Shown here in pieces: positions 1 to 64,000 of a stretch of DNA of 64,000 bases. Where the stretch lies: NCBI GenBank assembly GCA_963663165.1, contig OY760175.1:5408001-5472000 (forward strand), given 5' to 3'. How positions within the stretch are numbered: position 1 is the first letter of the stretch; the number at the start of each line of letters is the position of its first letter. The translations under genes and the position numbers were made by a program. The notes below the pieces were generated by a model. That model saw nothing but the letters and a program-made list of their open reading frames with translations. It did no database searches and had not been told where the DNA came from. The DNA is from an uncultured Desulfospira sp. Its GTDB lineage: Bacteria; Desulfobacterota; Desulfobacteria; Desulfobacterales; Desulfobacteraceae.

Positions 1-72
1 ATTCCGACTAGACTTTTTGTCAATAATTTCATATAGTTAGAGACCAAACCCGCCAAGGAGGTCTCTAACTAT

Positions 73-1332
73 ATGTGGGAAACAGATACAGAATCCGCAA
101 TCCGAAACCATAGAACCATATGTGTGCCTTTTTCTCAAGATGATTATAATGACAACATTCAAAATCCTGACAAATTTCGGAACTGTCTCAATGAAAGGAT
201 TGAGCTTTTCCCGGAACTATTTCCAGCTGAAATTTCCAGAGAAGGATATCGAATGAAAGATATCTATCACTCAAAAAAAATGTTGATCCCTATTCGGCGA
301 ATCGAGATGTCCGGCATTGCTTACACAGTCCGCCCTTCCTTTGTGACACCCTATCTCACCGGCTTGGTCGATGAGGTTGAAAAAGCTCTTTTTATGCGAA
401 AATTTAATGTGCCCTTCTGGGCACTGAGCCACATTTTCGGTAAGGATCCAATGTATTGGTACCGGATTGAGCAGTCACTTGGTCGCAATAGTATCGTTGG
501 AACAACCATCCGACAACCGGAAGACATCCCGCAACATCTTGCGGCGGATGAGAAGCATACCCGGATTCTGGGAGAAAAAACTTATGTGGCAACAACTGTT
601 GGAAATGGCTGCATTCTTGGAGCGTCTGTTGCTCAAAATGCTGGAAAACAAGCCTTGACTGGAGCTTATCAATTTTACCGGGATGAAGCCCAATGCCTTC
701 GGCCTGAATATTCTCCGGAGACCGTCAATATAGACGGATGGAAAGCTACCCGGCAGGCATGGAAAAGCCTTTTTCCATCGGTAGCCATCGTTTGTTGTTT
801 TTTGCATGTATTCATAAAAATTCGTGATAGGGCAAAGAAGAAATACAGAGACATTTTTGATGAAACAGCATCAAAACTATGGGATTGTTATCGGGCTGAA
901 AGCAAAATATCATTTTCACAGCGAATCAGGAGGTTGATCGAATGGTGCAAAAAGCAAGATGCTCCGAATGTTATATCAGACCCCATAAACAAATTACGGA
1001 AAAATATTGTTTCATACAGAAACGCCTATGATCATCCCAAGGCACACAGAACGAGCAACATGGTTGACAGATTGATGCAAAGAATGGATCGCCATCTGTT
1101 CAGCACTCAATATTTTCATGGAGTAATGGATGCAGCGCAACTGAGCATTCGAGGATGGACACTCATTCATAATTTTGCTCCTTACAACCCGGAAACCGTC
1201 AAAAGGCATAACGGATTCAAAAGCCCAGCTGAAAGGCTGAATCAATTTAGATATCACGACAACTGGTTGCATAACCTTTACATTTCGGCTTCTTTGGGTG
1301 GGTACCGAAGCCCTCCCCAAAATCCGATATAA
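73..1332 (+). mobile_element. DDE-type transposase (C/DxxH-motif class), apparently inserted into an IS4-family element
   Basis: 419-aa ORF with ADEKH, NIDGW, CCFLH and TSNMVDRLM motifs. Immediately followed by the 3' part of another transposase. Confidence 0.75.
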
Positions 1333-1335
1333 TCA

Positions 1336-1630
1336 GAAAATTTTTTCAAATGGTGGAAAGAGCATTTAAAGGTGTACCATTTGATTGCCCGCAGTGAATA
1401 TGGGCTTATGGTTCAAATCCTTGCAGGCCTTATCACTTATCTCCTGCTGGCAATCTACTGCCGGGAACAGTTTAACGAGAAAGTCTCCATCAAAAGAGTC
1501 CGGCAGTTGCGTACTGCAATTCTTAATGACCTTTTCACCGGCCACAATGGACCACCGGATTCAGACAGGGACAGTATTGTCAAAGAACAAAAAAAATTAT
1601 CACAAGCAAAAACCTAACCGGACATTACTG
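1336..1630 (+). pseudogene. IS4-family transposase C-terminal fragment and right end
   Basis: Frame from 1336 reads ENFFKWWKEHLKVYHLIARSEYGLMVQILAGLITYLL, an IS4-like post-catalytic segment. Stop at 1617, followed by the end-like sequence aaccggacattactg. Confidence 0.75.
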
Positions 1631-2021
1631 GATGTAAGTGACACATTATTTCAAAATCGAACTAATTTATAAAAAGGTATATTATAGAAGCCGCATATCA
1701 ATTTCGCAATCAGGTGTCAACCCAATAAAATGTTAGTAATGAAAAAAATAATATTTCCAATATTGGTCTTCATAATAAAGCTCCAGTTGAAAGAAGGACA
1801 ACATTAGGCTCAAATCTATTTATTAATTGTAACTCAATGTCATTAACTTAACGAAGCGGTTTATAACAGCAGTGGAAACGGCCGCTTCGATTAGGGTGCA
1901 ATCCCATTTAGTGGCATGAACTGACATGTATCCAATTTTTCCGTTTTTCATGCTGCATTGAATACTCTGCCCTCCCAAAAAAAGCTGGACTCCTGGCTCA
2001 TGAAAGGTTATATAGATTTGC

Positions 2022-2894
2022 ATGAGCAGGACTTTAACCATTCAAGGACGTGAATTTTCAGAAGTTGATATACAAACGATACGCCATTTGATTAACGACA
2101 ATCCCGCCTGGCACCGCACTCGTTTATCCAAAGAATTGTGTGCTCGCTGGGATTGGCGCACGGAAAAAGGTCTGCTCAAGGACATGGCCTGTCGAAGCAT
2201 GCTGAGAAAACTTGAGCAAAAAGGGATGGTCACACTTCCCGTTGCCCGTCATAGCGGTAACCGTCAGCGGCGTATTCCCGATGTCCCCCATGATTGTAAG
2301 CCGATAGAAACCACTTTGCGTAAGATCCGCCCGATACAATTGATACCGGTATCGGGCCGTGGAGATATTGATGATTTATTCCATTGCCTTATGGATCGAC
2401 ATCATTACCTTGGGTGTAAAGGGTATGTCGGAGAACATATGAAGTATATGGCTTTTGATCGCAATTCTCGTCCGGTTGCCTGCCTGCTTTTTGGCTCAGC
2501 AGCATGGAAAACGGCCCCTCGTGACCGATTCATCGGTTGGGATAGGTCGGCTCGTCGCAGGAACCTGCATATGACGACCAACAATACCCGATTTTTGATT
2601 TTGCCATGGATTCGAATTCCCCATCTTGCCAGTCATATTCTGGGTTCATGTCTTAGGCGGCTGAGCCGGGACTGGACAGCTAAATATGGTCACGATATCT
2701 GTCTGGTAGAAACTTTCGTGGATCGATCACGCTTTGCCGGAACTTGCTACCAGGCGGCAAATTGGCAAAAAATTGGTCAAAGCAAAGGGCGAAGCCGTCA
2801 AGACAGGCACCACAGACTTCAGGTGCCGATAAAAGACATCTATGTATACCCGTTGACTTCCAATTATAAAAAGCAGCTATGCACACAAACTTGA
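2022..2894 (+). CDS. DUF4338-family protein (IS passenger/accessory)
   Basis: HHYLG, RDRFIGW, NNTRFLILPW, HLASHIL, LVETFVD, GTCYQAANW motifs. Lies inside the IS inverted repeats. Confidence 0.8.
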   Translation: MSRTLTIQGREFSEVDIQTIRHLINDNPAWHRTRLSKELCARWDWRTEKGLLKDMACRSMLRKLEQKGMVTLPVARHSGNRQRRIPDVPHDCKPIETTLRKIRPIQLIPVSGRGDIDDLFHCLMDRHHYLGCKGYVGEHMKYMAFDRNSRPVACLLFGSAAWKTAPRDRFIGWDRSARRRNLHMTTNNTRFLILPWIRIPHLASHILGSCLRRLSRDWTAKYGHDICLVETFVDRSRFAGTCYQAANWQKIGQSKGRSRQDRHHRLQVPIKDIYVYPLTSNYKKQLCTQT

Positions 2895-2951
2895 GGGTTT
2901 CAGTCATCGAAATGACAGGTAATTTTTCAACCTGCAATTCGAGGACTGATC

Positions 2952-4352
2952 ATGAAACTTGCTTCCACTATAAGGGATATTCGAACCCTTCTAACAAAAG
3001 CCGTAGCTGATTTCCAAAACCATCAAAATGCTAATATCCTGTGTGAGCAGGTACGGAACGGCCTCTTCATTATTGTGGAAGCATTTCTGATTCCCGTCAT
3101 TGAAAAGGCACTGTCTGACCCGGATCTTTTATCTGAACTGAAAATTGGTGCCGGTAAAAAGGGACTGCGTTTCAACGGATACCGCCCCAGCAGCATTCGA
3201 TTATTGACAGGAACTACCCTGAGCATCCGATCCCCTTACTTTTCAAAAGTTGTTTCCAAACAACGGCCAGGCCCTAAAACAAAAAAACGACAAAAGGGGA
3301 CAGGCCGCCATTTTGGGCTTGATTACCTTGGTTTTATCGGCAGGTGTTCAACGCTGTTCGCTTCGTCGGTGGTCCATGCAGCATTGCTCTGTCCCTCTTT
3401 TGAAATTGCCCGAAGATCCCTGGAAAACCATGCAATCAACTTAAATGTCAAAACCATACGCCGCATAACAATGAATCTTGCACAGGAAGCTATGCCCCTG
3501 CGTGGCCGGGTATCTTTTGGAGATACTGATCGCGTTGGTGGCAAAACGGTTCTGGTTTGTATCGACGGCGGTCGCCTTCGAGAACGGAGGCCAAAACGGG
3601 GACGTAAATCAAAAGGCCAAAAGCGGCAGGGATATCATACTGAATGGAAAGAACCCATTCAGTTTGTCATACATATTGTCGATCCGGACGGCACAATATC
3701 CAAAAAACACTTGCCGGTTTATGATGCCACAATGGGCGGTATTGATGCCGCTTTTGATATTCTTGAGATCTACTTGCGTGAATTAGATATTCCCAAAGCC
3801 AAGCGTGTTGTTTTCTGCTGTGACGGTGCACGTAGCTATTGGAAGCGAACAGGCCCGCTGGCCAAACGGCTTGAAATCGAATCCTATTATGAGGTAATCG
3901 ACTACACCCATGCAAAACAGAATTTACATGAAATCGTGGACAAATTGCCAAAGAGAATCCCTATAAAAGAAAGAAACCGGATAGCAGAATCTTGGAAGAA
4001 CCTCCTTTGGGATGGCAGATTCAAAGACCTTAGAAAAGAAATTGTAAAACACATTACGTACCCTAAAAGGCGCATAGAAGCACTATCCAAATTTAAAAGT
4101 TACTTCGTGAAAAATCGAAACAGAATGCAGTATCGCCAGTTCCGCAGCCTGAAAATACCTACTGGCAGCGGCTGTGTTGAAAGTGCAATACGTCGGGTTA
4201 TAAATCTCAGAATGAAATCACCGGGTATATTCTGGAAACCGGAAACATCCGAATCAATGTTGTTCTTAAGGAGTCAGCTCCTTTCCGGGAGGTGGAACAT
4301 CTTGACTGACAATATCTTCATACAAATTCGGTCACTTTGCTTAGGCCACTAA
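2952..4352 (+). CDS. Transposase (ISKra4/ISLre2-like DDE)
   Basis: CIDGG, CCDGARSYW, IDYTHA and GSGCVESAIRRVINLRMK motifs. Stop codon lies in the right inverted repeat. Confidence 0.85.
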   Translation: MKLASTIRDIRTLLTKAVADFQNHQNANILCEQVRNGLFIIVEAFLIPVIEKALSDPDLLSELKIGAGKKGLRFNGYRPSSIRLLTGTTLSIRSPYFSKVVSKQRPGPKTKKRQKGTGRHFGLDYLGFIGRCSTLFASSVVHAALLCPSFEIARRSLENHAINLNVKTIRRITMNLAQEAMPLRGRVSFGDTDRVGGKTVLVCIDGGRLRERRPKRGRKSKGQKRQGYHTEWKEPIQFVIHIVDPDGTISKKHLPVYDATMGGIDAAFDILEIYLRELDIPKAKRVVFCCDGARSYWKRTGPLAKRLEIESYYEVIDYTHAKQNLHEIVDKLPKRIPIKERNRIAESWKNLLWDGRFKDLRKEIVKHITYPKRRIEALSKFKSYFVKNRNRMQYRQFRSLKIPTGSGCVESAIRRVINLRMKSPGIFWKPETSESMLFLRSQLLSGRWNILTDNIFIQIRSLCLGH

Positions 4353-4366
4353 ATGGGAATGCACCC

Positions 4367-4664
4367 TTTTCAGGGTAATGTCTTCTTTTTCTACAAACAG
4401 CCGAACAAAAGATTCCTCAACCATTGAGGGGGTGCTTTTGTAAGGCAAGCGGTCCAGGCAGGATAAAATCACCTTGCATTGCTTTTTAAACTCTGGATGG
4501 TTATTTACAAAAAAGTCCAGATCATCTGAATACCGGTGACCAAGGTAGCATCGGCCTAAGGCCGTTCCACCGGTCAAATAAAAATCCGTGTGCAGGAATT
4601 GGATTTTTTCCAGAATTTCATCCTGAAAAGGATACAGTTTATGGGAATAATATTTGTCTGGCAT
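4367..4664 (-). pseudogene. AbiEii-family nucleotidyltransferase, 3'-truncated by the IS
   Basis: FYLTGGTALGRCYLGHRYSDDLDFF signature. The frame runs into the IS end at 4366 after about 100 codons. Confidence 0.8.
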
Positions 4665-4929
4665 ATCTGTATTTATCTATTCGTGCTTTGGGGAACAAGT
4701 CGTTTAAAATTTCATCGGACAATGCCTTTTTCAAAGTTTCCTCCGGGAGAAGGGCTCTCAAGGTATACCAGTCAAAGGTAGATAAAAGTTTGATATAAAT
4801 GCTTTTGGAAGAAATATGGGGGATATTGTCCATTTCACCATTGATAAAGGAATTCAGGACGTCCAGGTCAATTTTTTTGTCCCAGAACGCTTTTTTGAGA
4901 ATTTGTTTTCTTTCATCAGTCGTATACAT
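4639..4929 (-). CDS. Small protein coupled to the AbiEii-like gene (putative partner/antitoxin)
   Basis: 96-aa ORF overlapping the nucleotidyltransferase start. Function inferred from position only. Confidence 0.55.
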   Translation of the reverse strand: MYTTDERKQILKKAFWDKKIDLDVLNSFINGEMDNIPHISSKSIYIKLLSTFDWYTLRALLPEETLKKALSDEILNDLFPKARIDKYRYARQILFP

Positions 4930-5030
4930 TTTAAATATCCATCCTTATCATTCTCAAACTATACCAGATGGTGTTCCCGGTTGACAAGCTTCCTGAAAGG
5001 TGTGGAAAAATTAAAATCCAAAAGCCATCC

Positions 5031-5114
5031 GTCTCAATCCTCTCTAATCGAGGCAACGGTTCTGGCAAAGAACAGCTGGCCTTTATTCGAGATGGTTATC
5101 AAGTCTCAATCCTC
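5031..5114 (-). CRISPR. Relic mini-array: one variant repeat, one 36-bp spacer and a 12-bp partial repeat
   Basis: GTCTCAATCCTCTCTAATCGAGGCAACGGTTCTGGC (5031-5066), spacer 5067-5102, gtctcaatcctc (5103-5114). Confidence 0.85.
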
Positions 5115-5583
5115 CCTGCCGGGTGTAAACCGTTTGGGCCTGGTGGCTAACGGATTCCAGGGTAAAGCCGGCCCGTCTGCCCGCTACCTTTTTGCCCAGG
5201 CCGATCTTGCCCATCTGGTCAAAGGCATAGATGAAATAGGGCAGGTTTTTATTCAAAGAACCAAAAAGGATCAGGCCGCAGTTTAAAAATTCTCCGGCTG
5301 CGAAATCGGTTTTTGGGGTTAGGGGCGGTTCCAGGACCATGGGATGGGGCGGGTCTGAGATTCGTTTGTTTTCCGGGACGGGCAGGGCATGGGCGGTTTC
5401 AAAGACCAGGGCATAGGTGCAGTTCGACCTTAAAATGCAGGCGCGGCAATCGTGGTTTTTTAAGGCACAGACCGTTCTCTTAAGCGCATGGCCGAACAGC
5501 CCCCTGAAGGTGGCGCCTTTATACCGGGGCAAAAAAGCATCCCGGCCAAGTTTGATTTGAAAGGTGTATTTTCCGTATTCCAT
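5083..5583 (-). pseudogene. cas6: Cas6 N-terminal half, truncated where it meets the partial CRISPR repeat
   Basis: LPRYKGATFRGLFGHALK, C-rich CxxC..C segment, PPHPMVLEPP, GKIGLGK. Only 166 aa, with no C-terminal Gly-rich loop. The last codons are repeat/spacer DNA. Confidence 0.8.
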
Positions 5584-5630
5584 AAGATAAAGGTTCCCGT
5601 TTAAAAAGGGTTGGTTTCTCTTTTTCACTA

Positions 5631-5660
5631 TACAGAATTCGGCGGATTGGTTTTAAAAAA
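5631..5660 (-). promoter_or_regulatory. Putative ECF-sigma promoter upstream of cas6 (1 mismatch in -10)
   Basis: ttttttaaaaccaatccgccgaattctgta on the - strand, 48 nt before the ATG. Confidence 0.5.
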
Positions 5661-5894
5661 AGTTTCAATCCGGATTGTGCAAAACAGAACTGCTTGAGGT
5701 CAATAAAAAAAGCAGAAGCAAATTTATTTTGATAGACCACTTTTCGCTTGGCATGTCAACAATTTATGGGAACAAATAAGCTTGGTTTCCTAACCCGGAT
5801 ATTTCACGAAGTTTCTTTGCCTCATATGCAAGGCACAGGCCGGAAAGCCAATAAAACAGACGGTCCCGATCGTTAACTGGTTTTGGGCGGCGAT

Positions 5895-6731
5895 TTATTT
5901 CATGCCGGTAAGTGTAATGCCCTCGACAAATTTGCGTTGAGCAATCAGGAATATTAAGACCAGGGGGGCTGTTATGATTGCCATTGCGGCCATTAGGGCG
6001 CCATAGTCGTTCCCAGCCTCCTCGTTGATGAACAGGATCGCACCAAGGGGCGGGGTGGCCAGCTTTTCTGAATGAATTACAATCAAAGGCCAGAATAAAT
6101 CATTCCAGTGGGAGACCAGCGAGAAAATTCCAAATGCAGCAACCGCTGGATACGCTGCCGGCAGCATGATGCGCCAGATGATGCTGAACTCGCTTAGACC
6201 GTCAATGCGCGCTGCATATATAAGATCATCGGAAACCGTCCGAAAGAACTGCCGCATAAGAAAAATACCGAAGACCGAAATGGTAAAAGGCGCAATCAGT
6301 GCCGCATAAGTATCCAGAATTCCGGCTTTGTAGCAAAGAATATATCTCGGGATGGCAAGAACCTGGGGCGGTACAAGCAGCCCGATCAGTACCATGGCAA
6401 ACAATGCTTTTTTACCCGGAAAATTTAATTTTGCCAGGGCATAAGCACAGGGAAGGGCAAACAGAACCTGGAAAAAAAAGATACCCGCACACACAATGAC
6501 CCCGTTTGCAATATAGCGAAGCAATGGAGATTCAGTCAGGGCCATTGAATAATTGCGCCAGACAGCCCAGCTGTTTGGCAGAATATGAAATTGAGGACTG
6601 AATAGTTCCTCGGGCGGCCTGAAAGAAATAAGGACGGCCCAGATAAAGGGCGCAAGTGCGATGAATGCACCGGCTATGAGCAGGCAATGCCTGACAGCAG
6701 ACCATACAAATTGTCTTTTTAAATGTTTCAT
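5895..6731 (-). CDS. Carbohydrate/glycerol-phosphate ABC transporter permease (UgpE/MalG-like)
   Basis: Hydrophobic TM segments, AARIDG EAA loop, WNDLFWPLIV. Confidence 0.9.
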   Translation of the reverse strand: MKHLKRQFVWSAVRHCLLIAGAFIALAPFIWAVLISFRPPEELFSPQFHILPNSWAVWRNYSMALTESPLLRYIANGVIVCAGIFFFQVLFALPCAYALAKLNFPGKKALFAMVLIGLLVPPQVLAIPRYILCYKAGILDTYAALIAPFTISVFGIFLMRQFFRTVSDDLIYAARIDGLSEFSIIWRIMLPAAYPAVAAFGIFSLVSHWNDLFWPLIVIHSEKLATPPLGAILFINEEAGNDYGALMAAMAIITAPLVLIFLIAQRKFVEGITLTGMK

Positions 6732-7678
6732 GAATAGTGTATCCGTTTATCCATGAACCATACCTGCAAAAGTGTGAGCGTCAGGATAATTGCCAAATAA
6801 ACAATTGCCAGTGAAGCGGCATGTCCGGTGCGGAAAAAGACAAAGGCCTCATTATAAATTGTGTAGAGCATTACCTCAGACGCCTTGTTCGGTCCCCCCC
6901 TTGTCAGAACGGCAACCGTATCAAAGACCTGAAAGGCCCGGATAGCCGTAATCACCAGAACAAACATGAAAGTGGGGCCAAGAAGGGGCCAGGTGACCAT
7001 GTGAAACTTATCCCAGGCATTGTCTGCACCGTCCACCTGGGCGGCCTCATACAGGTCGCCGGGAATGGATGCAAGCCCGGCAAGAAAAAGAACCATATTA
7101 AAGCCAAATGCCTGCCAGATACCAATGACACACAAAGTGCCCAGAACAGTGGTTTCATTTTGCAGCCAGCTTTTGGAGAGATCCGGCCCCAGGAGCCTGA
7201 TGGCATGATTTAAAAGGCCGATCTGGGGGTGGAGAACCATCTGCCAGGCCACTGCCATGGCTGCCATTGTGGCCATGACCGGCAGAAAATAGGCGGCTTT
7301 ATAAAATGATTTAAGACAGGTGCACGACTCAATCATGATGGCGGCAACAAGACCCATAACCACTGATATGGGAACAACAACGGCCACATAAATGGTCGTG
7401 TTTACCAAAGATTTCAAAAAGACCGGGTCATTGAACAAAACCTGAAAATTATCCAGGCCGACAAAGGAAAACGTGCCGGCACCAAATTCCCAGTCGGTAA
7501 CGCATATGATGATTACCGCCGCTACCGGGCCGATAATCATAAGAAAGATCAGCAACACGGCAGGGGCTGACAGGATATAGGCCGTCAGGGCCTCCATGTT
7601 GCCGTTCAGTCCTCGGGGATTTTTCGGAACAACGCTGTCAGCGGTCATGGTATGTGATATTGGGGGTTTCTCAACCAT
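6728..7678 (-). CDS. ABC transporter permease (UgpA/MalF-like)
   Basis: FVGLDNF, LYEAAQVDGA, TRGGP motifs. Start placed at the ATG overlapping the upstream stop. Confidence 0.9.
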   Translation of the reverse strand: MVEKPPISHTMTADSVVPKNPRGLNGNMEALTAYILSAPAVLLIFLMIIGPVAAVIIICVTDWEFGAGTFSFVGLDNFQVLFNDPVFLKSLVNTTIYVAVVVPISVVMGLVAAIMIESCTCLKSFYKAAYFLPVMATMAAMAVAWQMVLHPQIGLLNHAIRLLGPDLSKSWLQNETTVLGTLCVIGIWQAFGFNMVLFLAGLASIPGDLYEAAQVDGADNAWDKFHMVTWPLLGPTFMFVLVITAIRAFQVFDTVAVLTRGGPNKASEVMLYTIYNEAFVFFRTGHAASLAIVYLAIILTLTLLQVWFMDKRIHYS

Positions 7679-8840
7679 AGGCCGGTTCGCATTTTCTGGA
7701 TAAAGGCCGGGCATTAATCCGTTTTCCCTGTTCATTGAATACAAGCAGGCGGCGTAACGGCAGCTTGAGCCACACCTTTGATCCGGTCGGCACATCGCTG
7801 CCGGCCAGAGGATCAAGCCGGACGGTTACCTTTTGTTCGCAGTTGTTGATCCTGACATAGGCGAGCACCTCGGATCCCAGGTTTTCTCGAAAAATTACGG
7901 TTCCGGGAATACCTTGCTTTTGGCTATTGGTAAAAAGATTTACCGCCTCGGGGCGGGCGGCGACAATCACTTTGGTACCCGGAGAAAGCCCTGTCTCCAC
8001 CGGGATGAAATGATTAAAAACGTCTAGTCCGCCCATGGCGGATACGAGGGCCGGAAGCGTGTTGATTCCAGGGCTGCCTATGAATTCAGCCACACGCAGG
8101 TCAACCGGCTCGCTGTAGATTTCATCAGGGGATGCCGCCTGAAGAATACGGCCGTTCATCATCACGGCGATCCTGTCGGACATGGTCATGGCCTCGGCCT
8201 GATCGTGGGTGACATAAATAAAAGTCACCCCCAGGCGCTGGTGAAGCTGCACAATCTCCGTTCGCATCTGCACTCTCAATTTGGCATCAAGGTTGGACAA
8301 CGGCTCATCCATTAAAAAGACAACCGGCTGTCGAACCATGGCACGCCCCAATGCGACACGCTGGGCCTGTCCGCCGGACAGTTGCCTGGGTTTCCGGGTT
8401 AAAAGGTGCTCGATGCCCAGCATCCGGGCGGTTTCCATAACATCTTTTTCAATACGGCTTAAAATCCGGCCTGTGCCCGGGAAAAAGCGGCCTATCAGCG
8501 GAAGGCGCTGGTATCTTTTTAAACGGCGCATCTGCAGTGGTACCGCAATATTGTTAAAAACCGTCATGTGAGGATATAGGGCATAGGATTGAAAGACCAT
8601 GGCTGTATTGCGCTCTTTGGGTTTTTTGCCGTCAATACATTCATTCTCAAGATAGATATTGCCACTGGTTTGTTCTTCAAGGCCGGCGATGATGCGCAAA
8701 AGTGTTGTTTTGCCGCAGCCGGAGGGCCCTACAAGACTAATAAATTCTCCTTTACCGATGTCAAGTTCAATATTTTTCAGTATCTGGGAGCTGCCAAAGT
8801 TTTTGCAGATATTCCTGATTAAAACGCCGGGCATATCCAA
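7671..8840 (-). CDS. ABC transporter ATP-binding subunit (UgpC/MalK-like)
   Basis: GPSGCGKT, LSGGQ, LMDEPLSNLD, YVTHDQ and a TOBE-like tail. Confidence 0.95.
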   Translation of the reverse strand: MDMPGVLIRNICKNFGSSQILKNIELDIGKGEFISLVGPSGCGKTTLLRIIAGLEEQTSGNIYLENECIDGKKPKERNTAMVFQSYALYPHMTVFNNIAVPLQMRRLKRYQRLPLIGRFFPGTGRILSRIEKDVMETARMLGIEHLLTRKPRQLSGGQAQRVALGRAMVRQPVVFLMDEPLSNLDAKLRVQMRTEIVQLHQRLGVTFIYVTHDQAEAMTMSDRIAVMMNGRILQAASPDEIYSEPVDLRVAEFIGSPGINTLPALVSAMGGLDVFNHFIPVETGLSPGTKVIVAARPEAVNLFTNSQKQGIPGTVIFRENLGSEVLAYVRINNCEQKVTVRLDPLAGSDVPTGSKVWLKLPLRRLLVFNEQGKRINARPLSRKCEPAYG

Positions 8841-8886
8841 CCCTCATGAGTCCTGACAAAAATCAAAGCCTATGTTTTTCCTGCCG

Positions 8887-9759
8887 TTATTGAGGCTTGG
8901 CATACTCTCCGGTTGCATGCCTCAGATAAACAGCCAGTCCGTTTTTAAGCCAATTGCCGACATCGTGGTTAATCAGTTCCAAAGGTTCATGCCGCTTGTG
9001 GGTTGCTTTTTTGCCTTTGAATAAAAACTCCAGATAACCGACCCGCCGGATGCCGCCATGCCTGGCCCACCAGCTTCCTTCATAGATAAATGCCGTGGAC
9101 GGGCACCAGACCATACGCGTTTTCCCAAGAGAACGGCTGCGGTATTCATGGGTATGGCCTGTGGCCACCAGGTCGACCTGGTACGTTTTGAGCAGTTCAA
9201 TCAGTTTTTCGCGCGGTTCAGGGTACACGCTGTGCTGTCTGATCCCCTGGTCCGAGGGTTTCCACAAATACAACGGTTTATGGAAAAAAAGGGCAATGGC
9301 TTTGCCCTGCTGTTTTCCCTGGCTCAATGTCGATATCAGCCACTCCAACTGTTCTGTTTCCGCCAAAAGCCCGCTTCCGAACAAAAGGCCGTTGAGCCCG
9401 ATAAGCCGCCAGTCCGCTTTATCAAGGCACCAGTAATCCTGCCCGAAATGGTGCAGAAACCGATCGCGCCGCTGGTCGTTAATAATGTGTTCTCCCCTGA
9501 CATCGGGAGGGCAATTGCCCACATCATGATTTCCGGGTACAACCATAACCTGTGTCCGGATACGCTTGAGTTGCTGACTTGCAAATACCAGATCTTCTTC
9601 CATGTCTGCACCGTTAAAGGAGAGATCCCCGGTGCAGACCACAAGGTCAGGGTTCTGTTCATTAATCTTTTCTAAGACAACATCCCAGTTATGAAAAAAG
9701 TACGGTCTTTCACCACTCAGATGAATATCGGAGATCTGAATCAGCCTGAAAGATGACAT
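8887..9759 (-). CDS. Calcineurin-like metallophosphoesterase (CpdA/GpdQ-like)
   Basis: SDIH, TGD, GNHD, HKP and GHTH motifs. Confidence 0.9.
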   Translation of the reverse strand: MSSFRLIQISDIHLSGERPYFFHNWDVVLEKINEQNPDLVVCTGDLSFNGADMEEDLVFASQQLKRIRTQVMVVPGNHDVGNCPPDVRGEHIINDQRRDRFLHHFGQDYWCLDKADWRLIGLNGLLFGSGLLAETEQLEWLISTLSQGKQQGKAIALFFHKPLYLWKPSDQGIRQHSVYPEPREKLIELLKTYQVDLVATGHTHEYRSRSLGKTRMVWCPSTAFIYEGSWWARHGGIRRVGYLEFLFKGKKATHKRHEPLELINHDVGNWLKNGLAVYLRHATGEYAKPQ

Positions 9760-9769
9760 TTTTGTTGCC

Positions 9770-11038
9770 TTAATTGCCGGGCAGCAGTTTCTGCACGTCC
9801 TGGGCCATTTCTTTTAAGATCTTTTCCGGATCATCCTGCTTGGTAACGACCCGCTGCATATGATCCTTGATCACATCCGTGATTTTCAGGCCGTTCTTGC
9901 CGGGAAACGCATACCACTGGGTCATGATGGGAAGCTGCCGGACGCTTGCCATGTAGTTTGGGTTTTCTTTATAGAAGTTTCCTAAAAGATCCGGATCTTT
10001 GGGGGGGATTTCGTTACCGGCCATGTATCCCGTACTTTTTACCATATAAGTGGAGCCTATTTTGCCTGTGGCGAATTTGATATATTCCCAGGCCGCTTTT
10101 TGTTTCTTTTTGTCCTTGGTGTGAATAACAGCCATATTTCCCCCGGCCGGTACCTTGCTGTTTAAACTGTCTTCGGGAAGGGGGAATGTGGTGGTCTTAA
10201 GTTCAAACTTGTCGCCGACCATACGGGTCACGGCGCCAAGTTGAGATGTTGAGGTAATGTGTAAACCAATAGTGCCTGCTGCAAAAGACTGCCTGGACTC
10301 AGGCCGCGTAATATTGGGCATAGTGGTTTTTGTTACCATGTCACTTAGCAGGTTGATTGCCTTGATGCCTGCCTGACCGTCAAAGGCAACCTTTTTTTCG
10401 TCCTCGGTCAGCATGGTCCCGCCATTGGAAAAAACAAGGGCCTGCCACAGCCAGTTGCCAGTGATACTCCAATCAAAGTACATGCCAAAAACCGTATCCC
10501 CTAAGTTGTCAATTTTCTTTGCAAGATCAATCACGCCGTCCCAGGTCTTGGGCAGGTTGTCCGGATCACCGCCGGCCTGTTTTATTAGGTCCGCATTGGC
10601 GTACATGATGGGGGTTGATACGGCAAAGGCAAGCCCGTATTGTTTGCCCTGATGCCGGCCAAGGGAAAGTATGCTCGGGCTGTAGCCCTGCTCCTTCCAA
10701 TCCGTTTCCGCTTCAATAAATCCATCTAACGGTACAATCAGGTCACGATCAACAAAGATGCGGACCCGGTTGTGCCCCTGATAAGATACATCCGGCATAC
10801 TTCCTGTAATGGCGCCGCGCAGAACAATTTGAACACATTCCTCATATGCCTTTGCCGGTGCCAGAAACTTAATTTCCACATCCGGATGGTTTGCCATAAA
10901 TTCATTGGCAATTTGATGGTGTACATCCTTGAATACAAATGCTTTTTCATGCAGGACGGAAAGTGTAATTTTTTCTGCTTCCACAGTGCCTGAAAAAAGT
11001 AAAACCGCAAGGCCGATGGCAATCAATAGTTTTTTCAT
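9770..11038 (-). CDS. ABC transporter substrate-binding protein (UgpB-like)
   Basis: Signal peptide MKKLLIAIGLAVLLFSGTVEA, STPIMYANADL, PKTWD, AAWEYIKF. Confidence 0.9.
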   Translation of the reverse strand: MKKLLIAIGLAVLLFSGTVEAEKITLSVLHEKAFVFKDVHHQIANEFMANHPDVEIKFLAPAKAYEECVQIVLRGAITGSMPDVSYQGHNRVRIFVDRDLIVPLDGFIEAETDWKEQGYSPSILSLGRHQGKQYGLAFAVSTPIMYANADLIKQAGGDPDNLPKTWDGVIDLAKKIDNLGDTVFGMYFDWSITGNWLWQALVFSNGGTMLTEDEKKVAFDGQAGIKAINLLSDMVTKTTMPNITRPESRQSFAAGTIGLHITSTSQLGAVTRMVGDKFELKTTTFPLPEDSLNSKVPAGGNMAVIHTKDKKKQKAAWEYIKFATGKIGSTYMVKSTGYMAGNEIPPKDPDLLGNFYKENPNYMASVRQLPIMTQWYAFPGKNGLKITDVIKDHMQRVVTKQDDPEKILKEMAQDVQKLLPGN

Positions 11039-11288
11039 GTTATCCCTTTCCAAAGGCGGCTATCCGTGTTCTTTCCAAGGAGGATGTCTCCCTCATTGCC
11101 GGAAAGCCTTTAATGATTAAGATAAATGGCTAAGACCCAATTAATAATGATATCCGCAAATAACGCATCCCTTATATAATCGGGAATGGTATATGTAAAA
11201 TTGATAGATTCGATCCAATAGGGGTAGCACATTTGTCATATCAATTGCTTTCGCCATGGTTTCAGGATTTTCAAGTTTCCTGTTTTTT

Positions 11289-13429
11289 TGACCAATCCTC
11301 TCTAATCGAGGCGGTGTTTCTGACAAAGGAGATTACCATGTCATCATTAATTTTCAATTCAGTCTCAATCCTCTCTAATCGAGGCGGTGTTTCTGACTGA
11401 ACGCACTCGCAGCCGCCCCCACCGTAGCAACAAGTCTCAATCCTCTCTAATCGAGGCGGTGTTTCTGACGGCCTTGGTAAATTATACGCAGACCGACAAG
11501 GGAGCCGTCTCAATCCTCTCTAATCGAGGCGGTGTTTCTGACTACATGGCCTTTGATCAGGATGGGATGGAAGATTATTGTCTCAATCCTCTCTAATCGA
11601 GGCGGTGTTTCTGACTGATGCTTCATTTCAAACCGACAAAGGCACGTTTGAGTCTCAATCCTCTCTAATCGAGGCGGTGTTTCTGACGACATAAACCATT
11701 TAGCTTCTGCGCAAGAATTGATTTTGTCTCAATCCTCTCTAATCGAGGCGGTGTTTCTGACGGAAGTATACAAAATATAGAAGAGCTTTGGAAATCGTTG
11801 TCTCAATCCTCTCTAATCGAGGCGGTGTTTCTGACCAAAAAAGTAGTTGAAAAATTTCCCCACATGACTAAGTCTCAATCCTCTCTAATCGAGGCGGTGT
11901 TTCTGACAAAAAATGGATGGAAAGAAGGAATTGCGTATGTGGGTCTCAATCCTCTCTAATCGAGGCGGTGTTTCTGACATGGACGAAACAGGAGGGTACG
12001 CGTTTGAAGGTGATTTGTCTCAATCCTCTCTAATCGAGGCGGTGTTTCTGACTGAGAAAAGTAGAATTTAAAAAAATGTACCAGAAGCGTCTCAATCCTC
12101 TCTAATCGAGGCGGTGTTTCTGACGTACCAGAAGCTGATGGAGCACATCGGCAAGAAGGTGGTCTCAATCCTCTCTAATCGAGGCGGTGTTTCTGACAAA
12201 AATTTAAGTAAGATTAACAAGCCCGGCCATTAATTTGGTCTCAATCCTCTCTAATCGAGGCGGTGTTTCTGACACAACTACAATTTCACCCATGATGAAC
12301 CTGAATCAGTCTCAATCCTCTCTAATCGAGGCGGTGTTTCTGACCGGCATCCGTCCTGGCGGCACTGGGGATTCTGCCCACGTCTCAATCCTCTCTAATC
12401 GAGGCGGTGTTTCTGACATCAGAAAACAAATCAACCGCAACTTATCTATCCAAGTCTCAATCCTCTCTAATCGAGGCGGTGTTTCTGACCGGGAACAGCT
12501 GTTAACTATCGAATTGGACGAATATGTCTCAATCCTCTCTAATCGAGGCGGTGTTTCTGACTGAAACTTTTTATCACAACCACCATCAGCCCTATGATGT
12601 CTCAATCCTCTCTAATCGAGGCGGTGTTTCTGACCTTGGCGTTCTGCAAGACCTGGAGCCCGAGGAAATTAGTCTCAATCCTCTCTAATCGAGGCGGTGT
12701 TTCTGACAAATTCAATTTTCAAGTACGTCCTTGGGGCCGTCAGTCTCAATCCTCTCTAATCGAGGCGGTGTTTCTGACTGAATTAAGATTTTTTTAAATA
12801 CATAACCATTTTGAGTCTCAATCCTCTCTAATCGAGGCGGTGTTTCTGACTTGAAATGTCAAAATTGTACATTACCACGACCATCAGTCTCAATCCTCTC
12901 TAATCGAGGCGGTGTTTCTGACACAGTTAAGAAAGAAATCTGTCCAGGAGTTAATGAAGTCTCAATCCTCTCTAATCGAGGCGGTGTTTCTGACTGTCCA
13001 GGAGTTAATGAAAATTGGCGAAAGTGGAATGTCTCAATCCTCTCTAATCGAGGCGGTGTTTCTGACCTTGACGGAGAGCTTTACAACCACGATATGAATT
13101 TGTCTCAATCCTCTCTAATCGAGGCGGTGTTTCTGACCTGGTGCGGAGAAGTTTGGAGATATTATCTTTATGAGTCTCAATCCTCTCTAATCGAGGCGGT
13201 GTTTCTGACTCGAATATTTAAAATAATCTCCTGTCAATTTCTCTCGTCTCAATCCTCTCTAATCGAGGCGGTGTTTCTGACTCTTTGTCTTTGGCTGGTG
13301 ACAAGGAATTAAGAGATAAAAGTCTCAATCCTCTCTAATCGAGGCGGTGTTTCTGACGTTCGATCTTGAAAGCGTCATAGCGGCAAATGCCGAGTCTCAA
13401 TCCTCTCTAATCGAGGCGGTGTTTCTGAC
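11289..13429 (-). CRISPR. CRISPR array 1: 30 repeats / 29 spacers
   Basis: Repeat on + is GTCTCAATCCTCTCTAATCGAGGCGGTGTTTCTGAC. Degenerate trailer copy at 11289 and leader on the right, so transcription is on - with an ATTGAGAC 3' end. Confidence 0.98.
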
Positions 13430-13660
13430 TCTGGGTATCTGGAACCTTTGTCCGGCAAGGGTTTCCAAGGCGGTTTTGCCGGACCACCCCTGTTTTTGGG
13501 CTTTGGAAAAAAAGTTCCCACTTAAATTTATGCCGTTTTTAATACAACGCATTGATTTCAAAAGCAATATAAAAATGCCGGACCTCCTTGGGGCTGCCAG
13601 GGTCTGGGGTTGCCCTGTGTTGCCCGGAAAAATAACAGGTTGTCAAAGACCATATGGGCT
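13430..13660 (-). promoter_or_regulatory. CRISPR leader 1 with an IHF-consensus site (13545-13557)
   Basis: Begins tctgggtatctggaac like leaders 2 and 4. AATCAATGCGTTG on - matches WATCAANNNNTTR. Confidence 0.8.
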
Positions 13661-14674
13661 CTAAAACGTCACCGGCTGATACCGGGCTTCTGTGCCTAAA
13701 AGATAGCCGGCAAAACAGCGGACCTGGGTCTGGATGGTGCCGCGAAAGGAGGCAGAACCCCGCATCAGCTCTTCATATGAGACAATAAAGGTCTTATAAA
13801 GGTGGGGCTTCATTTCAACGGGCCTGAGGGCGGCCATCTCCTTTTCATCTGCATAGGTTTTCATCGGGGTGTCCCGGTAATGGAAATCATCCGGCCGGAC
13901 CATTTTCCGATTCAGCAGGTTCAGCACAAACCGGTCGCCGATCAGGCACCGGTACTCCTCCACCAGATCACAGGCCAGGGAAGGCCGGCCATATGCAATT
14001 TCATGCAGGGTCCCCATATAGGGATCAAGCCCACAGCTTTTTATTGCGGATATCACCTCATTTGTCAACAGGGTATAAACAAAGGAAAGCAGGGCATTGA
14101 CCGGATCTTTGGGCGGCCGCCGGTTCCGGTTGGGAAAATGAAAATCCTTGTTCCGAATCAGCAGGTTAAATACGCTAAAGTAAATCCGGGAGCCCGCCCC
14201 TTCAAATCCCCGGACCGCTTCGGGGGTATCGGCCCGGTTCAGGCCGGCGGACAGCGACTTTAAACCGGCAGCCGCCGCCCCAATGCGCGGCTCTTTATAG
14301 TCCCGCCCCCGCCGGGCCAGGAACCAGGCCATGTTGGCCAGTTTTCCAGAGACAATGGCCTTCATCACCAAAAGCTTGAAGGCCGGTTCTTCAAGCCTTG
14401 TGTACTGGGCTTTGCGCAAGGCCACATGCTTGTGTTCATCAATCATAAGCCGGGCCCTGAACCGCCCGGCGGCCGTTAGGAATACGGTTTCCACCCGGTT
14501 TTGGATCAAAAAATCCATAACCGGTCCGCTCAGGGAGATGTTGCCGGTTAAAACCAGTTTATCCAGGCCCTTTGCCGGCAGGCTGTCCACCAGGTGCCCC
14601 TGCTTGACAATATCAAGGCTGGCGCCGTTCTTTTTAAGATACGCCCCCGGCTCAACCACGTACAGGGTTTCCAT
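13661..14674 (-). CDS. cas1: CRISPR-associated endonuclease Cas1
   Basis: RGFEGAGSRIYF, RNRRPPKDPVNALLSFVYTLL, GTLHE, SLACDLVEEYR. Confidence 0.97.
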   Translation of the reverse strand: METLYVVEPGAYLKKNGASLDIVKQGHLVDSLPAKGLDKLVLTGNISLSGPVMDFLIQNRVETVFLTAAGRFRARLMIDEHKHVALRKAQYTRLEEPAFKLLVMKAIVSGKLANMAWFLARRGRDYKEPRIGAAAAGLKSLSAGLNRADTPEAVRGFEGAGSRIYFSVFNLLIRNKDFHFPNRNRRPPKDPVNALLSFVYTLLTNEVISAIKSCGLDPYMGTLHEIAYGRPSLACDLVEEYRCLIGDRFVLNLLNRKMVRPDDFHYRDTPMKTYADEKEMAALRPVEMKPHLYKTFIVSYEELMRGSASFRGTIQTQVRCFAGYLLGTEARYQPVTF

Positions 14675-14690
14675 GCCGTAACCTCCGGTT

Positions 14691-16352
14691 CTATTTTAAA
14701 AATTTTTCCAGCTGGACTATGGCGGTTTTCATGTTTTCAACCGCATGGGCCAGGCTCTCTATTTTTTCACTTTTCACCATGGGGTCCGGGCCCACCCCGG
14801 CCCATGATTCAAGATGGACCAGGGGGTGCAGATACCCTGAGGCATCAGGCTCAATCCGGCAAAAGTCCCGGTCATAACCGGTCAGGGAGTGGATCCTGCG
14901 GCAGCCTAAAGGGGTGCCCCGGACCCGGCTGAGCTTATAATCCACCAGATGGGGATTGTAGTCCCGGGTGGTGGATAAAAGATAATGGAGCATGGCCTTG
15001 CCGCCGGGCAGAAATCCCAGGGTCTGGTATAAAATTTTCTCTTCACGCACCCCGATGCTGTGATGCTCCCGCAGCATGGCGGTCAAACGGCCAATGGCCG
15101 GGCACTTATGTTCCAGTTCAAACAGGTCGGGAAATTTTTTTTTCAAGGCCGTCATTTCAGGGTGCCAAATCAGTTTGGCGGCCTGGGCAGTCTGCATGTG
15201 GTCTGAAAGCCGGTCCGGATTAGACCGGGCAACCGTATTAATGAACTTAAGCTGGGCATCCACATCCTTTTGGGGGCAGTCCGGGAAAAAAGAGCGCCCG
15301 CCACTTTGCCGGTGAATGCCCAGGGGCAGCTTGACCAGGTTGCCCAGCCCTTTGCCGGACAAATGGTCCTGCTTGGGAAATACCTCCAGCTTAAAGCATG
15401 ACAGGTCCGGGGCCAGGCTGTCGCAGATCTCGGTCAGGGCCTGGCGGATCCGGCCGGCCGGAACCGGTGACGCCATGAAAAACCAGAAATGGTATCCTTT
15501 TCCCCCGCTGAACTCAATCACCGGGGACAGCCCCAGTTTTCCGGCAGCTTCGCTGATTCGCGCCGCCATGTAAGCCCGGTCTTTGCGGATCCGGCCCCTG
15601 GCCCGGGCAAGGTCCGGACCTCCGGCGCTGCGCAGTTCGGGAACCAGGTCGGCATCAATCACCGCACACTTGACCGTGGCATCTGTGTTCATCAGATAAA
15701 ACCCGTAGGTTTTGGTGCCTTTAAAATGGTCTTCCATATCCCCGCAGGTCACCGGCCGACGGACCGGGACATACCCGCAGGTGCCTTTTTGCCGGTCTGC
15801 CCACTGCCGGGCAAACACATCGGTCCGGGAGAAAAACAGATCCATAAACCCTGAGACCATTTGCTGCCGGGTATGCATTCGCTCAAAGGGCGCTGTACAG
15901 GCATCCAGGCCCGGGCCGGAGTTACTTTTTTCCGGACCGTTATAAACGCTGTGTACCCAGGACAGGGCCTTTTCTTTGCCCACATGGCCCTGGGCCCGGA
16001 GGAGAAGGGACGCCAGGGCCTTCTTTTGCCCCAAAATATCCAGGAGTTCGATCCAGGCCTGCCAGGCGCTTTCAAAGGCCGGATCTTTTGTGGTTAAATA
16101 TTTATAGATTTCCAGGGCCGGGTCCACGCATCCCGCGATCTGGGCAATCCTGGCCCACTGCATGGCCTGGTCAGGGGTCAGCCTTTGCCAAACCTCTGCC
16201 CTGCCAAGCACCTTTCGGCATTTGTCCGGGGCCTTATCTTCCAGAACTGCCTGTTCCAGCTGCCGCAACAAAAGCGTATAATCGGTGCGGCCCTGCCCGG
16301 GTGACCGGTTCCGGTCAGGGGCCGTTTGGGGGGCATGTAGCGATTGTTCCAT
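14691..16352 (-). CDS. CRISPR-associated primase-polymerase (CAPP): N-terminal TPR-like region, AEP core, Cys-containing C-terminal domain
   Basis: AEP motifs VIDAD, SGGKGYHFWF and GNLVKLPLG; adjacent to cas1. Confidence 0.88.
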   Translation of the reverse strand: MEQSLHAPQTAPDRNRSPGQGRTDYTLLLRQLEQAVLEDKAPDKCRKVLGRAEVWQRLTPDQAMQWARIAQIAGCVDPALEIYKYLTTKDPAFESAWQAWIELLDILGQKKALASLLLRAQGHVGKEKALSWVHSVYNGPEKSNSGPGLDACTAPFERMHTRQQMVSGFMDLFFSRTDVFARQWADRQKGTCGYVPVRRPVTCGDMEDHFKGTKTYGFYLMNTDATVKCAVIDADLVPELRSAGGPDLARARGRIRKDRAYMAARISEAAGKLGLSPVIEFSGGKGYHFWFFMASPVPAGRIRQALTEICDSLAPDLSCFKLEVFPKQDHLSGKGLGNLVKLPLGIHRQSGGRSFFPDCPQKDVDAQLKFINTVARSNPDRLSDHMQTAQAAKLIWHPEMTALKKKFPDLFELEHKCPAIGRLTAMLREHHSIGVREEKILYQTLGFLPGGKAMLHYLLSTTRDYNPHLVDYKLSRVRGTPLGCRRIHSLTGYDRDFCRIEPDASGYLHPLVHLESWAGVGPDPMVKSEKIESLAHAVENMKTAIVQLEKFLK

Positions 16353-16388
16353 GATATCTGCTTTCTTGTATTTGTGTGAACCGGGCCG

Positions 16389-17759
16389 TCAATGTCTGAC
16401 CATGGCCCGGAGCCGGTCTATTTTGGGATAATGGTACGCTGCGCAGGATTCCAGCTCGGTCAGCAGCTGATCCGCCTTTCGTGTATCCCCGGCTTTAAAT
16501 GTGCAAAGGCTTTGCCAGAAAAGGCCTTCCAGGAAAGGGTTGCCGAATGTGGTGCTGAAAAAATCACAGGCCCGGGCCGCATGGGCCGCAGCCGCATCAA
16601 AATGGTCCAGCCGGTATTCAATTTTGGTCAGGCGGATCAGGCCCACATGCCGGGAACGCGAATCCTTTTCCACCACCCGGGTTAATATCTGCCTGGCCTG
16701 ATCAAACCGGCCTGCGGTACACAGTACGTCGGCTTCAGTCCAGCGGTAGTAGGGCCGGCGAATTTTTTCAGGCACATGGCCAATGGTTTCAAGGGCTTTA
16801 TCCACCTGCCCCAGGGCCAGATAGGTCCGGGCCAAAAGTTCGTGGATAAAATCCGTGGGCCGCCCTTTGCCGCTGCTTTGAAGGGCAAACATCAGTGCGT
16901 TCCGGGCCTCATCAAACCGGTCCAGGGCAAAATGGACCTTGCCCAGGGCGAAATACTTGAATCCCAGGTTGATATGGTTGGTCTGCTCATCTATCTTCAG
17001 GCAGCCGGTGATCCGGTCCATGGCCTTTTTGCCGTTTCCCAGGGCCAAAGAGAGGCTGGCGCTGCGGTACAGGGATTTAATGTAATTCTTTTTTTCCTGG
17101 TGGCGTTCCTCCCGCTCCCGGTCGGTTAAGCCTTCCCAGTTTGAGCAGGCTTTGTCAAAACAGGAAAGCCCCGGTTTGGGCTTGTTTTCAATCTGGGAGA
17201 AAAGCATGCCCTCCCGGTAAAAGTTGGTCACCGTGTCCGGCCGCAGCTTCTGGGCCTTTTGAAAATATTCGTGGGCCAGGGAGATCCGTTCAGCCCGGGC
17301 TTTCCCGGCCAGAAACACCTGTTTGTTTTTGGCGGCCCACAGACTATTGTACGCGGTATATGCCAGGGATGCGCAGGCCATGAAGTGATCCGGTTCCGCC
17401 GCCACGCAGGTCTTAAGTTCCTTGAGGGCCTCGTCAAACCGGCCCGCCTGGCCCAGGGCAAAGGCCACCTTCAGCCGCACCGGGCCGTCCATCTTCCCGG
17501 ATACCAGATCCGGCACTTTTTCGTCTACCGGATGGTACAGGCTTAGCAGATCATCCCACCGGCAGCCCCTGGACAACTCGTCAATGTCGGAAAGGACCTG
17601 GTTTCTGTTTTTTTTCATGTACCGGCCCGCGGCCACCCCGAAAAGCTCCCGGTCCGAGAACAGCTCTTTTTGCCCGGGTTCCGGTACCACTGTTTCCGGA
17701 CCCGGTGTTGCCGTCCGGACAGATCCGATAATTCTTGCTGCTGCCTGAAGTTCTACCAT
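16389..17759 (-). CDS. Tetratricopeptide-repeat protein
   Basis: Repeated helical units (ALGQAGRFDEAL, ALGKVHFALDRFDEA, LARTYLALGQVDKAL). Confidence 0.85.
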   Translation of the reverse strand: MVELQAAARIIGSVRTATPGPETVVPEPGQKELFSDRELFGVAAGRYMKKNRNQVLSDIDELSRGCRWDDLLSLYHPVDEKVPDLVSGKMDGPVRLKVAFALGQAGRFDEALKELKTCVAAEPDHFMACASLAYTAYNSLWAAKNKQVFLAGKARAERISLAHEYFQKAQKLRPDTVTNFYREGMLFSQIENKPKPGLSCFDKACSNWEGLTDREREERHQEKKNYIKSLYRSASLSLALGNGKKAMDRITGCLKIDEQTNHINLGFKYFALGKVHFALDRFDEARNALMFALQSSGKGRPTDFIHELLARTYLALGQVDKALETIGHVPEKIRRPYYRWTEADVLCTAGRFDQARQILTRVVEKDSRSRHVGLIRLTKIEYRLDHFDAAAAHAARACDFFSTTFGNPFLEGLFWQSLCTFKAGDTRKADQLLTELESCAAYHYPKIDRLRAMVRH

Positions 17760-17819
17760 GATGGCCTCCTTTTACATCTAAACCATTTTGGGCTGGATAT
17801 TTGTTTGTCTGATATCCAT

Positions 17820-17849
17820 TACGGAGGCAGATTCATAAATTTTAAATTT
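17820..17849 (-). promoter_or_regulatory. Putative ECF-sigma promoter of the TPR-CAPP-cas1 operon
   Basis: aaatttaaaatttatgaatctgcctccgta on -, 61 nt before the ATG. Confidence 0.6.
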
Positions 17850-18076
17850 TTAGCTGTAAATTAAATAAGTATTGACTTTCCCCTTGGACTTCTCAAACTG
17901 ATTGATGAAGAGTGCCGCCGTATTGGCGTGGCAAGGCAGGCATGGATTAAAATGGCCTGTGATGAAAGAATTCGCCAGATTAAAAAAGGCTCGGCCGCAG
18001 CCTGAAAACGTCAGCGTGTCAAAGTCACAACAGGGTTCGGACCGCTGTGAAAATACCCTGAACGCCAGGCTTTATT

Positions 18077-19351
18077 TCATCTGAAATTCTTACCGTGGTC
18101 TTCAAATGAAAACGGATTAAGAAACTGGCGGCCCCAAAGCAGTTTTTTATCCACATCACTGAGCTGGGCTTCCTCACAGACCTCATCCCAATGGTCCCGG
18201 ATCACGGCTTCAATATGGGCGCACATGTCAAGGGCCTCTTTTTCCGCCAATAAGAAATGGTGGGCCGTCTCAATGCAATTTTTTAATTGGCTCAGGTTGT
18301 TGCTGCCATGAATTTTCATGGCCTGGGATGCCTCATTTCCGGCCCGGCCCTGGGGGCAGATGTCATATGCCGGTGTCAGTTCAAGCTGTTTGCCATCCCA
18401 GAACGCCGCATGGTTTCTGGCATGGTCATCGGTGTTGCCGCACAGGATATTGAACACCAACCGGCCAAACATCTCCTTGAGGGCCTTTTTAGGGGTTATA
18501 AACCGGTTTCGGATAATCTGGGCCAGATCCTGGTAGCTGGCGTACCTGGCCGTCATGTCGGTCAGCTCAAACAGGGTCAGCGCAGATACCATAAGCTTGC
18601 GTGTCCAGCCGGCCGCTGTTTTTATCCGGTCAAAGCGCTGGACCAGCAGCACATCTTTACCGGCCGCTTTAACCAGTTTCACGGGTGCCACATCAAGCCC
18701 GGCTGTCCCAGCCAGCCGCATGGCAATGAACTCTGCTTTAATCACGCTGTAAAGATCGGTATGGGAGGAAAATTTAGCAATATATTTAGTGCCGTGATCC
18801 TCTATCAATGCCTTTGGCCGGGCACCGCCGATGGAGGTGCCGTGAAACAGGGCCTGATCCAGTTCAGGACTTAACGGGGTGCCCTGCTCAACCCTTTGGG
18901 CCGATGCCAGTAACTCTTCCAGGCCGGCGTTGATCGCCGATCTTGGTACATACCGGGTTGGTGATGCCTGAAAATCCAGTGCGCCGATGCGATCCGACCC
19001 GGATTCCAATAAATAGGTGATCTCGCCCAGTTGCGTGGTGTCGGCGGTCACACCGTTGCGCCCCAGTTTCTTGTTGATGATCACACGGCGTCCCCAAGCG
19101 TCGGGCGCGGCATCTCTTATGCAGTTTGGCATATCCAGGCCGCCGATCAAGGGCAGTTTGCCGTGGATCAGGGGCAGCTCCGGTTCATAGATTGGAATCC
19201 CGGGTCTATCCGCGTTGGTGCGCTCAAGATAGCTTCTGCCGTAGTTGAATGTGATGACATGATCATCTGCTTCAAGTTTGCCTGCCACCACCGGATCAAC
19301 AGCGCCCGGCAGCCATATCCAGACAAATGCCTCATGGCCCTTAGAAGTCAT
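18077..19351 (-). CDS. hipA: HipA-family kinase toxin
   Basis: DAAPDAWGRRVI, SIGGARPKA, QRFDR, GNTDDHARNH, LTPAYD. Confidence 0.92.
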   Translation of the reverse strand: MTSKGHEAFVWIWLPGAVDPVVAGKLEADDHVITFNYGRSYLERTNADRPGIPIYEPELPLIHGKLPLIGGLDMPNCIRDAAPDAWGRRVIINKKLGRNGVTADTTQLGEITYLLESGSDRIGALDFQASPTRYVPRSAINAGLEELLASAQRVEQGTPLSPELDQALFHGTSIGGARPKALIEDHGTKYIAKFSSHTDLYSVIKAEFIAMRLAGTAGLDVAPVKLVKAAGKDVLLVQRFDRIKTAAGWTRKLMVSALTLFELTDMTARYASYQDLAQIIRNRFITPKKALKEMFGRLVFNILCGNTDDHARNHAAFWDGKQLELTPAYDICPQGRAGNEASQAMKIHGSNNLSQLKNCIETAHHFLLAEKEALDMCAHIEAVIRDHWDEVCEEAQLSDVDKKLLWGRQFLNPFSFEDHGKNFR

Positions 19352-19673
19352 CGTCCACCTTGTCTGATGTTGACCGGATACGCTTGGGCAAAAGACAGAT
19401 TTTATCATCCATATGTTTTAACCTTATGGGCAGGGCCACCCCATCCTGCTCAAACAAATTAAGACCGGCCAGGGCGGCCACCTCAAAGGCCAGCCCGATG
19501 GACGGGGTCATTTCGCCTGATTCGATTTTTTGAAGGGTTGCCCTTGAGATCCCGGCACGTTCAGCCAAATTTTGTTCAGACCATCCCCGCTGCTTTCGGA
19601 ACAGTTTAATCTGTTTTCCAAGCAATAGGACCGCTTCTTTTGCGGTTGTGGAATATGTCCGTTTTCGTTTCAT
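19341..19673 (-). CDS. XRE-family HTH antitoxin/regulator (HipB-like)
   Basis: RKQRGWSEQNLAERAGISRATLQKIESG; overlaps the hipA start. Confidence 0.9.
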   Translation of the reverse strand: MKRKRTYSTTAKEAVLLLGKQIKLFRKQRGWSEQNLAERAGISRATLQKIESGEMTPSIGLAFEVAALAGLNLFEQDGVALPIRLKHMDDKICLLPKRIRSTSDKVDDDF

Positions 19674-19711
19674 GGTGACTAATATAATTAATTTTAAGAC
19701 ATTCAATGGCT

Positions 19712-19740
19712 ATTATATTGATCATATTCTGGTTTGTCAA
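19712..19740 (-). promoter_or_regulatory. Perfect sigma70 consensus promoter of the XRE-hipA operon
   Basis: TTGACA-17 nt-TATAAT on the - strand. Confidence 0.85.
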
Positions 19741-19876
19741 ACGATATGCTTTGAAAAATTGAGGATCGGGGTCAGGTAATGTAATGGAGGCCGGAAACCG
19801 GAAGAAGGGAGACCGGATGCGCCCTCCAAGGGAACCCGGCATCCGGCATCTATCGCTCCATTTTGGGTCAATGCAA

Positions 19877-19929
19877 GGTAGGAGCGGGCCATGCCCGCGA
19901 TCAAATCGCGGGCATGGCCCGCTCCTACC
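19877..19929. repeat. REP-doublet-like perfect 25-bp inverted repeat
   Basis: GGTAGGAGCGGGCCATGCCCGCGAT-caa-ATCGCGGGCATGGCCCGCTCCTACC, with GTAG ends. Confidence 0.85.
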
Positions 19930-20074
19930 CTACCGCTCAAACCAGGGAACCTGACGGTTTCGGTCTCCCGTCTCCCTTCCTTCCGGTCTCCATTCTTTAT
20001 TGTCCTTATCATCAAAAGGGATACCACCTGTGTGCAAGTTACATGCATTCACCCTGTTGTCCACATGCGAAAAT

Positions 20075-21352
20075 TTATGGTTCCGGCTGCATCAGAAAAC
20101 CTTCCTGATTCAATGCCTGAACAATGGCTTGAAGGCTTTTAAAAAATGCCTCGCCCTTTTTCATAATATCTGTTTTTGCCTCTTTTTTGCTGGTCCAGGC
20201 ATGGTCAAACCCGTTTCGGTACGCGATCAGGTCTTGGGCGATTTCTTTCATTTTTATGATAATTTTTTTTTCCGCCATTGCCCGGAAAAGCGGTAGAATC
20301 GTTTGATGATGCGCCAGGCGCTCACCGCGAAAGTTCCACTCATTTTCATTTACCTGAAGCATATTAATGAACACATCTGCCTTTTGCCGTTGATCTCTCC
20401 TTTCCTTGTTGGTTATTCCCATATTTTCTTTCATCCGGATAAGCCCAAAAGACCCCAGCATCTCCCGCATCACCGTATAGGCCTGCATGAACAGCTTGTG
20501 TTCAAGGAGCAGCCGGACGATTTCCAACTGGATTTTGAAATAATCAAGGTCATACCGGCCGGAAAATGTTTTTTCAAAAACCAGGGAGACGAATTTTTCC
20601 TTGACCAGGTCGAACAGAATTTTGCCGGTCACACCGGCGTCATTTTCTTTTTGCCGGACAATGTCCAGTGCCCTGGATGCTTTCTGGGACACATTGTGGA
20701 TATCCACATTCTTCAATGCACCGGTAAGGTCTTGGAAGGCACAGATCAATTCCGGATCATTAAATTCATCGAGCTTGCCGGCTGCCTCATTTTCAGCCAC
20801 CACCGCCAATTTCCCCGGGTCGGCATCTTCAACCAGACGGGACACGGCATCGGTCCATTCATTGATCACGTAAAAATCTTTCATGTCAATAATGGGCGAC
20901 AGCTCTTTATTGCTCTCATAGGCCCCGTAATACACGGCTTTAAGCCGGACGCTCTTGGCTTTTTGCAAAAAATTCAGGGCCGTGGAAAAAACAATGGGAA
21001 TGATTCTGTATCCATGGGTCATATCAACGTACAGCTCATCCCCATGGTCGATATGACTGAGGATCTCCTCAAACCAGGACCATTGATCTTCAGGGTTGAG
21101 TTCTTCGGTTATGTCAATTTCCCGGACGTCATTAATCCCGATTTTTGAAAGTTCCTGTTGTAAACTCAGATAGTGCTTTTTCCGGGATGTGCTTGTCATG
21201 ACCAGGAAAATTTGATCGAAAAATCCCGGGCCGGCCAATTGAAGCTCAGCAAACTGGACATATGGGGATGGATCGGCTTTTTGGCCGTTAATATGGTAAA
21301 CAGCAGAATCATATTTGCCTGCCCCTAAAAAACTGATGTATATGCGCCTCAT
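20075..21352 (-). CDS. csx1: Csx1/TM1812-family CARF-HEPN ribonuclease
   Basis: ISFLGAGKY, DMTHGYRIIP and YYGAYE in the CARF region; C-terminal RNGFDH (RxxxxH). Confidence 0.9.
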   Translation of the reverse strand: MRRIYISFLGAGKYDSAVYHINGQKADPSPYVQFAELQLAGPGFFDQIFLVMTSTSRKKHYLSLQQELSKIGINDVREIDITEELNPEDQWSWFEEILSHIDHGDELYVDMTHGYRIIPIVFSTALNFLQKAKSVRLKAVYYGAYESNKELSPIIDMKDFYVINEWTDAVSRLVEDADPGKLAVVAENEAAGKLDEFNDPELICAFQDLTGALKNVDIHNVSQKASRALDIVRQKENDAGVTGKILFDLVKEKFVSLVFEKTFSGRYDLDYFKIQLEIVRLLLEHKLFMQAYTVMREMLGSFGLIRMKENMGITNKERRDQRQKADVFINMLQVNENEWNFRGERLAHHQTILPLFRAMAEKKIIIKMKEIAQDLIAYRNGFDHAWTSKKEAKTDIMKKGEAFFKSLQAIVQALNQEGFLMQPEP

Positions 21353-21388
21353 ATTTTTCTCCTGATATCATTAACGTTTTAAATCACA

Positions 21389-23491
21389 TTATCCGTAAGA
21401 AAACGGGAAAACCCTGTCATGGTTTTCTCTGACATACCTTAAGGCCTCTGGGAAAGGCCGGTCAAACAGAAAGTAGAAATGGTCCGGGTTCAACGCAGAA
21501 GCTGCCGGTTTGATCTGTTTTTCCCATTGGGAAAGGCCGGATAAAAAGGGTTGTTCCGGGGGCAGATCCGGCACAAAGGCCAGGGGCTTGAGGGCCATGA
21601 TTTCAATGGTCGGCCCCTGCCCGGTATTCAGGCAGACCCCCAGGCTTTTTTCAAAAAGCTGCCTGGCCGTTCCCCGGTCTTCCTTTATTAAGGCGGTCCG
21701 GCCCAGGTTAAAGAAAACAAGCTGCCAGGGGTGCTGAGTCTTAAATTGTTCAAAGGCATGGGACACCAGGGGATGATACCATTCATCAAGGCCCGGTAAA
21801 TTGCCCCGGGCCGCGAACCGGCAGAGCATGGAAATCTGCCATGGGGTAAGGGCATGAATGCTGTCCGGGCCCCGGCCGTCAAGGCAGGTTTCAAGGCAGG
21901 CATCGGCCCCGGCCATATCCTTTGCATTGAGCCGGGCCGTGCCAAGGTAGTCGTACTGGCGAATCCACTGATTTTTAAGTTCTGGCGAAAGGGGCTCGCC
22001 AAGGGCCTGCCGGGCCTTTACCGACAGGGTTTCAGTTTCCCGAATAGCATCCGGGCCGCAAAAGGCGAAATTTTGAACCAGGGTTCCGTATACCCGGCCA
22101 AGGGCAAGATCGGTCATGCAGCCAAAGGCCTGCTGGACAGCCTGCCGGCGTTCCATAAATTCAAGGAGCCGGGCCAGGGCCTTTGGCACTTTGGGTGAAA
22201 ATTCATACCGGTTGTGGGCCGCCACCAGGGCGTGGTTGAAAAAGTCAGCGGCAAGGTTGATATCCAGCCCCATGACCGGGTCTATAAATGCATTCCCCGT
22301 ATTCTCCCATTCCGTTGCCTGTCCGATTTTTCCTGAATGGTTGGCCAGGCTCAGATTGGCCGTACACCAGACCAGGCAGGCCATGGGCATGGCCCCGGGC
22401 AGGCCTTTGGGAGAAAATTCTGCCAGGGCCGCTGCCCTTTCAACCTCAAATTCTTCCACCATCAGGGCAAACTTGCGGACAAATCGTCCAAACAGGTCCG
22501 GGCAGCTGAATATCCGGCCCAGCAGGTCCTGAACCGCTTGCTTTTCGTGAAAGATCCAGTCTGCGGGCAGGCTGTCCATCTTATCAATAAAGGATGCCGG
22601 GTCCTGAAGGGCCCGGGAAAAAACAAAGAGCAGGTTGTCCTGCCGGCCGGAGTATAGGGAGGCCACGGTAACGCTTTCGGCAAAACAGGACACCGGCACA
22701 AGCCCTCTGGCGTTATGTCCGGGCCTTGAGCCTGCCGGAATCAGCAGGCATTTGAACCTGGAAGAGAGCGCGGCCCGGATTTTCCGGTCGAGCATGCCAA
22801 CGGGCAGCACATCCCCTGAATCATTCAGGCCGCCTGTAGCGATCAGGTCTCCGGAAACCGGAATTTTATTCAAAAGGCTTTTAAAACCAATGCCCATACT
22901 TAAGCCCCCGGAGCGTCCTTTAAATTGGATCTGGCCGTTGGCCGGGGCCATGGGAAACAGAACAAACCGTGAATTTCCAGGGTCAGGCCCCGGGCGGCGG
23001 GCCAGGCGCTCTGCCGTTTTTATCGTTTCAATGAAGGGGGTGTCCATGGCCTTTTGTGCCCATTTCGGAATATGGACCGGCCCGGCTTCTCCAGGCACAA
23101 GGCCTGCCACAAACCAGGCGACCCTCGCCATGCCGCTGCCGGCCCCAAGTACGGGAACCCTGGCCCAGTCTCCTTGCACCAACCGGTTGAAGTCAACGCC
23201 TGAATATGTTTCAGGCCGGGTGTTTTCGGCTATAAAATCCCTGACCCATGCCGGCTTTGAAGGGCCAAGCAAATATACGGCCCCCAGGGCGCGGTGGAAT
23301 AATTCCAGGAGAACCGGATCATCCATATAAGAGAGGATATCATGATAGGCGGCCTTAAAATCATCAGGACCGGTTCCGCTCCAGGGAACACAGGCCAGAT
23401 CCGATATCATGGCCTGGAAGTGGCCCATGGCGTTTCGGGCGGCAAAGCACAGGTCCTTAATGGTATTCACATGGCTCACGGCAAATCCCAT
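21389..23491 (-). CDS. Lon-type (S16) protease domain fused to a C-terminal helical/TPR-like region
   Basis: KGRSGGL...IATGGLNDSGDVLPVGMLDRKIRAA. Ser and Lys are 43 residues apart, as in the Lon dyad. No ATPase motifs. Confidence 0.8.
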   Translation of the reverse strand: MGFAVSHVNTIKDLCFAARNAMGHFQAMISDLACVPWSGTGPDDFKAAYHDILSYMDDPVLLELFHRALGAVYLLGPSKPAWVRDFIAENTRPETYSGVDFNRLVQGDWARVPVLGAGSGMARVAWFVAGLVPGEAGPVHIPKWAQKAMDTPFIETIKTAERLARRPGPDPGNSRFVLFPMAPANGQIQFKGRSGGLSMGIGFKSLLNKIPVSGDLIATGGLNDSGDVLPVGMLDRKIRAALSSRFKCLLIPAGSRPGHNARGLVPVSCFAESVTVASLYSGRQDNLLFVFSRALQDPASFIDKMDSLPADWIFHEKQAVQDLLGRIFSCPDLFGRFVRKFALMVEEFEVERAAALAEFSPKGLPGAMPMACLVWCTANLSLANHSGKIGQATEWENTGNAFIDPVMGLDINLAADFFNHALVAAHNRYEFSPKVPKALARLLEFMERRQAVQQAFGCMTDLALGRVYGTLVQNFAFCGPDAIRETETLSVKARQALGEPLSPELKNQWIRQYDYLGTARLNAKDMAGADACLETCLDGRGPDSIHALTPWQISMLCRFAARGNLPGLDEWYHPLVSHAFEQFKTQHPWQLVFFNLGRTALIKEDRGTARQLFEKSLGVCLNTGQGPTIEIMALKPLAFVPDLPPEQPFLSGLSQWEKQIKPAASALNPDHFYFLFDRPFPEALRYVRENHDRVFPFSYG

Positions 23492-24627
23492 CCCGTGTGG
23501 TGGACAATAAACACGGCCAGGCTTTGGCCCGGGGAAAGGGGGCGGTCAAACAGGGCCATAAACCGCTTGCCGTGTCCTTCCCATACCCATTTGCAGGCCA
23601 TGAGCAGCCGGTTGTTTTCGTCCTTTATATAGCATTGAAACGCATCTTCGGGGATGTCATCGGGCAATCCCTCGATAACGCCGTTGACCGAATAGGACGC
23701 CGGAGGTGAGGCCTCGTATTTGATGTTGCATTCAATGGGCCTGGCATCCTGCATGCCCTCCTGGTTGAAACAAAAATACCCTGCCGTGATGGTGAGCCCG
23801 TCATTCTCAGCGGCCCTCATGGGCAGGACATGGGAAGGAAAGCGCAAAAGCGCCATGCACTCTTCAACGGTCCCGGGGGGCCAGTCCCAGCCAATGCCGG
23901 TGAATTTTTCTTCAAGTTTTGCCTTAAGCGCTTCAAGGCCGATGGGGACAGGGCGCTTTTCATGTTCAGCGGCTGTGCGCCCTGGGGCCATGGCGGCAAA
24001 GGCCTGCCCGATTTTCAGCTCAAGCTCCCTGAAAAAAATTCTGGGATCATGGTCCTGCATGGGCATGGGCTTAAGGGCCCATTCCGGCAAATGGTCCGGA
24101 TCTTTGGCCATCTTAAGGGCGCTTTCAATCACCTTTGGGGCCAGGGTCCCTAATAATGGCCCCATAAAGCGCTCCGGAAGGGTGTAGATATTCCAGGTCT
24201 GAATCAAAATTTCCGAAAGGCCCTGGATCATGTTTTCCGGGGGGACCAGGTCGCCGGGACCGGCCAGGGCCGTATCGGGCCACACCTGGGCCAGGGTCAC
24301 CATGCCGCCGGGTTTGATTTCAAGAAGCGCTGCCTGGGGGGCGTTGTAATAATCATCCCCCTGCCAGAACGAGAGTTCAGGGTCAAGTATCCGCACCTGG
24401 CCGGTTTGAATCGGGGAATTCTCCGGGGAAACGGTGAAATCGGCTTCCAGTTTTTCAGACAATATTTCCCAGGCCTCTATTTCGTCTTTGAGCATTGTGG
24501 AACAAAAGGGGCAGACCGCCAGATGACGCCGGAACTGCTCTGCATGTTCGAGATTCTGTTTAACCTTTAACGGCGGACAGGTTCTCAATTGTCTGGCCAG
24601 TGCCAGTGCCTGTTTTCTGGTATACAT
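23476..24627 (-). CDS. Putative anti-sigma factor (HxxxCxxC Zn motif followed by a MazF/PemK-like segment; CalpT-like)
   Basis: RHLAVCPFC; GQVRIL..P..LLE..LAGPGDLV..IQTWN. Sits between the sigma and protease genes. Confidence 0.65.
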   Translation of the reverse strand: MYTRKQALALARQLRTCPPLKVKQNLEHAEQFRRHLAVCPFCSTMLKDEIEAWEILSEKLEADFTVSPENSPIQTGQVRILDPELSFWQGDDYYNAPQAALLEIKPGGMVTLAQVWPDTALAGPGDLVPPENMIQGLSEILIQTWNIYTLPERFMGPLLGTLAPKVIESALKMAKDPDHLPEWALKPMPMQDHDPRIFFRELELKIGQAFAAMAPGRTAAEHEKRPVPIGLEALKAKLEEKFTGIGWDWPPGTVEECMALLRFPSHVLPMRAAENDGLTITAGYFCFNQEGMQDARPIECNIKYEASPPASYSVNGVIEGLPDDIPEDAFQCYIKDENNRLLMACKWVWEGHGKRFMALFDRPLSPGQSLAVFIVHHTGWDLP

Positions 24628-24640
24628 GGATCATCCTTTC

Positions 24641-25690
24641 TTACATTTGTTCCCGGGGCGTGAGCCAGTCGTTTAAATTCCGGCACAGGCAGTCCATGAA
24701 AAAATCAAAATCCCTGCCGTCCTGGCCGTCGCCGTCATAGTCCGGCGACAGCCAGTTAAGGTCTCGCAAAAACGATTTAAGCTTTTTGTGGATCAACTTT
24801 TTCTGGTAGGAAAGGTTTGATTTCATCTTCATTAACTCGGATACGGCCTTGTGGGGCAGCCCTTTGCATTCATAATAAAAGAACAGGCGTTTTTCCCGGT
24901 CTTTTAACCGGTGAAAAAAATTACCGGCCCAGGTTGTGATCAGGCTGTTTTGGGTCTGATCCGCAGACTGGGTTCCGGGATGATGGGCCAGGGGATTAAA
25001 TTCGTCTTTATCCGTCCCGGCCATGGGGTATGAATCAACCCCGGGCTGCAGCACCACATACCGGCTCACCCAGGCTAGAAAATCCATAAGGTCGATCCGG
25101 ATACCGGGCTCACCGGTAAGCTTGGCTGAAGATGTCCAGAAATGGCGGGCCAGCCTGAGGATATTATCCCGGGTGTTCAGGGCGGTGTACTCCCCGGGCA
25201 GGTCAGGGGGAAAGCCTATGGTCATGAGATCTTCAATCATGACCAGGGTTCGCGGAAGGCCTTCAGAGCGGCTGAACAGGGTTTTTCCTCGGGGGGTGTC
25301 TTTGACTTTGAAAAATTCACCGGACTGGTTCAGGACATCCAGCACATGGCGGTAAAACAGGCGCCAGGTGTCTTTATAGATGTCCTGGCTGCCTTGTCTG
25401 CTCCTGGACAGGTCCATCATCCGGTGCCACAGGAATGTCCTGACCCGCTTCATGGCCCCTGGGCTTTTGCCCATCAGTTCGGCGGGCACGGTCTTGTCCC
25501 TGATCAGAAAAATCATCAGTTCCTGCCGGATATCATCGGGGTGGATCTGTTCCGGGGCAACGCCGTACAGGCCAAGTCTGGAAAGTTTCATTTTTTTGTG
25601 AACCGCATCAACAAGCCGGTCTACTGCATCGGCGTTTTCTTTTTTTTCAAGCCAGGCCTGGAATTTAAGTTTGAAACAGTTGTCATTCAT
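24641..25690 (-). CDS. ECF-like sigma-70 family factor with a long inter-domain insert
   Basis: Region 2-like DDIRQELMIFL...WHRMMDLSR; region 4-like LKDREKRLFFYYECKGLPHKAVSELM...KKLKSFL. Confidence 0.72.
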   Translation of the reverse strand: MNDNCFKLKFQAWLEKKENADAVDRLVDAVHKKMKLSRLGLYGVAPEQIHPDDIRQELMIFLIRDKTVPAELMGKSPGAMKRVRTFLWHRMMDLSRSRQGSQDIYKDTWRLFYRHVLDVLNQSGEFFKVKDTPRGKTLFSRSEGLPRTLVMIEDLMTIGFPPDLPGEYTALNTRDNILRLARHFWTSSAKLTGEPGIRIDLMDFLAWVSRYVVLQPGVDSYPMAGTDKDEFNPLAHHPGTQSADQTQNSLITTWAGNFFHRLKDREKRLFFYYECKGLPHKAVSELMKMKSNLSYQKKLIHKKLKSFLRDLNWLSPDYDGDGQDGRDFDFFMDCLCRNLNDWLTPREQM

Positions 25691-25755
25691 GGGTCCCCGC
25701 CGTTATCAGGTGAGTGAATTGTTTTCAATCATGGGTGCCGTTCTTTTATTACATA

Positions 25756-25785
25756 TACGGAGCCGGAAAGGAAAGTGTTAAAATC
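25756..25785 (-). promoter_or_regulatory. Putative autoregulatory ECF promoter of the sigma operon
   Basis: gattttaacactttcctttccggctccgta on - (AAC-N17-CGTA), 66 nt before the ATG. Confidence 0.65.
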
Positions 25786-25884
25786 GGGAGGAAACACAGC
25801 GCCGTTGCCGCCACTCATCTATATGGCCCTTTTTTCTCCAGGCCCAGGTTTATCTAATGTCATATTAACGATGAGATATCCGGG

Positions 25885-26054
25885 CTAAAGAACCCCGCCG
25901 GTTTTTATAAGATAGTCTGTGAAAAAAGCATTGGACCAGAGGGTTAACTCTTCTTTGCGTTTTGTATCTTTAAGAAAGGGTTCAACATCTTTTTTTGCCA
26001 ATTCAAAATCAATTCCATTGGCCTTTTCGCATAATAACCGGTGAAGCATTTCCT
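25885..26054 (-). pseudogene. C-terminal remnant of a probable AbiEii-family nucleotidyltransferase, cut by the array 2 trailer repeat
   Basis: IDFELAKKDVEPFLKD...LTLWSNAFF resembles AbiEii C-termini. The upstream frame is repeat DNA. Confidence 0.5.
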
Positions 26055-27025
26055 TCCTCTCTAATCGAGGCAGTCTTTCTGACTTAGCAATTGAGCATCT
26101 CGAAAAAGTCATTCATGAGGTCTCAATCCTCTCTAATCGAGGCAGTCTTTCTGACCAAAATTTTATCGAAGAAAATTGGTCGGCATTTGAGGTCTCAATC
26201 CTCTCTAATCGAGGCAGTCTTTCTGACTTGAAACATAGTTATTTTGGTTGGCAAGCTGTTAAGTCTCAATCCTCTCTAATCGAGGCAGTCTTTCTGACCA
26301 GACAATGAATTTGTTCAAAGTGTGAACAAAAAAGTCTCAATCCTCTCTAATCGAGGCAGTCTTTCTGACAAATGTTAATAAAGCGGAATGGAAAGTTGTT
26401 CAGCCGTCTCAATCCTCTCTAATCGAGGCAGTCTTTCTGACTTGAATACCAGAATGAAATCAATGGATGAAAAGTACAGTCTCAATCCTCTCTAATCGAG
26501 GCAGTCTTTCTGACTGTTTATGGCGAAGACATGGTTACCGAATGCCTGAATGGTCTCAATCCTCTCTAATCGAGGCAGTCTTTCTGACCAATTTACTTGG
26601 TCTCGTGCAAAGACCTTGCTTACAGGTCTCAATCCTCTCTAATCGAGGCAGTCTTTCTGACGTGCAGGCTCGAATAATTGACTACCGCGCTATATTTAGT
26701 CTCAATCCTCTCTAATCGAGGCAGTCTTTCTGACCTACCAGCCCGACGAATTATCGGGTTATAACATGGTGTCTCAATCCTCTCTAATCGAGGCAGTCTT
26801 TCTGACTGGTTGGCACATAAACAAGAAATAACTAAAACACTAAGTCTCAATCCTCTCTAATCGAGGCAGTCTTTCTGACTAATCCATCTGTGCCCTTTGG
26901 GGCAGAATTTTCTGTGTCTCAATCCTCTCTAATCGAGGCAGTCTTTCTGACAAACAGGAGCTTGTAGTATTCAATAATTGGGTTAATGAGTCTCAATCCT
27001 CTCTAATCGAGGCAGTCTTTCTGAC
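26055..27025 (-). CRISPR. CRISPR array 2: 14 repeats (first partial) / 13 spacers
   Basis: Repeat on + is GTCTCAATCCTCTCTAATCGAGGCAGTCTTTCTGAC. Confidence 0.98.
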
Positions 27026-27225
27026 TCTGGGTATCTGGAACGCTTATCAGGCAAGGCTCTCCAAGGCCGTTTTGCCGGACCTACCCTGTTTTCGGGTTTC
27101 GGAAAAAAAATTCACTCTTAAATTCAGGCTGATTTTTGCATAATATACTGATTTTAAATATAATATAAAAATGCCGGACCTCTTTTGGATATTTTGCGAA
27201 CAAATTGTCAAAGATCGATAAGGCC
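27026..27225 (-). promoter_or_regulatory. CRISPR leader 2
   Basis: Highly similar to 63641-63840 and to leader 1. Near-IHF site at 27141. Confidence 0.8.
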
Positions 27226-27549
27226 TCATGACACGGAATACGCCTTTGTATTGGGCAGATCCCCGGTGCCGGAGAATTCAACATGCCCGACGCAATGCCT
27301 GCAAAGCGGGTAATACCGGATGGTATCCTCCCCATGGTCAATGACTTCTTCCAGGTCAGACTGCATTTTCATGAACTTGTATTCGGTCATGTTGCTGCAC
27401 TCAAATACGGATTTCTGAACCCGTGTCCCTTACCCTTTCAGGATTTTCACTACCCTGTACCGGACCCGGTTGTCAACAATATCAAAGCAGACCAGGAAAA
27501 ATTTATACCCCGAACCAGAAAAATTCAAACCCGTATTCAGACTCTCCAT
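27226..27549 (-). pseudogene. cas2: Cas2 with an in-frame TAA at codon 40 (27430-27432); missed by the ORF track
   Basis: FLVCFDIVDNRVRYRVVKILKG*GTRVQKSVFEC...DTIRYYPLCRHC. Confidence 0.9.
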
Positions 27550-28232
27550 GGCAAAGCGGCCCGGACGTTGGCCGGTATTGTATATTCCGGCAACCGGTAA
27601 CCGCCGGATTCATGGAAAGACTGAAGTACATCTATCAGGAAATAATCATTGGAGACTACTACAATGGTATGATCGCTATGCTTTCGTGCATACTCGCAGG
27701 AAAACGAAGCGATAACCGAATCCAGGCCGTCAAGGAGTTTGCCGTTTTTAAGGCTTTTTTCATTTCGCTTCTTTTTTTTGGCGAACTTCTCATCAAAGGG
27801 ATTCTCAATGAGCTTTTGCTCACTGTATTGAATGTTTTTTCTAAGCCTTTTTGTTATTTTTTTTATTGCGCCCTGTGACATTTTCTGGTTTGTAATACTT
27901 TCGGCCCCTTTAAAAATATCAGTGTACGAAATATGCGATTCCTCGCACAACGTCCCCCGGTACTTTTTTAAATGACGGTACAGCAGGCCAAAAACGGAAA
28001 ATCTGTTTTCAAACCATTTGTCGTAGTTTTCCAGATCAACATTCTTATGAAACCATAACCCGAGAAATTCCGCCCACACAAGGGAGGGGATGCGCGTCTT
28101 TGCCCCGCATTTTTCCCAGTACCTGAGCGTAGATGTGTGCCAGGGCTCGCACTTTTTTGATCCAAGCAGAATGGCCTCGGCCAGGTTAAACAGGATATTG
28201 GTATCCGGAAGAAAAATTGGATTTTTAATCAT
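27537..28232 (-). CDS. PIN-domain protein (putative RNase)
   Basis: LPDTNIL, VWAEF, LDGLDSVIA and VVSND acidic pattern. Confidence 0.75.
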   Translation of the reverse strand: MIKNPIFLPDTNILFNLAEAILLGSKKCEPWHTSTLRYWEKCGAKTRIPSLVWAEFLGLWFHKNVDLENYDKWFENRFSVFGLLYRHLKKYRGTLCEESHISYTDIFKGAESITNQKMSQGAIKKITKRLRKNIQYSEQKLIENPFDEKFAKKKKRNEKSLKNGKLLDGLDSVIASFSCEYARKHSDHTIVVVSNDYFLIDVLQSFHESGGYRLPEYTIPANVRAALPWRV

Positions 28233-29202
28233 TGTCCATGTCCTCCGCATCATCCAAGTCTTCCCATTCGTCCGGTTTCAGTCCGGCGATATCTTCCGCT
28301 GTCATGGGAACATAGGGAACCTGATCCTGATCCGGAAAATTAAAAATTTCATTTTCGCCATACCAGAGCAGGGCCTCTTCAACAGCCTTATCAAACTCTT
28401 TTTCAAATACCGGAGAGTTAAGATCAAGCATCCGGAAGGGTGAGGCATTAATAATTTTCAGGATCTGTTTTTCATCTTCTTTTGCCGCACCCGTACAAAC
28501 AATCACGTTGGGGGTCGGCTGGACCGAAAATGCTGCTGTGATATGATCTTTAAAAAATTTTCGTCCCCGCAGGTCTTTGGGGGGGGAGGGTATAAGAATG
28601 ACAACCAGGCAGGGATCATGCTCCCGGCATTTATCAGGAATCAGGTCCAGACTGTCAACAACGACCAGGTCTTTATCAAGCTTGGATTTAATGAAATCCA
28701 GAGAAATCTGACAGGATTCCCGGTACAGCAGTACAGCATTCGAATGGGACCGGACGGAAGGAGCCGGTATGCTATGTGAGATCTGCTCCTGACTTTCAAA
28801 CAGCTTGTTAACAACCGATATAAGCTGCTCTTCGCCTCCTCCCCCTCTTTTGTCTTTGTGAACATAGGCGTAAAAATGGTAGTTGGCAGCCGTAAACCAG
28901 TCTTTTACAGTTCCCCTGGCACTGTAAACAATCACGTTTCTCAGAGAGGAGAGCCGCCGCAACACCTCGCCAACGGTTGCCCCGTTGCCGTCAAACTCAT
29001 CCTGCACCTTCCCCATGTCGATATCCAGCAGGTAAAGATGAAAGTAATGCCGGCGGGAAAGGGAGAGCACCTCAGACATATGGTCTGTGCGATGCACGGC
29101 ATACCCCAGTTCTTCAAGGCTCTGTGCAGCCATAAAAGCCGGCTCATCCGGGTTGAAAATTTCATCGTCAAGAAAAAGAATGTTAAACTCGTTTTTATCC
29201 AT
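28225..29202 (-). CDS. Response regulator (N-terminal receiver plus a degenerate second alpha/beta domain)
   Basis: ILFLDDE, LLDIDM, IVYSA, YVHK. Confidence 0.8.
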   Translation of the reverse strand: MDKNEFNILFLDDEIFNPDEPAFMAAQSLEELGYAVHRTDHMSEVLSLSRRHYFHLYLLDIDMGKVQDEFDGNGATVGEVLRRLSSLRNVIVYSARGTVKDWFTAANYHFYAYVHKDKRGGGGEEQLISVVNKLFESQEQISHSIPAPSVRSHSNAVLLYRESCQISLDFIKSKLDKDLVVVDSLDLIPDKCREHDPCLVVILIPSPPKDLRGRKFFKDHITAAFSVQPTPNVIVCTGAAKEDEKQILKIINASPFRMLDLNSPVFEKEFDKAVEEALLWYGENEIFNFPDQDQVPYVPMTAEDIAGLKPDEWEDLDDAEDMDND

Positions 29203-29215
29203 GTCAGATTCCTTT

Positions 29216-30583
29216 CTATTGTGGGATCTTGCTTCTAATTATAAAGATAGTGGACGCCCGGCTCACTGAGATGTCGATGCTTAATTCCATCATATCACAG
29301 GCCTTTTTGACAAGAGAGAGCCCTAATCCCGTATTCTGGGCCACCCCTTTTTCTGAAACATAGGGATCAAAGACCCGGTTGTTGCGCAACAGGTCCTCTG
29401 GGATCCCTCCGGCAAAATCTTTGAATGTAACAGTATCCCTGTCATAATCCACATCAATGGTCACTGCCGGATCCGGCACGGGGATGTTCCGGCGTTCATA
29501 AGCCTCTTTCGAGTTTAGTATCAGATTTTCAAAAATGATCTTCAGATACCCCCGGTCAGAGAGCCACAGCTTTGCCTCGCCCTCAAAAGAAACAGAAATT
29601 GTAACAGGACTCCAGCTTGTCAGTGTTTTAAAAAATTCTTTCAGGTCCACATCTTCAGGTTCAGGTCCTTGGTTTCTGGATAGACTGAGGATCACCTCCA
29701 TATCCCGGATAACCTGTTCCATTATTACCGGTTCTTTCATATCCGGGGCCTTTTTCCTGGTTCTGTCCACCAGGGAGGTGAGGCTGGATATCTTGGAGTT
29801 GACATCATGATCAAACCTGTGGAGCTGTTCCTGGACCGTAAGGCTGTCAATGAGCTGGCTTCGCCGTGTATGGGCAAAAGAATTTCCGGGATAGGCTTCA
29901 AGACTTTTATCCAGAAAATCCACAGCCCTGCGGGTCAAAAAATAGTAGTTTTGATCTTCGGCTTCAGGATCTGAATATGCCAGTTCCGAGAGAAGTAAAA
30001 ACAGGTTGGAACGGCTTCTGTCAAGATCATCGGCGTTTTGGGTCAGATCAAAGAAAAAATGGATCAGATTTTTGGTGTTGACCACATTCTGGTAATTATT
30101 TCCCCGGCGACGGAAATTGGCCCGCTCCCTGAAAATTTCCCTGATAATGACATCGTAAAAAAGCCTTGCATCCCGTTTGCCTTCAATGGTCAAAGCCTTT
30201 ATAAAGCCGGGAACAACATCCGCCAGCCAGGATTTCAGATGTGGTGCCTGACGGGTAAATGGATCATTGTTTTCCGTGAACCGAACCAGGCCCGTGTCAA
30301 TGGTGTAGTGGAGCAGTTCCTCTATGATATTGTTGGCCCATGTCACTGTATCCGTTTTTCGGGCAATGTCCAGATACTCAAAAAGACGGTTTTTAAACTG
30401 GGTGAACATGGCCTGTTCTTTTGAACGGGTATAAACAAAATAGATGCAGATCAGAATATTGTTCAGATTCCTGTAGCGGTATTCATCTGCAGGCGTACTG
30501 TCCAGGATCTCTTTATAGGCCCTGTAAGCCTTGTCATATTCCTTGGCCCTTAACAGGCTAAGGGCGTTTTGGGGATTTTCCAT
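29216..30583 (-). CDS. Cytoplasmic histidine kinase with a TPR-like N-terminus
   Basis: H box RFDHDVNSK; N box ENLILNSKEA; DFAGGIP; VFDPYVSEK; GLGLS. No TM segment seen. Confidence 0.85.
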   Translation of the reverse strand: MENPQNALSLLRAKEYDKAYRAYKEILDSTPADEYRYRNLNNILICIYFVYTRSKEQAMFTQFKNRLFEYLDIARKTDTVTWANNIIEELLHYTIDTGLVRFTENNDPFTRQAPHLKSWLADVVPGFIKALTIEGKRDARLFYDVIIREIFRERANFRRRGNNYQNVVNTKNLIHFFFDLTQNADDLDRSRSNLFLLLSELAYSDPEAEDQNYYFLTRRAVDFLDKSLEAYPGNSFAHTRRSQLIDSLTVQEQLHRFDHDVNSKISSLTSLVDRTRKKAPDMKEPVIMEQVIRDMEVILSLSRNQGPEPEDVDLKEFFKTLTSWSPVTISVSFEGEAKLWLSDRGYLKIIFENLILNSKEAYERRNIPVPDPAVTIDVDYDRDTVTFKDFAGGIPEDLLRNNRVFDPYVSEKGVAQNTGLGLSLVKKACDMMELSIDISVSRASTIFIIRSKIPQ

Positions 30584-32912
30584 ATTTTCTCTTCGGCTTT
30601 TTAATCATGAATTGGTCAATGGGATAATAGGTTACATGTGCCAGGCTTTCAAAGGGATTGACAGGAGAAAACAAAATAACCTGCTTGAATTCTTTCAGCC
30701 TGTCAAGAAGGGATAAGCTTTTAATGGTATTGTCGCAGATCAATACGGCCAGATGTGTTGCCTTTTCAGCAACGGCATTGTCCAGCAGGTTGTAAATAAT
30801 TTTTTCCTGGGACTCATTTTTTCCTGAGGCTTGCCATTGGATGCCCATTTGCTTTAATGTTTTCTCGTAATTTTCCGGAGGAGCGTTATGTAAAATGATG
30901 TGCTTTTTAATTAACGCTTTTCCTGAAGTTTTGTTAACGATTTTACCAAGTTCGCGGAACTCAATTTTGAATCCTCGAAGGGCCTGGGTGAACTGAATCT
31001 GAATGCCGCCCCTGCCGGCTGCAGGCCGGGGCGCCTTTTTTAGCGGCCGGTCCTTTAAAACGGAGAGGGCCTCGGCAAGACTTAACCGCATCCGGGGTAA
31101 GGGGTTGAGCAGGCCGAGCAGGACATCTTTGAGCTTGGATGAAACCGTCATATTCCGGACCAGGTTCTCATAATCTGTTTTCCGGGTCAGACACTTCTGG
31201 CTGTACAGGTCATATGTATGGGCCGGTTTAATGGATAAAAGAACGTGGATTCCGGCCAGGTAAGCCAGGCTTTTTTCTTTTTCCCAGGCCTGATGTTCCA
31301 CTACTTCCGGCGGAATAATGACCCGGCTGCCCACGACCCGGCTGATCAGGGGATTGAGGCCGAATGGAAACATATTTTCGGACAGCAGCAGCCAGTATTC
31401 AAATATAAAGGGGTTACCCAGGGTGTCGGTCAGGAGAGTCTGCTCCGAGATACCGATCATCCTGAAATTGAGTTTATCCAGGGACAAGAACAGATAAAGC
31501 GTTTTCTCCAGGCCGGATTGAATGATCCAGGATTCCTGCCGGCTGTTCCGCCCTTCTATAAAGCCGGGCATGTGAAGGATATGCCGGTTGTCCCGGACGG
31601 TCTCGATCAGTTCGGGGCAGAAGGTTAAGTTCATGGTAAGGTGGCGAACTGCATTGTCAAGAAGACTGTCCCTTAACTGGGCAGTCATGGGATCAGGCTC
31701 TAATCCGTCATGAACAAAAGTACTCCATGCCGGGATATTAAAAAAATTTTCCTGTTTGCTGGCGGGAATATTGAAAATCGGCTGCCCTGATGCTTCCAGA
31801 TCGCGGATATTTTTGGGGTCTGCGGTCCAGTCCGGACTGAGGCGATAGGGCTTGTCCGGTGTCTTGCGTGAATAAGCATACGCCGGACGTCCCTTTTTTT
31901 TAACCTTCCTCTGGGTCAGGGCAAAGGAAAATTCCTGCATGGTTGAATAGCGCCGGTCCGGATCCTTGTCCAATGCGGTTTTAAATACGGGAATCCAGAA
32001 CTCTTTTGACTCTTTTTGGGCCAGGGTCTCAAATGAATACCAGTCCAACCGGGTATTGCCGAAGCTGTCAACCCCGGGGGGCACCCCGGTAATCAGTTCA
32101 AATACGGAGACCGCCAGGGTGTACACATCCACGGCCGGACTTAAAAACATGGCCTGGTCGTGCCGCAGCTCCGGCGCACAGTATCCCGGTGTTGTGGTGA
32201 TGCCGCCCACAAGTCGGCCATCGACCTTTATGGCAAAACTGCCCATATCAATAAGCACAATCCGTTTGTCTTGAGTCAGCAGGACATTATCAGGCTTTAA
32301 ATCACAATAAAAAAATTCAAACAACCTGCCGCCGCTTTTATAAGGCTGATGAAAGCGGGAAAGCACATTGGCAATGCTTCGAATATAAAACTGTGCAAAT
32401 CCCAGGGGATTGCTTTTAATCTGGGGATGTTCCGGTTTTACAGGGCCGCCGGAAAAATAATTGATGACAAGGTAAGATTCCTTTGTGTACAGTTCCGGCT
32501 CTGCGTAAAAAGAATTCCCTGCCTGGTCAGTGTGGGGGCCAAACAGGTCAGGATTGATATCGGTGATAAGATCGAGAGGGACCGGGATGTTGGGAATTCC
32601 CCTGGCCCATCCATGTCGCATGGCACCGAATTCACGGTCCAGTGCCTTGCGTCTGAAGGGGATTTCGTTGAGTCGGTGTTTGTCATTTTTGTGTTCAAAC
32701 AGGACCGGTTCATAAAGGCAGCGTTTGATCAGCACTTTTTTGTTGTGTAATTGCGTGTCGTTTGCGATAAAAATGACGCCCATACCGCCTGCAGCCAGGA
32801 TATCACGGATTTTATAGCGGTTGTCCAGCATGCGTGGCACCTGAAAACGCCGACCGTTAAGATTCAGAACTGCAATCTCCCTGTCCAGGGCTGAATTAAA
32901 GGAAAATTTCAT
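30558..32912 (-). CDS. Hanks-type Ser/Thr protein kinase with a long C-terminal extension
   Basis: AGGMGVIF, VLIK, CDLKPDNV, IDMG, TPGYCAPE, DVYTL. Confidence 0.92.
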   Translation of the reverse strand: MKFSFNSALDREIAVLNLNGRRFQVPRMLDNRYKIRDILAAGGMGVIFIANDTQLHNKKVLIKRCLYEPVLFEHKNDKHRLNEIPFRRKALDREFGAMRHGWARGIPNIPVPLDLITDINPDLFGPHTDQAGNSFYAEPELYTKESYLVINYFSGGPVKPEHPQIKSNPLGFAQFYIRSIANVLSRFHQPYKSGGRLFEFFYCDLKPDNVLLTQDKRIVLIDMGSFAIKVDGRLVGGITTTPGYCAPELRHDQAMFLSPAVDVYTLAVSVFELITGVPPGVDSFGNTRLDWYSFETLAQKESKEFWIPVFKTALDKDPDRRYSTMQEFSFALTQRKVKKKGRPAYAYSRKTPDKPYRLSPDWTADPKNIRDLEASGQPIFNIPASKQENFFNIPAWSTFVHDGLEPDPMTAQLRDSLLDNAVRHLTMNLTFCPELIETVRDNRHILHMPGFIEGRNSRQESWIIQSGLEKTLYLFLSLDKLNFRMIGISEQTLLTDTLGNPFIFEYWLLLSENMFPFGLNPLISRVVGSRVIIPPEVVEHQAWEKEKSLAYLAGIHVLLSIKPAHTYDLYSQKCLTRKTDYENLVRNMTVSSKLKDVLLGLLNPLPRMRLSLAEALSVLKDRPLKKAPRPAAGRGGIQIQFTQALRGFKIEFRELGKIVNKTSGKALIKKHIILHNAPPENYEKTLKQMGIQWQASGKNESQEKIIYNLLDNAVAEKATHLAVLICDNTIKSLSLLDRLKEFKQVILFSPVNPFESLAHVTYYPIDQFMIKKPKRKYGKSPKRP

Positions 32913-32913
32913 C

Positions 32914-33942
32914 TCAAACCTCCACAACAGTCAGAACCAGGTCTGCCACGCTGATCCGGCCGCCTGCTTTCAATACAGCGGTCTGGCCGGGAAATAGATC
33001 CTGGCCTGCATATTCCACACGGTGGGAGCCAATGTTTTTCATCATCAGATATTCTCCGCTTATCCAGATTTTTAAATGATTTCTGGAAATAGCCTGTGTC
33101 TGGCTGCTGAACTGGCCCAGGTCAAGATCCACCACCTTCCCGGATCTGCTTTTTTTCCCTACAAGCAGGCTTCTGGCCGGGGGAATGGGAATCGTACGGT
33201 TGTGCCCACTGATTTCAAGCCCGCAGGCCACAGTGGTTTTTGGCCACTCTTTTGGGGGACCATCCTGCTCCTGGGAATGGGAAGCTTTTGCGCTTCCGGT
33301 TTCAGGAGGCTGTACCGGCATCAACGGCTGTCCGGAATTTTGATCTGGCATCTTTATTTGTTTCGGCCGGGGTGCTGCCTTAGGCGGTTTTGCCGGATCA
33401 GGTCCGGACCGGTCTTTGGCCGGTGCAACGGACTGAATCAGGATTTCCTGTTCAGCCCGGTCTGCAGGTTGGCAGCAAAGGGTATAAATGCCGGAAGGCA
33501 GGTTTTCGATATATACACCGCGGGCGGTCACGGTCAGGTGGTTGTCAAACCCGGGATCGGAAAATGACCACAGGGTGTTTGCCGGCAATTGCGCTGTGCC
33601 GGGAATCTCCAGCCTTTCCCCGGGTGCGGTTTTCAGTACCCCGGGCATGGGAAACGTATCAGCACCGGAAGGCGTCTGTACGGCAGCGTCCCTTGCCTGA
33701 CTGTCCTCTTCCCGGCGAATTTCAATTTTGATTTCCCCGGATTCACCGGTCTCCTCCACAGTATACCGCAGGACTCTTTGGGGATTTGCCAGGGCCGGGG
33801 GCTCTGGGGTGAGCCTGATTCCCTTTGCTGTAATCCCGATATCCATATGGGCGTCATTGTCAATCTCCCATTCCAGATTTCCGGACAGTCCGGACGGAGA
33901 AGCAATAAGGCAGGATTGGTTGACATAGATTATTTCAGCCAT
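32914..33942 (-). CDS. FHA-domain protein with a Pro-rich linker
   Basis: C-terminal LLVGKKS...DLDL...ISRNHLKI...N pattern. Confidence 0.75.
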   Translation of the reverse strand: MAEIIYVNQSCLIASPSGLSGNLEWEIDNDAHMDIGITAKGIRLTPEPPALANPQRVLRYTVEETGESGEIKIEIRREEDSQARDAAVQTPSGADTFPMPGVLKTAPGERLEIPGTAQLPANTLWSFSDPGFDNHLTVTARGVYIENLPSGIYTLCCQPADRAEQEILIQSVAPAKDRSGPDPAKPPKAAPRPKQIKMPDQNSGQPLMPVQPPETGSAKASHSQEQDGPPKEWPKTTVACGLEISGHNRTIPIPPARSLLVGKKSRSGKVVDLDLGQFSSQTQAISRNHLKIWISGEYLMMKNIGSHRVEYAGQDLFPGQTAVLKAGGRISVADLVLTVVEV

Positions 33943-33952
33943 AAATGAACTC

Positions 33953-35269
33953 CTAGTAGATTGGGGTGTCAGAATATTGGCTTGAATGAATCCTGGACCT
34001 TACTGACGACCTTGAAGAGGTATAGGCGATATCATTGAGATCCGCCTGGGTAAGGTTCTGGTCCCTCATCAGTTTGTTTTTCATCTCCCTGAATCCTGTG
34101 GCCTTGTCGTAATCTCCGATTTGTTCCGCCAGTGAGGCCATAGCTTCAAGGCGAAGTGCTGCCTCATCGTATTTTTTCTGATCGATGAGCTTGAACACTT
34201 CATTCTGGTTAACCAGTATCTCAATATCTTTGTATCCGGCATCAATGCTGGAGTCCATGATCTCTTCGGCAGAAGTGTCGGCAAAATTCAGATAAAGCGG
34301 CAAATCAACTTCTTTTCCGGCAATATTCCGGCTGGGGCAGTCAAAATGAATGACGGCCCTGCCAATTTTCATGCTGGCAGTGTCCGGGGTGTCCAGGGTG
34401 AAATCAAAGAGGAATTCCTTGAATCCCTGCTGTTCAATATCCCCGGCATTAATTTGCACCAGGGTGCCTTTATCACTTTGATGAATAAAATCGTGCAGGT
34501 TTTTCTGCTCAGGTTCGTGCATATAAAAATGGACATCCCTGACCATGTTTTCCAGGTGAATATTGATGAACACCTTTTTTAAAAACAGGTTGGATAACTG
34601 GGTGTAAATCTGGGAGAATACTTTGGGTGCAGGCATGTTGGGGGTGATGTTTTCGGTCAGGGACCCTGAAAAATCTGAAAACTGCTTCATAAAATCAAAT
34701 TTAAACGTCTCCCCGATCCCCATGGCATCGGTTGTAATCCCGGACTGCGCCAGGGCTTTGCAGGTCTCAAACGCCTTTTGATTATTCCCGGTATAGGCAT
34801 GGCCGTCAGTTAGAAAAATAAGTTTGTAATGGCCTTTGGCTCCTTTGCTTGTGACGGATCGGGCCATATTCATGGCAGCTTCGAAATTGGTTGCACCGTT
34901 ATCTTTCAAATAGCTGTCCAAAGCGGTTATTAAAACAGATTTTGCCCCGCCCGGGGCATGATCGGCATGGACAATGGCCTGGGAATTAAATGACACCAGG
35001 GTCACCGTATCCTGGGTTTCCACCTGTTCAAACAGGGTCTGGACAGCCTGGAACACCGCATCCCGTTTGATCATGCCGGTATCGTAATACGCCTCGTCCA
35101 TGGACGCGCTGCTGTCCAGCAGAAAAACCAGGTTGGTTTTTTCTTTCTGCAAGGGGTTTTCCCGGGTTCCGGCCAGGATCTGCAGCCTGGCCCTGACAGT
35201 TTGATCCATCTGGTTTTTGATTATTCTGTCCCGGTTGAACTCAAGCGCTGTTTCCAGTTCGTATCCCAT
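33953..35269 (-). CDS. von Willebrand factor A domain protein
   Basis: MIDAS LLDSSASM, GATNF, FLTDG. Confidence 0.9.
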   Translation of the reverse strand: MGYELETALEFNRDRIIKNQMDQTVRARLQILAGTRENPLQKEKTNLVFLLDSSASMDEAYYDTGMIKRDAVFQAVQTLFEQVETQDTVTLVSFNSQAIVHADHAPGGAKSVLITALDSYLKDNGATNFEAAMNMARSVTSKGAKGHYKLIFLTDGHAYTGNNQKAFETCKALAQSGITTDAMGIGETFKFDFMKQFSDFSGSLTENITPNMPAPKVFSQIYTQLSNLFLKKVFINIHLENMVRDVHFYMHEPEQKNLHDFIHQSDKGTLVQINAGDIEQQGFKEFLFDFTLDTPDTASMKIGRAVIHFDCPSRNIAGKEVDLPLYLNFADTSAEEIMDSSIDAGYKDIEILVNQNEVFKLIDQKKYDEAALRLEAMASLAEQIGDYDKATGFREMKNKLMRDQNLTQADLNDIAYTSSRSSVRSRIHSSQYSDTPIY

Positions 35270-35287
35270 ATGTCCTCCCTTCTGGCT

Positions 35288-37000
35288 TTAATTCTGTGGT
35301 TTTTTCTTTAATTTTACCCATGGTTTCTTTTCTTCGGCACTCATGGTTGAATCCGGCCCCGGCCCGGTTTTGGACCTGGGCTCCCCGGTATCCGGCATTT
35401 GTTCGGCCCGCCGGCCGGTGAGGACCACCAGGGTAATGTTATCAACCCCGGCGGCCTCATCCGCCGCACGGCCCATTTGTCTGGCAATTCCGGCCGATGT
35501 ATTGTCATGGGAGGCCGCCCGGGTAAAGGCCTTTAAAATGTCCTGTTCGTTTTCAAATTCATTCCGGGTGGTGCCCAGGCTGTCAATGAGCCCGTCGGTT
35601 GCGGCGATAAAAGATGCTCCCGGTTCTGGATACAGTTCAATAAAAGAGATCTGATCATCCGGCCGGACCGGGATATATTTTTTACTTTTGCTGTCCAGTT
35701 CGGCCAGGGGGATAACCCGGTCCAGGTGGCTGTCATTTTCTTCACCCCCGAAGGCCGGGAGGGCCGGGTTGTCTATATAGGCTGCAATCCGCCGGGCCAG
35801 GATGTTATGCTCTTCATTGAGTCGCATAAGCCGGCCCCCGGCGATGTAGAAAATGTGGGAGTCTCCCAGGTGGCCGAATACGGCCCGGTTTTGGTTTACC
35901 ATGCCCAGGATTATGGTGGCGCTCATGGGCAGGGCTTCCGGAGATACTCTTTTGATGTCGGCTTCCCGGTTCAGACGTTCCGTACATGTCTGGTTGATAT
36001 CGGCCATCAGTTCAATGATTTTGCTGCGGCATGTTTTCATCCACAGCTCTGATGCCTCTTTCCCGGTTTCTTCCATAAATGCCAGAAGCTCTTGTTTTTT
36101 AAGTTCCAGGGTTTCCATGATCAGGTTGGCGATCATTTTACCGTTTCCAATATCTGCCGCAGATACCCCGTCCGATACCATGACCAGCATTGATTTTTTG
36201 TCTGGTGTTGCGATCAGGTGGTAGGCATCCTCATTTTGCACAGCCTTTTTCTTTCTGCCCTGTTCTGTATGAAATCCCGCATCCCATACCAGAGCACAAA
36301 CCGGGGCCGGGACACAAACGGAATTTGTTTGTGCCTCAAAAAGGCCGGTAACGATTTCCCGGCAGGTGCCGGGCGTATGGGCATTGTGAAAAATCGACCT
36401 GAGCCTGTATTTTTCTTCAGGCAGCAGGCCCAGTTTCATCAGGGCCACGGCAAGCCAGTGTTCAGGGGAAAGCCGGGTAAGGGGAGGAAGCTGGGGATAG
36501 AGCATCTTCACCATAAACCGGACAAAGGCCTCCCGGGTCATTGCAGGGCTGATCATGTCCGGCTTAATCATCCCCGAGTTGAGCCGGGGGGGCAGATCCA
36601 GGTTATAAGCCTGTTTCACACCGGACGGAATGCGCTTTGCATCCGTTGCCGTATACGCGTCAAACTCAAACCAGTCGACAACTATCTGGTCTTTTTCCGT
36701 GATAAACAGTTTGTCATGGGGAATGATAAACCAGAACCGGTTGTTCTCCGCCATCCGATCCAGAAAGTCAGCAAGCAGGAGAAACAACCCCTTCCGATCT
36801 TCGGATCCTGTGCAGGCTTCCAGGCGTTCTTTGAACAGGGAGATCTCCAGGTCAGGGTCATTAATTATGCTTTCCCGGGGGATGCCTTCCGTTTTCTGAT
36901 AGTTGGAAATGCCGTATTCAAGCAGCAGGTCATCTGCCTCACCGGTACTGTCCTGTGATGTTTCAGCCAGATTCCTCTTGAAAAAATCTTTAAACTTCAT
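35288..37000 (-). CDS. PP2C/PPM-family protein phosphatase with an N-terminal extension
   Basis: QNEDA, VSDGVS, HLGDS, ATDGL, DNIT. Confidence 0.9.
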   Translation of the reverse strand: MKFKDFFKRNLAETSQDSTGEADDLLLEYGISNYQKTEGIPRESIINDPDLEISLFKERLEACTGSEDRKGLFLLLADFLDRMAENNRFWFIIPHDKLFITEKDQIVVDWFEFDAYTATDAKRIPSGVKQAYNLDLPPRLNSGMIKPDMISPAMTREAFVRFMVKMLYPQLPPLTRLSPEHWLAVALMKLGLLPEEKYRLRSIFHNAHTPGTCREIVTGLFEAQTNSVCVPAPVCALVWDAGFHTEQGRKKKAVQNEDAYHLIATPDKKSMLVMVSDGVSAADIGNGKMIANLIMETLELKKQELLAFMEETGKEASELWMKTCRSKIIELMADINQTCTERLNREADIKRVSPEALPMSATIILGMVNQNRAVFGHLGDSHIFYIAGGRLMRLNEEHNILARRIAAYIDNPALPAFGGEENDSHLDRVIPLAELDSKSKKYIPVRPDDQISFIELYPEPGASFIAATDGLIDSLGTTRNEFENEQDILKAFTRAASHDNTSAGIARQMGRAADEAAGVDNITLVVLTGRRAEQMPDTGEPRSKTGPGPDSTMSAEEKKPWVKLKKKPQN

Positions 37001-37571
37001 TGATGCGTTCCCTCAGCATGGTAATGGTTTCCTGTTTTTTCCGGGTCATGATCCTGATTTTATCCTCCAGTCCTGAGATCATGTCGGCACACTGCACAAG
37101 CTCCCGGGATACCTCGTCCATGTTCCGGCCCATATACTCCAGGGTTTTAAATTTCCCGGCCAGGGTTTCCAGTTCCGGTCCGGGGATGTGGAGCTGATAG
37201 GCCAGTTTTTCAATCTGCCCCAGCACTTCAGCCCGGTCTTTGAGTTCGGACAGGGGTTGGTCTGCTGCGTTGTACTCCTGTTCCAGGGCGCTGTTCTTTG
37301 ATTTCAGGGCGGCAATTTCCTGTTGACGTTCAGCCAGAAGGGCAGCCTGATTTTCAGCATGATCTGACAACGTCTTTGTTCGGGTCAGCAGCAGGTATTT
37401 GACCAGGGAGACCACCGGTTCTATCTGCCGGTCCAGGCCGGGACCCGAAACCCGGGTCAGGTCGGGCAGTGTTTTTATGCAGTGGGCAATGATGCCCAAA
37501 AGGTAATCTGCCTGTCCGTTTTCGTTCAAATGTGCTGTCTTTTCATCAATCTGTGAGGGTATCAGGTCCAT
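36990..37571 (-). CDS. Coiled-coil hypothetical protein
   Basis: 193 aa, heptad-rich, overlaps both neighbours. Confidence 0.7.
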   Translation of the reverse strand: MDLIPSQIDEKTAHLNENGQADYLLGIIAHCIKTLPDLTRVSGPGLDRQIEPVVSLVKYLLLTRTKTLSDHAENQAALLAERQQEIAALKSKNSALEQEYNAADQPLSELKDRAEVLGQIEKLAYQLHIPGPELETLAGKFKTLEYMGRNMDEVSRELVQCADMISGLEDKIRIMTRKKQETITMLRERINEV

Positions 37572-40057
37572 TCAGTTTCCACCTTTTTAATATGGGCCGG
37601 TGTGATGCATACCGTGTGTGCATCCAGGTCCGCGTCGGCCACGGCAGCCCCTTTTAGTTTTTCAATAAAACTTCTGACAAAGCGGGCATTGGCAAAATTG
37701 TTTCCCTCAATTGTGCGTATCCGTTCAAAAACCGGGATAAGCATCTCAGCTTTAAGCAGGCTAAAATCATATACGGCCCCAATGCCGGAGGTTTTCAAAA
37801 AAAAGATCTGTGCCAGTTCCTCAGCAGAATAATCCGGAAAGTCCAGAATCCGGTCAAACCGCCCTCTAAGCCCGGAATCATGGTCAAAAAGCGCTGTTAT
37901 CTTGTCAGGATACCCGGCAAAAATCAGGCAGAGCCGGCTGCGGTTGTCCTCCATGAACGGAAGAATGGTATTAAGGGCACTTTCTCCATAAGAACTGCGG
38001 TTCGGCCCCGGTGCGAGTTGATGGGCCTCGTCAATGAACAGCACCCCGTCCAGGGACTGATTCAGAATCCGGTTTGTTCTGTTTTCGGTTTCTCCCTGGT
38101 ATTGTCCTATTAGCTGCGAGGCTGTATGGGCATTGAGCTTTGCAGAATTTAAAAGTCCCATGCGAAAGAACTGCTTTGCCATCTGCCTTGCTGCAATGGT
38201 TTTGCCTGTACCCGGGCTTCCCTGGAAAATGTAGTGGCCGGGGACAGTTTTTTCTTTTTCCAGGCGGGCCTGCTTCTCAAAATTCACCAGGAACCCTTTT
38301 ATATTTCCAAGTCCGACAAGGGTGTTGATGTCGTCCTCCTGCTGCCGGCGAGCTTCAAACAGCTTTGGCATTTCAAAATGTGATGTGGACAGGGTTGGGG
38401 AAGAATTTGCCCTGGCGTTCTGCAGGGCTGTTTCAATCTGATTGATTACCACACCGGCATTGCCGAAATGATTTGCACCAAACAGTTCCCTTTGATCCAG
38501 CAGATTGGTGCAGAACAGCGTGACTTTTTCCTTAAGGTCGGCTTCCGGATGCAAGGGACTGTTATTGAGGTGCTGCATCATGATTTCAGCCAGCTCCTGT
38601 GCGGAATAATCAGGCAGGTCAATATATGATATCCGCCTGGCACATCCGGGATTTGTATTCAGCATGGCCCGTGTTTCATCGGGATAACCTGCAAAGATAA
38701 CCATGAACCTGCCTTGAAAATCGGACATGGCCTTTACCAGTTCGGCCAGGGCTTCAGTGCCGAAACTGTCCCGGTCATCATTGACCAGTTCATAGGCCTC
38801 ATCAATAAAAAGTACACCTCCCAACGCTTTTTCCACCAGGGCTCTGGTTTTTCCGGCTGACTGGCCCATGTATCCGGCCACAAGTTTTTCACGGGTGGCC
38901 TCAACCATGTGACCGGATTCCAGGAGTCCCTCTTCCTTTAAAATCTTTCCTATGAGCCTTGCCACTGTTGTTTTTCCGGTGCCGGGATTTCCTAACAGCG
39001 CCAGATGGGGGATGGCCGGCAGGGTTCCGGCCTTGATCCGCCGGAACCGGTCAGGGGTCAGCGGCTGATCCGATTCAAATTCAGGTGTTTTCTTTTCAAT
39101 CCCCCGGACCAGCCGGGTGACGGTCTCTTTAACCCGGGTCAGGCCTGTCATGGAACGAAGCTGGTCAAAGGCTGCGGGCATGCCTGATTGAAGTCCGTAA
39201 ACCTGTCGGAGGTGATCGAAAAACGCTTCTTCTTCACCCATGTACTGCACCAGATTTTTTATGGACTCTCCACGATGGCGCATGGCACCGGCAACGGAGG
39301 GGGACAGGCTGTCAAAATCATTGAAGGCCGGGACACATCCTTTTTCCAGTCCGTGAAGTGCCATGGCCCTGAAAACTTCATCCCGGCCGGCCGTTTCCAC
39401 CCGGACCACCCGGGCCGATCCCGAGGCTGCCCTTTTGCCGGGTTCCAGAGAAAAAACAAAATCCAGGCCAAGGCGCATGAACCGTCTTGCCACGGAAGCC
39501 TCATCATCTCCGTCCACCCAGATCCAGATATTTCTGCAGGCACCGGGCAGGGAAAAAATACTGTTTCTGAGCAACCCCTGGATCTGTATTCCAATATCCG
39601 ATGCCGGGGGCAGCTTTTCAAACAGGGCACCGTCATAAACCACAAAGGCCAGGTGCCGCCCGGGATCAGAAAGATGGGCTGTCATAAACTGGGCAATCTC
39701 ATTAATGTCCCCGTCATAGGTATACCTTAACCGCCCCCGGGGAGTGCTTGGGCTTTTGGACGGGGGGGATTTCATGGTAAGGCCCATGGGGGCGTGCTTG
39801 AGTTTATCCAGACCCTTGGCCGGGCGATGCGTTTTCTTTTCTTTGCGGGATCTGAGGTGGTCAAGGCTATGGGCGTCAAAATAGTAAAGTCCCCTGGCAT
39901 CCAGAAAGGCCACTGCTTTATACCCCAATTCACAGGTGAGATACCAGTAAAGGTAATGGTCAAGCTGGATACGGGAATTGTCCTTTAAGATAAACTCATC
40001 CCGGACATGTCCGAGAATAAGAAACAGGCGGTCCGCGTAGTTTTTTAACGCTTTCAT
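37562..40057 (-). CDS. Tandem AAA+ ATPase (CbbX/SpoVK/EccA-like)
   Basis: GNPGTGKT/LFIDEAY and GSPGTGKT/LFIDEAH, IFAGYP twice, PDYS twice. Confidence 0.92.
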   Translation of the reverse strand: MKALKNYADRLFLILGHVRDEFILKDNSRIQLDHYLYWYLTCELGYKAVAFLDARGLYYFDAHSLDHLRSRKEKKTHRPAKGLDKLKHAPMGLTMKSPPSKSPSTPRGRLRYTYDGDINEIAQFMTAHLSDPGRHLAFVVYDGALFEKLPPASDIGIQIQGLLRNSIFSLPGACRNIWIWVDGDDEASVARRFMRLGLDFVFSLEPGKRAASGSARVVRVETAGRDEVFRAMALHGLEKGCVPAFNDFDSLSPSVAGAMRHRGESIKNLVQYMGEEEAFFDHLRQVYGLQSGMPAAFDQLRSMTGLTRVKETVTRLVRGIEKKTPEFESDQPLTPDRFRRIKAGTLPAIPHLALLGNPGTGKTTVARLIGKILKEEGLLESGHMVEATREKLVAGYMGQSAGKTRALVEKALGGVLFIDEAYELVNDDRDSFGTEALAELVKAMSDFQGRFMVIFAGYPDETRAMLNTNPGCARRISYIDLPDYSAQELAEIMMQHLNNSPLHPEADLKEKVTLFCTNLLDQRELFGANHFGNAGVVINQIETALQNARANSSPTLSTSHFEMPKLFEARRQQEDDINTLVGLGNIKGFLVNFEKQARLEKEKTVPGHYIFQGSPGTGKTIAARQMAKQFFRMGLLNSAKLNAHTASQLIGQYQGETENRTNRILNQSLDGVLFIDEAHQLAPGPNRSSYGESALNTILPFMEDNRSRLCLIFAGYPDKITALFDHDSGLRGRFDRILDFPDYSAEELAQIFFLKTSGIGAVYDFSLLKAEMLIPVFERIRTIEGNNFANARFVRSFIEKLKGAAVADADLDAHTVCITPAHIKKVETEWT

Positions 40058-40058
40058 C

Positions 40059-40625
40059 TTATATTTCTCCGGAAACCAGGGTCCGGGTCTTTAAAGGGGG
40101 AATCCCGCAGAAAAAAAGTCCGTCCATGTTTACATCCACCTCAAGGGTGCGTGGTCCAAACAAGAAGGCCTCTTTTTCCGTGATATACCTGTCGGTTAAA
40201 AAAAGAACCCGTTGGTTTTCCGATCCCCTCAGGCCCCGCCCCCTGTTTTGCTTTTCCAGGTAGGGCCCGCAGATAACCACATCGCAAAGTTCTAAAACCC
40301 GATTAAAATTCATTTCAATTTCCTGATAACTGAATCCTGTGTAAAGTATGATTCCCATTTCATTTTTTCCGGCACATGCCATTAAATCCAACACGTCATA
40401 GTACTGGACCAGGGGTTCACCGCCTGAAATGACCAGCCCCCTGGTTCCGGCCTTTGAAAGAAAGGCGGCCACCTGTCCTTTGCCAATTTGCCGGCCGCCA
40501 TCCATGTCCTGCCATTGTGGCGCAATGCAGCCCGGGCAAGACCTGGGACAGCCCTGGAACCAGACAGCGGATTTCACGCTTTTTCCAAAACTTCCGGTAT
40601 GGGCTTTCCAGGCAGCAATTCGCAT
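40059..40625 (-). CDS. Small radical-SAM 4Fe-4S protein (NrdG/activase-like)
   Basis: GCPRSCPGC, SGGEP, YTGF, LRGSENQR. Confidence 0.88.
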   Translation of the reverse strand: MRIAAWKAHTGSFGKSVKSAVWFQGCPRSCPGCIAPQWQDMDGGRQIGKGQVAAFLSKAGTRGLVISGGEPLVQYYDVLDLMACAGKNEMGIILYTGFSYQEIEMNFNRVLELCDVVICGPYLEKQNRGRGLRGSENQRVLFLTDRYITEKEAFLFGPRTLEVDVNMDGLFFCGIPPLKTRTLVSGEI

Positions 40626-41755
40626 CAGACCTTCCTTTCCCGATACCGGGCCAGATCAAAAAAATGTTCCTCGGCCGGGCGGTTTTCATACCCTCTCACC
40701 GTGGCGTAATCCTTTGCCCCCACTGCAGCCATAATCCCTTCCAGACGCTGGGCGTGGGTCAGGGGATCCAGGGTGTTGAAATCGACTTCCATGGAAAGTT
40801 CATCCGCCTCCTCGCCAATGTTCACCAAAATTTTTTCCCCCCGTTCATTTTCCATGAGCAGAATATTGTTAAGGCGCGGGTCATCTTCCTGGAAAAGATT
40901 ATCTACCACTTCAAAGCCCCGGCGAACCATCTTCTCAGCAATATCTGACTGTAGATCCATTTTACGGATATAGCGGATAAAGGCGCCTTCCGCAGAGAAC
41001 CCGGCATGGTTTACCCGGTCAACAACCGTATCAAGCAGACGTTCCAGTTCCTTCATCTGATCCAGATTCATCCTGCCAAGCCCGGTTTTCAGTTTTCGGG
41101 CGTTTTCAAATTCCTGTTTTGCCGCCAGCCACTCTTTTTCCGCCCAGAGGGGAATCTCAATGTCAACCACCTGGTTCGCCCCCTGTTTTGTGGAGAATTC
41201 CCGTTTTACAAGGGTGATGTTCATCATCTTTGCAACCTGGTCAAAGCTGTCGTTCAATTCTATTTCAAGGGCCTGTCCTTCAATACAGGTCTGTTCAATC
41301 CCGGGGACATCCCGGGCCAGCAGGGTATGCCAGTTCTGGGCCAGGGCCGTACACGCCTGGTACTGCCCGTTTTGCAGATTGGCTTCCATATTCCGGATCT
41401 GGTCGGTATAGGTTCCGAATTCCCGGGGAAAAAATCGTTCCATCTCCATTTTCTCAAGCGCCTGATATAATTCTTTTACCAGGTTCAGGCTATGTTCGGC
41501 AAACTCCCTGCTGTCCCTTTCCTTCTGTTCCAGGGTGCCGATCCTGCCTGAAATCCGGTCAATGGCCTGTTTCTGCTCCCGGATTCCGGACTCGGCCGCC
41601 CGGATGCTTTTTTGAGCCTGCTCCAGCCTGCCGGACAACTTCCTGTTTTCTCTTTCCTGCCGGTCAATATGGTTGCGAAGCTTTTTAATTTCCAATCGTC
41701 TGAATATGTAGTCAATCACTTCGGCCGGAACTGCCGGCTGTTTTCTTCCACTCAT
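40625..41755 (-). CDS. Coiled-coil protein, first gene of the operon
   Basis: Long heptad N-terminus; GGAGG RBS before the ATG at 41755. Confidence 0.75.
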   Translation of the reverse strand: MSGRKQPAVPAEVIDYIFRRLEIKKLRNHIDRQERENRKLSGRLEQAQKSIRAAESGIREQKQAIDRISGRIGTLEQKERDSREFAEHSLNLVKELYQALEKMEMERFFPREFGTYTDQIRNMEANLQNGQYQACTALAQNWHTLLARDVPGIEQTCIEGQALEIELNDSFDQVAKMMNITLVKREFSTKQGANQVVDIEIPLWAEKEWLAAKQEFENARKLKTGLGRMNLDQMKELERLLDTVVDRVNHAGFSAEGAFIRYIRKMDLQSDIAEKMVRRGFEVVDNLFQEDDPRLNNILLMENERGEKILVNIGEEADELSMEVDFNTLDPLTHAQRLEGIMAAVGAKDYATVRGYENRPAEEHFFDLARYRERKV

Positions 41756-41890
41756 TTTGTCCTCCATGTATAGCCATAATAGCGCTTAATGTTTCAGGTA
41801 TTTTGAAAATATTTTTTTGTTAAAAAAGGAAATTTTTTTTCAACTGGTTGAGACCAGGAAATCAATTTTTTGCTTTTTGGGGGTTAAAAT

Positions 41891-42665
41891 TTTTCAATCC
41901 TCTCTAATCGAGGCGGTGTTTCTAACTTTTCGGTGTGGTTGTTGTCAACACACTTTCCGTCTAGAAAAGTCTCAATCCTCTCTAATCGAGGCGGTGTTTC
42001 TAACCTGCCATGAAGGCTGAAAACGAAGCCAAACGTGCGGCTGTCTCAATCCTCTCTAATCGAGGCGGTGTTTCTAACAGCGAATCCCAGCAATGTTTCT
42101 TATGTCGCCGATACCGTCTCAATCCTCTCTAATCGAGGCGGTGTTTCTAACTTGGTATATGTATTTCAAGAAGGATGATGAGCCAGGATGTCTCAATCCT
42201 CTCTAATCGAGGCGGTGTTTCTAACAAAATAAACACTTTTCCGAAAAACTTATTCCTATTTGTCTCAATCCTCTCTAATCGAGGCGGTGTTTCTAACAGC
42301 GAATCCCAGCAATGTTTCTTATGTCGCCGATACCGTCTCAATCCTCTCTAATCGAGGCGGTGTTTCTAACTTGGTATATGTATTTCAAGAAGGATGATGA
42401 GCCAGGATGTCTCAATCCTCTCTAATCGAGGCGGTGTTTCTAACAAAATAAACACTTTTCCGAAAAACTTATTCCTATTTGTCTCAATCCTCTCTAATCG
42501 AGGCGGTGTTTCTAACCGTGAAAAGGGCCGTCAAGGCTCAAAGAACCAGGGGTCTCAATCCTCTCTAATCGAGGCGGTGTTTCTAACGTTGGGGTGATGC
42601 CAAATTGGTATTTCGATGCCCCAGATAATGTCTCAATCCTCTCTAATCGAGGCGGTGTTTCTAAC
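41891..42665 (-). CRISPR. CRISPR array 3: 11 repeats / 10 spacers (7 unique)
   Basis: Repeat on + is GTCTCAATCCTCTCTAATCGAGGCGGTGTTTCTAAC; degenerate copy at 41891. Confidence 0.98.
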
Positions 42666-43339
42666 AACTCAATATTACTGTGTAAATCCATTTGTAAAAT
42701 TTCAAACTATTTTTTAACCCATTGAAAACAGGGATAGGCTAACATCCAGTAAAAAGTTCGTCAATGATAAAATAAAAGGGGTGAAGTTGTTGCATTTCTG
42801 GTCCGTCAAACAATGCATCTTATTGATTTTATTGCTATAAAGAGAAAACAAAATCCTCGCCAATCTGTTTTTTAACAGCTATGTTCCGGGCATTTTCGAA
42901 AAACAGCCCTTTGGCGCATTTATAACACCTTGATATTATAGCTTTCTAAAAACCTCTAGAACCCATTTGTTCGCCAACTCCTGTGGCAAAGGCCGGGAAA
43001 TGGCAGTTGGCGAACTTTTTTAAAAAAGGAGTTTAAGGCCCTGATTAAGGATTGCGCTTTAATATCAATTGGTTACACTTAAAATGCCGCTAATCAAAAA
43101 GTTCGCCAATTGAATTGACCAGAAAAAACGCCTGAAACCGGCGACCCCAGGCCTTATGCGCATTTTAAAGGCCGGGGTGCGCCGGATAGTCCTGATTCGC
43201 TTCCCCGAAGATTTTTTTCAAACCCATGATCAAGGCATGCCCTCAAAATTTTGTAAACAAATTGTCAAAGATCAATAAGCGATAATGCCTTATAACACGG
43301 AACTGGCCTTTGTCCCGGGCCGATTTTCGGTTTTACGGA
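42666..43339 (-). promoter_or_regulatory. Long atypical leader region of array 3
   Basis: AT-rich; repeated TCGCCAA motifs, 11-bp IR at 42969/43005, IHF-consensus matches at 42923 and 43063, acaaattgtcaaagatc shared with other leaders. Confidence 0.6.
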
Positions 43340-44452
43340 TTAAATAAGCTTTAGCCGGACATTACCATTGCGTCCAAACCAGGTATGCCCTGGATAATGG
43401 AAAACCCTTGGATCTGCGGGATCCCATACCAGAACTTTTCTCAGTTGATCCATTGCCGGGCAATGATCCCTAACGAATTGTCTGATTCTATACTCAATTT
43501 CTCTGGCTAAGCGGTCGCAGGAAAGCGTGGCGTTTCCATTTCCATTATTGCTGTCCAGTGGCGCAAGTGTAAGGAACCGTGAGGCCGGGTCCGCAAAAAT
43601 GGTTAATGATTCTATTCTGATATGGCAGCTTCCCATCCCCATGGGTTTAGCATTGCCGATTTTATGCCTGAGCGGCCCGTTCAGCCGAATCCGATTTTCT
43701 TCCCCCCCAATGGTGACCTGAACATCTTCCTCCAAAATTAATATATAAATAAGGAGATCAAGTTCTTCATCCCGTAAATTGGAAAAGGTTATATCAAATT
43801 CAAAGCGATGCCCCGGTGTGAGCGCGGGCACGGTCCATGCGCGATCTGCCAAATTATTAGGGATGCCGGGAAAGTTAGTGTTGATCCCAGGCTGGTGAAA
43901 ATAAAATTTCCTGCACCGCCCATCAAAATCCCCTGTATGCGGCGAGATATAAAAAGAGCGATGAGTGCTTTTAGGACCGTTGAGCAGGACTTGATAGTTC
44001 TGAGTCTGTGCGTTCTCCGCCTGGATAACGGCATCACTGATACTGACCTTGCCTGTATGCACCTTTGCATTTGCGCGCTGTTCCATCATGCCGAACATTC
44101 TGCAGGCCACACAAAGGCTGGTGACTTGATCGCAGCTTTTGAAGTCATTGTGGCAGTTTCGTCCGTTTTTATCCGTGACAAAACAGCCCCCCCCCACAAC
44201 TTCGGCAAGGGAGCGGAGCATTCCTTTTAAAGAGCTGCCCGGAATAATATGTTTGCGATCTCTGGTTAAAAATGTTCTGGGGTTGCCTTCATTGTTTTTT
44301 GCAATAAATAAAGGGGTTAAATTTTCCAAGGTGCAGGTCAGTTTCCCGCTTTTTCCTTGGAATTTTTCATGGGTGACCGGCGGCATTCTGTTTATAACCT
44401 CCCGGACCGGAACCATCCTGTACGGATTCCAAAAGTGTTCTCCCTGGGGCAT
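43340..44452 (-). CDS. cas7: Type III-D terminal Cas7-group RAMP (TIGR03986-like)
   Basis: FWNPYRMVP, IPGSSLKGMLRS, RKFYFH, IGNAKPMGMGS. Confidence 0.85.
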   Translation of the reverse strand: MPQGEHFWNPYRMVPVREVINRMPPVTHEKFQGKSGKLTCTLENLTPLFIAKNNEGNPRTFLTRDRKHIIPGSSLKGMLRSLAEVVGGGCFVTDKNGRNCHNDFKSCDQVTSLCVACRMFGMMEQRANAKVHTGKVSISDAVIQAENAQTQNYQVLLNGPKSTHRSFYISPHTGDFDGRCRKFYFHQPGINTNFPGIPNNLADRAWTVPALTPGHRFEFDITFSNLRDEELDLLIYILILEEDVQVTIGGEENRIRLNGPLRHKIGNAKPMGMGSCHIRIESLTIFADPASRFLTLAPLDSNNGNGNATLSCDRLAREIEYRIRQFVRDHCPAMDQLRKVLVWDPADPRVFHYPGHTWFGRNGNVRLKLI

Positions 44453-44964
44453 CAGACTCCTCCTTTGGTTTCTTTTAGCGAATGATACCGGCTGAACCTG
44501 GCATCACCCGATGCATCAATCCATTTTTCAACCACCAGTTTAATGCGTCCTCTGGGATATTGGTTTTCTGTGACAGGATATTTAAATTCCACAGGAACTT
44601 GTTGTTCGATCCACCTGTTTTCCTTCTCCGTAAGAACACCCCATAAAAAAAATTCACCTGTCTCCCGCTCAAGCTGGTCAAGTTCTTTTGAACAATTCTC
44701 CAGCCCCTCGGGCGGAAGTGATTCTCCAAGATAGACCAGGCGAAGTTTTTCTCCCATACGGCGCCACTGCAGTTCACTTTCCGGTGAAAAGATTCGGCCC
44801 TGGGCACTTTTTTCCAACACAATTTTTTCCAGAGCGCTTTTTTCAAATATAAACCGGTCGGGATAGAACACAATTGATACGCAGGGTTCTTTACGCTTCA
44901 CCCGCCTGACAAATGCCCGGGCTTCTTCCTCCACAAGGTCTTTTGAAAAAAGATAGGCCATCAC
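44452..44964 (-). CDS. csx19: Csx19-like subunit
   Basis: GRIFSPESELQWRR, FLWG and C-terminal RFSRY; position in a III-D operon. Confidence 0.7.
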   Translation of the reverse strand: MMAYLFSKDLVEEEARAFVRRVKRKEPCVSIVFYPDRFIFEKSALEKIVLEKSAQGRIFSPESELQWRRMGEKLRLVYLGESLPPEGLENCSKELDQLERETGEFFLWGVLTEKENRWIEQQVPVEFKYPVTENQYPRGRIKLVVEKWIDASGDARFSRYHSLKETKGGV

Positions 44965-45953
44965 GCCCTCCTTTCATTTAATTGCTCCAGAGCAACGGGC
45001 CATTCACTTGTTTGAATCATTTGCACCAGATCATCCACGGCTAGGGCAAGATGGTCTTTCCAGCCCCTGGTGATATCGTATTCGTTTCTAAGACTCAGTC
45101 CCAGTTTAGAGCTTGAGGAAAGAGATGGGCCGTTTTGACCGGTTTCCTGAAAAAATCCGTATGACTGACAAATATCCTCAGAGCAAGCAGCACCCAGGCC
45201 GGTTAATGAGGAGAGCCGGCGGTGGTAGGAGGTGATTTGAAACCGGGTAATCCGGGCTTTGAACCTTCCTAAGCCTTTGCTCTTTCCGAAACCGATACGA
45301 AGTTTCTCCTCCTCCATTTCCTGCAATATCAGTCCAAGGAGACCTAACTGCCACCGTTCAAAATTACGAATCTCTATGGATGTGGAAAATTCCCCCCGGG
45401 TCAGCACTTCAAAGTCATACAGTGCCCCGGGAACAGTTCCCCCGGTAAACCGGTCAATGGCCACGCCGTTTCGAACCTCAAAGACAGGAGATCCTACCGC
45501 CCTGAATTCATCAGAGAGGCCGGCATCTGAAACAGCGCATCTTCCGATAAATTCATGGGATCCAAACATACGGCAGACAGGGCATGAAACCCGGTAAGCT
45601 GTGGCTGACGGGACACGCTCCAGACCATGATCTTTTTTATATTTTTCCAGCATCAAACCGCATGACGCCTGGCGCTGCTCCCGGGGATCCCTGCTGCCGG
45701 GTTTTAAATAGGGCAGACACACTGGAACCGGATCCTCTTTCAACGTCCTGCAGATTTTTTCCGCATACGATCGAATCATTCCTTTTAATGAGCTTCCCGG
45801 GATAAAAGGTTCTTCTTTGCCGCCGTGCCGGTGGGTACGGACAAACGCCATGTCGACCCCGGCCACAGTTGCCTGGCCGGACTTAATTAATAACGGGTCG
45901 ACAGGGATAATGGTCAACTCTATGAGGGCATTGTTGATCAATTGTTTGAGCAT
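44961..45953 (-). CDS. cas7: Cas7-group RAMP (Csm3/Csx7-like)
   Basis: PFIPGSSLKGMIRS, CPVCRMFGS, RNGVAIDRFTG, IGFGKSKGLG. Confidence 0.92.
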   Translation of the reverse strand: MLKQLINNALIELTIIPVDPLLIKSGQATVAGVDMAFVRTHRHGGKEEPFIPGSSLKGMIRSYAEKICRTLKEDPVPVCLPYLKPGSRDPREQRQASCGLMLEKYKKDHGLERVPSATAYRVSCPVCRMFGSHEFIGRCAVSDAGLSDEFRAVGSPVFEVRNGVAIDRFTGGTVPGALYDFEVLTRGEFSTSIEIRNFERWQLGLLGLILQEMEEEKLRIGFGKSKGLGRFKARITRFQITSYHRRLSSLTGLGAACSEDICQSYGFFQETGQNGPSLSSSSKLGLSLRNEYDITRGWKDHLALAVDDLVQMIQTSEWPVALEQLNERRA

Positions 45954-45954
45954 A

Positions 45955-46761
45955 TCAGTCTCCTTGTTTCATGGTGGCGGCCAGTTTCTCTTCCAGACAT
46001 TTTCCTAAAAGGTCGCGGGCCGGTGTCATCTGTTTTTCCACCAGGTATTTGATCAGCTCCGCTGGATTGGTATAATCCACGGATTCTACTTCTATGTCCG
46101 TCAACTGTACCTTTCCAAGCCCTCGGGATGAAAATCCCCCCAATTTAAAACCGTTTTCCCACTCCGCCAAAGCGGCACCAACCAGGGCAAGTTCATCATT
46201 CTCCGGATTTTCGATCTCAATGGTAATCTGAAAGGAGGCGCCGGCCGGCACCACTTCGTAGTCAAATTTGGCTTTGGGGCGGGCAGTTTCCGTATCCCGG
46301 TCAATGCAGACGCCGTCACGGATGCAAATGGCAGTCCCCCCTTCAACGGGAATACCGTCACTGAAAAAGATGCGGGATGCCATCATGGGGGAACCAAATA
46401 GTTTACATACATCGCAGGTGTGGGTGTCCAGCCAGTCCAATTGCTCTTTCCCGGCCCGGAGCGCCTTAAAGGCCTCCTGATTTTTTCGTCGAAAGGGCTC
46501 ATCACTGACACAATCTACTTTGGAAAGGGAGGTATCCAGCAAACATGCGGTCATGTCCAGATGGGGCGCCAGACGCTCGGAAAATGCCCTGAAGTTTCCT
46601 TTCAGGGTCGATCCCGGCAGGACAGGGTTTCCATCCGGATCAAGCAGAACCCCCATATCCGTGGACAACGCCCCCTCTTGTCCCGATCCGATATGAAAGG
46701 CCGTGTGAAACGTCAATTTTGCCGTAATTTTTACTTTTTGAAAATATGTATTATAAGTCAT
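45955..46761 (-). CDS. cas7: Cas7-group RAMP (Csx7/Csm3-like)
   Basis: HIGSG, LPGSTLKG, CDVCKLFGS, RDGVCIDRDT, LGGFSSRGLG. Confidence 0.92.
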   Translation of the reverse strand: MTYNTYFQKVKITAKLTFHTAFHIGSGQEGALSTDMGVLLDPDGNPVLPGSTLKGNFRAFSERLAPHLDMTACLLDTSLSKVDCVSDEPFRRKNQEAFKALRAGKEQLDWLDTHTCDVCKLFGSPMMASRIFFSDGIPVEGGTAICIRDGVCIDRDTETARPKAKFDYEVVPAGASFQITIEIENPENDELALVGAALAEWENGFKLGGFSSRGLGKVQLTDIEVESVDYTNPAELIKYLVEKQMTPARDLLGKCLEEKLAATMKQGD

Positions 46762-46762
46762 G

Positions 46763-47278
46763 TTATTCTCTCCTTTCTGGGGGGCTGACGCTGTTGAGTG
46801 CGGCGCAATAGGCATAATGCGAGGTAAGGTGTTCGCAATATACAGACAGGACTTTGGAAATGGCCGAATCAATTTTGTTTTTATTCATTTTTTTGATTTT
46901 ATTTCTGAGCGGTTTGTCATCCCCTGCGGATATTTCGTCTTCAAGAAAAGAGGCCAATTGGTCTTTAACCGCCATGTACAGGCAGTCGCGGCTCTCTATT
47001 GTGCGCGATATCTGGTTGGACATAAAATTCCAAAACACCTTTTTTTTCTCATTTGAATTTTTTTGCCTTTGATGATCAATCAGTCTGGTAAGGGCATTTT
47101 TCCCCCCTGACTGAATAGCGGCGGGAATGCTGTGAAGCTGGGAAGTCGTTATAAAATCTTTGGCTCCGTAATTGCCGCATAGTTCTTCCACAGCTTCACA
47201 GGCGTGGTCCCGCAGGGTTTTATCCAGAAACAGGTGAAATGCGTCTGAGTTTAGATATGCTTCATATGCCTTGTCCAT
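46763..47278 (-). CDS. Small alpha-helical protein, putative Cas11-like small subunit
   Basis: 171 aa helical, ITTSQLHSI motif; position within the effector operon. Confidence 0.55.
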   Translation of the reverse strand: MDKAYEAYLNSDAFHLFLDKTLRDHACEAVEELCGNYGAKDFITTSQLHSIPAAIQSGGKNALTRLIDHQRQKNSNEKKKVFWNFMSNQISRTIESRDCLYMAVKDQLASFLEDEISAGDDKPLRNKIKKMNKNKIDSAISKVLSVYCEHLTSHYAYCAALNSVSPPERRE

Positions 47279-47681
47279 GATGCCCGGCCTCCTCCTGGTT
47301 TAGCTGCAATTTATATAAGCAGTGAAAAATAACTTGCTTGCCCCATCCTCTGGCCAGTTTCATTTTGATATCAAGAACAAGGGATGGGTCCCCGCTGCCT
47401 ATCTCCTGGGCCTTGACCTCCAATGCTTCCAGTTGGCGGATCACCCCTGGTGCCACCCGGATCCATGTTGTTTTTTTGGTATCCTTTGCCGCCTGGTTTT
47501 TAATGTAATTGATAATTTCAGAAAACCGGCTGGTGGAAGTGATCAGTGTTTCAAGCCCGCGCAGTTGTGTTTTTCCCAGCCCCACCGCAGCCAGTTCATC
47601 TCCCATCTGTTTTGAATCACCATAAATTTGTTCGAGAAAGAGATCAATTTCTCTGGAGATTGTTTCATTGATGTGTGTCAT
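47262..47681 (-). CDS. Small alpha-helical protein, putative Cas11-like small subunit
   Basis: GKTQLRGL...IINYIKNQAAK; ATGA overlap with csx10. Confidence 0.6.
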   Translation of the reverse strand: MTHINETISREIDLFLEQIYGDSKQMGDELAAVGLGKTQLRGLETLITSTSRFSEIINYIKNQAAKDTKKTTWIRVAPGVIRQLEALEVKAQEIGSGDPSLVLDIKMKLARGWGKQVIFHCLYKLQLNQEEAGHHGQGI

Positions 47682-48865
47682 ATCCTCTCCCTGGTGTGTA
47701 ATGCATCGCAAATTGATATTTGACCAAATCCCTGTTCTTTCCTCAAACCGACACCGTTAATCAAAAGCGGTTCAAGAAATCGTTGTAATTTTCCAGGAGA
47801 ATCCCCTGTATATTTAAACAGATATACGCTTCCCATGGAAACACCGATGTCATCATTTCTGGCAAGCCCCATGGCGGCCTGCCACCCCCGTATTGTCTGT
47901 GTACTGGTGATTTGGGTAACCGGTCGGATATCCGGGTGCCGGAATTCTTCGATTTCCAAGACCGGCCGCAAAAAACGATCTACAAAAACCGCATGGGACT
48001 CAAGGGTCACACTGAAAAAGATCCCCTGGCCGGTTGATTCAGGTTTTAAAGGCATCAATTTTGATAATTTTTCTGTAAACGCATTGTGCCACGACTGGAT
48101 AGCCTCAGCAGATCCGGTTGGAAGTCTTTTGTCGTCAACAGGGGCCAAGGTGAGTTTGATTTCTCCAAATCCTCTTGTCCGGTCTGCACCAACAAAAATA
48201 GTGTTTTCAAGCAAAGGAGTTAAACAATTTACCTGCTCCTCGTTTAAAAACAGTTGCCCGCTAAGGTGCTGCCGGGAATAGAGATCCTGCCCTTGATCCG
48301 AATGTTTGTAAAAATCGGCTATGGATTGCGTGATAAAAAACATGGCGTTGGCAACCGTCCCTGTTGACCGGTCAATACCGGTATGACGGTTCACCAGGAT
48401 ATCCGGTTCAAACGCTTCAGGCGTATCCAGATTGCCGTTCCAGAAACCGGAAAAGGGTTTCATATCTTCTCCGCAGTTCGGGCCGGGGCATTTCCAGATT
48501 GCTTTATCCGGCGGTGTGCCGCCAATACGACTGGCTGCTGTAGCAGCAAGTGTGTCAAACACGCCATGTTGATCAAATCCAGGCTCCCGCTTACACGAAA
48601 TCAGGGTTGCTGGTAATATCCGCGAGTAATCCTGAGGGCCTTTCCCGGGTAAAAGGTTGCAGAACCGTACCGGATTCTCCAGAAAAAGGGTACGAAACGC
48701 ATCATCTTCCGCATTTTTGCCTTCCCTTAGATAACTTGCAGCCAAAGCCCCCCGCAAGGTGCCGCCGGGAATATAATTTAGCGTTTGAGGGGAACTGTTC
48801 CGGCGATCCTGCTGGATGATCAGCGGTGATAGCAGCTTTGCCGTCATGCGATAGTAAGTATTCAT
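47678..48865 (-). CDS. csx10: Csx10 (Cas5-group RAMP)
   Basis: YIPGGTLRGALA, HTGIDRSTGT, VGADRTRGFG, GVGLRKEQGFG. Confidence 0.88.
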   Translation of the reverse strand: MNTYYRMTAKLLSPLIIQQDRRNSSPQTLNYIPGGTLRGALAASYLREGKNAEDDAFRTLFLENPVRFCNLLPGKGPQDYSRILPATLISCKREPGFDQHGVFDTLAATAASRIGGTPPDKAIWKCPGPNCGEDMKPFSGFWNGNLDTPEAFEPDILVNRHTGIDRSTGTVANAMFFITQSIADFYKHSDQGQDLYSRQHLSGQLFLNEEQVNCLTPLLENTIFVGADRTRGFGEIKLTLAPVDDKRLPTGSAEAIQSWHNAFTEKLSKLMPLKPESTGQGIFFSVTLESHAVFVDRFLRPVLEIEEFRHPDIRPVTQITSTQTIRGWQAAMGLARNDDIGVSMGSVYLFKYTGDSPGKLQRFLEPLLINGVGLRKEQGFGQISICDALHTRERI

Positions 48866-49587
48866 TATTCCCTCATTTCCTGGTAATTCGAAGGGTCCAG
48901 ATAAAATTCTCCTTTTTCATTCAGATAGTTGTCTGCAGAAAAAGAGATGTCGTTATATAGCATCCGGGTAATGGTAAGGTGCCGGCCGATATGCCCTCCC
49001 CCGGTACTTTTGTCACCACCAAGACGATTAACCATGCCGATGGAGGCAATCAACAGGCAGTATGCAAACGGGGGATCTGTTTCTTCAAAAACAGCTAAAT
49101 CCCGGTGCCGCGCTGAAATTGTTGTTTGAAATTTTCCTGGAGGCGCATATTCAGTTGTAAACAGATGATTTTGTTTAGCTGTCCCTAATTTGCGGTTTAT
49201 TTTTACCCGGTTCCGGATCTGAAAGTTTCGGCTGGTGAAATTTGGATCTCCAACAGGGTAAGCATTTCGAAAATAGAGCCCCCCTTCTTCAAATTTATTT
49301 CCAAAAAGACGATCCACTGGTGACGGAGCCCGGCTCAGGGGGCCAAAGGCGCCGGGAAAATGCAGATCAATACTGTGGGGGTCCGAAGGTTCCGGGAAAT
49401 TGAGCGTCCGACAGAGTTTTTCACACGATTCCCGTATAACGCCCTTTAAAGTGCCTGCCGGTAAATAGGGATTGCCTCTGGCGTCTCTTTGAAGCAGACG
49501 ATCCGTGAGAATATTTCCATCTCCCGATCCTGTATGCCATATGGTTTCAAATTGGAAACTAAGTGTCAGTTCGAGTTTATGATGCAT
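48865..49587 (-). CDS. csm3: Csm3/Cas7-group RAMP
   Basis: WHTGSG, YLPAGTLKGVIRE, RLGGDKSTGGG. Confidence 0.88.
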   Translation of the reverse strand: MHHKLELTLSFQFETIWHTGSGDGNILTDRLLQRDARGNPYLPAGTLKGVIRESCEKLCRTLNFPEPSDPHSIDLHFPGAFGPLSRAPSPVDRLFGNKFEEGGLYFRNAYPVGDPNFTSRNFQIRNRVKINRKLGTAKQNHLFTTEYAPPGKFQTTISARHRDLAVFEETDPPFAYCLLIASIGMVNRLGGDKSTGGGHIGRHLTITRMLYNDISFSADNYLNEKGEFYLDPSNYQEMRE

Positions 49588-51151
49588 CGTTCCATCCTTT
49601 CTGATGTGTCATGGAAATATTGCAGAACTGGCAGATTTCCATTAAATCTGTAATCATTGTGGTTGTCCATTCTTGACTGTCTGCGCTATCATCGGGTTCT
49701 TTCCAGGGCATGTTCGGAACGCAGCCGAAACTTTCCATGGCGTTTCTAATGGCCAGTCTTTCTTTGCCCGGTTTGGAGCGGGTATACAGCTTTAAAAAAT
49801 CCAATGTCCCGTTCATTTTACCCTCAAACGGCGTGTAGCCAAGTCGCTTGAGCCGTGTCCGGGGAATGCCGGAATGCAAAAGTTCACGGGCACACTTCAG
49901 AAGACGTTCGGCATCTTCCAGCAGGTAAGGTTTTTGATATAGTTTGAGTTGGCCGTCATATTGGTGCAAATAATTATTCCTGCTGTGATGAACATGTAAA
50001 TGATTAAATTGGGGCGTGATATGAAAATCAATGTATGACGGGGCAAAAAAGCCCTCGGCAGACGGGTCCTTTGCGCCGGCTCGTTTTGCAGATGAGAGTA
50101 ACTCCTGGGCCTGGGTGAAAATCTGTGAAAATGGAGAATGGCTTTTGGCATAGGCGATCCCCAGGGAAACAGTAAGGCCTTTACCGTTTAACAGGTTGCT
50201 GAAAAAAGGATTTTCAGAAAATCGGCGTTGGGTTTTATCTGAAAATTTTTTGGATACCCCAATGGCAAATTCCAGGGCATGATTCGCCGACATATAAACC
50301 AGCAGGTCATCCCCGCCTAAAAGCAGGATATTGGCGGGCATAACGCCGGACACCGGGATACAATTTTCATAAAGAGCCTCATGACACGCCTGAGTAATGG
50401 ATTCATCAACTACATGCGAAAAGAAACGGAAATGATCTTTGTGATCAATCTGTCTGACTAATTTCCCCATGGCATTGCCGTCTGCATAAATTAAGGCCGT
50501 ATACCCCTTTTTCCCCTGACTGCATTCTCCGATTTCTTCAAATGTATTTGGTCTTTTAAACTGCTGGAGATCTTCATTTTTTGTTTCTACAAAAGCTGAA
50601 AAGTTCTTCCACAGTCCTTTTTTCTTGCCCCAATGGAGTTTGGTCGCACAGACATCGCAAAGTAAGAACTCACTGTCAGCATAATTGATGTATTGTGAGC
50701 CCGGTCCCCCACAACTGTCGCATTCACGAATAAACCCCGTGTGCAGAAGGGAACATGGAACCAAAGGGCTTTCATCTTTCATTCTTTTTAATTGAACAAA
50801 AGCTTGATCCAAAGACTCTGAGTAACGCTCTTCTTCATATTTCGCGATACCAAAAATGATTTTTAATGCCCCCCGACTTTCCCGGTTAAATACATGTTGC
50901 AGTGCCTTCATGGCTGCTTCCAAGGTGGCGGGTTCCGCATGGATAATGAACTGAGCGGCACCACCGCTGGAAAAGACACATTCAAAATCATCTTCGTTCA
51001 GTATTTCAGATAACAAGGCAGGGATTGTGTTTTTATTCAGCTCCGCCAGCAGGGCGCTGGCCCCTCGAATTTCCGCCAGTCGATCCGTTCCAAAGACATA
51101 TTTTTTAATGCCCGGCACATCCATAACAACAATAAATTTCTTTTTTTTCAT
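49577..51151 (-). CDS. cas10: Cas10 large subunit, no HD domain, palm intact
   Basis: GIKKYVF..LAEIRGAS, CxxC/CxxC, YADGNAMG, LLGGDD; GGAGG RBS before 51151. Confidence 0.95.
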   Translation of the reverse strand: MKKKKFIVVMDVPGIKKYVFGTDRLAEIRGASALLAELNKNTIPALLSEILNEDDFECVFSSGGAAQFIIHAEPATLEAAMKALQHVFNRESRGALKIIFGIAKYEEERYSESLDQAFVQLKRMKDESPLVPCSLLHTGFIRECDSCGGPGSQYINYADSEFLLCDVCATKLHWGKKKGLWKNFSAFVETKNEDLQQFKRPNTFEEIGECSQGKKGYTALIYADGNAMGKLVRQIDHKDHFRFFSHVVDESITQACHEALYENCIPVSGVMPANILLLGGDDLLVYMSANHALEFAIGVSKKFSDKTQRRFSENPFFSNLLNGKGLTVSLGIAYAKSHSPFSQIFTQAQELLSSAKRAGAKDPSAEGFFAPSYIDFHITPQFNHLHVHHSRNNYLHQYDGQLKLYQKPYLLEDAERLLKCARELLHSGIPRTRLKRLGYTPFEGKMNGTLDFLKLYTRSKPGKERLAIRNAMESFGCVPNMPWKEPDDSADSQEWTTTMITDLMEICQFCNISMTHQKGWNDAS

Positions 51152-51175
51152 AAGACCTCCAATCTTTACTTTGAC

Positions 51176-51205
51176 TACGGAATTCAATAGGCGTCCTTTA
51201 AAATT
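51176..51205 (-). promoter_or_regulatory. Putative ECF-sigma promoter of the cas10 operon
   Basis: aattttaaaggacgcctattgaattccgta on -, 25 nt before the ATG. Confidence 0.6.
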
Positions 51206-51224
51206 ATTTTTCGAAATAAGTGAC

Positions 51225-51527
51225 TCAAAAGACAATCGAACCTTTCAAAAGGGAAATCTGCCATTCGTTAAAATCCGGCAGTTTTTCAGGGATGATGTCC
51301 AGATTTGGGACCTCAAGGTAAGTTTTTATGCAGGACGACAGGGTGCCGTCCATATCCCCGGCGTCCACACGGGCCAGGGCATGGTTAAAAAAATCCGCTA
51401 CCAGGTTGATATCCTCAAAGATCCGCTCCAGGCTGCCCGTTGCAATCAGGTTCATGGAAGTCGGCCCTGGGTCAAGGCCTTCAGGGCCTGATTCATGCCT
51501 CCCATGAAAAAGAAATTCTTCCGCCAT
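51225..51527 (-). pseudogene. Collapsed remnant paralog of the Lon-TPR protein
   Basis: NLIATGSL, DINLVADFFNHAL, ARVDAGDM and WQISLL match the 21389-23491 product in the same order. Confidence 0.7.
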
Positions 51528-51584
51528 ACAGATACCGGCTGCCGGGCTCTGTCTACCTCTATGACCGCAAATGACGGTTGGTAT

Positions 51585-53339
51585 TTATTTTGCATCTGCT
51601 GGACAAAACAGCGTTGAGATTTTTACCGTTAATTCAGTATCCCTTATCATTTTTTTGATCCCCGGGAATATTTTGCAATTGTTTTCAGCCGCCTTGGTCA
51701 GCTCTTTTTGTACCAGATCAGCATCAATTTGTGAAAACCTTTCTGCCAGGTTGGAACATCCATTGAGAATAATCTCCATATACTTGTCGTTTTTTAAATT
51801 TTGCACCAGCGGCGTGTCGGCAAGGACCGCTTTTAGCATTTTGTTCAGCGATCCCATGCCGGTTTTTTTCCGACCTCGTCGTTTTTCATCCCGGAAAAAT
51901 CTCTCCAGAAGGTTATTCGTCCTCTGTGGTTGGACCGTAAAAATTCCGTCCGATGTGACGACTGGTATCGGGTCGGCAAAGAGCTTTTCCCAGTATTTGT
52001 CAATCTGTGCCACCATGTTAGCATAGGTTTTTTGTCTGTGTTTATTCTCAAGGAGCCAGTTCCTGAATTCAGTCACTTTTTCTTCAATACTTTTCATGTT
52101 CATGGAATCGCCATTATCATTAATGCCATTTTTGCCATCAGGAAGGGCAATTCGCATAGCACAACGCAGCTTGTCAAATACGGCTGCCTTTGATTCCATG
52201 TTTTTGGCAAGATCATTAAGACGCTTATCTTCTACGACTTTTATGACTACTTTATATAATTGGGAAAAGGCTCTGTTTAAATTTGCTGCCTCACTGAGGT
52301 TCACGGTCATGATTTGTTCCAGCAACCGGAGAACATCTTGAAGACGTCGATAAAAATCAAGGTATGGACGGTCAAAAGGGAAACCATATCCGTTGGATTG
52401 ATTTGGATAGTCAAATATCCAATGGATTAAAGCATATGCCATAATCGTGGGGATATGATCGAAATCAGTTGCCTGCCAATTCCCACTTTGAAGGCTCTCA
52501 ATAATTTCATCAATATCCTTGCCGACCGGATCAATTTTTTTCTCAAGATACTTGGCCTGCCTCCTCAATGCAGGTCGAACCTTGAGTTTCTTTAACCGTT
52601 TCTGCAAAAAACTATATTCATCAGCTAGCAGGTCTTTGCCAATGTCACGCAGGAAATGAAAATGACATATAAAATCGGGTGTCCCTGGGAAAACTTCCTC
52701 CACCGCACTGACAATCCCTTTACCCATATCGTGTACGAGTGCCCTTGGTTCACCATACTGCTCTTTGATGCTACGGAAAAATGGGATGAGCTCATCTTTT
52801 TTCTCTGAAGAAATTTTTACCGTATCAAGGACCAGTTCTGAGAGTCCGTCAAGGCCGCAAAATAGATTGGGGCTATCACCTTCACAAGTTCCATCCACAT
52901 GAAGGATATATCCTCCCCTGCTTGTGAAGAACTTTCGCAGAGCCGGCCGGCTCTGTCGGTGAGCCAGGGCAAGATAAATGATAAACTTACGGCCCAGAAA
53001 GCTGATCTCCCGTTCAGAGATGAATACATTCTTGATCGCCAATTCAGCCATGACCTCCTGATTGCTGAGACAACGGACAAAAAGTGCAAACCCCACCTCC
53101 ACAATGACATCAAACCCGAAAGTGCCGCCCCTGGGTACAAGGTTTCGAAGCTGTTCGGACCTGAACGTTCCGTGACCGTGGGGGCAATACAATACCGTTT
53201 CCTTGGCAAAATAGGCACCGATGTCCATGGTGACCCTGGTCTTCGTATCGGTTTTCTGAACATGGAGTGTAGAATTACAATCAGGGCATTTTAAAATTTC
53301 CGGGTAAAAATGCAAAGTCGGCTTTGCTGAGAATAGCAC
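51585..53339 (-). CDS. DDE transposase (CxxH class, IS256/ISL3/MULE-like)
   Basis: LHVDGT, LVHDMG, ICHFH, RTNNLLERFF; N-terminal CxxC. Confidence 0.85.
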   Translation of the reverse strand: MLFSAKPTLHFYPEILKCPDCNSTLHVQKTDTKTRVTMDIGAYFAKETVLYCPHGHGTFRSEQLRNLVPRGGTFGFDVIVEVGFALFVRCLSNQEVMAELAIKNVFISEREISFLGRKFIIYLALAHRQSRPALRKFFTSRGGYILHVDGTCEGDSPNLFCGLDGLSELVLDTVKISSEKKDELIPFFRSIKEQYGEPRALVHDMGKGIVSAVEEVFPGTPDFICHFHFLRDIGKDLLADEYSFLQKRLKKLKVRPALRRQAKYLEKKIDPVGKDIDEIIESLQSGNWQATDFDHIPTIMAYALIHWIFDYPNQSNGYGFPFDRPYLDFYRRLQDVLRLLEQIMTVNLSEAANLNRAFSQLYKVVIKVVEDKRLNDLAKNMESKAAVFDKLRCAMRIALPDGKNGINDNGDSMNMKSIEEKVTEFRNWLLENKHRQKTYANMVAQIDKYWEKLFADPIPVVTSDGIFTVQPQRTNNLLERFFRDEKRRGRKKTGMGSLNKMLKAVLADTPLVQNLKNDKYMEIILNGCSNLAERFSQIDADLVQKELTKAAENNCKIFPGIKKMIRDTELTVKISTLFCPADAK

Positions 53340-53389
53340 ACTAGTTTGGACGGACCCAGTCAGCTTGGAGATAAAGCTTTTGAGCAGTT

Positions 53390-54055
53390 TTAATGCTTGG
53401 AATCCGGAATTTTTTTTAACAACTCATGAGACTCCATAAATCCTTGGATATTAGCCGGCTTTAGTTTGCTCTTTTTGATCTCCGGCAAGCCCAAAATGTC
53501 TTCTGCGGATATGCCATGATGCCTGATAATAGCAACCAGAATCATGACTGCTTCCTGGTCAGAAATGGAAATAGCCGCTTGACGGAGGACAAGGGAACTC
53601 CTTTGTTTTACTTGATTTTTAAATATTGAAATGTTGTCAGAGAAGTAGACATAGACACCAGCGTGCTTTTCTCGACAGATACCCGGACAACTACGGAAAT
53701 GATGCACAAAGGATTGTGGTGATAACCCAAGAAGTTCACCAAGTTGTCTGCCGGTAAGCCCTTCAGATGAGGAGTTCACTAAATGGATAATGGTTTTTTT
53801 TAGATTACCATACTTAGAGAACGCGGCATTTTTAAATTGCCATATACCATAAACGTCAAATTGAGGGATTTCAGGCAAAGTATAATACTTCCCGTTTTGA
53901 TTGTAACTTGTGTAGGTCTTCCACTGTTTAAGTTTTGTTTGGGCAGTTCTGGAGGAACAATCCAGAATTGAAACAAGCTTTTTGAGGGTAAAAATTTTTT
54001 GTTTTTTAAGCGTTGATCTGGCCGATTCAATTTTTTGAACGTCGATAATAGGCAT
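53390..54055 (-). CDS. IS accessory protein (HTH-like)
   Basis: ORF inside the IS inverted repeats; TSYNQNGKYYTL, GLTGRQLGELLG. Start placed at MPIIDV. Confidence 0.7.
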   Translation of the reverse strand: MPIIDVQKIESARSTLKKQKIFTLKKLVSILDCSSRTAQTKLKQWKTYTSYNQNGKYYTLPEIPQFDVYGIWQFKNAAFSKYGNLKKTIIHLVNSSSEGLTGRQLGELLGLSPQSFVHHFRSCPGICREKHAGVYVYFSDNISIFKNQVKQRSSLVLRQAAISISDQEAVMILVAIIRHHGISAEDILGLPEIKKSKLKPANIQGFMESHELLKKIPDSKH

Positions 54056-54355
54056 GACAACCTCTCTTCGTAGTATATGATATTTGTGCCAAATAATATC
54101 ATATACTACGAAGCAATAACAGGAAAAATAATCCATTTCGCCCAGAATCTTAGAGTTTTTCGATTCAACGACTAAAACATATACTTTGCAAATTGAAACA
54201 AGTTGTATTAATTGAATTAAAAATCAGTTGGTTGAAAAAATCCAACTGTCATTTGCGGTTATAGGTCTACCTGTACCCTTTCAAGGTCTGTTTCGGCGGT
54301 GATGGTACGGCGCGGTTTTCCCCAGATAGAATTAAAAGTGAGTCTGGTTACGTCT

Positions 54356-54643
54356 TCAGGCATGACAACTTTCCTTTACTTTCATTGAGGCAGTTTTTGC
54401 GACACGGGATGACCAGCAGAATATTTTCCCGTCAGATGCCTCAGACCCCAAAGATCGAGGCCGTTTTATGAATTTTACCGGGTGTATTTTAATATGACGT
54501 TGGTACACCCGTTCCTTGAATATGACCTTTTTACAACCGATTATGCTAACTTTGTTGTTCTTTCCTACCAAGTCCCTGAGGTGCTTGTCAATTAATATCG
54601 GCTTGACTTTTTGAGAAACAGGCAATAATTGTATACTTCTCAT
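54356..54643 (-). CDS. Hypothetical basic protein
   Basis: 95-aa ORF directly after the ATPase gene, with an AAGGA RBS. Confidence 0.45.
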   Translation of the reverse strand: MRSIQLLPVSQKVKPILIDKHLRDLVGKNNKVSIIGCKKVIFKERVYQRHIKIHPVKFIKRPRSLGSEASDGKIFCWSSRVAKTASMKVKESCHA

Positions 54644-54657
54644 TAAAAGCAGTCCTT

Positions 54658-57162
54658 TCAGGCGTATGCCTGCCAGACGGCACGGCGATGCCGAATTTCC
54701 CTGTCAATGGCTGCAACATCCATCCCGTATTTCAGCGATGACGCTCTTTTTATTCCGGCAGCAATGCTTTCGTCATACCGGGTGTCATCCAGTACTGTCT
54801 CTAGGCTGAAAGGCGCAAGGGCGTTATTTTTTGTCTGCATCCGGACGTAAGCATGCCAATTGGGCAAAGAGATGATATCCTGCTTATCAAATACCGGTGA
54901 AAGTGAAACAGCCATCTCTTTTGCATCCTCCTGCCCAAGACGGAATATGGCAATCTGGCCTACATTTCCAAGAACGGCTGAAAGCAAATTATTCCGGGTG
55001 TTTTTGCCTCTGTTTTTCAACTGACCGGCATACTGGGTGGACAGAACAAGTCCCAACCGGTACTTCCGGGCCTCGGACAAAAGTTCCATAAAATTTTCAG
55101 CCGGAAGGTTGTGGGCTTCATCCACATAAAGAAAAAAGTCCCGGCGCTCTGACGGCGGCATTACAGCTCTTTTCATGGCAGCCAGTTTAAACCGGCTGAC
55201 AATCATGTTGACCAGGAACGCGGAGACCATGCTGCCAAACCGGCCCTTGCCCAGCTTCATTAAAAAAATTTTCCCCTGGTCCAGAATCTGTTCAAAACTA
55301 AAAGTGGTGTGTGACTGGCCGACAATTCTTTTCAGGACGGTATCCTGGAATCGTGAAAATTTGGAAATGACATAAGGCGCGATATTGGCAAGGGTAGCCT
55401 CGCCCCCGGCCCGTTCCGCCTGCGCCAGGAAATCATGGAGCTGATAATCATCCACTGTGGACTTAAGATAATCCCTGAATTCTTCATCCAGGAAAAAGGT
55501 GGGGAAATCCAGTATGGTGGGCGTAAAACCAGCCCTTTTTTTGTCACCCATCAATAATCCCATCGCCCCCCTGAAGTACTGCTCAAAAATAGGCCCCCCG
55601 GTCTGGGAGAGATCGTAACTATGGTGAATACACTGGTATATTTCATCAACGATAAGATCACGTTCCTGGAGCGTGTTCCATTCCAAAACATTAAAACCCA
55701 TGGGCCTTGACGGTTCAAGAGGATCAAAAAAGATCACGTCATCCGCCCGGTCTTCGGGAATCCGGGCCATGATATTATCAATCATATCCCCGTGAGGATC
55801 TATGACAGCCACACCTTTGCCGTTTTGAATATCCTGAACAATCATATTGCTCATCTGCGTGGATTTGCCGGTGCCTGTCTGCCCAATGATAAAGCTGTGC
55901 CGGAACCGGTCCTCATTGTTGATTCGAACAGGCTTTTGCCTCCCCTGGTACGTGTTCATACCAATGAGGACATCATCTGCGGCCAGGGGGTTTTCTTCGA
56001 TCATGGATAAAGCACTCCGGAATTTTTTTACCGGGAATCCGGGCGGGATCTCTTCAAAAGGAGGATTGGGCAGCCGGAAAGCACAGGAGGCCTCAAGGGC
56101 GGAGAACGGTTCAATGCTTTTTGGGATGTATTGCATTTCAACAGCGTTCTCAACACGGATCTGTGAAATCCGTGTGCCTGATTTCCATAAAGGATTCTGC
56201 TCGGAACGGCCTGACGGCCCGGTGATGGAATCGGCCAGAAGCTTGCCTAAAAACCCGTCCGGCTGACCGGCAGTCAACAGAAATACGCCAAGATCAAAGC
56301 TGCCCTCTGAAAGCTGATTCATCCGGTCAAGGATTTGCCTGCGAATGTCATCTGCCTGCTCTCTTAACGTCACATTATTATTAAACTTCATGTCCAGAAA
56401 CCGGTCGCACTTTTTTATCTTTTCTTCCATATTCCCGATATTTTTTGCAGTGAGCGCATGCTGCCTGATTCTGATGATAATTCTGACCGGATCAATATGA
56501 CTGAGCATCACATTCATCAGGGTGGACCAGTCGTCATCTGATGGGTACCAGGAAAAAACATGGCGAACCATATAGTTTTCTGAACCGCCAAAATTGTCGG
56601 CGGCCGGGGCGGTATACCCGATTCTGCCCGGGGAGAACGGGGCTTGCAGACAGACCTTTTCCGTCTTCCGATGGATCATCAGGGCAGAGTGAAACGGCGT
56701 TGTATTTGTTATCAGCATCACTTTCCTGTGATCGGAAACCACCCGGAAATCCGCTTCAGGGAAACATGAGGACAGAAGCGGCTTAACACTTAAGAAAGTT
56801 GCAATGATTTTTTCTTTAACTGTCTGTTCACTGGCATTCTTACAATGGATGGCCAATGCAATTTCCAGCCTGTTTCCTGCCGGATCACTCAGGCTGGGAA
56901 AAGAGGTCATTATCAGCTCCAGGGAAACTGATTTATCAAGGAACGACAAGGACCGGGTGAATGCAAGCCGTTTTTTCTGCAGATTGGCAGGACTGATCCT
57001 GTTAAGGGCTGCAATGCGGCTGTCCCTGACCTGTGAATCAATCATCAAAAGTTCTCCCTGGAGAATAGAATCCAGACGCAGCAGGGCCGTACCCTCAAAC
57101 GCATCCTTTGCTTTTCGGATCACAATTGCCGGGAAAAATGTCAATGGTTTCTCCTTATACAT
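54658..57162 (-). CDS. HerA/FtsK-superfamily ATPase (VirD4/TraG/VirB4-like)
   Basis: RHSFIIGQTGTGKST, VIDPHGD, LYVDEAHN, SEARKYRLGLVLSTQ. Confidence 0.88.
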   Translation of the reverse strand: MYKEKPLTFFPAIVIRKAKDAFEGTALLRLDSILQGELLMIDSQVRDSRIAALNRISPANLQKKRLAFTRSLSFLDKSVSLELIMTSFPSLSDPAGNRLEIALAIHCKNASEQTVKEKIIATFLSVKPLLSSCFPEADFRVVSDHRKVMLITNTTPFHSALMIHRKTEKVCLQAPFSPGRIGYTAPAADNFGGSENYMVRHVFSWYPSDDDWSTLMNVMLSHIDPVRIIIRIRQHALTAKNIGNMEEKIKKCDRFLDMKFNNNVTLREQADDIRRQILDRMNQLSEGSFDLGVFLLTAGQPDGFLGKLLADSITGPSGRSEQNPLWKSGTRISQIRVENAVEMQYIPKSIEPFSALEASCAFRLPNPPFEEIPPGFPVKKFRSALSMIEENPLAADDVLIGMNTYQGRQKPVRINNEDRFRHSFIIGQTGTGKSTQMSNMIVQDIQNGKGVAVIDPHGDMIDNIMARIPEDRADDVIFFDPLEPSRPMGFNVLEWNTLQERDLIVDEIYQCIHHSYDLSQTGGPIFEQYFRGAMGLLMGDKKRAGFTPTILDFPTFFLDEEFRDYLKSTVDDYQLHDFLAQAERAGGEATLANIAPYVISKFSRFQDTVLKRIVGQSHTTFSFEQILDQGKIFLMKLGKGRFGSMVSAFLVNMIVSRFKLAAMKRAVMPPSERRDFFLYVDEAHNLPAENFMELLSEARKYRLGLVLSTQYAGQLKNRGKNTRNNLLSAVLGNVGQIAIFRLGQEDAKEMAVSLSPVFDKQDIISLPNWHAYVRMQTKNNALAPFSLETVLDDTRYDESIAAGIKRASSLKYGMDVAAIDREIRHRRAVWQAYA

Positions 57163-57221
57163 TTTTAAAAACCTCTCCTGGTTACGCCGGGTAAAAATCT
57201 CGCAGCAGGCAGGACGCCGTG

Positions 57222-57431
57222 TTATCCTGGTAAATTTAGATTCAACTGCCTTGATATGGCCTCGTCAGGCAACCCCATGCGCTTAAGTTCGGCCGCCATC
57301 TCACGCTTGACGGCATTATTCCGCAGATGCCGTAAGGTATTGCACCCATCCCCTTTTACCGTCTCTGCCGGTCTCTGCTCTGGCCGGCCTGCCAACCTGC
57401 CTTTTTCCGGGATATTTATCAACTCTGCCAT
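57222..57431 (-). CDS. Small protein with a C-terminal HTH-like tail
   Basis: REMAAELKRMGLPDEAISRQLNL; GGGAG RBS. Confidence 0.55.
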   Translation of the reverse strand: MAELINIPEKGRLAGRPEQRPAETVKGDGCNTLRHLRNNAVKREMAAELKRMGLPDEAISRQLNLNLPG

Positions 57432-57438
57432 ACTCCCC

Positions 57439-57636
57439 TTACAATAATTTTTCTTTCAGAAAACGGATGGTTTTGCCCGTCGCAATACTGATGCCCCTGG
57501 CGCAGCCGTTCATATCATCACAGTATGACTGGGGTGCATCCATGCTGATTTTACGTTCGACATCCCTTTGCGCCTCAATCAACATCTGCTCCAGTTCTTC
57601 AATTACTTTTTTGATCCTGTACTTTGTTTTAATCAT
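57439..57636 (-). CDS. Small helical hypothetical protein
   Basis: 65 aa; AGGAGG RBS. Confidence 0.6.
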   Translation of the reverse strand: MIKTKYRIKKVIEELEQMLIEAQRDVERKISMDAPQSYCDDMNGCARGISIATGKTIRFLKEKLL

Positions 57637-57672
57637 TGTCCCCTCCTTTTACTGTTTTTGCGGGCAAGCACA

Positions 57673-58194
57673 TCACCTGACCGGTTTACCGGATTTAATG
57701 ATCTTCGGGTGTTTCCCGTACACGTCGGCCGGGATAAAAACGCAAGACTGCCCCGGAGATTTAACAGACTGGTACTTTATGGCCTTTCCTTTTTTTGCGG
57801 CTGCTGCTCCCATCTTTCCCCCGAGTTTTGGGCCGATGACATTTTTTTTTACAGTGCCCCTCAAATCTTTGTACTTTACCTGTTTTTTGATGCTGGCAGG
57901 GGTGGGCTTTCTCATATTGATTGTATTGTTCTTCAGGTAATTGCTTTCCTTGAATCTGATTACGGCATCAGCGGCTTTTGATTCCACTTTTGCGGTTTTC
58001 CCTTTAGGGGCCAGATACACCCCTTTGCCGAATCTGGCGGCGCTTTTCATTTTTGCTCGGCTGAAGCCTTTCTGCAGAATTTTCCTGGCTGCCGCTTTCC
58101 GGGTGGCGTGAAATAAAAACGCATGGCAGGGCGCATGGTACAGCCCGGCATCCAGCAGCATAATACAGGCCAAACACAGCATTGATCGTTTCAT
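57673..58194 (-). CDS. Signal-peptide-bearing basic protein with ADP-ribosyltransferase (PARP-like) motifs
   Basis: Hydrophobic N-terminus, then LFHAT..AARKILQKGF...RFGKGVYLA; GGAGG RBS. Confidence 0.6.
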   Translation of the reverse strand: MKRSMLCLACIMLLDAGLYHAPCHAFLFHATRKAAARKILQKGFSRAKMKSAARFGKGVYLAPKGKTAKVESKAADAVIRFKESNYLKNNTINMRKPTPASIKKQVKYKDLRGTVKKNVIGPKLGGKMGAAAAKKGKAIKYQSVKSPGQSCVFIPADVYGKHPKIIKSGKPVR

Positions 58195-58273
58195 TGGATT
58201 CCTCCTTCCATTCAAGGTTTTGATTCAAGGTTTTGATGCCCCCTTATTTTAATTCTTCACCTGTAACAGAATA

Positions 58274-58303
58274 TACGGAGATGATTTTTTAAATTTCAAA
58301 AAA
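58274..58303 (-). promoter_or_regulatory. Putative ECF-sigma promoter
   Basis: ttttttgaaatttaaaaaatcatctccgta on -. Confidence 0.55.
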
Positions 58304-58313
58304 ATCTTGTGAG

Positions 58314-58757
58314 TCATGGCTGCAAGTCTTCCCAGAGTTCCCTGGCCTCATCAATCCACCCCTCACATTGTTCCTGGGTGAACTCATCCATGGGAATCCG
58401 CGTGACCCAGTAATTAAATTTCCGCAGCCGTTTCACCATGGCAGGCCCCCGGGTCTGGTTGACGGAATGAACCAGTATGGGCACATCATTGGGAATGTGA
58501 CGGATCAGGGTGTCCACCACCGTCATCCCGGTTAAAAGCTGATCGGCATCATTCACCGTATGTTCCTGGAGATCATGATCCAGCATTATCCCGGCATATA
58601 CATGGCCTTTGTCCCTCCGGATTAAACCGATTGCCTTGCCTGCACTGGTAACGACCACAGGCCTTGCATCCGCAGGCAGCCAGGCTTTAAGCAAATTGGC
58701 CCGCTCAATATTATCCTCCACGATAAGAATGCGAAAAAACCGCTTTGGTCCGGCCAT
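58314..58757 (-). CDS. Cyclic-phosphate-processing receiver-like (cREC) protein
   Basis: ILIVEDN, LDHDL, TG, ILVHSVN motifs; AGGAG RBS before MAGPK. Confidence 0.72.
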   Translation of the reverse strand: MAGPKRFFRILIVEDNIERANLLKAWLPADARPVVVTSAGKAIGLIRRDKGHVYAGIMLDHDLQEHTVNDADQLLTGMTVVDTLIRHIPNDVPILVHSVNQTRGPAMVKRLRKFNYWVTRIPMDEFTQEQCEGWIDEARELWEDLQP

Positions 58758-58895
58758 ACCTTTTCTCCTGTATTTTAAAATCCGAGGAATTGAGGGGGGG
58801 GTGATAACATACGCCAGGCACATCAACTGATGCCTGGCATATGTTCTTTATTCCTGGCAGCGTCCTGGAGCAGATGCCGTCATTATGATAAGAGA

Positions 58896-58925
58896 TACGG
58901 AGATGTTTTTTGAAAATTAAAAAAT
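58896..58925 (-). promoter_or_regulatory. Putative ECF-sigma promoter
   Basis: attttttaattttcaaaaaacatctccgta on -. Confidence 0.55.
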
Positions 58926-58929
58926 CAGA

Positions 58930-59271
58930 TTAACGCCTTCTTCCAAATCCGAGTATACGTCCCAGGATTTTAAACGGCAGAACAATCAGCTCAAAAATTA
59001 TCATGCTGGCCACCCGTTCAAATATCTTTTCGCCCATTACAATCTTTAAGGTTGCGATGACCATCCACACGCATAGCAGCAGGAATGCCCAGAACGGCAG
59101 CATTTCTATAATCTGGCCGATGAAAGGCGCAAGGACGGCGAGCAGACAGACCGTCACTGCGATGGCCCATGCCTTTGACATGCTTATCAGGCCAAGCATC
59201 AGGGCAAAACCAGCACCGACCAAAACCAGAATATATGCCTCTTCCGGTATGACCATCCAAAGTGTCTGCAT
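58930..59271 (-). CDS. Small integral membrane protein
   Basis: 113 aa, three to four hydrophobic helices, basic tail; AAGGAG RBS. Confidence 0.8.
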   Translation of the reverse strand: MQTLWMVIPEEAYILVLVGAGFALMLGLISMSKAWAIAVTVCLLAVLAPFIGQIIEMLPFWAFLLLCVWMVIATLKIVMGEKIFERVASMIIFELIVLPFKILGRILGFGRRR

Positions 59272-59299
59272 ATTGTCTCCTTATATTGGGCGTTCCTGT

Positions 59300-59473
59300 T
59301 TACCGATTCTTTTTTGCATTATCCCGGCCAGACTTGTAAGTATCTCTATCGGCTTTGTTTTTCGGAGGTCTGTAATGGGGGCTTGACCCTCCGGATCGGA
59401 TAATATCCACGAAACTGTCGTTCCTGCTTTTCTTTTGATCCTGCTGCCCTTTCTTGTGATAATCTCTTCCCAT
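59300..59473 (-). CDS. 57-aa hydrophilic protein (below the ORF-track cutoff)
   Basis: MGRDYHKKGQQDQKKSRNDSFVDIIRSGGSSPHYRPPKNKADRDTYKSGRDNAKKNR; GAAGGG RBS; stops just before the next gene's RBS. Confidence 0.6.
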   Translation of the reverse strand: MGRDYHKKGQQDQKKSRNDSFVDIIRSGGSSPHYRPPKNKADRDTYKSGRDNAKKNR

Positions 59474-59540
59474 TTTGTTTCCCTTCTTTTTTGGGTAGTT
59501 TGCTCTCTAATAAGAAATGTATTCTTGACCTGGAGATATA

Positions 59541-59570
59541 TACGGAAGTGTTTTTCAGATTTTAAAAAAA
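59541..59570 (-). promoter_or_regulatory. Putative ECF-sigma promoter
   Basis: tttttttaaaatctgaaaaacacttccgta on -. Confidence 0.55.
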
Positions 59571-59782
59571 TAATTTGTAACTATTTAGCTAATTCTGAAA
59601 AATAAGCAAAAATCAGGGCCTGTAACTGTTGATCATTGTTTGACATGAAATTTTTACCAGATGAAAAGGCATCTGCATCCCTTCCACGGTCTTGATTCGG
59701 ATAATAGTTTAGATACCATTCATCTATTAACTCTTTGACGGATTTTACAATCATGAAAATAAAGATTTTATTTTAGACCCAG

Positions 59783-62086
59783 TCACCACCGGCTAAGATA
59801 AGGCTTGTAACTCTTTTTGCCATACAGATATTCCCGAAGCGTCACCGCCTGCTGAAACAGCACCTCCTGCAGGGTCTTTCGCCCGCCTTTGTGGCTGACT
59901 TCCGTCCCCAGCCGGGCCATGGTGGCTCCCGCCATTTTTTTGCAGCACTCTTTTGTTAAGAGGCCGTCCCTGCGCTGTTCAATTTTTCCACCCCTGTTCA
60001 GCATGCTGATAACTGTCCGGTCAATCACTGGTGCCCGGAATTCCTCCACCAGATCGTAAGTAAGGACAGGTTTGCCCGGCTGGTAGGAATGAAGAAAGCC
60101 GGCGGCAGGGCTGAGTCCGGCTTTGATAACAGCATTTAACGCTTGGGAATAAAGGATGCCATATCCGTAATTGAGCAGCGAGTTGACCGGATCACCAGCC
60201 CCTCTTCGTTTCCGGCCCGGGAAATTAACCTCACCGGGAAGGATATGGGAAATGAGACGCCAGTATCTAGTGGCAAACGTGCCTTCCAGCCCCATAATTC
60301 CATTTCTGAAGTTCCGGGGAGCCCGGCCTTCCGTCTTTAGCGAGCTAATTTTATGGATGAGACGTTCAAGCTGCGCCCTTTCGTGTTCAAAAGCCGCCTT
60401 GTACCCGTTGTCCCTTTTTTTATATTTTCCGTATGATTTCAACAGGGCGAGCTGATTTTTTGTCTTGCCCCAGATGAACATCCTGGCCAGTTGCAACCCT
60501 TCTGAATGATCCTTGAGTGCCACCTGTTTCTGGATCGTTTCCGCCCGGAGACCGGCAGGATGCTGCAAAACGGCAGTAATGGTGCCAAGGCCGTTAATTA
60601 TATGAAACGGAATATCCTTTTCAGCACAATGATGCAGGATATTTGTTGACACAGAAAGGGCGTGTTCTGCAACAGTGATGCCTTTCAGTTCCGAGACCGG
60701 CACTTCAGATACAATCTTTTGCTTTTGCCGGACAACAACCCGATTGGACTGAAGACCGATATAATGACCCGGGCTGAGGACAAAAATCTCGCCCCCGGCC
60801 ACCTGCTTGCGCTGAAACTGCCTCCTTTTGACATTGGCTTTTTTATCTGCCTGTTTAATTGGCTGCTCTGATGTTAAAGCCTTTCGGCCCTCTTTCCAGA
60901 TGGCCACCAGCTGTGCCTTTTTTTCTTTTCCCGAAAGACTGTATTCCGAGGCAGGCAGCGGCAGCCGCAGATGGGGCGGCGGGGTCCTGGGCCATTTCCC
61001 CTGCTTCAGCCGGTGCTGCACAAGCCGTTCAAACAGGGAGATCAGTTTTTTCTCAATGAATAGAAACTGCTCGCCGGAACCCAGGAACCCATAATGAAAC
61101 TGCCAGCCTTTGACCGATTGTTCAAGGCGGGCAAACACCTCTTCCAGGCCAAGGCGGCTATTGGGAGAAAGAAGATAACCAAGTTTTCCCAGCATTTTGT
61201 TCTGCTTTTTTTCGCTGATGCGCCGGTCTTCACCTTTAAAATAAATTCCGAGAAAGTCAAAGCCCCCGGCAAGACTCGCAACCGGTGATTTATTTTCGTT
61301 CAGCTGCAGTGACAGTTTTTGGGAAAGGAACGCCTTGACCGCGAGATCCGCCTCTATGGCCTGTTTCTCGTGCGCGCACTGTAAGACATAATCATCAGCG
61401 TAACGGACCCATCCCCATTGTTTTTCCCTGACAAAGAGATCCAGTTCATGAAGATAAAGATTGGCAAGCAGCGGTGAAATAACCTGCCCCTGCCGAACCC
61501 CCTCTTTAACATCTTTCCATTTTCCGCCCCTGGCGACAATGCCGGAACGGCACCACAGCGCCACCAGATCCACAACTGTTTTCTCCCCGCCCACCAGGTT
61601 GCTGAACAATGATATAAGCAGGTCATGATTCAACCGGTCAAAAAAGTTATCAACATCCTGACGAACCACCCACTGCAGCTTTCCGGCATTGAGATTATGC
61701 TCCACCCGGCGGATGGCACGGTAATGACCTTTGCCTTTTCTATAGGCATAACTGGTGTCCAGGAACAGTTTTTCCGCCAGGGGTTCAACAACCTGGAGCA
61801 ATGCTGTCTGCACAACTTTATCAGCAACAGTGGGCAGTCCGAGATGGCGCCACTCTTTTTTTTCATTAAATTTCGGGGTGCGGACCTCCTGAACCGGCTC
61901 CGGGGTGTATCTGCCGGCTGAAATATCCTGTCTCAGCCGGCGAAGATTTTTATGAAGGTCTTTTTCAAATGAATCAACACTGACTTTATCCACGCCGCCC
62001 AGGGAGCCTTTTTTCCTCACCCGGCGAAAGGCGCCAAGCAGGTTGGATTCATCCAGAAAGGCATCAGTAATGGTACCTGTTCTCAT
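59783..62086 (-). CDS. cas1: Reverse transcriptase-Cas1 fusion
   Basis: RT motifs LGLPTVADKVVQ, SYAYR, QGQVISPLLANLYL, RYADD, FDFLG; Cas1 motifs GLEG, DPVNSLLNYGY, GFLH, DLVEEFR. Confidence 0.96.
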   Translation of the reverse strand: MRTGTITDAFLDESNLLGAFRRVRKKGSLGGVDKVSVDSFEKDLHKNLRRLRQDISAGRYTPEPVQEVRTPKFNEKKEWRHLGLPTVADKVVQTALLQVVEPLAEKLFLDTSYAYRKGKGHYRAIRRVEHNLNAGKLQWVVRQDVDNFFDRLNHDLLISLFSNLVGGEKTVVDLVALWCRSGIVARGGKWKDVKEGVRQGQVISPLLANLYLHELDLFVREKQWGWVRYADDYVLQCAHEKQAIEADLAVKAFLSQKLSLQLNENKSPVASLAGGFDFLGIYFKGEDRRISEKKQNKMLGKLGYLLSPNSRLGLEEVFARLEQSVKGWQFHYGFLGSGEQFLFIEKKLISLFERLVQHRLKQGKWPRTPPPHLRLPLPASEYSLSGKEKKAQLVAIWKEGRKALTSEQPIKQADKKANVKRRQFQRKQVAGGEIFVLSPGHYIGLQSNRVVVRQKQKIVSEVPVSELKGITVAEHALSVSTNILHHCAEKDIPFHIINGLGTITAVLQHPAGLRAETIQKQVALKDHSEGLQLARMFIWGKTKNQLALLKSYGKYKKRDNGYKAAFEHERAQLERLIHKISSLKTEGRAPRNFRNGIMGLEGTFATRYWRLISHILPGEVNFPGRKRRGAGDPVNSLLNYGYGILYSQALNAVIKAGLSPAAGFLHSYQPGKPVLTYDLVEEFRAPVIDRTVISMLNRGGKIEQRRDGLLTKECCKKMAGATMARLGTEVSHKGGRKTLQEVLFQQAVTLREYLYGKKSYKPYLSRW

Positions 62087-62103
62087 ATGTCCTGATCCTC
62101 TTT

Positions 62104-62379
62104 TTAAATGATCGTGTCATATTTTTCCTTTTTGATGCCGCTCTGCTCTCTTTGATCCGCACATTTCCCGCAAAGGAAATAGTAGAGGACGGAATCCTGC
62201 CCGGAGTTGATAATGGCTTCAATCTTTTTTTTCAGGGGGAAAATTCCGGATTTTCGGATGCGGCATTCAAAAACAGAATAATTCACCCGGATGCCATATC
62301 CCTTAAGCAGCTTGACAAGTGCATTCCGCCTTTTATTGCTGGCAACATCATAGGCAATCACCACATACTGTTTTGACAT
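62104..62379 (-). CDS. cas2: Cas2
   Basis: VIAYDVASNKRR..LKGYGIRVNYSVFEC..DSVLYY. Confidence 0.95.
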   Translation of the reverse strand: MSKQYVVIAYDVASNKRRNALVKLLKGYGIRVNYSVFECRIRKSGIFPLKKKIEAIINSGQDSVLYYFLCGKCADQREQSGIKKEKYDTII

Positions 62380-62430
62380 GTTGAATCACTCCGGCCTTTT
62401 TCTCGTGTTAAACCCGTTTCTCTTATTTTT

Positions 62431-62460
62431 TACGGAGCCGGCCGACTGTTTTTAAAATAA
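62431..62460 (-). promoter_or_regulatory. Putative ECF-sigma promoter of cas2-RT-cas1
   Basis: ttattttaaaaacagtcggccggctccgta on -; shares ccggctccgta with the sigma-gene promoter. Confidence 0.62.
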
Positions 62461-62651
62461 TTTTGAACTGAATGGATTAAATGAAATTTATTGGGGGAGG
62501 AGGAAAATCTTCTTGAACAAGCCAGGGCACTATCACCAAAGCCTGTTAATTTAGCTTTTCAAGGTCACCGTACATGATGCATGCGTTTAAATATGCCCGT
62601 TCAGCATAACTGCCTTTGCCTGACTCACGATAAAGGCGCCTCAGGCCGCCT

Positions 62652-63640
62652 ATCTTAATCCTCTCTAATCGAGGCAGTCTTTCTGACGCAGAGGTGCTAT
62701 ATATGTTCGCGGAACGCTCTTGAAGTCTTAATCCTCTCTAATCGAGGCAGTCTTTCTGACTTGACCTTCGTGCCCGGTTTCGGCTGGTTAAAAAGTCTTA
62801 ATCCTCTCTAATCGAGGCAGTCTTTCTGACGAAAAGCCGGGTTTTACCACAACGGGTTGTTTGATAGTCTTAATCCTCTCTAATCGAGGCAGTCTTTCTG
62901 ACCAAAAGAATGTATGGCCCAGGGGATTGTGGCAGAAGTCTTAATCCTCTCTAATCGAGGCAGTCTTTCTGACTTAGGGGATTTGTCAAAAGAACGGGTA
63001 AGGCCCCATGTCTTAATCCTCTCTAATCGAGGCAGTCTTTCTGACTTCCAGGGATTAGATTTTAAAGGCTATGAAATTGAGTCTTAATCCTCTCTAATCG
63101 AGGCAGTCTTTCTGACGAAAAAATGGAAGACCGACTGTTACAAAAATATAAGTCTTAATCCTCTCTAATCGAGGCAGTCTTTCTGACCTGGTAACCTTCA
63201 TCGTATGATCAATAATGTCGAATCGTCTTAATCCTCTCTAATCGAGGCAGTCTTTCTGACAAGTTCATGGCACCGCCAATCCTAAATTGGACAAAGTCTT
63301 AATCCTCTCTAATCGAGGCAGTCTTTCTGACCACTTAATGTGTATTTCGTTGGGCTTGAGATTGGTATGTCTTAATCCTCTCTAATCGAGGCAGTCTTTC
63401 TGACAAAAAATTATTTTTTGTGACAAAAAATTATTTTTTGATACAGAATTAAGCAAAGCGTCTTAATCCTCTCTAATCGAGGCAGTCTTTCTGACTGCTA
63501 AATTAAAAAATACCTTAAATTATTTGTATTGGTCTTAATCCTCTCTAATCGAGGCAGTCTTTCTGACTAAATTCGAACATCGGGATGGTTGTAAACAAAC
63601 GTGAGTCTTAATCCTCTCTAATCGAGGCAGTCTTTCTGAC
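62652..63640 (-). CRISPR. CRISPR array 4: 14 repeats / 13 spacers
   Basis: Repeat on + is GTCTTAATCCTCTCTAATCGAGGCAGTCTTTCTGAC. Confidence 0.98.
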
Positions 63641-63840
63641 TCTGGGTATCTGGAACGCTTGTCCGGCAAGGCTTTTCAAGGCCGTTTTGCCGGACCTACC
63701 TTGTTTTCGGGTTTCGGAAAAAAATTTCACACTTAAATGCAGGCTGTTTTTTGTATAACACTTTGATTTTAAATACGATACAAAAATGCCGGACCTCTTT
63801 TGGATTTTTTGCGAACAAATTGTCAAAGATCGATAAGGCC
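63641..63840 (-). promoter_or_regulatory. CRISPR leader 4 with an IHF-consensus site (63756-63768)
   Basis: Near-copy of leader 2; AATCAAAGTGTTA on -. Confidence 0.8.
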
Positions 63841-64000
63841 TCATGACACGGAATACGCCTTTGTATTGGGCAGATTCCCGGTGCCGGAGAATTCAACATG
63901 CCCTACGCAATGCCTGCAAAGCGGGTAATGCCGGATGGTGTCCTCCCCATGGTCAATGAATTCTTCCAAATCGGACTGCATCTTCATAAATTTATATTCG
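63841..64000 (-). CDS. cas2: Cas2, 3' part (5' end lies beyond the window)
   Basis: EYKFMKMQSDLEEFIDHGEDTIRHYPLCRHC...TKAYSVS*, nearly identical to the cas2 at 27226. Confidence 0.85.
   Translation of the reverse strand, partial: EYKFMKMQSDLEEFIDHGEDTIRHYPLCRHCVGHVEFSGTGNLPNTKAYSVS

Follow-up and report, generated by a model that had tools for sequence, protein, structure and literature searches.

A CRISPR island that encodes its own sigma-factor-like protein raises the question of which promoters this protein reads, and whether the defence genes around it answer to a single switch. Here we address this for an island of an uncultured Desulfospira sp. (GCA_963663165.1, contig OY760175.1, positions 5,408,001-5,472,000 of the forward strand), this whole stretch of 64,000 nt being referred to as the window. 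The original prediction was of a bipartite promoter motif, TTT(T)AAA-N~16-TCCGTA, recurring across the island as the regulon of a CRISPR-linked sigma factor of the ECF type. The hexamer is present on the minus strand at all eight predicted positions in the window, as TCCGTA at seven and as TCTGTA at 5631, and a ninth site lies further along the genome:

62431..62457, minus strand: motif site TTTTAAAAACAGTCGGCCGGC-TCCGTA, 51 nt before cas2 (62104-62379) and the RT-cas1 behind it (59783-62086)
59541..59567, minus strand: motif site, 67 nt upstream of a basic 57-aa ORF (59300-59473), which is followed by a hydrophobic 113-aa ORF (58930-59271)
58896..58922, minus strand: motif site, about 69 nt before the gene for a 170-aa cREC_REC-domain protein (58314-58826)
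58274..58300, minus strand: motif site whose -35 block is the variant TTTGAA, 58 nt before the gene for a 180-aa protein (57673-58215; weak PARP-like match), downstream of which lie two small ORFs and a TraG/VirD4-like ATPase (54658-57162)
51176..51203, minus strand: motif site, 24 nt before the start codon (ATG at 51151) of a short Cas10 with GGDD but without HD; this gene opens a type III-D-like effector operon with RAMPs and Csx19 that extends to 43340
25756..25783, minus strand: motif site, 65 nt before the sigma-like gene (24641-25690)
17820..17847, minus strand: motif site, 60 nt upstream of an operon of TPR (16389-17759), CRISPR-associated PrimPol (14691-16352) and cas1 (13661-14674)
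5631..5658, minus strand: motif site with the variant hexamer TCTGTA, 47 nt before a truncated copy of cas6 (5083-5583)
Genome position 5483361, 11 kb past the window end: ninth motif site, ahead of a second type III operon

All sites lie on the coding strand before the first genes of their operons, at a measured 24-69 nt from the likely start codons. The upstream element, TTTAA at the window sites (TTGAA at 58274), starts 20 nt before the first T of the hexamer at 62431, 59541, 58896 and 58274, and 21 nt before it at 51176, 25756, 17820 and 5631; the predicted constancy of spacing to within 1 nt thus holds at all eight, the figure N~16 hinging on how the -35 block is delimited. The spacers had been described as mostly unrelated, and comparison across the sites revealed no likeness. 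Site 5631 is a near-duplicate of the site before full-length cas6 (L001:11366; genome 5483361), because the truncated cas6 behind it is a paralogue of the full-length gene (84% identity over 158 aa), and the two are therefore counted as one lineage. The motif is promoter-like, i.e. directional, bipartite, of fixed spacing and placed before operon starts, and the arrangement looked for in a sigma promoter, two conserved blocks at a set spacing that point at genes shortly downstream, was found.

Matches to the strict pattern TTTAAA-N14-18-TCCGTA number 4 against 0.04 expected (at least 4 in 0 of 100 shuffles), and TCCGTA alone occurs 28 times against 13.3 expected. In the whole 6.74-Mb genome, TTT[TA]AA-N15-17-TCCGTA gives 17 matches, corresponding to 13 distinct sites: 6 within the window, 1 at genome 5483361, and 6 others, each within an ORF of 379-829 aa on the opposite strand. 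No intergenic match was found outside the island, and the motif accordingly stands out from the genome background as had been foreseen. When each of the nine sites was left out in turn from a position weight matrix (PWM) and scored against about 13.5 million genome positions, training sites excluded from the counts, the non-training positions that equalled or beat the left-out site numbered 1 (62431), 0 (59541), 135 (58896), 1 (58274) and 260 (51176), and 35, 124, 3 and 0 for the remaining four. Elsewhere in the intergenic DNA of the window no region scores above 11.5, and the motif sites, which are the training set of the PWM, score 22-31. The genome-wide counts and these intergenic scores rule out that the motif is a general promoter type of the organism; within this genome it is confined to the island.

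Not all of the island carries it. The motif was not found in the four CRISPR leaders of the window (best PWM score <=11.5), and on this score the possibility that leaders carry it was rejected. It was likewise not found upstream of hipB (PWM score <=11.5), where hipBA has a consensus TTGACA-N17-TATAAT, bearing out the sigma70-type promoter proposed for the hipA operon, nor before a 14-gene operon in the island. Since the arrays and the 14-gene operon lack the motif, control would not be literally island-wide as first claimed, but the motif does precede nearly every CRISPR immunity operon.

The predicted reader of the motif is encoded by the first of four neighbouring genes:

24641-25690, minus strand: sigma-70-family-like protein, 349 aa
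23476-24627, minus strand: putative anti-sigma factor, 383 aa, with an H-x3-C-x2-C motif
21389-23491, minus strand: Lon-TPR protease, with a Lon-family domain at about residues 115-290 in which S194 and K237 are invariant
20075-21352, minus strand: CARF protein of the TM1812 family (TIGR02221), with a DxTHG motif

Searched alone, the 349-aa protein gives nothing above the cut-offs of Pfam and NCBIfam, and phmmer against the PDB returns no chain at E up to 10. Its family (135 representatives) is more informative: among the 78 members in which Pfam matches were counted, 28 match Sigma70_r4_2 and 23 match Sigma70_r4 (0 of 78 match the region-2 models), and the family profile matches FliA region 4 with E 6.4e-5. 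The family thus carries a sigma-70 region 4 helix-turn-helix (HTH), which by this profile comparison is closest to that of FliA-type sigma factors. The AF2 model (pLDDT 87) consists of a sigma2-like part (residues 1-96), an extra folded middle domain of about 110 residues, a sigma4 HTH (about 237-316) and a C-terminal helix. The best Foldseek matches of this model are sigma factors (top E 5.7e-3, probability 0.98), and VIA-align superimposes residues 237-316 on SigL sigma4 (Z 8.2, 79 aligned, rmsd 4.6) and the protein on full ECF SigL (Z 7.9, 160 of 174 residues aligned). Residues 1-96 align with SigR sigma2 (Z 5.9, 76 aligned, rmsd 3.3) and SigC sigma2 (Z 5.2), and it is on these middling structural Z scores of 5.2-5.9 that the sigma2-like assignment is based. 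The label of ECF sigma factor did not survive: TIGR02937 reaches 16.3 bits where its cut-off is 42.9 (E 0.006, region 4 only), there is no Pfam match, and at 349 aa the protein departs from the compact sigma2-sigma4 ECF architecture of about 200 aa. The predicted motif before the sigma gene itself is present (site 25756), at a position expected for autoregulation.

In the 383-aa protein, H35-x3-C39-x2-C42 and C17 are invariant among 8 homologues, and the H-x3-C-x2-C is presumably a ZAS signature. The zf-HC2 model matches weakly (E 0.18), searches of Pfam and NCBIfam yield nothing above cut-offs, and phmmer against the PDB finds only two mite allergens; from this one short motif, the protein is putatively assigned as a zinc-type anti-sigma factor. 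The C-terminal part of the Lon-TPR protease (about residues 300-700) is modelled as an all-helical TPR-like solenoid (pLDDT 70.8), whose best Foldseek matches are TPR/ARM solenoids and which includes a TPR-like profile match at residues 602-627. Against the PDB, phmmer returns only classical Lon proteases at E up to 1, and an Atlas search only unnamed clusters, some with Lon_C. Neither a SAVED nor a CARF sensor is recognised in this protein by the model, Foldseek or a profile built from only 7 sequences, and its link to cyclic-oligoadenylate signalling would therefore be indirect. The CARF protein, which also has a weak Csa3_N match, is a candidate cyclic oligoadenylate sensor.

The sigma-like module occurs in 31 of 301 sampled genomes of this order (about a tenth). 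Applied to 9 related loci (104 kb), the PWM trained on the window yields 11 matches of at least 19.5, against 0.27 expected from shuffles. Of 16 loci with a sigma-like gene of 34% identity or more, 12 contain such a match (a set that includes metagenome and further genome loci besides the 9). The matches are located before the sigma-like gene, right after it, or before TPR-PrimPol-cas1, and also before cas6-cas10 operons of types III-A and III-B; the site in the autoregulatory position (25756 type) is conserved in loci L003, L017 and L004. Conservation upstream of orthologous operons, proposed as a check, is borne out by four-genome alignments in which invariance is limited to the two promoter-like blocks (-35 and -10) and the RBS, as in the region upstream of TPR-PrimPol-cas1 (17820).

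More distant loci (24-28% identity) carry variants chosen by a relaxed pattern and by eye: TTKRAA-N13-16-[GAT]CCGT[TAC] is found in 8 of 14, on the same strand, with the CCGTA-type site 75-207 nt past the end of the sigma-like match and an ORF behind it that contains H-x3-C-x2-C in 8 of 11 loci checked. Across lineages the -10 block varies among TCCGTA, TTCGTA, GCCGTA and ACCGTA, and the -35 block of relatives is TTTGAAA. Because distant relatives have such variant -10 blocks, the exact pattern TTKAA-N15-16-TCCGTA has a poor yield in 5 genomes, with counts no higher than those of a reversed-pattern control and an occurrence near the sigma-like gene in G233 only (none near it in the complete sigma-positive genomes G146 and G049). 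A low-scoring GCCGTT/GCCGTA variant, selected in the same relaxed way, precedes TPR-PrimPol in 3 of 11 genomes in which searches to E 0.01 found no sigma-like gene, all three (G064, G072 and G231) being assemblies of 110-430 contigs. Judged by these comparisons, the motif is conserved together with the sigma-like gene across genera. Of the proposed regulon, the promoter-like character, the confinement to the island, the site before the sigma-like gene and the co-occurrence with its homologues therefore stand, but its proposed reader is not a recognisable ECF factor.

In sigma-28 promoters, about 15 nt separate a -35 block of TAAA type from a -10 block that contains CCG (consensus TAAA-N15-GCCGATAA), and many ECF promoters have a CGT core in the -10 block. 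The island blocks share the former features (TAAA-type -35, CCG-containing -10, about 15 nt apart) as well as the CGT core, and the geometry TAAA-N14/15-TCCGTA resembles sigma-28 promoters as much as ECF promoters. It is conceivable, though unlikely, that a host sigma factor, most plausibly flagellar sigma-28 (FliA), reads the motif, with the island tied into a host regulon: a true FliA (236.7 bits, above cut-off) and flagellins are encoded in this genome, the island geometry in the form TAAA-N14/15-(T/G)CCGTA is close to the sigma-28 consensus, and the three genomes just mentioned have a related motif before TPR-PrimPol where the sigma-like gene was not found. However, the sole clear host promoter of sigma-28 type that was found, that of a flagellin gene, reads TAAAGTTT-N11-CCCGATAA and so keeps CCCGATAA, whereas the island -10 block is CCGTA and CCGATAA occurs in 0 of 9 island sites. 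The lack of intergenic matches to the island pattern elsewhere in the genome, and the motif immediately before or after the sigma-like gene in loci of many genera, also speak against a host factor.

The two blocks would have another meaning if they were the operator of a different locus-encoded regulator (e.g. of CARF/Csa3 type) acting on ordinary promoters, with the sigma-like protein in some other role. The CARF protein with its weak Csa3_N match is encoded in the same operon as the sigma-like protein, and Csa3-type factors are known regulators of cas genes, as noted in the available part of one report (PMC11229360). Such an operator is nevertheless improbable: the element is asymmetric and has a single orientation relative to the gene behind it, its spacing and distance to start codons are typical of -35/-10 elements, and an informal look around the sites revealed no other -35/-10 pair. 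Least credible, and very improbable indeed, is a chance feature of AT-rich intergenic DNA or a mere residue of local duplication, as might be suggested by the AT-rich, low-complexity -35 block and the duplicated sites 5631 and 5483361; the shuffle, genome-wide and leave-one-out tests all contradict chance, the spacers and flanks of the other sites are unrelated, and the motif is kept in other genera while the flanks diverge.

The explanation we favour, and consider likely, is that the motif is the dedicated promoter class of a locus-encoded sigma/anti-sigma/protease switch, read by the sigma-70-family protein of the island (24641-25690). Since the motif lies before nearly every CRISPR immunity operon and travels with the sigma-like gene between genomes, the defence genes of the island probably share this one switch. 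Its promoters, with a -35-like (T)TTTAAA and a -10-like TCCGTA (CCGTA core) about 15 nt apart, would drive the sigma operon itself, in which the sigma-like gene would be co-transcribed with the genes for the putative anti-sigma, the Lon-TPR protease and the CARF protein, and in addition both adaptation modules (cas2/RT-cas1 and TPR-PrimPol-cas1), two type III effector operons (one beyond the window), cas6 and three small accessory operons, while the CRISPR arrays would be transcribed independently of them. The sigma-like protein would bind RNA polymerase and the motif, the 383-aa protein would sequester it, and the Lon-TPR protease would remove the anti-sigma after type III signalling; the Cas10s of the island carry GGDD cyclase motifs. 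The outcome would be an infection-induced boost of the whole CRISPR apparatus, and the feed-forward immune response originally proposed is likewise hypothetical.

More tentatively, the long non-ECF sigma, zinc-motif anti-sigma and Lon-TPR protease may constitute a previously undescribed module, found in roughly one in ten of the order's sampled genomes, that brings the protein side of type III immunity (both spacer-acquisition machines, cas6, effector complexes and small accessory effectors) under a single promoter class triggered by infection, with arrays transcribed separately, a regulon readable from the genome and a -10 specificity that has drifted with the sigma. Literature searches found no description of the sigma-like family or the motif, though one may be in print. 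Should the candidate regulon be confirmed, these bacteria would run type III immunity largely as an inducible transcriptional programme, the small genes that follow three of the promoters would become candidate new effectors, and natural promoter variants paired with sigma variants would be available for study.

Protease-released sigma factors in CRISPR loci are already known (CASP-sigma, CalpS and DdvS), with target genes that are only partly known. The island offers a whole candidate regulon legible in sequence and conserved across genera, spanning adaptation, processing, interference and accessory genes of unknown role. As far as the available text goes, DdvS/DdvA of Myxococcus xanthus control a type III-B island (PMC6061681) and are similar in that a sigma/anti-sigma pair beside a defence island drives several promoters, including that of a type III-B cas operon with cas6 (PMC6061681, PMC11506125). 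DdvS is a canonical ECF factor with a transmembrane anti-sigma and needs CarD-CarG, and its array is transcribed by read-through (PMC6061681, PMC11506125), whereas the module of the island includes a protease gene, its putative anti-sigma, unlike DdvA, shows no evident link to the membrane, and the leaders are without the motif.

The CalpL-CalpT-CalpS system, in the excerpts available, resembles the island in the joint presence of a Lon-family protease, an anti-sigma and a sigma in type III loci, where Cas10 makes cyclic nucleotides (10.1101/2024.05.08.593097, PMC11229360, PMC12751052). CalpL carries SAVED, in the place of which the island protease has a modelled TPR-like solenoid; the H-x3-C-x2-C motif of the putative anti-sigma is a difference from CalpT, and CalpS targets are described in these excerpts only as 'specific genes', whereas the candidate regulon of the island can be read from the DNA. 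PDB chains named CalpL, CalpT or CalpS were not matched in phmmer searches with the sigma-like, Lon-like or 383-aa protein.

CASP-sigma, together with Csx30 and Csx29, is likewise encoded in a CRISPR locus, and the part of the account that is available gives three motif matches in its own III-E locus, including one at cas1 (Strecker et al. 2022, PMC10028731). There, a partner inhibits the sigma and is cleaved by a TPR-domain CRISPR-associated protease (PMC10028731), both of which have putative counterparts here. CASP-sigma is a clear ECF factor (HHpred 100%) and the III-E protease is a CHAT caspase bound to Cas7-11 (PMC10028731), in contrast to the 349-aa island protein below ECF HMM cut-offs and the Lon-type protease. 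Compared with the three CASP-sigma locus sites in that account (PMC10028731), the island has eight in the window and one beyond, and these extend to cas6, two Cas10 effector operons and two adaptation modules as well.

The bipartite element is a real feature of the island, and it most likely represents the promoter class of the sigma-like protein encoded in the same locus, a reading that we regard as probable. At each of the eight minus-strand positions predicted to carry it (62431, 59541, 58896, 58274, 51176, 25756, 17820 and 5631) the hexamer is present, and the TTTAA block (TTGAA once) starts 20 nt ahead of it in four cases and 21 nt in the other four, confirming a spacing constant within 1 nt; the sequence between the blocks differs from site to site without relationship, as had been proposed. 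The sites do lie ahead of the first genes of operons, at 24-69 nt from the likely start codons rather than the 25-140 nt of the original prediction. The strict pattern (TTTAAA-N14-18-TCCGTA) has four matches in the window against 0.04 expected from shuffles, and the looser pattern (TTT[TA]AA-N15-17-TCCGTA) occurs at 13 distinct genomic positions, of which six fall in the window and one 11 kb past its end; the six non-island sites all lie within long ORFs (379-829 aa) on the opposite strand. When each site is left out of the training of a position weight matrix (PWM), between 0 and 260 non-training positions of ∼13.5 million score at or above it. Because of the shuffle-based expectation, the genome-wide count and these leave-one-out ranks, a chance origin of the motif is excluded. 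Elsewhere in the window, intergenic DNA, all four CRISPR leaders included, reaches PWM scores of at most 11.5, none of the leaders carries the motif, and the region upstream of hipB carries a consensus TTGACA-N17-TATAAT, bearing out the sigma70 promoter predicted for the hipA operon. The leaders of arrays 1, 2 and 4 (13430-13660, 27026-27300 and 63641-63915) resemble one another and share a TTGACA block; that of array 3 (42666-43339) is unlike them.

The window (bases 5408001-5472000) belongs to a single-contig genome of 6.74 Mb and 50% G+C. Its four CRISPR arrays all use one repeat family, and each array has its degenerate repeat at the low-coordinate end; therefore the arrays too are read on the minus strand.

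Features of the island in the window (gene content assigned from Pfam and NCBIfam matches; the minus strand holds nearly all island genes)
62652-63640, CRISPR array 4
59783-62379, cas2 and RT-cas1
57673-59473, three small operons
43340-51151, type III-D-like effector operon (short Cas10, RAMPs, Csx19)
41891-42665, CRISPR array 3
27537-41767, 14-gene operon between arrays 2 and 3
26048-27025, CRISPR array 2
20075-25690, sigma-like gene (24641-25690, minus strand) and its three neighbours
18077-19760, hipBA, between the CARF gene and TPR-PrimPol-cas1
13661-17759, TPR-PrimPol-cas1
11289-13429, CRISPR array 1
5083-5583, truncated cas6
Also within the window: a TraG-like ATPase and an ABC transporter

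The 14-gene operon encodes radical SAM, double AAA+ ATPase, PP2C, VWA, Ser/Thr kinase, histidine kinase, response regulator and PIN-like proteins; its upstream region has no motif, and it could constitute a defence system of its own. In the closest relative locus (L003) gene order is otherwise identical and hipBA is missing, so hipBA looks like an insertion in the window. The 59541 site precedes a very basic 57-aa ORF and a hydrophobic 113-aa ORF (58930-59473), neither with a family match; among the targets of CASP-sigma, too, Strecker et al. report a membrane protein.

The 349-aa sigma-like protein has no Pfam match, and its sole NCBIfam match, to an ECF model, is sub-threshold and covers region 4 only. 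Exhaustive search yields relatives of similar length (135 representatives); among 78 aligned family members, 28 match Sigma70_r4_2 and none a region-2 model, and a PDB search with the family profile recovers region 4 of FliA-type and other sigma factors (best E 6.4e-5). The AlphaFold model (pLDDT 87) has two parts with a disordered linker between them. Sigma factors, with weak E-values, are the top rows in Foldseek, and VIA-align gives its top score to sigma4 domains (Z 8.2); a complete ECF sigma aligns over 160 residues (Z 7.9), and two sigma2 domains align with residues 1-96 (Z 5.9 and 5.2). From sequence and predicted structure, the protein is read as a divergent sigma-70-family member with an extra middle domain, not as a standard ECF.

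The sigma-like gene occurs in 31 of 301 sampled Desulfobacterales genomes (24 of 156 genera), and loci with relatives of it were retrieved from genomes (nine) and metagenomes (five). Across the nine genome loci, the PWM trained on the window sites alone has 11 matches with a score of 19.5 or more, where shuffled sequence predicts 0.27. Of the 16 loci in which the sigma-like gene shows at least 34% identity, 12 contain such a match (L007, L008, L011 and L013 are closely related, not independent). As to the other four, L006 starts inside a TTCGTA-type site, L012 has a TTCGTA variant with a longer spacer, L015 has a partial sigma-like gene at a contig end, and L010 has none. All matches are in promoter positions: ahead of the sigma-like gene or a small gene preceding it (L003, L004, L005, L016, L017), between it and the gene encoding the H-x3-C-x2-C protein (L007, L008, L009, L011, L014), upstream of TPR-PrimPol-cas1 (L003, L004, L017), and ahead of type III-A (L007) or type III-B (L008, L009) cas6-cas10 operons. 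In footprint alignments conservation is limited to both blocks plus the ribosome-binding site, which upholds the predicted conservation upstream of orthologues. In more distant loci (24-28% identity), a relaxed pattern, with a background of 4.4 per 100 kb on both strands, picks out a TTTGAAAA-N-(G/A)CCGTA site in 8 of 14, on the same strand and 75-207 nt past the point where the sigma-like match ends; in 8 of 11 loci checked, the ORF that follows this site encodes H-x3-C-x2-C. Several related loci (L004:9479-9946, L007:4989-5477, L008:9493-9981, L024:11026-11502) encode, ahead of the sigma-like gene, a conserved protein of ∼155-162 aa that matches no Pfam family and is absent from the window and L003.

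The link between motif and sigma-like gene was also compared across 18 regions upstream of TPR-PrimPol (a nineteenth, 8 bases long, was left out); several low-scoring sites were recognised visually among the top two rows for each region. At 1429-1582 nt upstream of PrimPol, a (G/T)CCGT(A/T/C) site accompanied by a TTTGAAA block is present in all seven sigma-positive genomes and in 3 of the 11 genomes without a detected sigma-like gene (G064, G072, G231); seven of the remainder lack it and one is ambiguous (G025). Across the order-level sample, CRISPR-associated PrimPol is found in 12 of 31 genomes with the sigma-like gene versus 20 of 270 without. The presence of the motif in G064, G072 and G231, where a relaxed search (E 0.01) gave ordinary sigma region-4 matches only, counts against an exclusive link; the sigma-like gene may be unassembled there, since these are draft assemblies, or the motif may be read by another factor. 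Within the host of the island, such a factor could be sigma-28 (FliA), as the motif geometry is near that of sigma-28 promoters and the genome encodes both FliA and flagellins. However, the one clear sigma-28-type promoter of the host has a -10 block, CCCGATAA, that is seen at no island site, and recognition by FliA is improbable.

Recognition by the locus-encoded protein could be coupled to its neighbours. The adjacent 383-aa protein (23476-24627) has no family match and carries, near its N-terminus, H-x3-C-x2-C and an upstream Cys that are invariant in eight homologues, a pattern characteristic of zinc-binding anti-sigma factors. The third gene (21389-23491) encodes a Lon protease domain (profile E 7.5e-10 versus an archaeal Lon domain) with an invariant Ser and Lys at the positions of the catalytic dyad, and a helical, TPR-like C-terminal half; no SAVED or CARF domain was recognised in it. 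The fourth (20075-21352) encodes a CARF protein of the TM1812 family. Because both island Cas10 proteins have GGDD (and lack the HD motif), cyclic-nucleotide signalling in the island is plausible. The protease would plausibly release the sigma-like protein from the putative anti-sigma factor; the full chain, with this release included, is put forward more tentatively, as possible rather than probable.

Three known systems share this logic. Type III-E CASP-sigma is reported to have three motif matches in its own locus, cas1 included, and reporter support in E. coli (Strecker et al., PMC10028731). The targets of CalpL/T/S are given, in the sections available, only as "specific genes" (10.1101/2024.05.08.593097, PMC11229360, PMC12751052), and DdvS/DdvA of Myxococcus is described as having four promoters in a CBASS/type III-B island (PMC6061681, PMC11506125). 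In its sigma-like protein, putative anti-sigma factor, protease architecture and predicted breadth of regulon, the module described here is unlike any of the three.

Just past the window a further motif site lies ahead of a full-length cas6, followed by a second Cas10/RAMP operon.

Feature beyond the window (retrieved stretch L001)
L001:1485-11366 (genome 5473485-5483366), second type III operon with its own motif copy, in the order full-length cas6, 409-aa gene, short Cas10 (GGDD, no HD), RAMPs

The window cas6 and its motif site are a truncated duplicate of this region, the cas6 piece being an N-terminal fragment of a paralogue of the full-length gene. The truncated gene is adjoined (2952-5066) by an ISKra4-like transposase (2952-4352), AbiEii fragments and a lone degenerate CRISPR repeat (5031-5066), which suggests that a rearrangement or insertion cut the locus here. 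At the island edge lies a plus-strand gene for a DruA-like protein (2022-2894; Druantia, E 3e-36). A Mutator/MULE-type transposase gene (51585-53339) is directly upstream of the Cas10 promoter site, and a related one is found at 73-1332 on the plus strand. In array 4, one repeat-to-repeat unit (63369-63495) measures 91 nt versus 70-73 nt, the extra DNA containing a direct duplication (AAAAAATAATTTTTTGTCAC twice).

What the first reader, a model, noticed from the sequence alone, without database searches (positions are those of the whole stretch)
20075..25690. Sigma / anti-sigma / Lon-TPR protease / Csx1 operon: a candidate CRISPR protease-signalling cascade without a visible SAVED sensor
Seen: four tightly linked - strand genes. 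They encode an ECF-like sigma factor, a protein with HxxxCxxC plus a MazF-like segment, an ATPase-less Lon domain with an intact Ser-(43)-Lys dyad followed by about 400 aa of helical/TPR-like sequence, and a CARF-HEPN nuclease. Known: in CalpL-CalpT-CalpS a cA4-sensing SAVED-Lon cleaves an anti-sigma, and in type III-E a TPR-CHAT protease bound to the effector cleaves Csx30 to free a sigma factor. Inference: this looks like a hybrid, with a Lon catalytic module and a TPR-like rather than SAVED sensor. It could be activated by direct contact with the III-D complex or with cOA-bound Csx1. I do not recall this architecture being characterised.
Basis: partly seen in the sequence, partly recalled or inferred. 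Interest (0 to 1): 0.9.

Follow-up and report, generated by a model that had tools for sequence, protein, structure and literature searches.

The report
CRISPR-linked Lon-TPR protease sigma switch
Next to a type III CRISPR system sits a conserved, undescribed gene set (a sigma-like factor, a zinc-motif anti-sigma-like protein and a Lon protease with a TPR-type sensor) that looks like a protease-operated switch turning on the CRISPR genes themselves.

Summary
Window 20075-25690 (- strand) holds four tightly linked genes:
- a sigma-like protein of 349 aa;
- a 383-aa protein with an invariant C..HxxxCxxC motif;
- a 700-aa ATPase-less Lon protease (S194/K237) whose C-terminal 400 aa fold as a TPR-like superhelix, not SAVED or CARF;
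- a Csx1 CARF-HEPN nuclease.

The first three form a conserved cassette, often preceded by a fourth ~155-aa gene. I fetched 53 related loci, and 36 of them carry cas genes or CRISPR arrays. The cassette typically lies directly upstream of cas6-cas10 operons of subtypes III-A, III-B, III-C or III-D. Csx1 is not a conserved partner (6 of 53 loci).

Near-identical cassettes sit beside III-A and III-B effectors, which argues against Craspase-like docking on one complex.

The main new result is a bipartite motif, TTTTTGAAAA-N14/15-GCCGTA. It recurs in cassette loci (39 hits against 2 for a mirror control), between Lon and cas6, upstream of the anti-sigma gene, and before cas1 and PrimPol genes. This suggests the sigma factor's regulon is the CRISPR locus itself.

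The input signal is unresolved: it could be a Cas10 product or an independent infection cue. No description was found in print. I rate it a new variant of the CalpL-CalpT-CalpS kind. The complex prediction could not be run.

The parts
24641..25690 (-). P0004, a divergent sigma-70-family protein of 349 aa. It has a sigma2-like helical N-terminus (about 1-106), an inserted alpha/beta part (about 107-218), a disordered linker (219-240), sigma4 (243-316) and an extra C-terminal helix.
   Evidence: Model pLDDT 88.4. VIA matches: SigL sigma4 Z 8.2, SigK sigma4 Z 7.1 at rmsd 1.5, SigR sigma2 fragment Z 5.6. Pfam Sigma70_r4_2 in 28 of 45 members and Sigma70_r4 in 20 of 45. PDB profile hits FliA and SigF region 4 at E 1e-3. 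135 representative relatives.
23476..24627 (-). P0003, an anti-sigma-like protein of 383 aa. It has an N-terminal C17/H35xxxC39xxC42 zinc motif, a middle domain with the motifs LAGPGDL and WN.Y (possibly MazF-like), and an Ala-rich LP(L/M)AAA(D/E)-type site at about 268-274. A C-terminal domain of about 12 kDa follows.
   Evidence: Alignments (29 sequences; 25 sequences). MazF6 match E 0.14 at residues 99-172. zf-HC2 only at E 0.18. The gene lies directly upstream of Lon in 20 of 25 genome loci.
21389..23491 (-). P0002, the Lon-TPR protease of 700 aa. It has an N-terminal helical domain (1-106), a Lon S16 proteolytic domain (108-282; S194, K237) and a TPR-like superhelix (287-694). The C-terminal tail FPFSY is invariant.
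   Evidence: Foldseek top hit is the E. coli Lon proteolytic domain, TMt 0.76. VIA: 1rr9 Z 22.4, APPBP2 Z 19.9, MalT DT3 Z 18.7, Rap Z 17.7, and CalpL Z 13.3 over model residues 12-312. Invariant residues are listed.
20075..21352 (-). Csx1 CARF-HEPN nuclease. It is co-oriented and 36 nt downstream of Lon-TPR, but it is not a conserved member of the cassette.
25752..25783 (-). Promoter-like site TTTTAAC-N16-CCGTATATG, about 60 nt upstream of the P0004 start codon. It is shared with the orthologous positions in L001 and L002.
37764..37798 (-). Best match in the whole 6.74-Mb genome to the cassette-linked motif (TTTTTTGAAAA-N15-GCCGTATAT). It lies about 227 nt upstream of the coiled-coil/PP2C/vWA/Ser-Thr kinase/HK/RR/PIN-like operon (37571 down to 27537).
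   Evidence: PWM trained only on other loci gives score 27.4, rank 1 genome-wide.
58270..58300 (-). Promoter-like site upstream of a 180-aa ORF (57673-58215) with a PARP/ART-like H-Y signature.
   Evidence: Pfam PARP E 4.3e-5, below the cut-off.
59537..59567 (-). Promoter-like site upstream of a 57-aa ORF, a 113-aa membrane ORF (58930-59271) and a cREC_REC receiver ORF (58314-58826).
   Evidence: cREC_REC E 1.9e-8.
62420..62456 (-). Weaker promoter-like site (PWM score 18.6) between a CRISPR array and the start of RT-cas1.
43340..51235 (-). Type III-D effector operon: an HD-less Cas10 with intact GGDD (49577-51235), Csx10, Csx7-type RAMPs, Csx19 and a TIGR03986 RAMP.
   Evidence: The GGDD motif is read.
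51225..51622 (-). Decayed second cassette just upstream of cas10. It holds the middle of the small-protein gene, then in-frame scraps of a Lon-TPR gene (LIATGSL, INLVADFFNHAL, ARVDAGDMDG, NEWQISLL).
   Evidence: tblastn, frames, and the search of the own genome, E 1.6e-6.
54259..54375 (-). N-terminal piece of the same small-protein gene. An IS (transposase 51585-53423 and an HTH ORF 53390-54223) cuts it off from the rest.
26120..26806 (.). CRISPR array immediately upstream of the cassette. The other arrays are at 11726-13458, 42042-42516 and 62866-63406, with a shared 36-nt repeat.

Best explanation
The cassette is a protease-gated sigma switch dedicated to type III CRISPR-Cas. Nothing here was tested biochemically.

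Core mechanism (about 0.65 likely):
- The 383-aa ZAS-motif protein holds the sigma-like P0004 inactive.
- On activation, the Lon-TPR protease (S194/K237) cuts it, probably at the conserved Ala-rich LP(L/M)AAA(D/E) site near residue 270. This would leave an ...AA C-terminus that housekeeping proteases degrade.
- The freed sigma factor directs RNA polymerase to promoters of the type TTTTTGAAAA-N14/15-GCCGTA.
- These promoters lie in front of cas6-cas10 effector operons, of the anti-sigma and Lon genes, of adaptation genes (cas1, PrimPol, TPR) and, in this genome, of further island genes.

Input (the weakest step):
- I slightly favour a diffusible product of the GGDD-bearing Cas10 proteins, bound by the TPR-like domain.
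- That would make the module a CalpL-like effector that feeds back positively on CRISPR interference and adaptation.
- The confidence of 0.4 given here is for the whole statement, this input included.

Shown: the domain folds, the catalytic dyad, gene linkage, motif recurrence and motif placement.
Inferred: binding, cleavage, the cleavage site, sigma activity and the ligand.
For: Folds and motifs:
- Lon dyad invariant in 31 of 31 sequences down to 19% identity.
- The model's N-terminal domain plus Lon superposes on CalpL residues 1-258 at Z 13.3.
- The ZAS motif is kept in 24 of 25 sequences and A272 of the Ala-rich site in 23 of 25.
- CalpT is cut at LAA|A, exposing a degron (preprint 10.1101/2024.05.08.593097, passages).
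- Sigma4 is supported by sequence (28 of 45) and by fold.

Linkage:
- The order sigma, ZAS, Lon is conserved.
- cas genes or arrays are present in 17 of 25 genome loci and 19 of 28 non-duplicate metagenome loci.

Promoter-like motif:
- The strict motif gives 39 hits in 580,698 bp of 53 loci, against 2 for its mirror image. 31 of the 39 are on the Lon strand.
- Placement: 14 between Lon and cas6 or an array, 4 before a divergent cas6, 10 just upstream of the ZAS gene, 6 before cmr1, cas1, PrimPol, TPR, the small gene or an unnamed position near the end of L018, and 5 inside genes or unclear (with the gene maps).
- Control: upstream of cas6-family genes elsewhere in the order, the strict motif occurs in 2 of 5 loci with Lon-TPR next door and in 0 of 15 evaluable loci without.
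- A PWM trained on other loci ranks window 37798 first in the whole genome.
- The window-type variant has 14 genomic sites. Four are in the window and one is 75 nt upstream of the cas6 of a second III-D-like operon just outside it.

For a diffusible Cas10 signal:
- Cassettes 84-92% identical sit beside III-A and III-B effectors.
- GGDD is present in 4 of the 5 full-length neighbouring Cas10 proteins examined (L005, L007, L017, L020; absent in L021; a sixth, in L012, is cut by the contig end) and in both Cas10 proteins of this genome.
- Polar residues of the TPR-like domain (Q473, R558, H587, Q590, N595) are invariant in 31 of 31 sequences.
Against: - No CARF, SAVED or other known nucleotide-sensor fold is present. 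The best structural relatives of the C-terminal domain bind peptides, degrons or a sugar (APPBP2, Rap, NprR, AimR, MalT).
- The Cas10c next to the cassette in L021 lacks GGDD.
- If the sigma factor is needed for cas expression, a Cas10-made trigger needs basal expression first.
- Evidence for sigma2 is weak (Z 5-6), and Foldseek gave no hit at E <= 1e-3 for P0004.
- zf-HC2 and MazF similarities of P0003 are not significant.
- The strict motif has a high genomic background: 102 hits in 6.74 Mb against 46 for the mirror image. It is absent upstream of cas6 in 3 of 5 Lon-adjacent control loci.
- The window's own sites deviate in the -35 part. Two of them helped shape my first loose pattern.
- The loci are related to one another, so the counts are not independent.
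Confidence: 0.4

Rival explanations
1. The cascade and output are the same, but the trigger does not come from Cas10. The TPR-like domain senses an infection or stress cue, such as a phage protein, a peptide or a host metabolite. The module is then the dedicated inducer of the CRISPR locus, acting upstream of immunity as the ECF pair DdvS-DdvA does for a CBASS/III-B island.
For: - TPR relatives of the sensor domain bind peptides, proteins or a sugar.
- The promoter-like motif lies in front of cas operons and adaptation genes.
- The cassette sits at the 5' end of the effector operons.
- One neighbouring Cas10c lacks GGDD.
- There is a precedent for a sigma/anti-sigma pair controlling type III CRISPR (PMC11506125 and PMC6061681; only search listings and abstract starts were seen).
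Against: - The linkage is strict to type III rather than to defence islands in general (36 of 53 loci).
- Invariant polar residues in the sensor across 19-100% identity fit a single conserved ligand better than diverse phage proteins.
- The closest known relative by architecture, CalpL, is a second-messenger effector.
Confidence: 0.3
2. Craspase-like mechanism: the TPR-like domain docks on the type III effector complex (or on cOA-bound Csx1), and target-RNA binding switches the protease on directly. This is what the first reader proposed.
For: - The TPR-CHAT protease Csx29 works this way with Cas7-11 (PMC10028731; abstract start seen).
- The cassette is immediately adjacent to effector genes.
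Against: - Cassettes 84% (Lon), 88% (ZAS) and 92% (sigma) identical neighbour III-A and III-B complexes whose Cas10 proteins share no significant similarity.
- The family occurs with III-A, III-B, III-C and III-D loci.
- Csx1 is adjacent in only 6 of 53 other loci.
- In this window the intact cassette lies 18 kb from the III-D operon.
Confidence: 0.08
3. It is not a sigma switch. P0004 would be an HTH regulator or scaffold, the recurring motif would be bound by another factor or be a generic AT-rich promoter feature, and Lon-TPR would degrade other targets, such as the small MazF-like protein or phage proteins.
For: - The sigma2 evidence is weak.
- P0004 is 349 aa with a roughly 110-aa insertion unlike ECF sigmas.
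- Lon-TPR relatives exist with other upstream partners (L019, L052, L054), or with none visible (L055, L057, L058).
- The motif background in the genome is not negligible.
Against: - The strict three-gene order and the co-conservation of the genes.
- A sigma4 domain by both sequence and fold.
- The family consensus F.NH..D..R looks like ECF region 2; this comparison is recalled, not tested.
- The bipartite motif has fixed spacing (28 of 33 training sites share one spacer length).
- The motif's positions are consistent.
Confidence: 0.12

Closest known systems
CalpL-CalpT-CalpS (type III CRISPR SAVED-Lon protease, anti-sigma, ECF-like sigma)
   Same: - A type III-linked three-gene unit.
- An ATPase-less Lon with a Ser-Lys dyad preceded by a helical N-domain (structural match to CalpL 1-258, Z 13.3).
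- A substrate with a possible MazF-like middle domain, an Ala-rich site and a C-terminal piece of about 11-12 kDa.
- A sigma-family partner.
- The logic of cleavage followed by degron-driven removal (CalpT details from passages of 10.1101/2024.05.08.593097).
   Different: - There is no SAVED domain. A roughly 400-aa TPR-like superhelix takes its place.
- The Lon domain is closer in sequence to classical Lon (E 4.5e-11) than to CalpL (E 0.04).
- The substrate carries an extra N-terminal ZAS zinc motif, and DUF2080 was not detected.
- The sigma-like protein is about 350 aa with an insertion.
- There is often a fourth small gene.
- A candidate regulon (cas operons) can be named here. The passages I read on CalpS name none.
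Type III-E Craspase (Cas7-11 with TPR-CHAT Csx29, Csx30, Csx31, RpoE)
   Same: A TPR-bearing protease, a cleavable inhibitor linked to a sigma factor, and a small extra protein, all in a type III locus.
   Different: - The protease is a Lon Ser-Lys enzyme, not a CHAT caspase.
- Nothing suggests docking on an effector.
- No sequence relation was detected in any search here.
DdvS-DdvA ECF sigma/anti-sigma control of a CBASS/type III-B island in Myxococcus xanthus
   Same: A dedicated sigma/anti-sigma pair whose output is transcription of CRISPR-Cas and defence genes.
   Different: - DdvA is a transmembrane anti-sigma. Here the anti-sigma-like protein is soluble and is paired with a cytoplasmic Lon-TPR protease.
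- I saw only the abstract starts of these papers.
TPR-type ligand sensors (MalT domain III, RRNPP receptors Rap/NprR/AimR, APPBP2)
   Same: The fold of residues about 290-690 (Z 15-20).
   Different: None of them is fused to a protease. Helical-repeat matches at these Z values show a shared fold, not a shared function or ligand.

Membership tests
CalpL (SAVED-Lon CRISPR protease) | Lon S16 proteolytic domain with a Ser-Lys dyad and no AAA+ module | tested here: met
   Pfam Lon_C. PDB profile E 4.5e-11. S194 and K237 invariant in 31 of 31 sequences. VIA 1rr9 Z 22.4.
CalpL (SAVED-Lon CRISPR protease) | C-terminal SAVED domain that binds cA4 | tested here: not met
   Residues 287-694 are all helical at high pLDDT. 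They match TPR-type domains. The CalpL match covers only model residues 12-312.
CalpL (SAVED-Lon CRISPR protease) | N-terminal helical domain that docks the substrate's C-terminal domain | tested here: inconclusive
   The model superposes on CalpL 1-258 at Z 13.3, rmsd 5.1, with 213 residues aligned.
CalpT (cleavable anti-sigma) | MazF-like domain that binds the sigma factor | tested here: inconclusive
   Only a weak profile match to MazF6, E 0.14, residues 99-172.
CalpT (cleavable anti-sigma) | DUF2080 C-terminal domain | tested here: inconclusive
   No Pfam match at E <= 0.5 in 29 of 29 members. The fold was not examined.
CalpT (cleavable anti-sigma) | Cleavage in an Ala-rich LAAA-type site that exposes a degron | not testable with these tools
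   A conserved LP(L/M)AAA(D/E)-type motif lies at about 268-274, with A272 in 23 of 25 sequences. Cleavage itself is inferred.
Sigma-70 / ECF sigma factors (CalpS-like) | Region 4 (-35 binding HTH) | tested here: met
   Sigma70_r4_2 in 28 of 45 and Sigma70_r4 in 20 of 45 members. ECF sigma4 structures at Z 6.9-8.2 and rmsd 1.5-4.1.
Sigma-70 / ECF sigma factors (CalpS-like) | Region 2 (core binding and -10 recognition) | tested here: inconclusive
   Residues 1-106 match SigR and ShbA sigma2 at Z 5.6-5.8 only. There is no Pfam Sigma70_r2 hit. The consensus F.NH..D..R resembles region 2 from recall.
ZAS (zinc-binding anti-sigma) domain | HxxxCxxC with a fourth upstream ligand | tested here: met
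   C17, H35, C39 and C42 are invariant in 29 of 29 sequences and kept in 24 of 25. The definition of the motif is recalled.
ZAS (zinc-binding anti-sigma) domain | Match to the Pfam zf-HC2 model / anti-sigma domain fold | tested here: inconclusive
   zf-HC2 at E 0.18 in 1 of 29 members. The fold was not modelled.
Craspase protease Csx29 (TPR-CHAT) | CHAT caspase-like protease domain | tested here: not met
   The protease domain is of the Lon type.

The most novel reading that the evidence does not exclude
The TPR-like domain is a new class of receptor for a Cas10-made nucleotide, unrelated to CARF or SAVED. The released sigma factor then drives an infection-triggered positive feedback. This feedback would switch on type III interference genes, spacer-acquisition genes (cas1, RT-cas1, PrimPol) and extra toxic or defence modules from a private promoter type. 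It would be the first defined regulon of a CRISPR-associated sigma factor.
Probability: 0.3. Interest if true: 0.9.

Novelty: new variant of a known kind. Interest (0 to 1): 0.8.

Why it matters
For the known CRISPR protease-sigma systems, the passages I read name no genes that the released sigma factor switches on. Here a private promoter-like motif points to the cas operons, the adaptation genes and neighbouring defence genes. That makes the output directly testable.

The module also lacks any known cyclic-oligoadenylate sensor. It therefore either reveals a new sensor fold for type III signalling or a new way of inducing CRISPR immunity on infection.

The protease, substrate and sigma factor together form a compact switch that could be reused as a synthetic sensor-to-transcription device.

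Tried and rejected
No sigma/anti-sigma or protease/substrate co-fold was obtained.
- The ESM Atlas gave only unnamed clusters for P0003. For the small protein it gave a weak PemK/MazF-like lead only: feature score 0.89 and TM 0.49-0.57.
- Foldseek against the PDB gave no hit at E <= 1e-3 for P0004.
- PDB sequence searches with single proteins gave nothing for P0003, P0004 or P0001.
- A search with the TPR-like region alone found 26 proteins. Most are 670-736 aa (two are shorter, 511 and 615 aa), those with a precomputed Pfam hit carry a Lon-type domain, and no other fusion partner was seen. The idea of a portable sensor fused to other effectors therefore found no support at that sensitivity.
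- No RNA holder was listed among the sequencing runs, and read laying was not used.
- The search of earlier findings by place and by sequence returned nothing.
- My first loose -35 pattern was shaped partly by two window sites. I replaced it with a pattern taken from three orthologous promoters and with a PWM trained only on other loci.
- The phylum-wide search with the whole-protein profile mostly returned housekeeping Lon. About 19 of 401 genomes, G000 included, have matches at E <= 1e-27, and two of those (G306, G191) match only the N-terminal and Lon part.
Full report
**What is there**

The window is a CRISPR island on the - strand. It holds:
- four arrays with one 36-nt repeat (11726-13458, 26120-26806, 42042-42516, 62866-63406);
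- an adaptation block of Cas1, a CRISPR-type PrimPol and a TPR-S protein (13661-17759);
- a HipA-like kinase;
- the four genes of the finding (20075-25690);
- a long operon of signalling-type genes (27537-41767);
- a type III-D effector operon (43340-51235);
- an RT-Cas1 fusion (59783-62086).

The four ORFs are spaced by a 13-nt gap, a 16-nt overlap and a 36-nt gap.

**The four proteins**

P0001 is a full-length Csx1/Csm6-type CARF-HEPN protein (PADLOC E 9e-162; TIGR02221).

P0002 has a Lon S16 domain (Pfam Lon_C; family profile against PDB Lon domains E 4.5e-11).
- S194 and K237 align to the catalytic dyad and are invariant in 31 of 31 relatives down to 19% identity.
- An AlphaFold model from 12 sequences (pLDDT 87, pTM 0.66) shows a helical N-domain (1-106), the Lon domain (108-282) and an all-helical region (287-694).
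- An exhaustive structural alignment gives E. coli Lon Z 22.4 for residues 108-282.
- For residues about 290-690 it gives APPBP2 Z 19.9, MalT domain III Z 18.7, phage Rap Z 17.7, and also LGN, NprR and AimR.
- CalpL matches at Z 13.3, but only over model residues 12-312 against chain residues 1-258.
- So the C-terminus is not SAVED or CARF.

P0003 has no significant family match.
- It carries C17, H35, C39 and C42 as invariant residues (29 of 29; 24 of 25 in a broader set).
- A weak MazF6 match covers residues 99-172 (E 0.14).

P0004 was modelled from 45 sequences (pLDDT 88.4).
- It has a C-terminal domain matching ECF sigma4 structures (SigL Z 8.2; SigK Z 7.1 at rmsd 1.5; SigW; sigmaE region 4).
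- Its N-terminal helical part matches sigma2 fragments only at Z 5.6-5.8.
- Pfam region-4 models hit 28 and 20 of 45 family members.

**Conservation and context**

A scan of one genome per species gave 25 loci, 24 from Desulfobacterota by their record titles and one titled only 'bacterium' (L024). A metagenome scan gave 29 more, one of which duplicates a genome locus.

The order sigma-like, ZAS-motif protein, Lon-TPR is kept wherever upstream DNA is present.
- ZAS lies upstream of Lon in 20 of 25 genome loci.
- The exceptions are contig ends, one truncated gene (L011) and L019, which has other partners.

A fourth gene of about 155 aa (motifs W.KNFFF.G, THPVF, CPCSS) precedes the sigma gene in 12 genome loci and 11 metagenome loci. 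It has no Pfam family and only a weak MazF/PemK-like lead.

cas genes or arrays lie within the fetched DNA in 17 of 25 and 19 of 28 loci. Most of the rest are contigs of 2-7 kb. L003, L004, L014, L037, L041 and L060 have 10 kb or more without a detected cas gene.

The usual layout is small gene, sigma, ZAS, Lon-TPR, cas6, cas10 and the rest of a III-A or III-B operon. One locus has a III-C Cas10c and this window has III-D.

Csx1 is adjacent in only 6 of 53 loci.

In a sample of 401 genomes of the phylum (G000 included), about 19 carry a match at E <= 1e-27, and two of them (G306, G191) match only the N-terminal and Lon part.

**A decayed second copy**

Just upstream of the III-D cas10, the window holds the N-terminus of a small-protein gene (54259-54375). 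An IS cuts it. Its continuation follows at 51452-51622, and after that come in-frame scraps of a Lon-TPR gene (51225-51584). The canonical position next to the effector genes was therefore once occupied here too.

The III-D Cas10 lacks HD but keeps GGDD.

**How the input might work**

L005 and L007 have cassettes 84% (Lon), 88% (ZAS) and 92% (sigma) identical. They neighbour a III-A Cas10a and a III-B Cas10b with no significant similarity to each other. That argues against docking on one particular complex. It favours a portable signal or a signal independent of the complex.

The TPR-like domain keeps Q473, R558, H587, P588, Q590, N595 and the C-terminal tail F695-P696-x-x-Y699 in 31 of 31 sequences. 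This fits one conserved ligand or an autoinhibitory tail.

Against a Cas10 product:
- no known nucleotide-sensor fold is present;
- the structural relatives bind peptides or a sugar;
- the Cas10c in L021 lacks GGDD.

**Substrate**

In CalpT, a MazF-like domain binds CalpS, a C-terminal DUF2080 domain binds the CalpL N-domain, and cleavage at LAA|A exposes a degron (passages of 10.1101/2024.05.08.593097).

P0003 relatives share an Ala-rich LP(L/M)AAA(D/E)-type motif at about 268-274, with A272 in 23 of 25 sequences. A C-terminal piece of about 110 aa follows. I infer that this is the cleavage site. It was not tested.

**Output**

Upstream of P0004 and of its orthologous cassettes in L001 and L002 lies TTT(T/G)AA(C/A)-N16-CCGTAT.

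Across more distant loci a sharper motif, TTTTTGAAAA-N14/15-GCCGTA, recurs.
- The strict pattern gives 39 hits in 580,698 bp of 53 loci, against 2 for its mirror image. 31 of the 39 are on the Lon strand.
- 14 lie between Lon and cas6 (in L018, before an array).
- 4 lie before a divergent cas6.
- 10 lie at the 3' end of the sigma gene, just upstream of the ZAS gene.
- 6 lie before other genes: cmr1 (L016), cas1 and PrimPol (L018), TPR (L008), the small gene (L002), and one near the end of L018.
- 5 lie inside genes or are unclear.

As a control I looked at cas6-family genes elsewhere in the order. The strict motif lies upstream in 2 of 5 loci with Lon-TPR next door and in 0 of 15 evaluable loci without. 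Three further loci had too little upstream DNA.

The genomic background is not negligible: 102 hits in 6.74 Mb against 46 for the mirror image.

A PWM trained only on other loci ranks window position 37798 first in the whole genome (score 27.4). That site is about 227 nt upstream of the coiled-coil/PP2C/vWA/kinase operon.

The window-type pattern has 14 genomic sites.
- Four are in the window: 25783, 37799, 58300 and 59567.
- One is 75 nt upstream of the cas6 that heads a second III-D-like operon just to the right of the window. Its Cas10 has GGDD.
- A weaker site precedes RT-cas1.

I read this as the promoter type of the cassette's sigma factor. The CRISPR locus would be its regulon. This is an inference from placement and co-occurrence.

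**What is known**

Full-text searches and passages of the surveys of type III accessory genes turned up no Lon-TPR, ZAS, sigma cassette. The surveys were PMC11229360, PMC6546367, 10.1101/270033 and PMC10910872. Their supplementary tables were not read and may list the family under a cluster number.

Earlier notes of this scan describe similar cassettes in other genomes. One of them found only occasional CRISPR linkage. For the subfamily studied here the linkage is the rule.

**Verdict**

This is a real, conserved, type III-associated module. It works most like CalpL-T-S but fails the defining SAVED test. It has an added zinc motif, an unusual sigma-like protein, a fourth gene and a nameable candidate regulon.

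The sensor's ligand and every biochemical step remain to be shown. The complex prediction that might have tested sigma/anti-sigma binding was not available.

Noticed in passing
window 51225-51622 and 54259-54375, with the IS at 51585-54223: A second, decayed copy of the cassette lies directly upstream of the III-D cas10. The small-protein gene is split by an IS256-like transposase plus an HTH ORF, and scraps of a Lon-TPR gene are fused in frame.
   Followed up: partly
L062 (genome 5472001-5486000, just right of the window), 1099-11313 on the - strand: A second III-D-like operon holds cas6, a 409-aa ORF, a Cas10 with GGDD, RAMPs, TIGR04423, a TIGR03986 RAMP and Csx20. A promoter-like site lies 75 nt upstream of cas6.
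   Followed up: partly
window 27537-41767 (- strand): A long operon lies between two CRISPR arrays. It encodes a tandem AAA+ protein (CbbX/EccA-like, 831 aa), a coiled-coil protein, a PP2C phosphatase, a vWA protein, a Ser/Thr kinase (789 aa), a histidine kinase, a receiver protein and a PIN-like protein, plus a radical-SAM activase-like gene. The best genome-wide match to the cassette-linked motif sits inside it at 37798.
   Followed up: partly
window 57673-58215 (- strand): A 180-aa ORF has a hydrophobic N-terminus and a PARP/ART-like H..GF..G.G.Y signature (Pfam PARP E 4.3e-5, below the cut-off). A promoter-like site precedes it.
   Followed up: partly
window 58314-59473 (- strand): A cREC_REC receiver-domain ORF (E 1.9e-8), a 113-aa membrane ORF and a basic 57-aa ORF lie downstream of another promoter-like site (59537-59567).
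   Followed up: no
window 13661-17759 (- strand): Cas1, a CRISPR-associated PrimPol (NF040561 E 3e-135; Pfam AEP-TOTE) and a TPR protein with a TPR-S domain (PADLOC PDLC01172 E 3e-185) form an adaptation block. The block recurs next to the cassette in L001, L002, L018 and L039. TPR with PrimPol but no Cas1 in the fetched DNA recurs in L008, L011, L057 and L058, and TPR alone in L055.
   Followed up: no
window 18077-20048 (- strand): A HipA-like kinase (HipA_C E 2e-49) and an unassigned 103-aa ORF lie between the adaptation block and Csx1.
   Followed up: no
window 5083-5628 (- strand): A truncated cas6 lies among IS elements at the left end of the island. It is 83% identical to residues 1-162 of the cas6 of the second III-D operon.
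   Followed up: no
L019, L052, L054; L055, L057, L058: More distant Lon-TPR relatives (about 25% identity) show other layouts. In L019 and L052, upstream genes of 227 and 496 aa replace sigma and ZAS. In L054, a relative of the 496-aa gene lies downstream of Lon. In L055, L057 and L058, Lon-TPR follows a divergent TPR(-PrimPol) block with no room for partners. The protease may therefore have other substrates.
   Followed up: no
window 42042-42516: This CRISPR array shows a 219-bp period with 100% identity over 2.2 copies, which means a block of three repeat-spacer units is duplicated.
   Followed up: no
window 54658-57162 (- strand): A VirD4/TraD-like coupling ATPase (834 aa) lies inside the CRISPR island, next to the IS-disrupted region.
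   Followed up: no

Follow-up and report, generated by a model that had tools for sequence, protein, structure and literature searches.

What does an operon that combines Ser/Thr kinase, phosphatase, radical SAM, AAA+, two-component and PIN nuclease genes do between two CRISPR arrays, and does its CRISPR neighbourhood matter? The window, the 64,000-nucleotide stretch of DNA analysed here, holds eleven open reading frames on the minus strand at 27537–41755, with junctions of −26 to +18 nt when realistic starts are used. A preliminary description of this DNA had reported a tightly packed eleven-gene operon in this order, lying between two CRISPR arrays, and our analysis confirms both points. The locus comprises the following features, all on the minus strand, with layers as defined in the next section.

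43340–51235, minus strand: type III-D effector operon (cas10, cas7 genes, cas5/csx10, cas11 and csx19), from PADLOC and Pfam matches
41890–42665 (approximate), minus strand: CRISPR array of 11 repeats, ending ~130 nt before the operon
40625–41755, minus strand: coiled-coil protein of 376 aa with a conserved MSG-x-K at its N terminus and a small C-terminal α/β domain; layer 3, large unnamed family
40059–40625, minus strand: short NrdG-like radical SAM protein, CxxxCxxC and GGE retained; layer 3
37562–40057, minus strand: tandem SpoVK/CbbX/EccA-like AAA+ ATPase with an unassigned N-terminal domain, both Walker A/B pairs intact; layer 3
36990–37571, minus strand: small coiled-coil protein of 193 aa; layer 3
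35288–37000, minus strand: PP2C phosphatase, metal motifs intact, N-terminal domain faintly like a kinase C-lobe; layer 2
33953–35269, minus strand: vWA protein with a C-terminal β and helical extension; layer 2
32914–33942, minus strand: protein with a C-terminal FHA-like domain, in which G-K replaces G-R and S-R is retained; layer 2
30558–32912, minus strand: active-type Ser/Thr kinase, pseudokinase and NYN-like tail in one product; layer 2
29216–30583, minus strand: soluble histidine kinase, TPR-like helical repeats at the N terminus; core
28225–29202, minus strand: receiver protein with a second α/β domain and an acidic tail, the predicted PIN partner; core
27537–28232, minus strand: PIN-fold nuclease; core
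27226–27549, minus strand: cas2 pseudogene
26050–27025 (approximate), minus strand: CRISPR array of 14 repeats, leader at ~27030–27220

Above the Pfam and NCBIfam cut-offs, the operon proteins match radical SAM/Fer4_12 (NrdG-like), tandem SpoVK/CbbX-like AAA, PP2C, vWA, Pkinase, HATPase_c and Response_reg. The PIN (PIN_4, E 0.008), TPR (E 0.01–0.02) and FHA assignments (the last at E 0.067 with the C-terminal part and at 0.0012 with a homologue) fall below the profile cut-offs and are backed by alignments and models. The catalytic motifs of the operon are intact. The preliminary description had the last gene overlapping the start of cas2; the overlap is real (13 nt), but that cas2 is a pseudogene, with an in-frame TAA at 27430–27432 where its upstream paralogue has TAC, and without the ATG of that paralogue. 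The cas2 region matches, letter for letter, a 12.5-kb contig of run X2, which may itself be the source of the assembly. Within the 11-repeat array, a block of three spacers is present in duplicate. A promoter scan gave nothing above chance.

The upstream neighbour of the eleven genes, absent from the preliminary description, is the III-D effector operon, whose cas10 carries the GGDD cyclase motif and which is likely to be the upstream trigger of the module.

Three nested layers

Judged from sequence comparison across relatives, the eleven genes are three nested layers without one fixed unit. The core consists of the soluble helical-repeat histidine kinase, the receiver protein and the PIN nuclease. 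An optional layer 2 comprises the vWA, PP2C and FHA-like proteins, the Ser/Thr kinase and a pseudokinase with an NYN-like or cold-shock tail, and layer 3, with coiled-coil, NrdG-like radical SAM and tandem AAA+ proteins, is a widespread separate cassette. Two genomes, G074 and G579, have the core triad on its own, without the rest of the operon; since it stands there without the Thr-kinase block, Thr phosphorylation does not appear to be required upstream of PIN. The original suggestion that one conflict system couples Thr and His/Asp phosphorylation to PIN fits a gene set kept at 18–66% identity with intact motifs, but not as a single eleven-gene chain, G074 and G579 having the three-gene core alone.

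In the core, the residues that define a two-component pair are present throughout: H259 and the N, G1 and G2 boxes of the kinase are invariant in 13/13 sequences, and the receiver keeps its acidic pocket (D12, D13), phospho-acceptor D60, S94 and K116 in 10/10. Fold comparison aligns the kinase with DHp-CA kinases (Z 16.5, rmsd 11.8, 204 aligned; Z 15.8, rmsd 2.5, 135 aligned). A fold search with its sensor domain returned a generic TPR match alone (Z 10.9, rmsd 6.0, 200 aligned); neither Csx29 nor CARF is among the matches listed, which excludes nothing. The 325-aa receiver protein has no detected DNA-binding domain, and a second receiver fold within it is a weak match by profile comparison (E 0.14). 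The PIN protein aligns with its relatives at 16–48% identity, with D9, E54, D167, D170 and D195 (alignment numbering) invariant in 10/10, giving the four acidic positions of PIN/VapC nucleases (D9, E54, D167/D170, D195); the G074 homologue exceeds the PIN_4 cut-off.

The receiver is predicted to bind PIN over its active-site rim. A model of the complex scores 0.87, against 0.00 for the best of three controls, to be read against a mark that 116/157 solved pairs and 2/215 mismatched pairs reach and that is only roughly valid with our own alignments. At least 68% of contacts are common to the runs, with partner pLDDT of at least 81. The modelled PIN interface covers the rim of the active site and includes D195 as well as N11, W52 and L56 beside the catalytic residues. 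The modelled contact region is not more conserved than the rest of either protein (receiver 0.43 versus 0.49; PIN 0.41 versus 0.39). A memorised similar complex is a less likely source of the score because a sequence search found no solved relative of the PIN.

In layer 2, the MIDAS of the vWA protein (D52-x-S54-x-S56/T127/D155) is invariant in 17/17 aligned sequences, and the resemblance of the PP2C N-terminal domain to a kinase lobe is weak (profile comparison, E 0.21). The gene first described as a Ser/Thr kinase does encode one, but its product also carries a pseudokinase and an NYN-like domain. Kinase and pseudokinase are clearly related by profile comparison (E 2.7e-10) and are two separate genes in G002, L018, L022 and G797. 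The NYN-like tail has no Pfam match; Atlas leads point to NYN at 0.86 and the model has an α/β pattern, with the first catalytic aspartate missing by eye. In L021/L022, a cold-shock domain takes the place of this tail on the pseudokinase.

The coiled-coil profile of layer 3 matches 1049 clusters (50% identity), and conservation was judged over 150 members. A V-x-G-Y near the end of this protein was considered as a glycyl-radical site and rejected, Gly being found in just 65% of the 150 members, so that the motif is not general. Glycyl-radical activases (NrdG/PflA) are expected to carry a DGPGxR motif. That identity does not fit the radical SAM protein, which scores below the NrdG cut-off (72.7 versus 126.1 bits), has the Asp of the motif replaced by F or L in 7/7 proteins and has no cognate glycyl-radical enzyme in the operon. 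A third ATPase domain in the AAA+ protein is a weak match (profile comparison, E 0.09). Layer 3 of L009 lies away from CRISPR, beside Hsp70.

Linkage to type III CRISPR–Cas

Relatives were located by protein profile alone (vWA or kinase), without CRISPR as a criterion. The preliminary description gave the CRISPR flanks no role; we find a specific tie to type III CRISPR–Cas, with 12/13 loci with visible flanks lying at most 2 kb from type III cas genes or arrays. In the genome that carries the window, 2.1% of the sequence is no more than 10 kb from an array. Seven of the twelve are III-D, one has a III-B marker and four have type III markers (CARF or reverse transcriptase adaptation genes). These 13 informative loci are few, and 8/13 come from one bacterial order or are the window itself; L018 and L019 form one count, and L010/L036, L012, L013, L015, L020, L021, L023 and L024, whose contigs end within or at the module, are outside the context count. 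Six vWA matches (L025–L030) were dropped, at E 4e-11 or weaker and with module genes absent. The kinases are 18–64% identical and form three supported clades, every one CRISPR-linked.

The position of the module relative to the cas genes is variable. In G579, a III-D operon contains the triad alone, in the same orientation and flanked by cas7 and cas5; that assembly is in 1210 contigs, so the outer layers are not securely absent from it. In G074, an assembly of 7 contigs that is 96% complete, an array and cas6 flank the triad, and no orthologous vWA or Ser/Thr kinase was found. In G797, vWA sits between cas6 and cas10, and the remaining module genes are flanked by cas7 and cas2. An internal deletion has removed the C-terminal half of the receiver and the catalytic part of PIN from G757, the single copy that lies apart from cas genes. 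Effector swapping at the PIN position, earlier raised as a possibility, was not seen: PIN follows the receiver in 12/12 CRISPR-linked loci. No housekeeping context, which had been named as telling against a conflict role, was found among the relatives.

GGDD is present in 7/7 full-length III-D Cas10 proteins, linked or neighbouring, from six genomes. Searches with Pfam, PADLOC and NCBIfam found no CARF or SAVED domain in the eleven proteins, while matching Csx1 strongly, so any link from Cas10 to the kinase would run without a known sensor. Ordinary CARF effectors occur somewhere in 5/5 genomes checked, so the cyclase does not need the module, and an argument from an 'orphan cyclase' is ruled out. 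The G002 and G797 loci themselves contain no CARF genes.

Outside these loci, the vWA query matched 0/400 other genomes of the phylum, viral contigs gave only three unrelated vWA matches and no kinase relative, and plasmids gave no PIN match. A scan of the genome collection with the coiled-coil alignment returned one locus only, its patterns being too narrow.

Comparison with known systems

The earlier statement that the whole gene set matches no named system holds for PADLOC and the literature searched. In the accessible parts of that literature, including PMC7159879, PMC11090510, PMC10910872, PMC6546367, PMC11229360 and PMC13092281 (subscription journals and several supplements being out of reach), we found no description of a CRISPR-linked kinase–receiver–PIN triad.

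The closest loci are in the FLSHclust survey (Altae-Tran 2023, PMC10910872), which, in the portions available, reports CRISPR-linked vWA/kinase/phosphatase loci, with Table S3 rows '(vwa + PPC + kinase system)', '(vWA + FHA + PP2C)' and '(wWA + kinase)'. As there, vWA, kinase, PP2C and FHA genes lie beside CRISPR in the window; unlike those labels, which in the available tables name no histidine kinase, receiver or PIN and give no mechanism, the window has all three. The gene of the first row, at 975 nt, has the size of the receiver or of a stand-alone pseudokinase here and may therefore belong to this family; the two sets, compared by labels and size alone, may overlap.

TerY-P systems, as far as the available text describes them (PMC11090510), share with the window an operon uniting a vWA protein with intact MIDAS, PP2C and a Ser/Thr kinase, as well as a kinase-fold protein whose tail may bind nucleic acid (the cold-shock OB fold in L021/L022). 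They differ in that the window vWA has 438 aa with its C-terminal extension, that the kinase runs into a pseudokinase and an α/β NYN-like tail instead of a zinc ribbon, the OB fold being only on the L021/L022 pseudokinase, and that FHA-like, histidine kinase, receiver and PIN proteins are added, with the vWA–PP2C–kinase triad dispensable for the core. The window vWA and PP2C have no PADLOC match at E 0.01, in a library that may or may not include TerY-P models. The GAP1-N2 GTPase-centric and vWA-MoxR ternary systems (Kaur 2020, PMC7159879) similarly combine kinase, PP2C and stand-alone vWA in an NTPase-thresholded conflict logic, but no GTPase, GAP1-N2, MoxR or VMAP was detected in the operon, whose ATPase is a tandem scoring as SpoVK/EccA/CbbX; the accessible text of that paper lists no histidine kinases among vWA-associated effectors.

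Craspase, a type III relay effector, uses the TPR repeats of Csx29 to read the complex directly and pairs it with Csx30. Further type III relays, CalpL-CalpT-CalpS and SAVED-CHAT, are described in the available part of a survey (PMC11229360); like them, the module is proposed to be a multi-protein relay that acts below the type III complex and lets go of a restrained effector, but by His-Asp phosphorylation instead of proteolysis, with no SAVED, CARF or protease in the module and a PIN nuclease as output. Cam2, in the same portion of that survey, also ties a receiver domain to type III CRISPR; it is a membrane protein without a histidine kinase, whereas the window receiver is soluble, with full phospho-acceptor residues and a cognate kinase. 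VapBC pairs and the PIN defence systems DS-3 and DS-5 (PMC13092281, as far as accessible) likewise have a PIN nuclease with four conserved acidic residues and a predicted holder encoded by the overlapping upstream gene. A VapBC assignment does not fit: the predicted antitoxin is the 325-aa receiver, under kinase control, in place of a small DNA-binding protein.

Proposed mechanism and alternatives

We propose that the operon is an ancillary module of type III CRISPR–Cas, with a His-Asp relay as the switch that unleashes a PIN RNase, a reading that we regard as about evenly poised between right and wrong. The receiver would hold the PIN nuclease shut. Once the type III complex recognises its target, a signal would reach the histidine kinase, which would alter receiver phosphorylation; PIN, once freed, would cut what is presumably RNA and stall the infected cell. 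Release would come slightly more probably through phosphorylation of D60 than through dephosphorylation. Since no cognate Ser/Thr kinase that could feed the helical-repeat domain turned up in G074 or G579, its most probable ligand is either cyclic oligoadenylate or the activated Cas complex. Layer 2 may add a second input or a threshold, its pseudokinase tail being putatively RNA-binding, and layer 3 would be a recruited, separately widespread cassette that remodels or resets complexes. We infer defence as the purpose of the module. More tentatively, and with less than even prospects, the helical repeats would be a new sensor that directly reads either cyclic oligoadenylate or the III-D complex on its target, in the first CRISPR-triggered His-Asp phosphorelay. 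The receiver would then be a phosphorylation-switched antitoxin of a PIN RNase, with two additions stacked on top: a checkpoint run by the Thr kinase and a remodelling cassette of AAA+ and radical SAM proteins.

An unlikely alternative, in line with the preliminary description, is a self-contained anti-phage conflict system that senses infection by itself, with either its vWA/kinase layer or its helical repeats, and has merely settled at type III loci to share their promoter or mobility. No known second-messenger sensor was detected in the eleven proteins, placement near cas genes varies, the operon begins ~130 nt behind a same-strand array, layer 3 belongs to a large family and is found outside CRISPR with Hsp70 (L009), and vWA–PP2C–kinase triads are reported as independent anti-phage systems in the accessible text of PMC11090510, citing Gao 2020. 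Yet 0/13 informative loci hold an intact copy in a non-CRISPR defence island, module genes lie in among the cas genes of G579 and G797, and the sole CRISPR-free copy (G757) is broken.

The module might instead serve or regulate the CRISPR machinery, PIN (with the NYN-like tail) making RNA fragments for spacer uptake by RT-Cas1, or turning over crRNA or messenger, under phosphorelay control. A reverse transcriptase is present in 7/7 loci with visible adaptation genes (window, G002, L016, L017, G539, G797 and G074), as a raw count, and in the window, L016 and G539 the PIN gene is followed immediately by cas2 or Cas6-RT-Cas1. We nevertheless consider this improbable, and more so than a self-contained system: the module adjoins effector rather than adaptation genes in G579, G002 and G1123, the adjoining cas2 is a pseudogene while the module is intact, and the predicted tight sequestration of PIN and its deletion in the orphan copy suit a toxic output. 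Least probable is an addiction module guarding the cas locus, in which the kinase would maintain the antitoxin state of the receiver for as long as there is a Cas complex, and PIN would be freed once that complex is lost or inhibited, as by an anti-CRISPR; eight extra signalling genes in most loci would be costly for addiction alone, and only 3/42 family genomes with a strong Cas10 match carry the module.

Implications

The type III ancillary effectors listed in the available part of the survey in PMC11229360 respond either to a messenger that binds them directly or to proteolysis, and we found no two-component link between CRISPR and an RNA-cutting toxin described in the literature that we searched. 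If the proposed type III module is correct, RNA-guided recognition would be coupled to cell arrest in a different manner, by a two-component relay that can be reversed and tuned, with a new messenger- or complex-sensing fold and a receiver acting as an antitoxin. The three-gene core is small, soluble and naturally found without the other genes, which makes direct tests feasible, and a histidine kinase that RNA can program would be a useful input for synthetic biology as well. The locus further provides a handle on a widespread, unnamed coiled-coil/radical SAM/AAA+ cassette.

Operon structure and motifs

27537–41755, minus strand: eleven-gene operon

Eleven ORFs fill this stretch in the order of the preliminary description (coiled-coil, radical SAM, tandem AAA+, coiled-coil, PP2C, vWA, FHA, Ser/Thr kinase, histidine kinase, receiver, PIN), and the tight packing described there holds: junctions range from −26 to +18 nt, and most starts have a Shine–Dalgarno-like sequence ahead of them. 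The last three genes form a core triad; the vWA, PP2C, FHA-like and Ser/Thr kinase genes form layer 2, and the coiled-coil, radical SAM and AAA+ genes form layer 3. All eleven are single-copy in their genome, with GC contents of 44–55% against 50% genome-wide. Contigs of three sequencing runs from two studies (X1, X2 and X3), one of which may be the assembly's own source, span the operon and show no differences. With 1.56 as the highest value, no 19-residue stretch in any of the eleven proteins is strongly hydrophobic, which makes a cytoplasmic system likely.

The operon does lie between two CRISPR arrays. Upstream, an array of 11 repeats is accompanied by a type III-D operon whose Cas10 carries GGDD. 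The downstream side begins with a cas2 interrupted by an in-frame stop and an array of 14 repeats, after which come a sigma-like gene, an unknown gene, a Lon-like gene and Csx1. At 42042–42479 the 11-repeat array carries three spacer-repeat units (219 nt) in exact duplicate.

Catalytic motifs are intact across the whole operon.

Motifs of the operon proteins
Radical SAM protein: CxxxCxxC kept
AAA+: both Walker A/B sets intact
PP2C: metal motifs intact
vWA: MIDAS intact
Ser/Thr kinase: K63/E94/D204/N209/D222 present
Histidine kinase: H259, N and G boxes present
Receiver: D12/D13/D60/S94/K116 present
PIN: five invariant acidic residues

A profile match (E 2.7e-10) and the fold (Z about 16, rmsd 4.2 over 230 residues) identify the second half of the Ser/Thr kinase as a pseudokinase; behind it comes an alpha/beta tail for which the NYN leads are weak. 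In two related loci (L021 and L022) a cold-shock domain takes the place of this tail, a replacement that suggests an RNA-binding slot. The histidine kinase model (pLDDT 85.9) places about 250 residues of helical repeats ahead of the DHp helix; E153, R154, R159 and R191 are conserved. The FHA and TPR assignments, weak by Pfam, are based on alignments and models. Across 150 members, the coiled-coil family begins with M-S-G-x-K (window 41744–41755; M in 91%, S in 88%, G in 80%, K in 67%), a motif that might serve the radical SAM enzyme as a site or the AAA+ protein as a handle.

Linkage to type III CRISPR-Cas

The module is specifically tied to type III CRISPR-Cas. Thirteen loci, the related ones among them not independent, have DNA visible past the module's ends, and in 12 of them cas genes or arrays lie within 2 kb; the own-genome baseline is 2.1% within 10 kb of an array. 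Each of the three kinase clades shows the link, which involves several different cas neighbours and positions.

CRISPR-Cas neighbours of the module (G, genomes; L, other loci or contigs)
Window: array, cas2
G002: cas10, 95 nt behind the module
G1123: csx20, cas10
L022: III-D cas7 genes; repeats on either side
G579: module between cas7 and cas5
G797: module interleaved with cas genes
G074: array, cas6, RT-cas1; III-D operon 12 kb on
G539: cas2, RT
L016: array; Cas6-RT-Cas1 (Cas6 portion assigned by eye), cas2
L017: Cas6-RT-Cas1 (Cas6 portion assigned by eye), cas2, CARF-deaminase
L014: CARF-DUF2103, three-repeat array
L018: CARF-DUF2103, cmr6

The thirteenth locus, in a 53% complete genome (G757), shows 15.6 kb without any cas gene, and an internal deletion there joins the receiver to the last 40 or so residues of the PIN. 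Between the CARF gene and the operon of L014 (2438–3340) lies a weak DHH-family phosphoesterase match (E 0.004) that could be a messenger-degrading enzyme.

Distribution and nested layers

The module is rare. Genomes with a kinase profile match number 3 among 161 of the family, 6 among 401 in the order sample, 4 among 400 in the class sample, which overlaps the order sample, and 2 among 232 in G550's phylum; the module was not found in the two same-genus genomes. Of the 161 family genomes, 42 give a strong Cas10-palm match (E at most 5e-11), and the three module carriers are all among them; weaker matches are probably GGDEF proteins, and an E. coli control also gives signal. In metagenomes, the vWA profile yielded 13 true loci among 19.

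The eleven-gene chain recurs complete and in window order in L014 and L016, but is permuted or partial elsewhere. G002, L018 and L022 carry circularly permuted full sets, with AAA first and coiled-coil/radical SAM last. L017 has PP2C, FHA, vWA, kinase and triad, with layer 3 not on its contig, plus a second, degenerate PIN paralogue (15427–16032) without most catalytic residues, a possible decoy or inhibitor. G797 has vWA, FHA, kinase, pseudokinase and triad; PP2C, AAA+ and radical SAM were not found in 60 kb, nor the coiled-coil genome-wide. G579 and G074, whose kinases fall in separate supported clades of the kinase tree, have the triad without other operon genes; for G074 the coiled-coil search used one protein as query, and one of the searches behind these absences failed to pick up a known partial gene, which limits its sensitivity. 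Layer 3 forms a cassette of its own. The coiled-coil family in it comprises 1049 clusters at 50% identity, and on a 5.8-kb contig (L009) a member lies beside Hsp70, a coiled-coil and a radical SAM gene, with no module gene.

Modelled receiver–PIN complex

Over three runs the receiver–PIN complex scores 0.87, against 0.00 for the highest-scoring of three controls; the score mark, met by 116 of 157 solved pairs and 2 of 215 mismatched pairs, applies only roughly here, and the model on which binding rests gives no affinity. Contact agreement is at least 68% and partner pLDDT at least 81. The modelled interface comprises the receiver domain, linker and C-terminal segment on one side, and D195 and neighbours of D9 and E54 on the other, which would fit occlusion of the PIN active site by the receiver. 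Interface residues are no more conserved than the remainder.

Other features of the locus and its relatives

13661–19706, minus strand: HipBA-like pair, TPR protein, CRISPR-associated PrimPol and plain Cas1, ahead of a 30-repeat array; the locus therefore has Cas1 as well as RT-Cas1
20075–25690, minus strand: behind the array, sigma-like (349 aa), unknown (383 aa), Lon-protease-like (700 aa; dyad Ser and Lys visible, SAVED not found) and Csx1 genes in one run
27226–27549, 63841–64000 and about 64810–65090 (the last just past the window): cas2 in three nearly identical copies, of which one contains an in-frame stop, one is 5′-truncated and sits beside a VapC-like gene, and one is intact; RT-Cas1 is preceded by a fourth cas2, which differs from these
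46763–47278, minus strand: unannotated helical gene after cas11, kept in the III-D operons of G579 and G074 (40–49%), possibly a second small subunit
51225–51527 and 51585–54136, minus strand: immediately ahead of cas10, a fragment similar to the Lon-like gene's C-terminal part, cut off by an insertion-sequence-like element of two genes
54658–59473, minus strand: the interval from RT-Cas1 to cas10 contains small genes preceded by repeated 30-nt motifs (58273, 58895, 59540), together with a receiver-like gene, a membrane protein and a VirD4/HerA-like ATPase
About 65100–75300, just past the window: second type III-D operon with Csx20-like, CARF-like and cas6 genes
L049:15317–18655 (G797): RT fused to TPR and PrimPol (1112 aa), adjoining a stand-alone Cas1 and an array with at least 267 repeats

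The genes at 20075–25690 resemble CalpS–CalpT–CalpL in arrangement and differ in protease architecture.

Proposed mechanism and alternatives

We read the operon as a relay from a type III signal through the kinase and D60 to PIN release and arrest, and give this whole reading about an even chance. The type III complex would recognise target RNA, the kinase's helical repeats would sense a messenger or the complex itself, the phosphorylation state of D60 would shift, and the freed PIN would cut RNA and arrest the cell; layer 2 might add a threshold or RNA-sensing input, and layer 3 remodelling or reset. The reading draws on the genes of few loci: gene content, motifs and linkage are observed, binding is modelled, and we infer all of the dynamics.

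Against this relay, no CARF or SAVED sensor was found in the operon, and ordinary CARF effectors occur elsewhere in all five genomes tested. The genes could instead form an independent defence system that lodges at CRISPR loci, which we consider unlikely. That the genes serve adaptation by RT-Cas1, or the turnover of crRNA, is favoured by the RT found in all seven loci with visible adaptation genes, a count that has no baseline, and seems less probable again; an addiction or anti-anti-CRISPR guard is the least probable of these accounts.

Comparison with known systems

The predicted relay resembles type III relay effectors in freeing a held output, and its switch would work much as a toxin–antitoxin pair does. 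The operon nevertheless falls outside VapBC, GAP1-N2 and MoxR ternary systems, and its kinase tail separates it from TerY-P. PADLOC returned generic kinase and ATPase matches only, in keeping with the earlier failure to match the gene set to a named system. The part of PMC11229360 used here gives no kinase-coupled type III effector, and Cam2 without a histidine kinase. The one kinase cluster in the consulted part of PMC6546367, C3a189, matches the operon kinase only partially (E 1.3e-6, 78 residues). Layer 2 may already be listed in PMC10910872, the available portion of which describes vWA systems located near CRISPR that include a kinase and a phosphatase, states no mechanism, and has one Table S3 row with a gene length compatible with this operon's family. 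In PMC13092281, TPR, HATPase and REC appear in a figure legend as domains found in predicted, untested systems; the literature searched yielded no description of the triad. The operon is real, rare and conserved, with a small testable core for which we found no matching known family.
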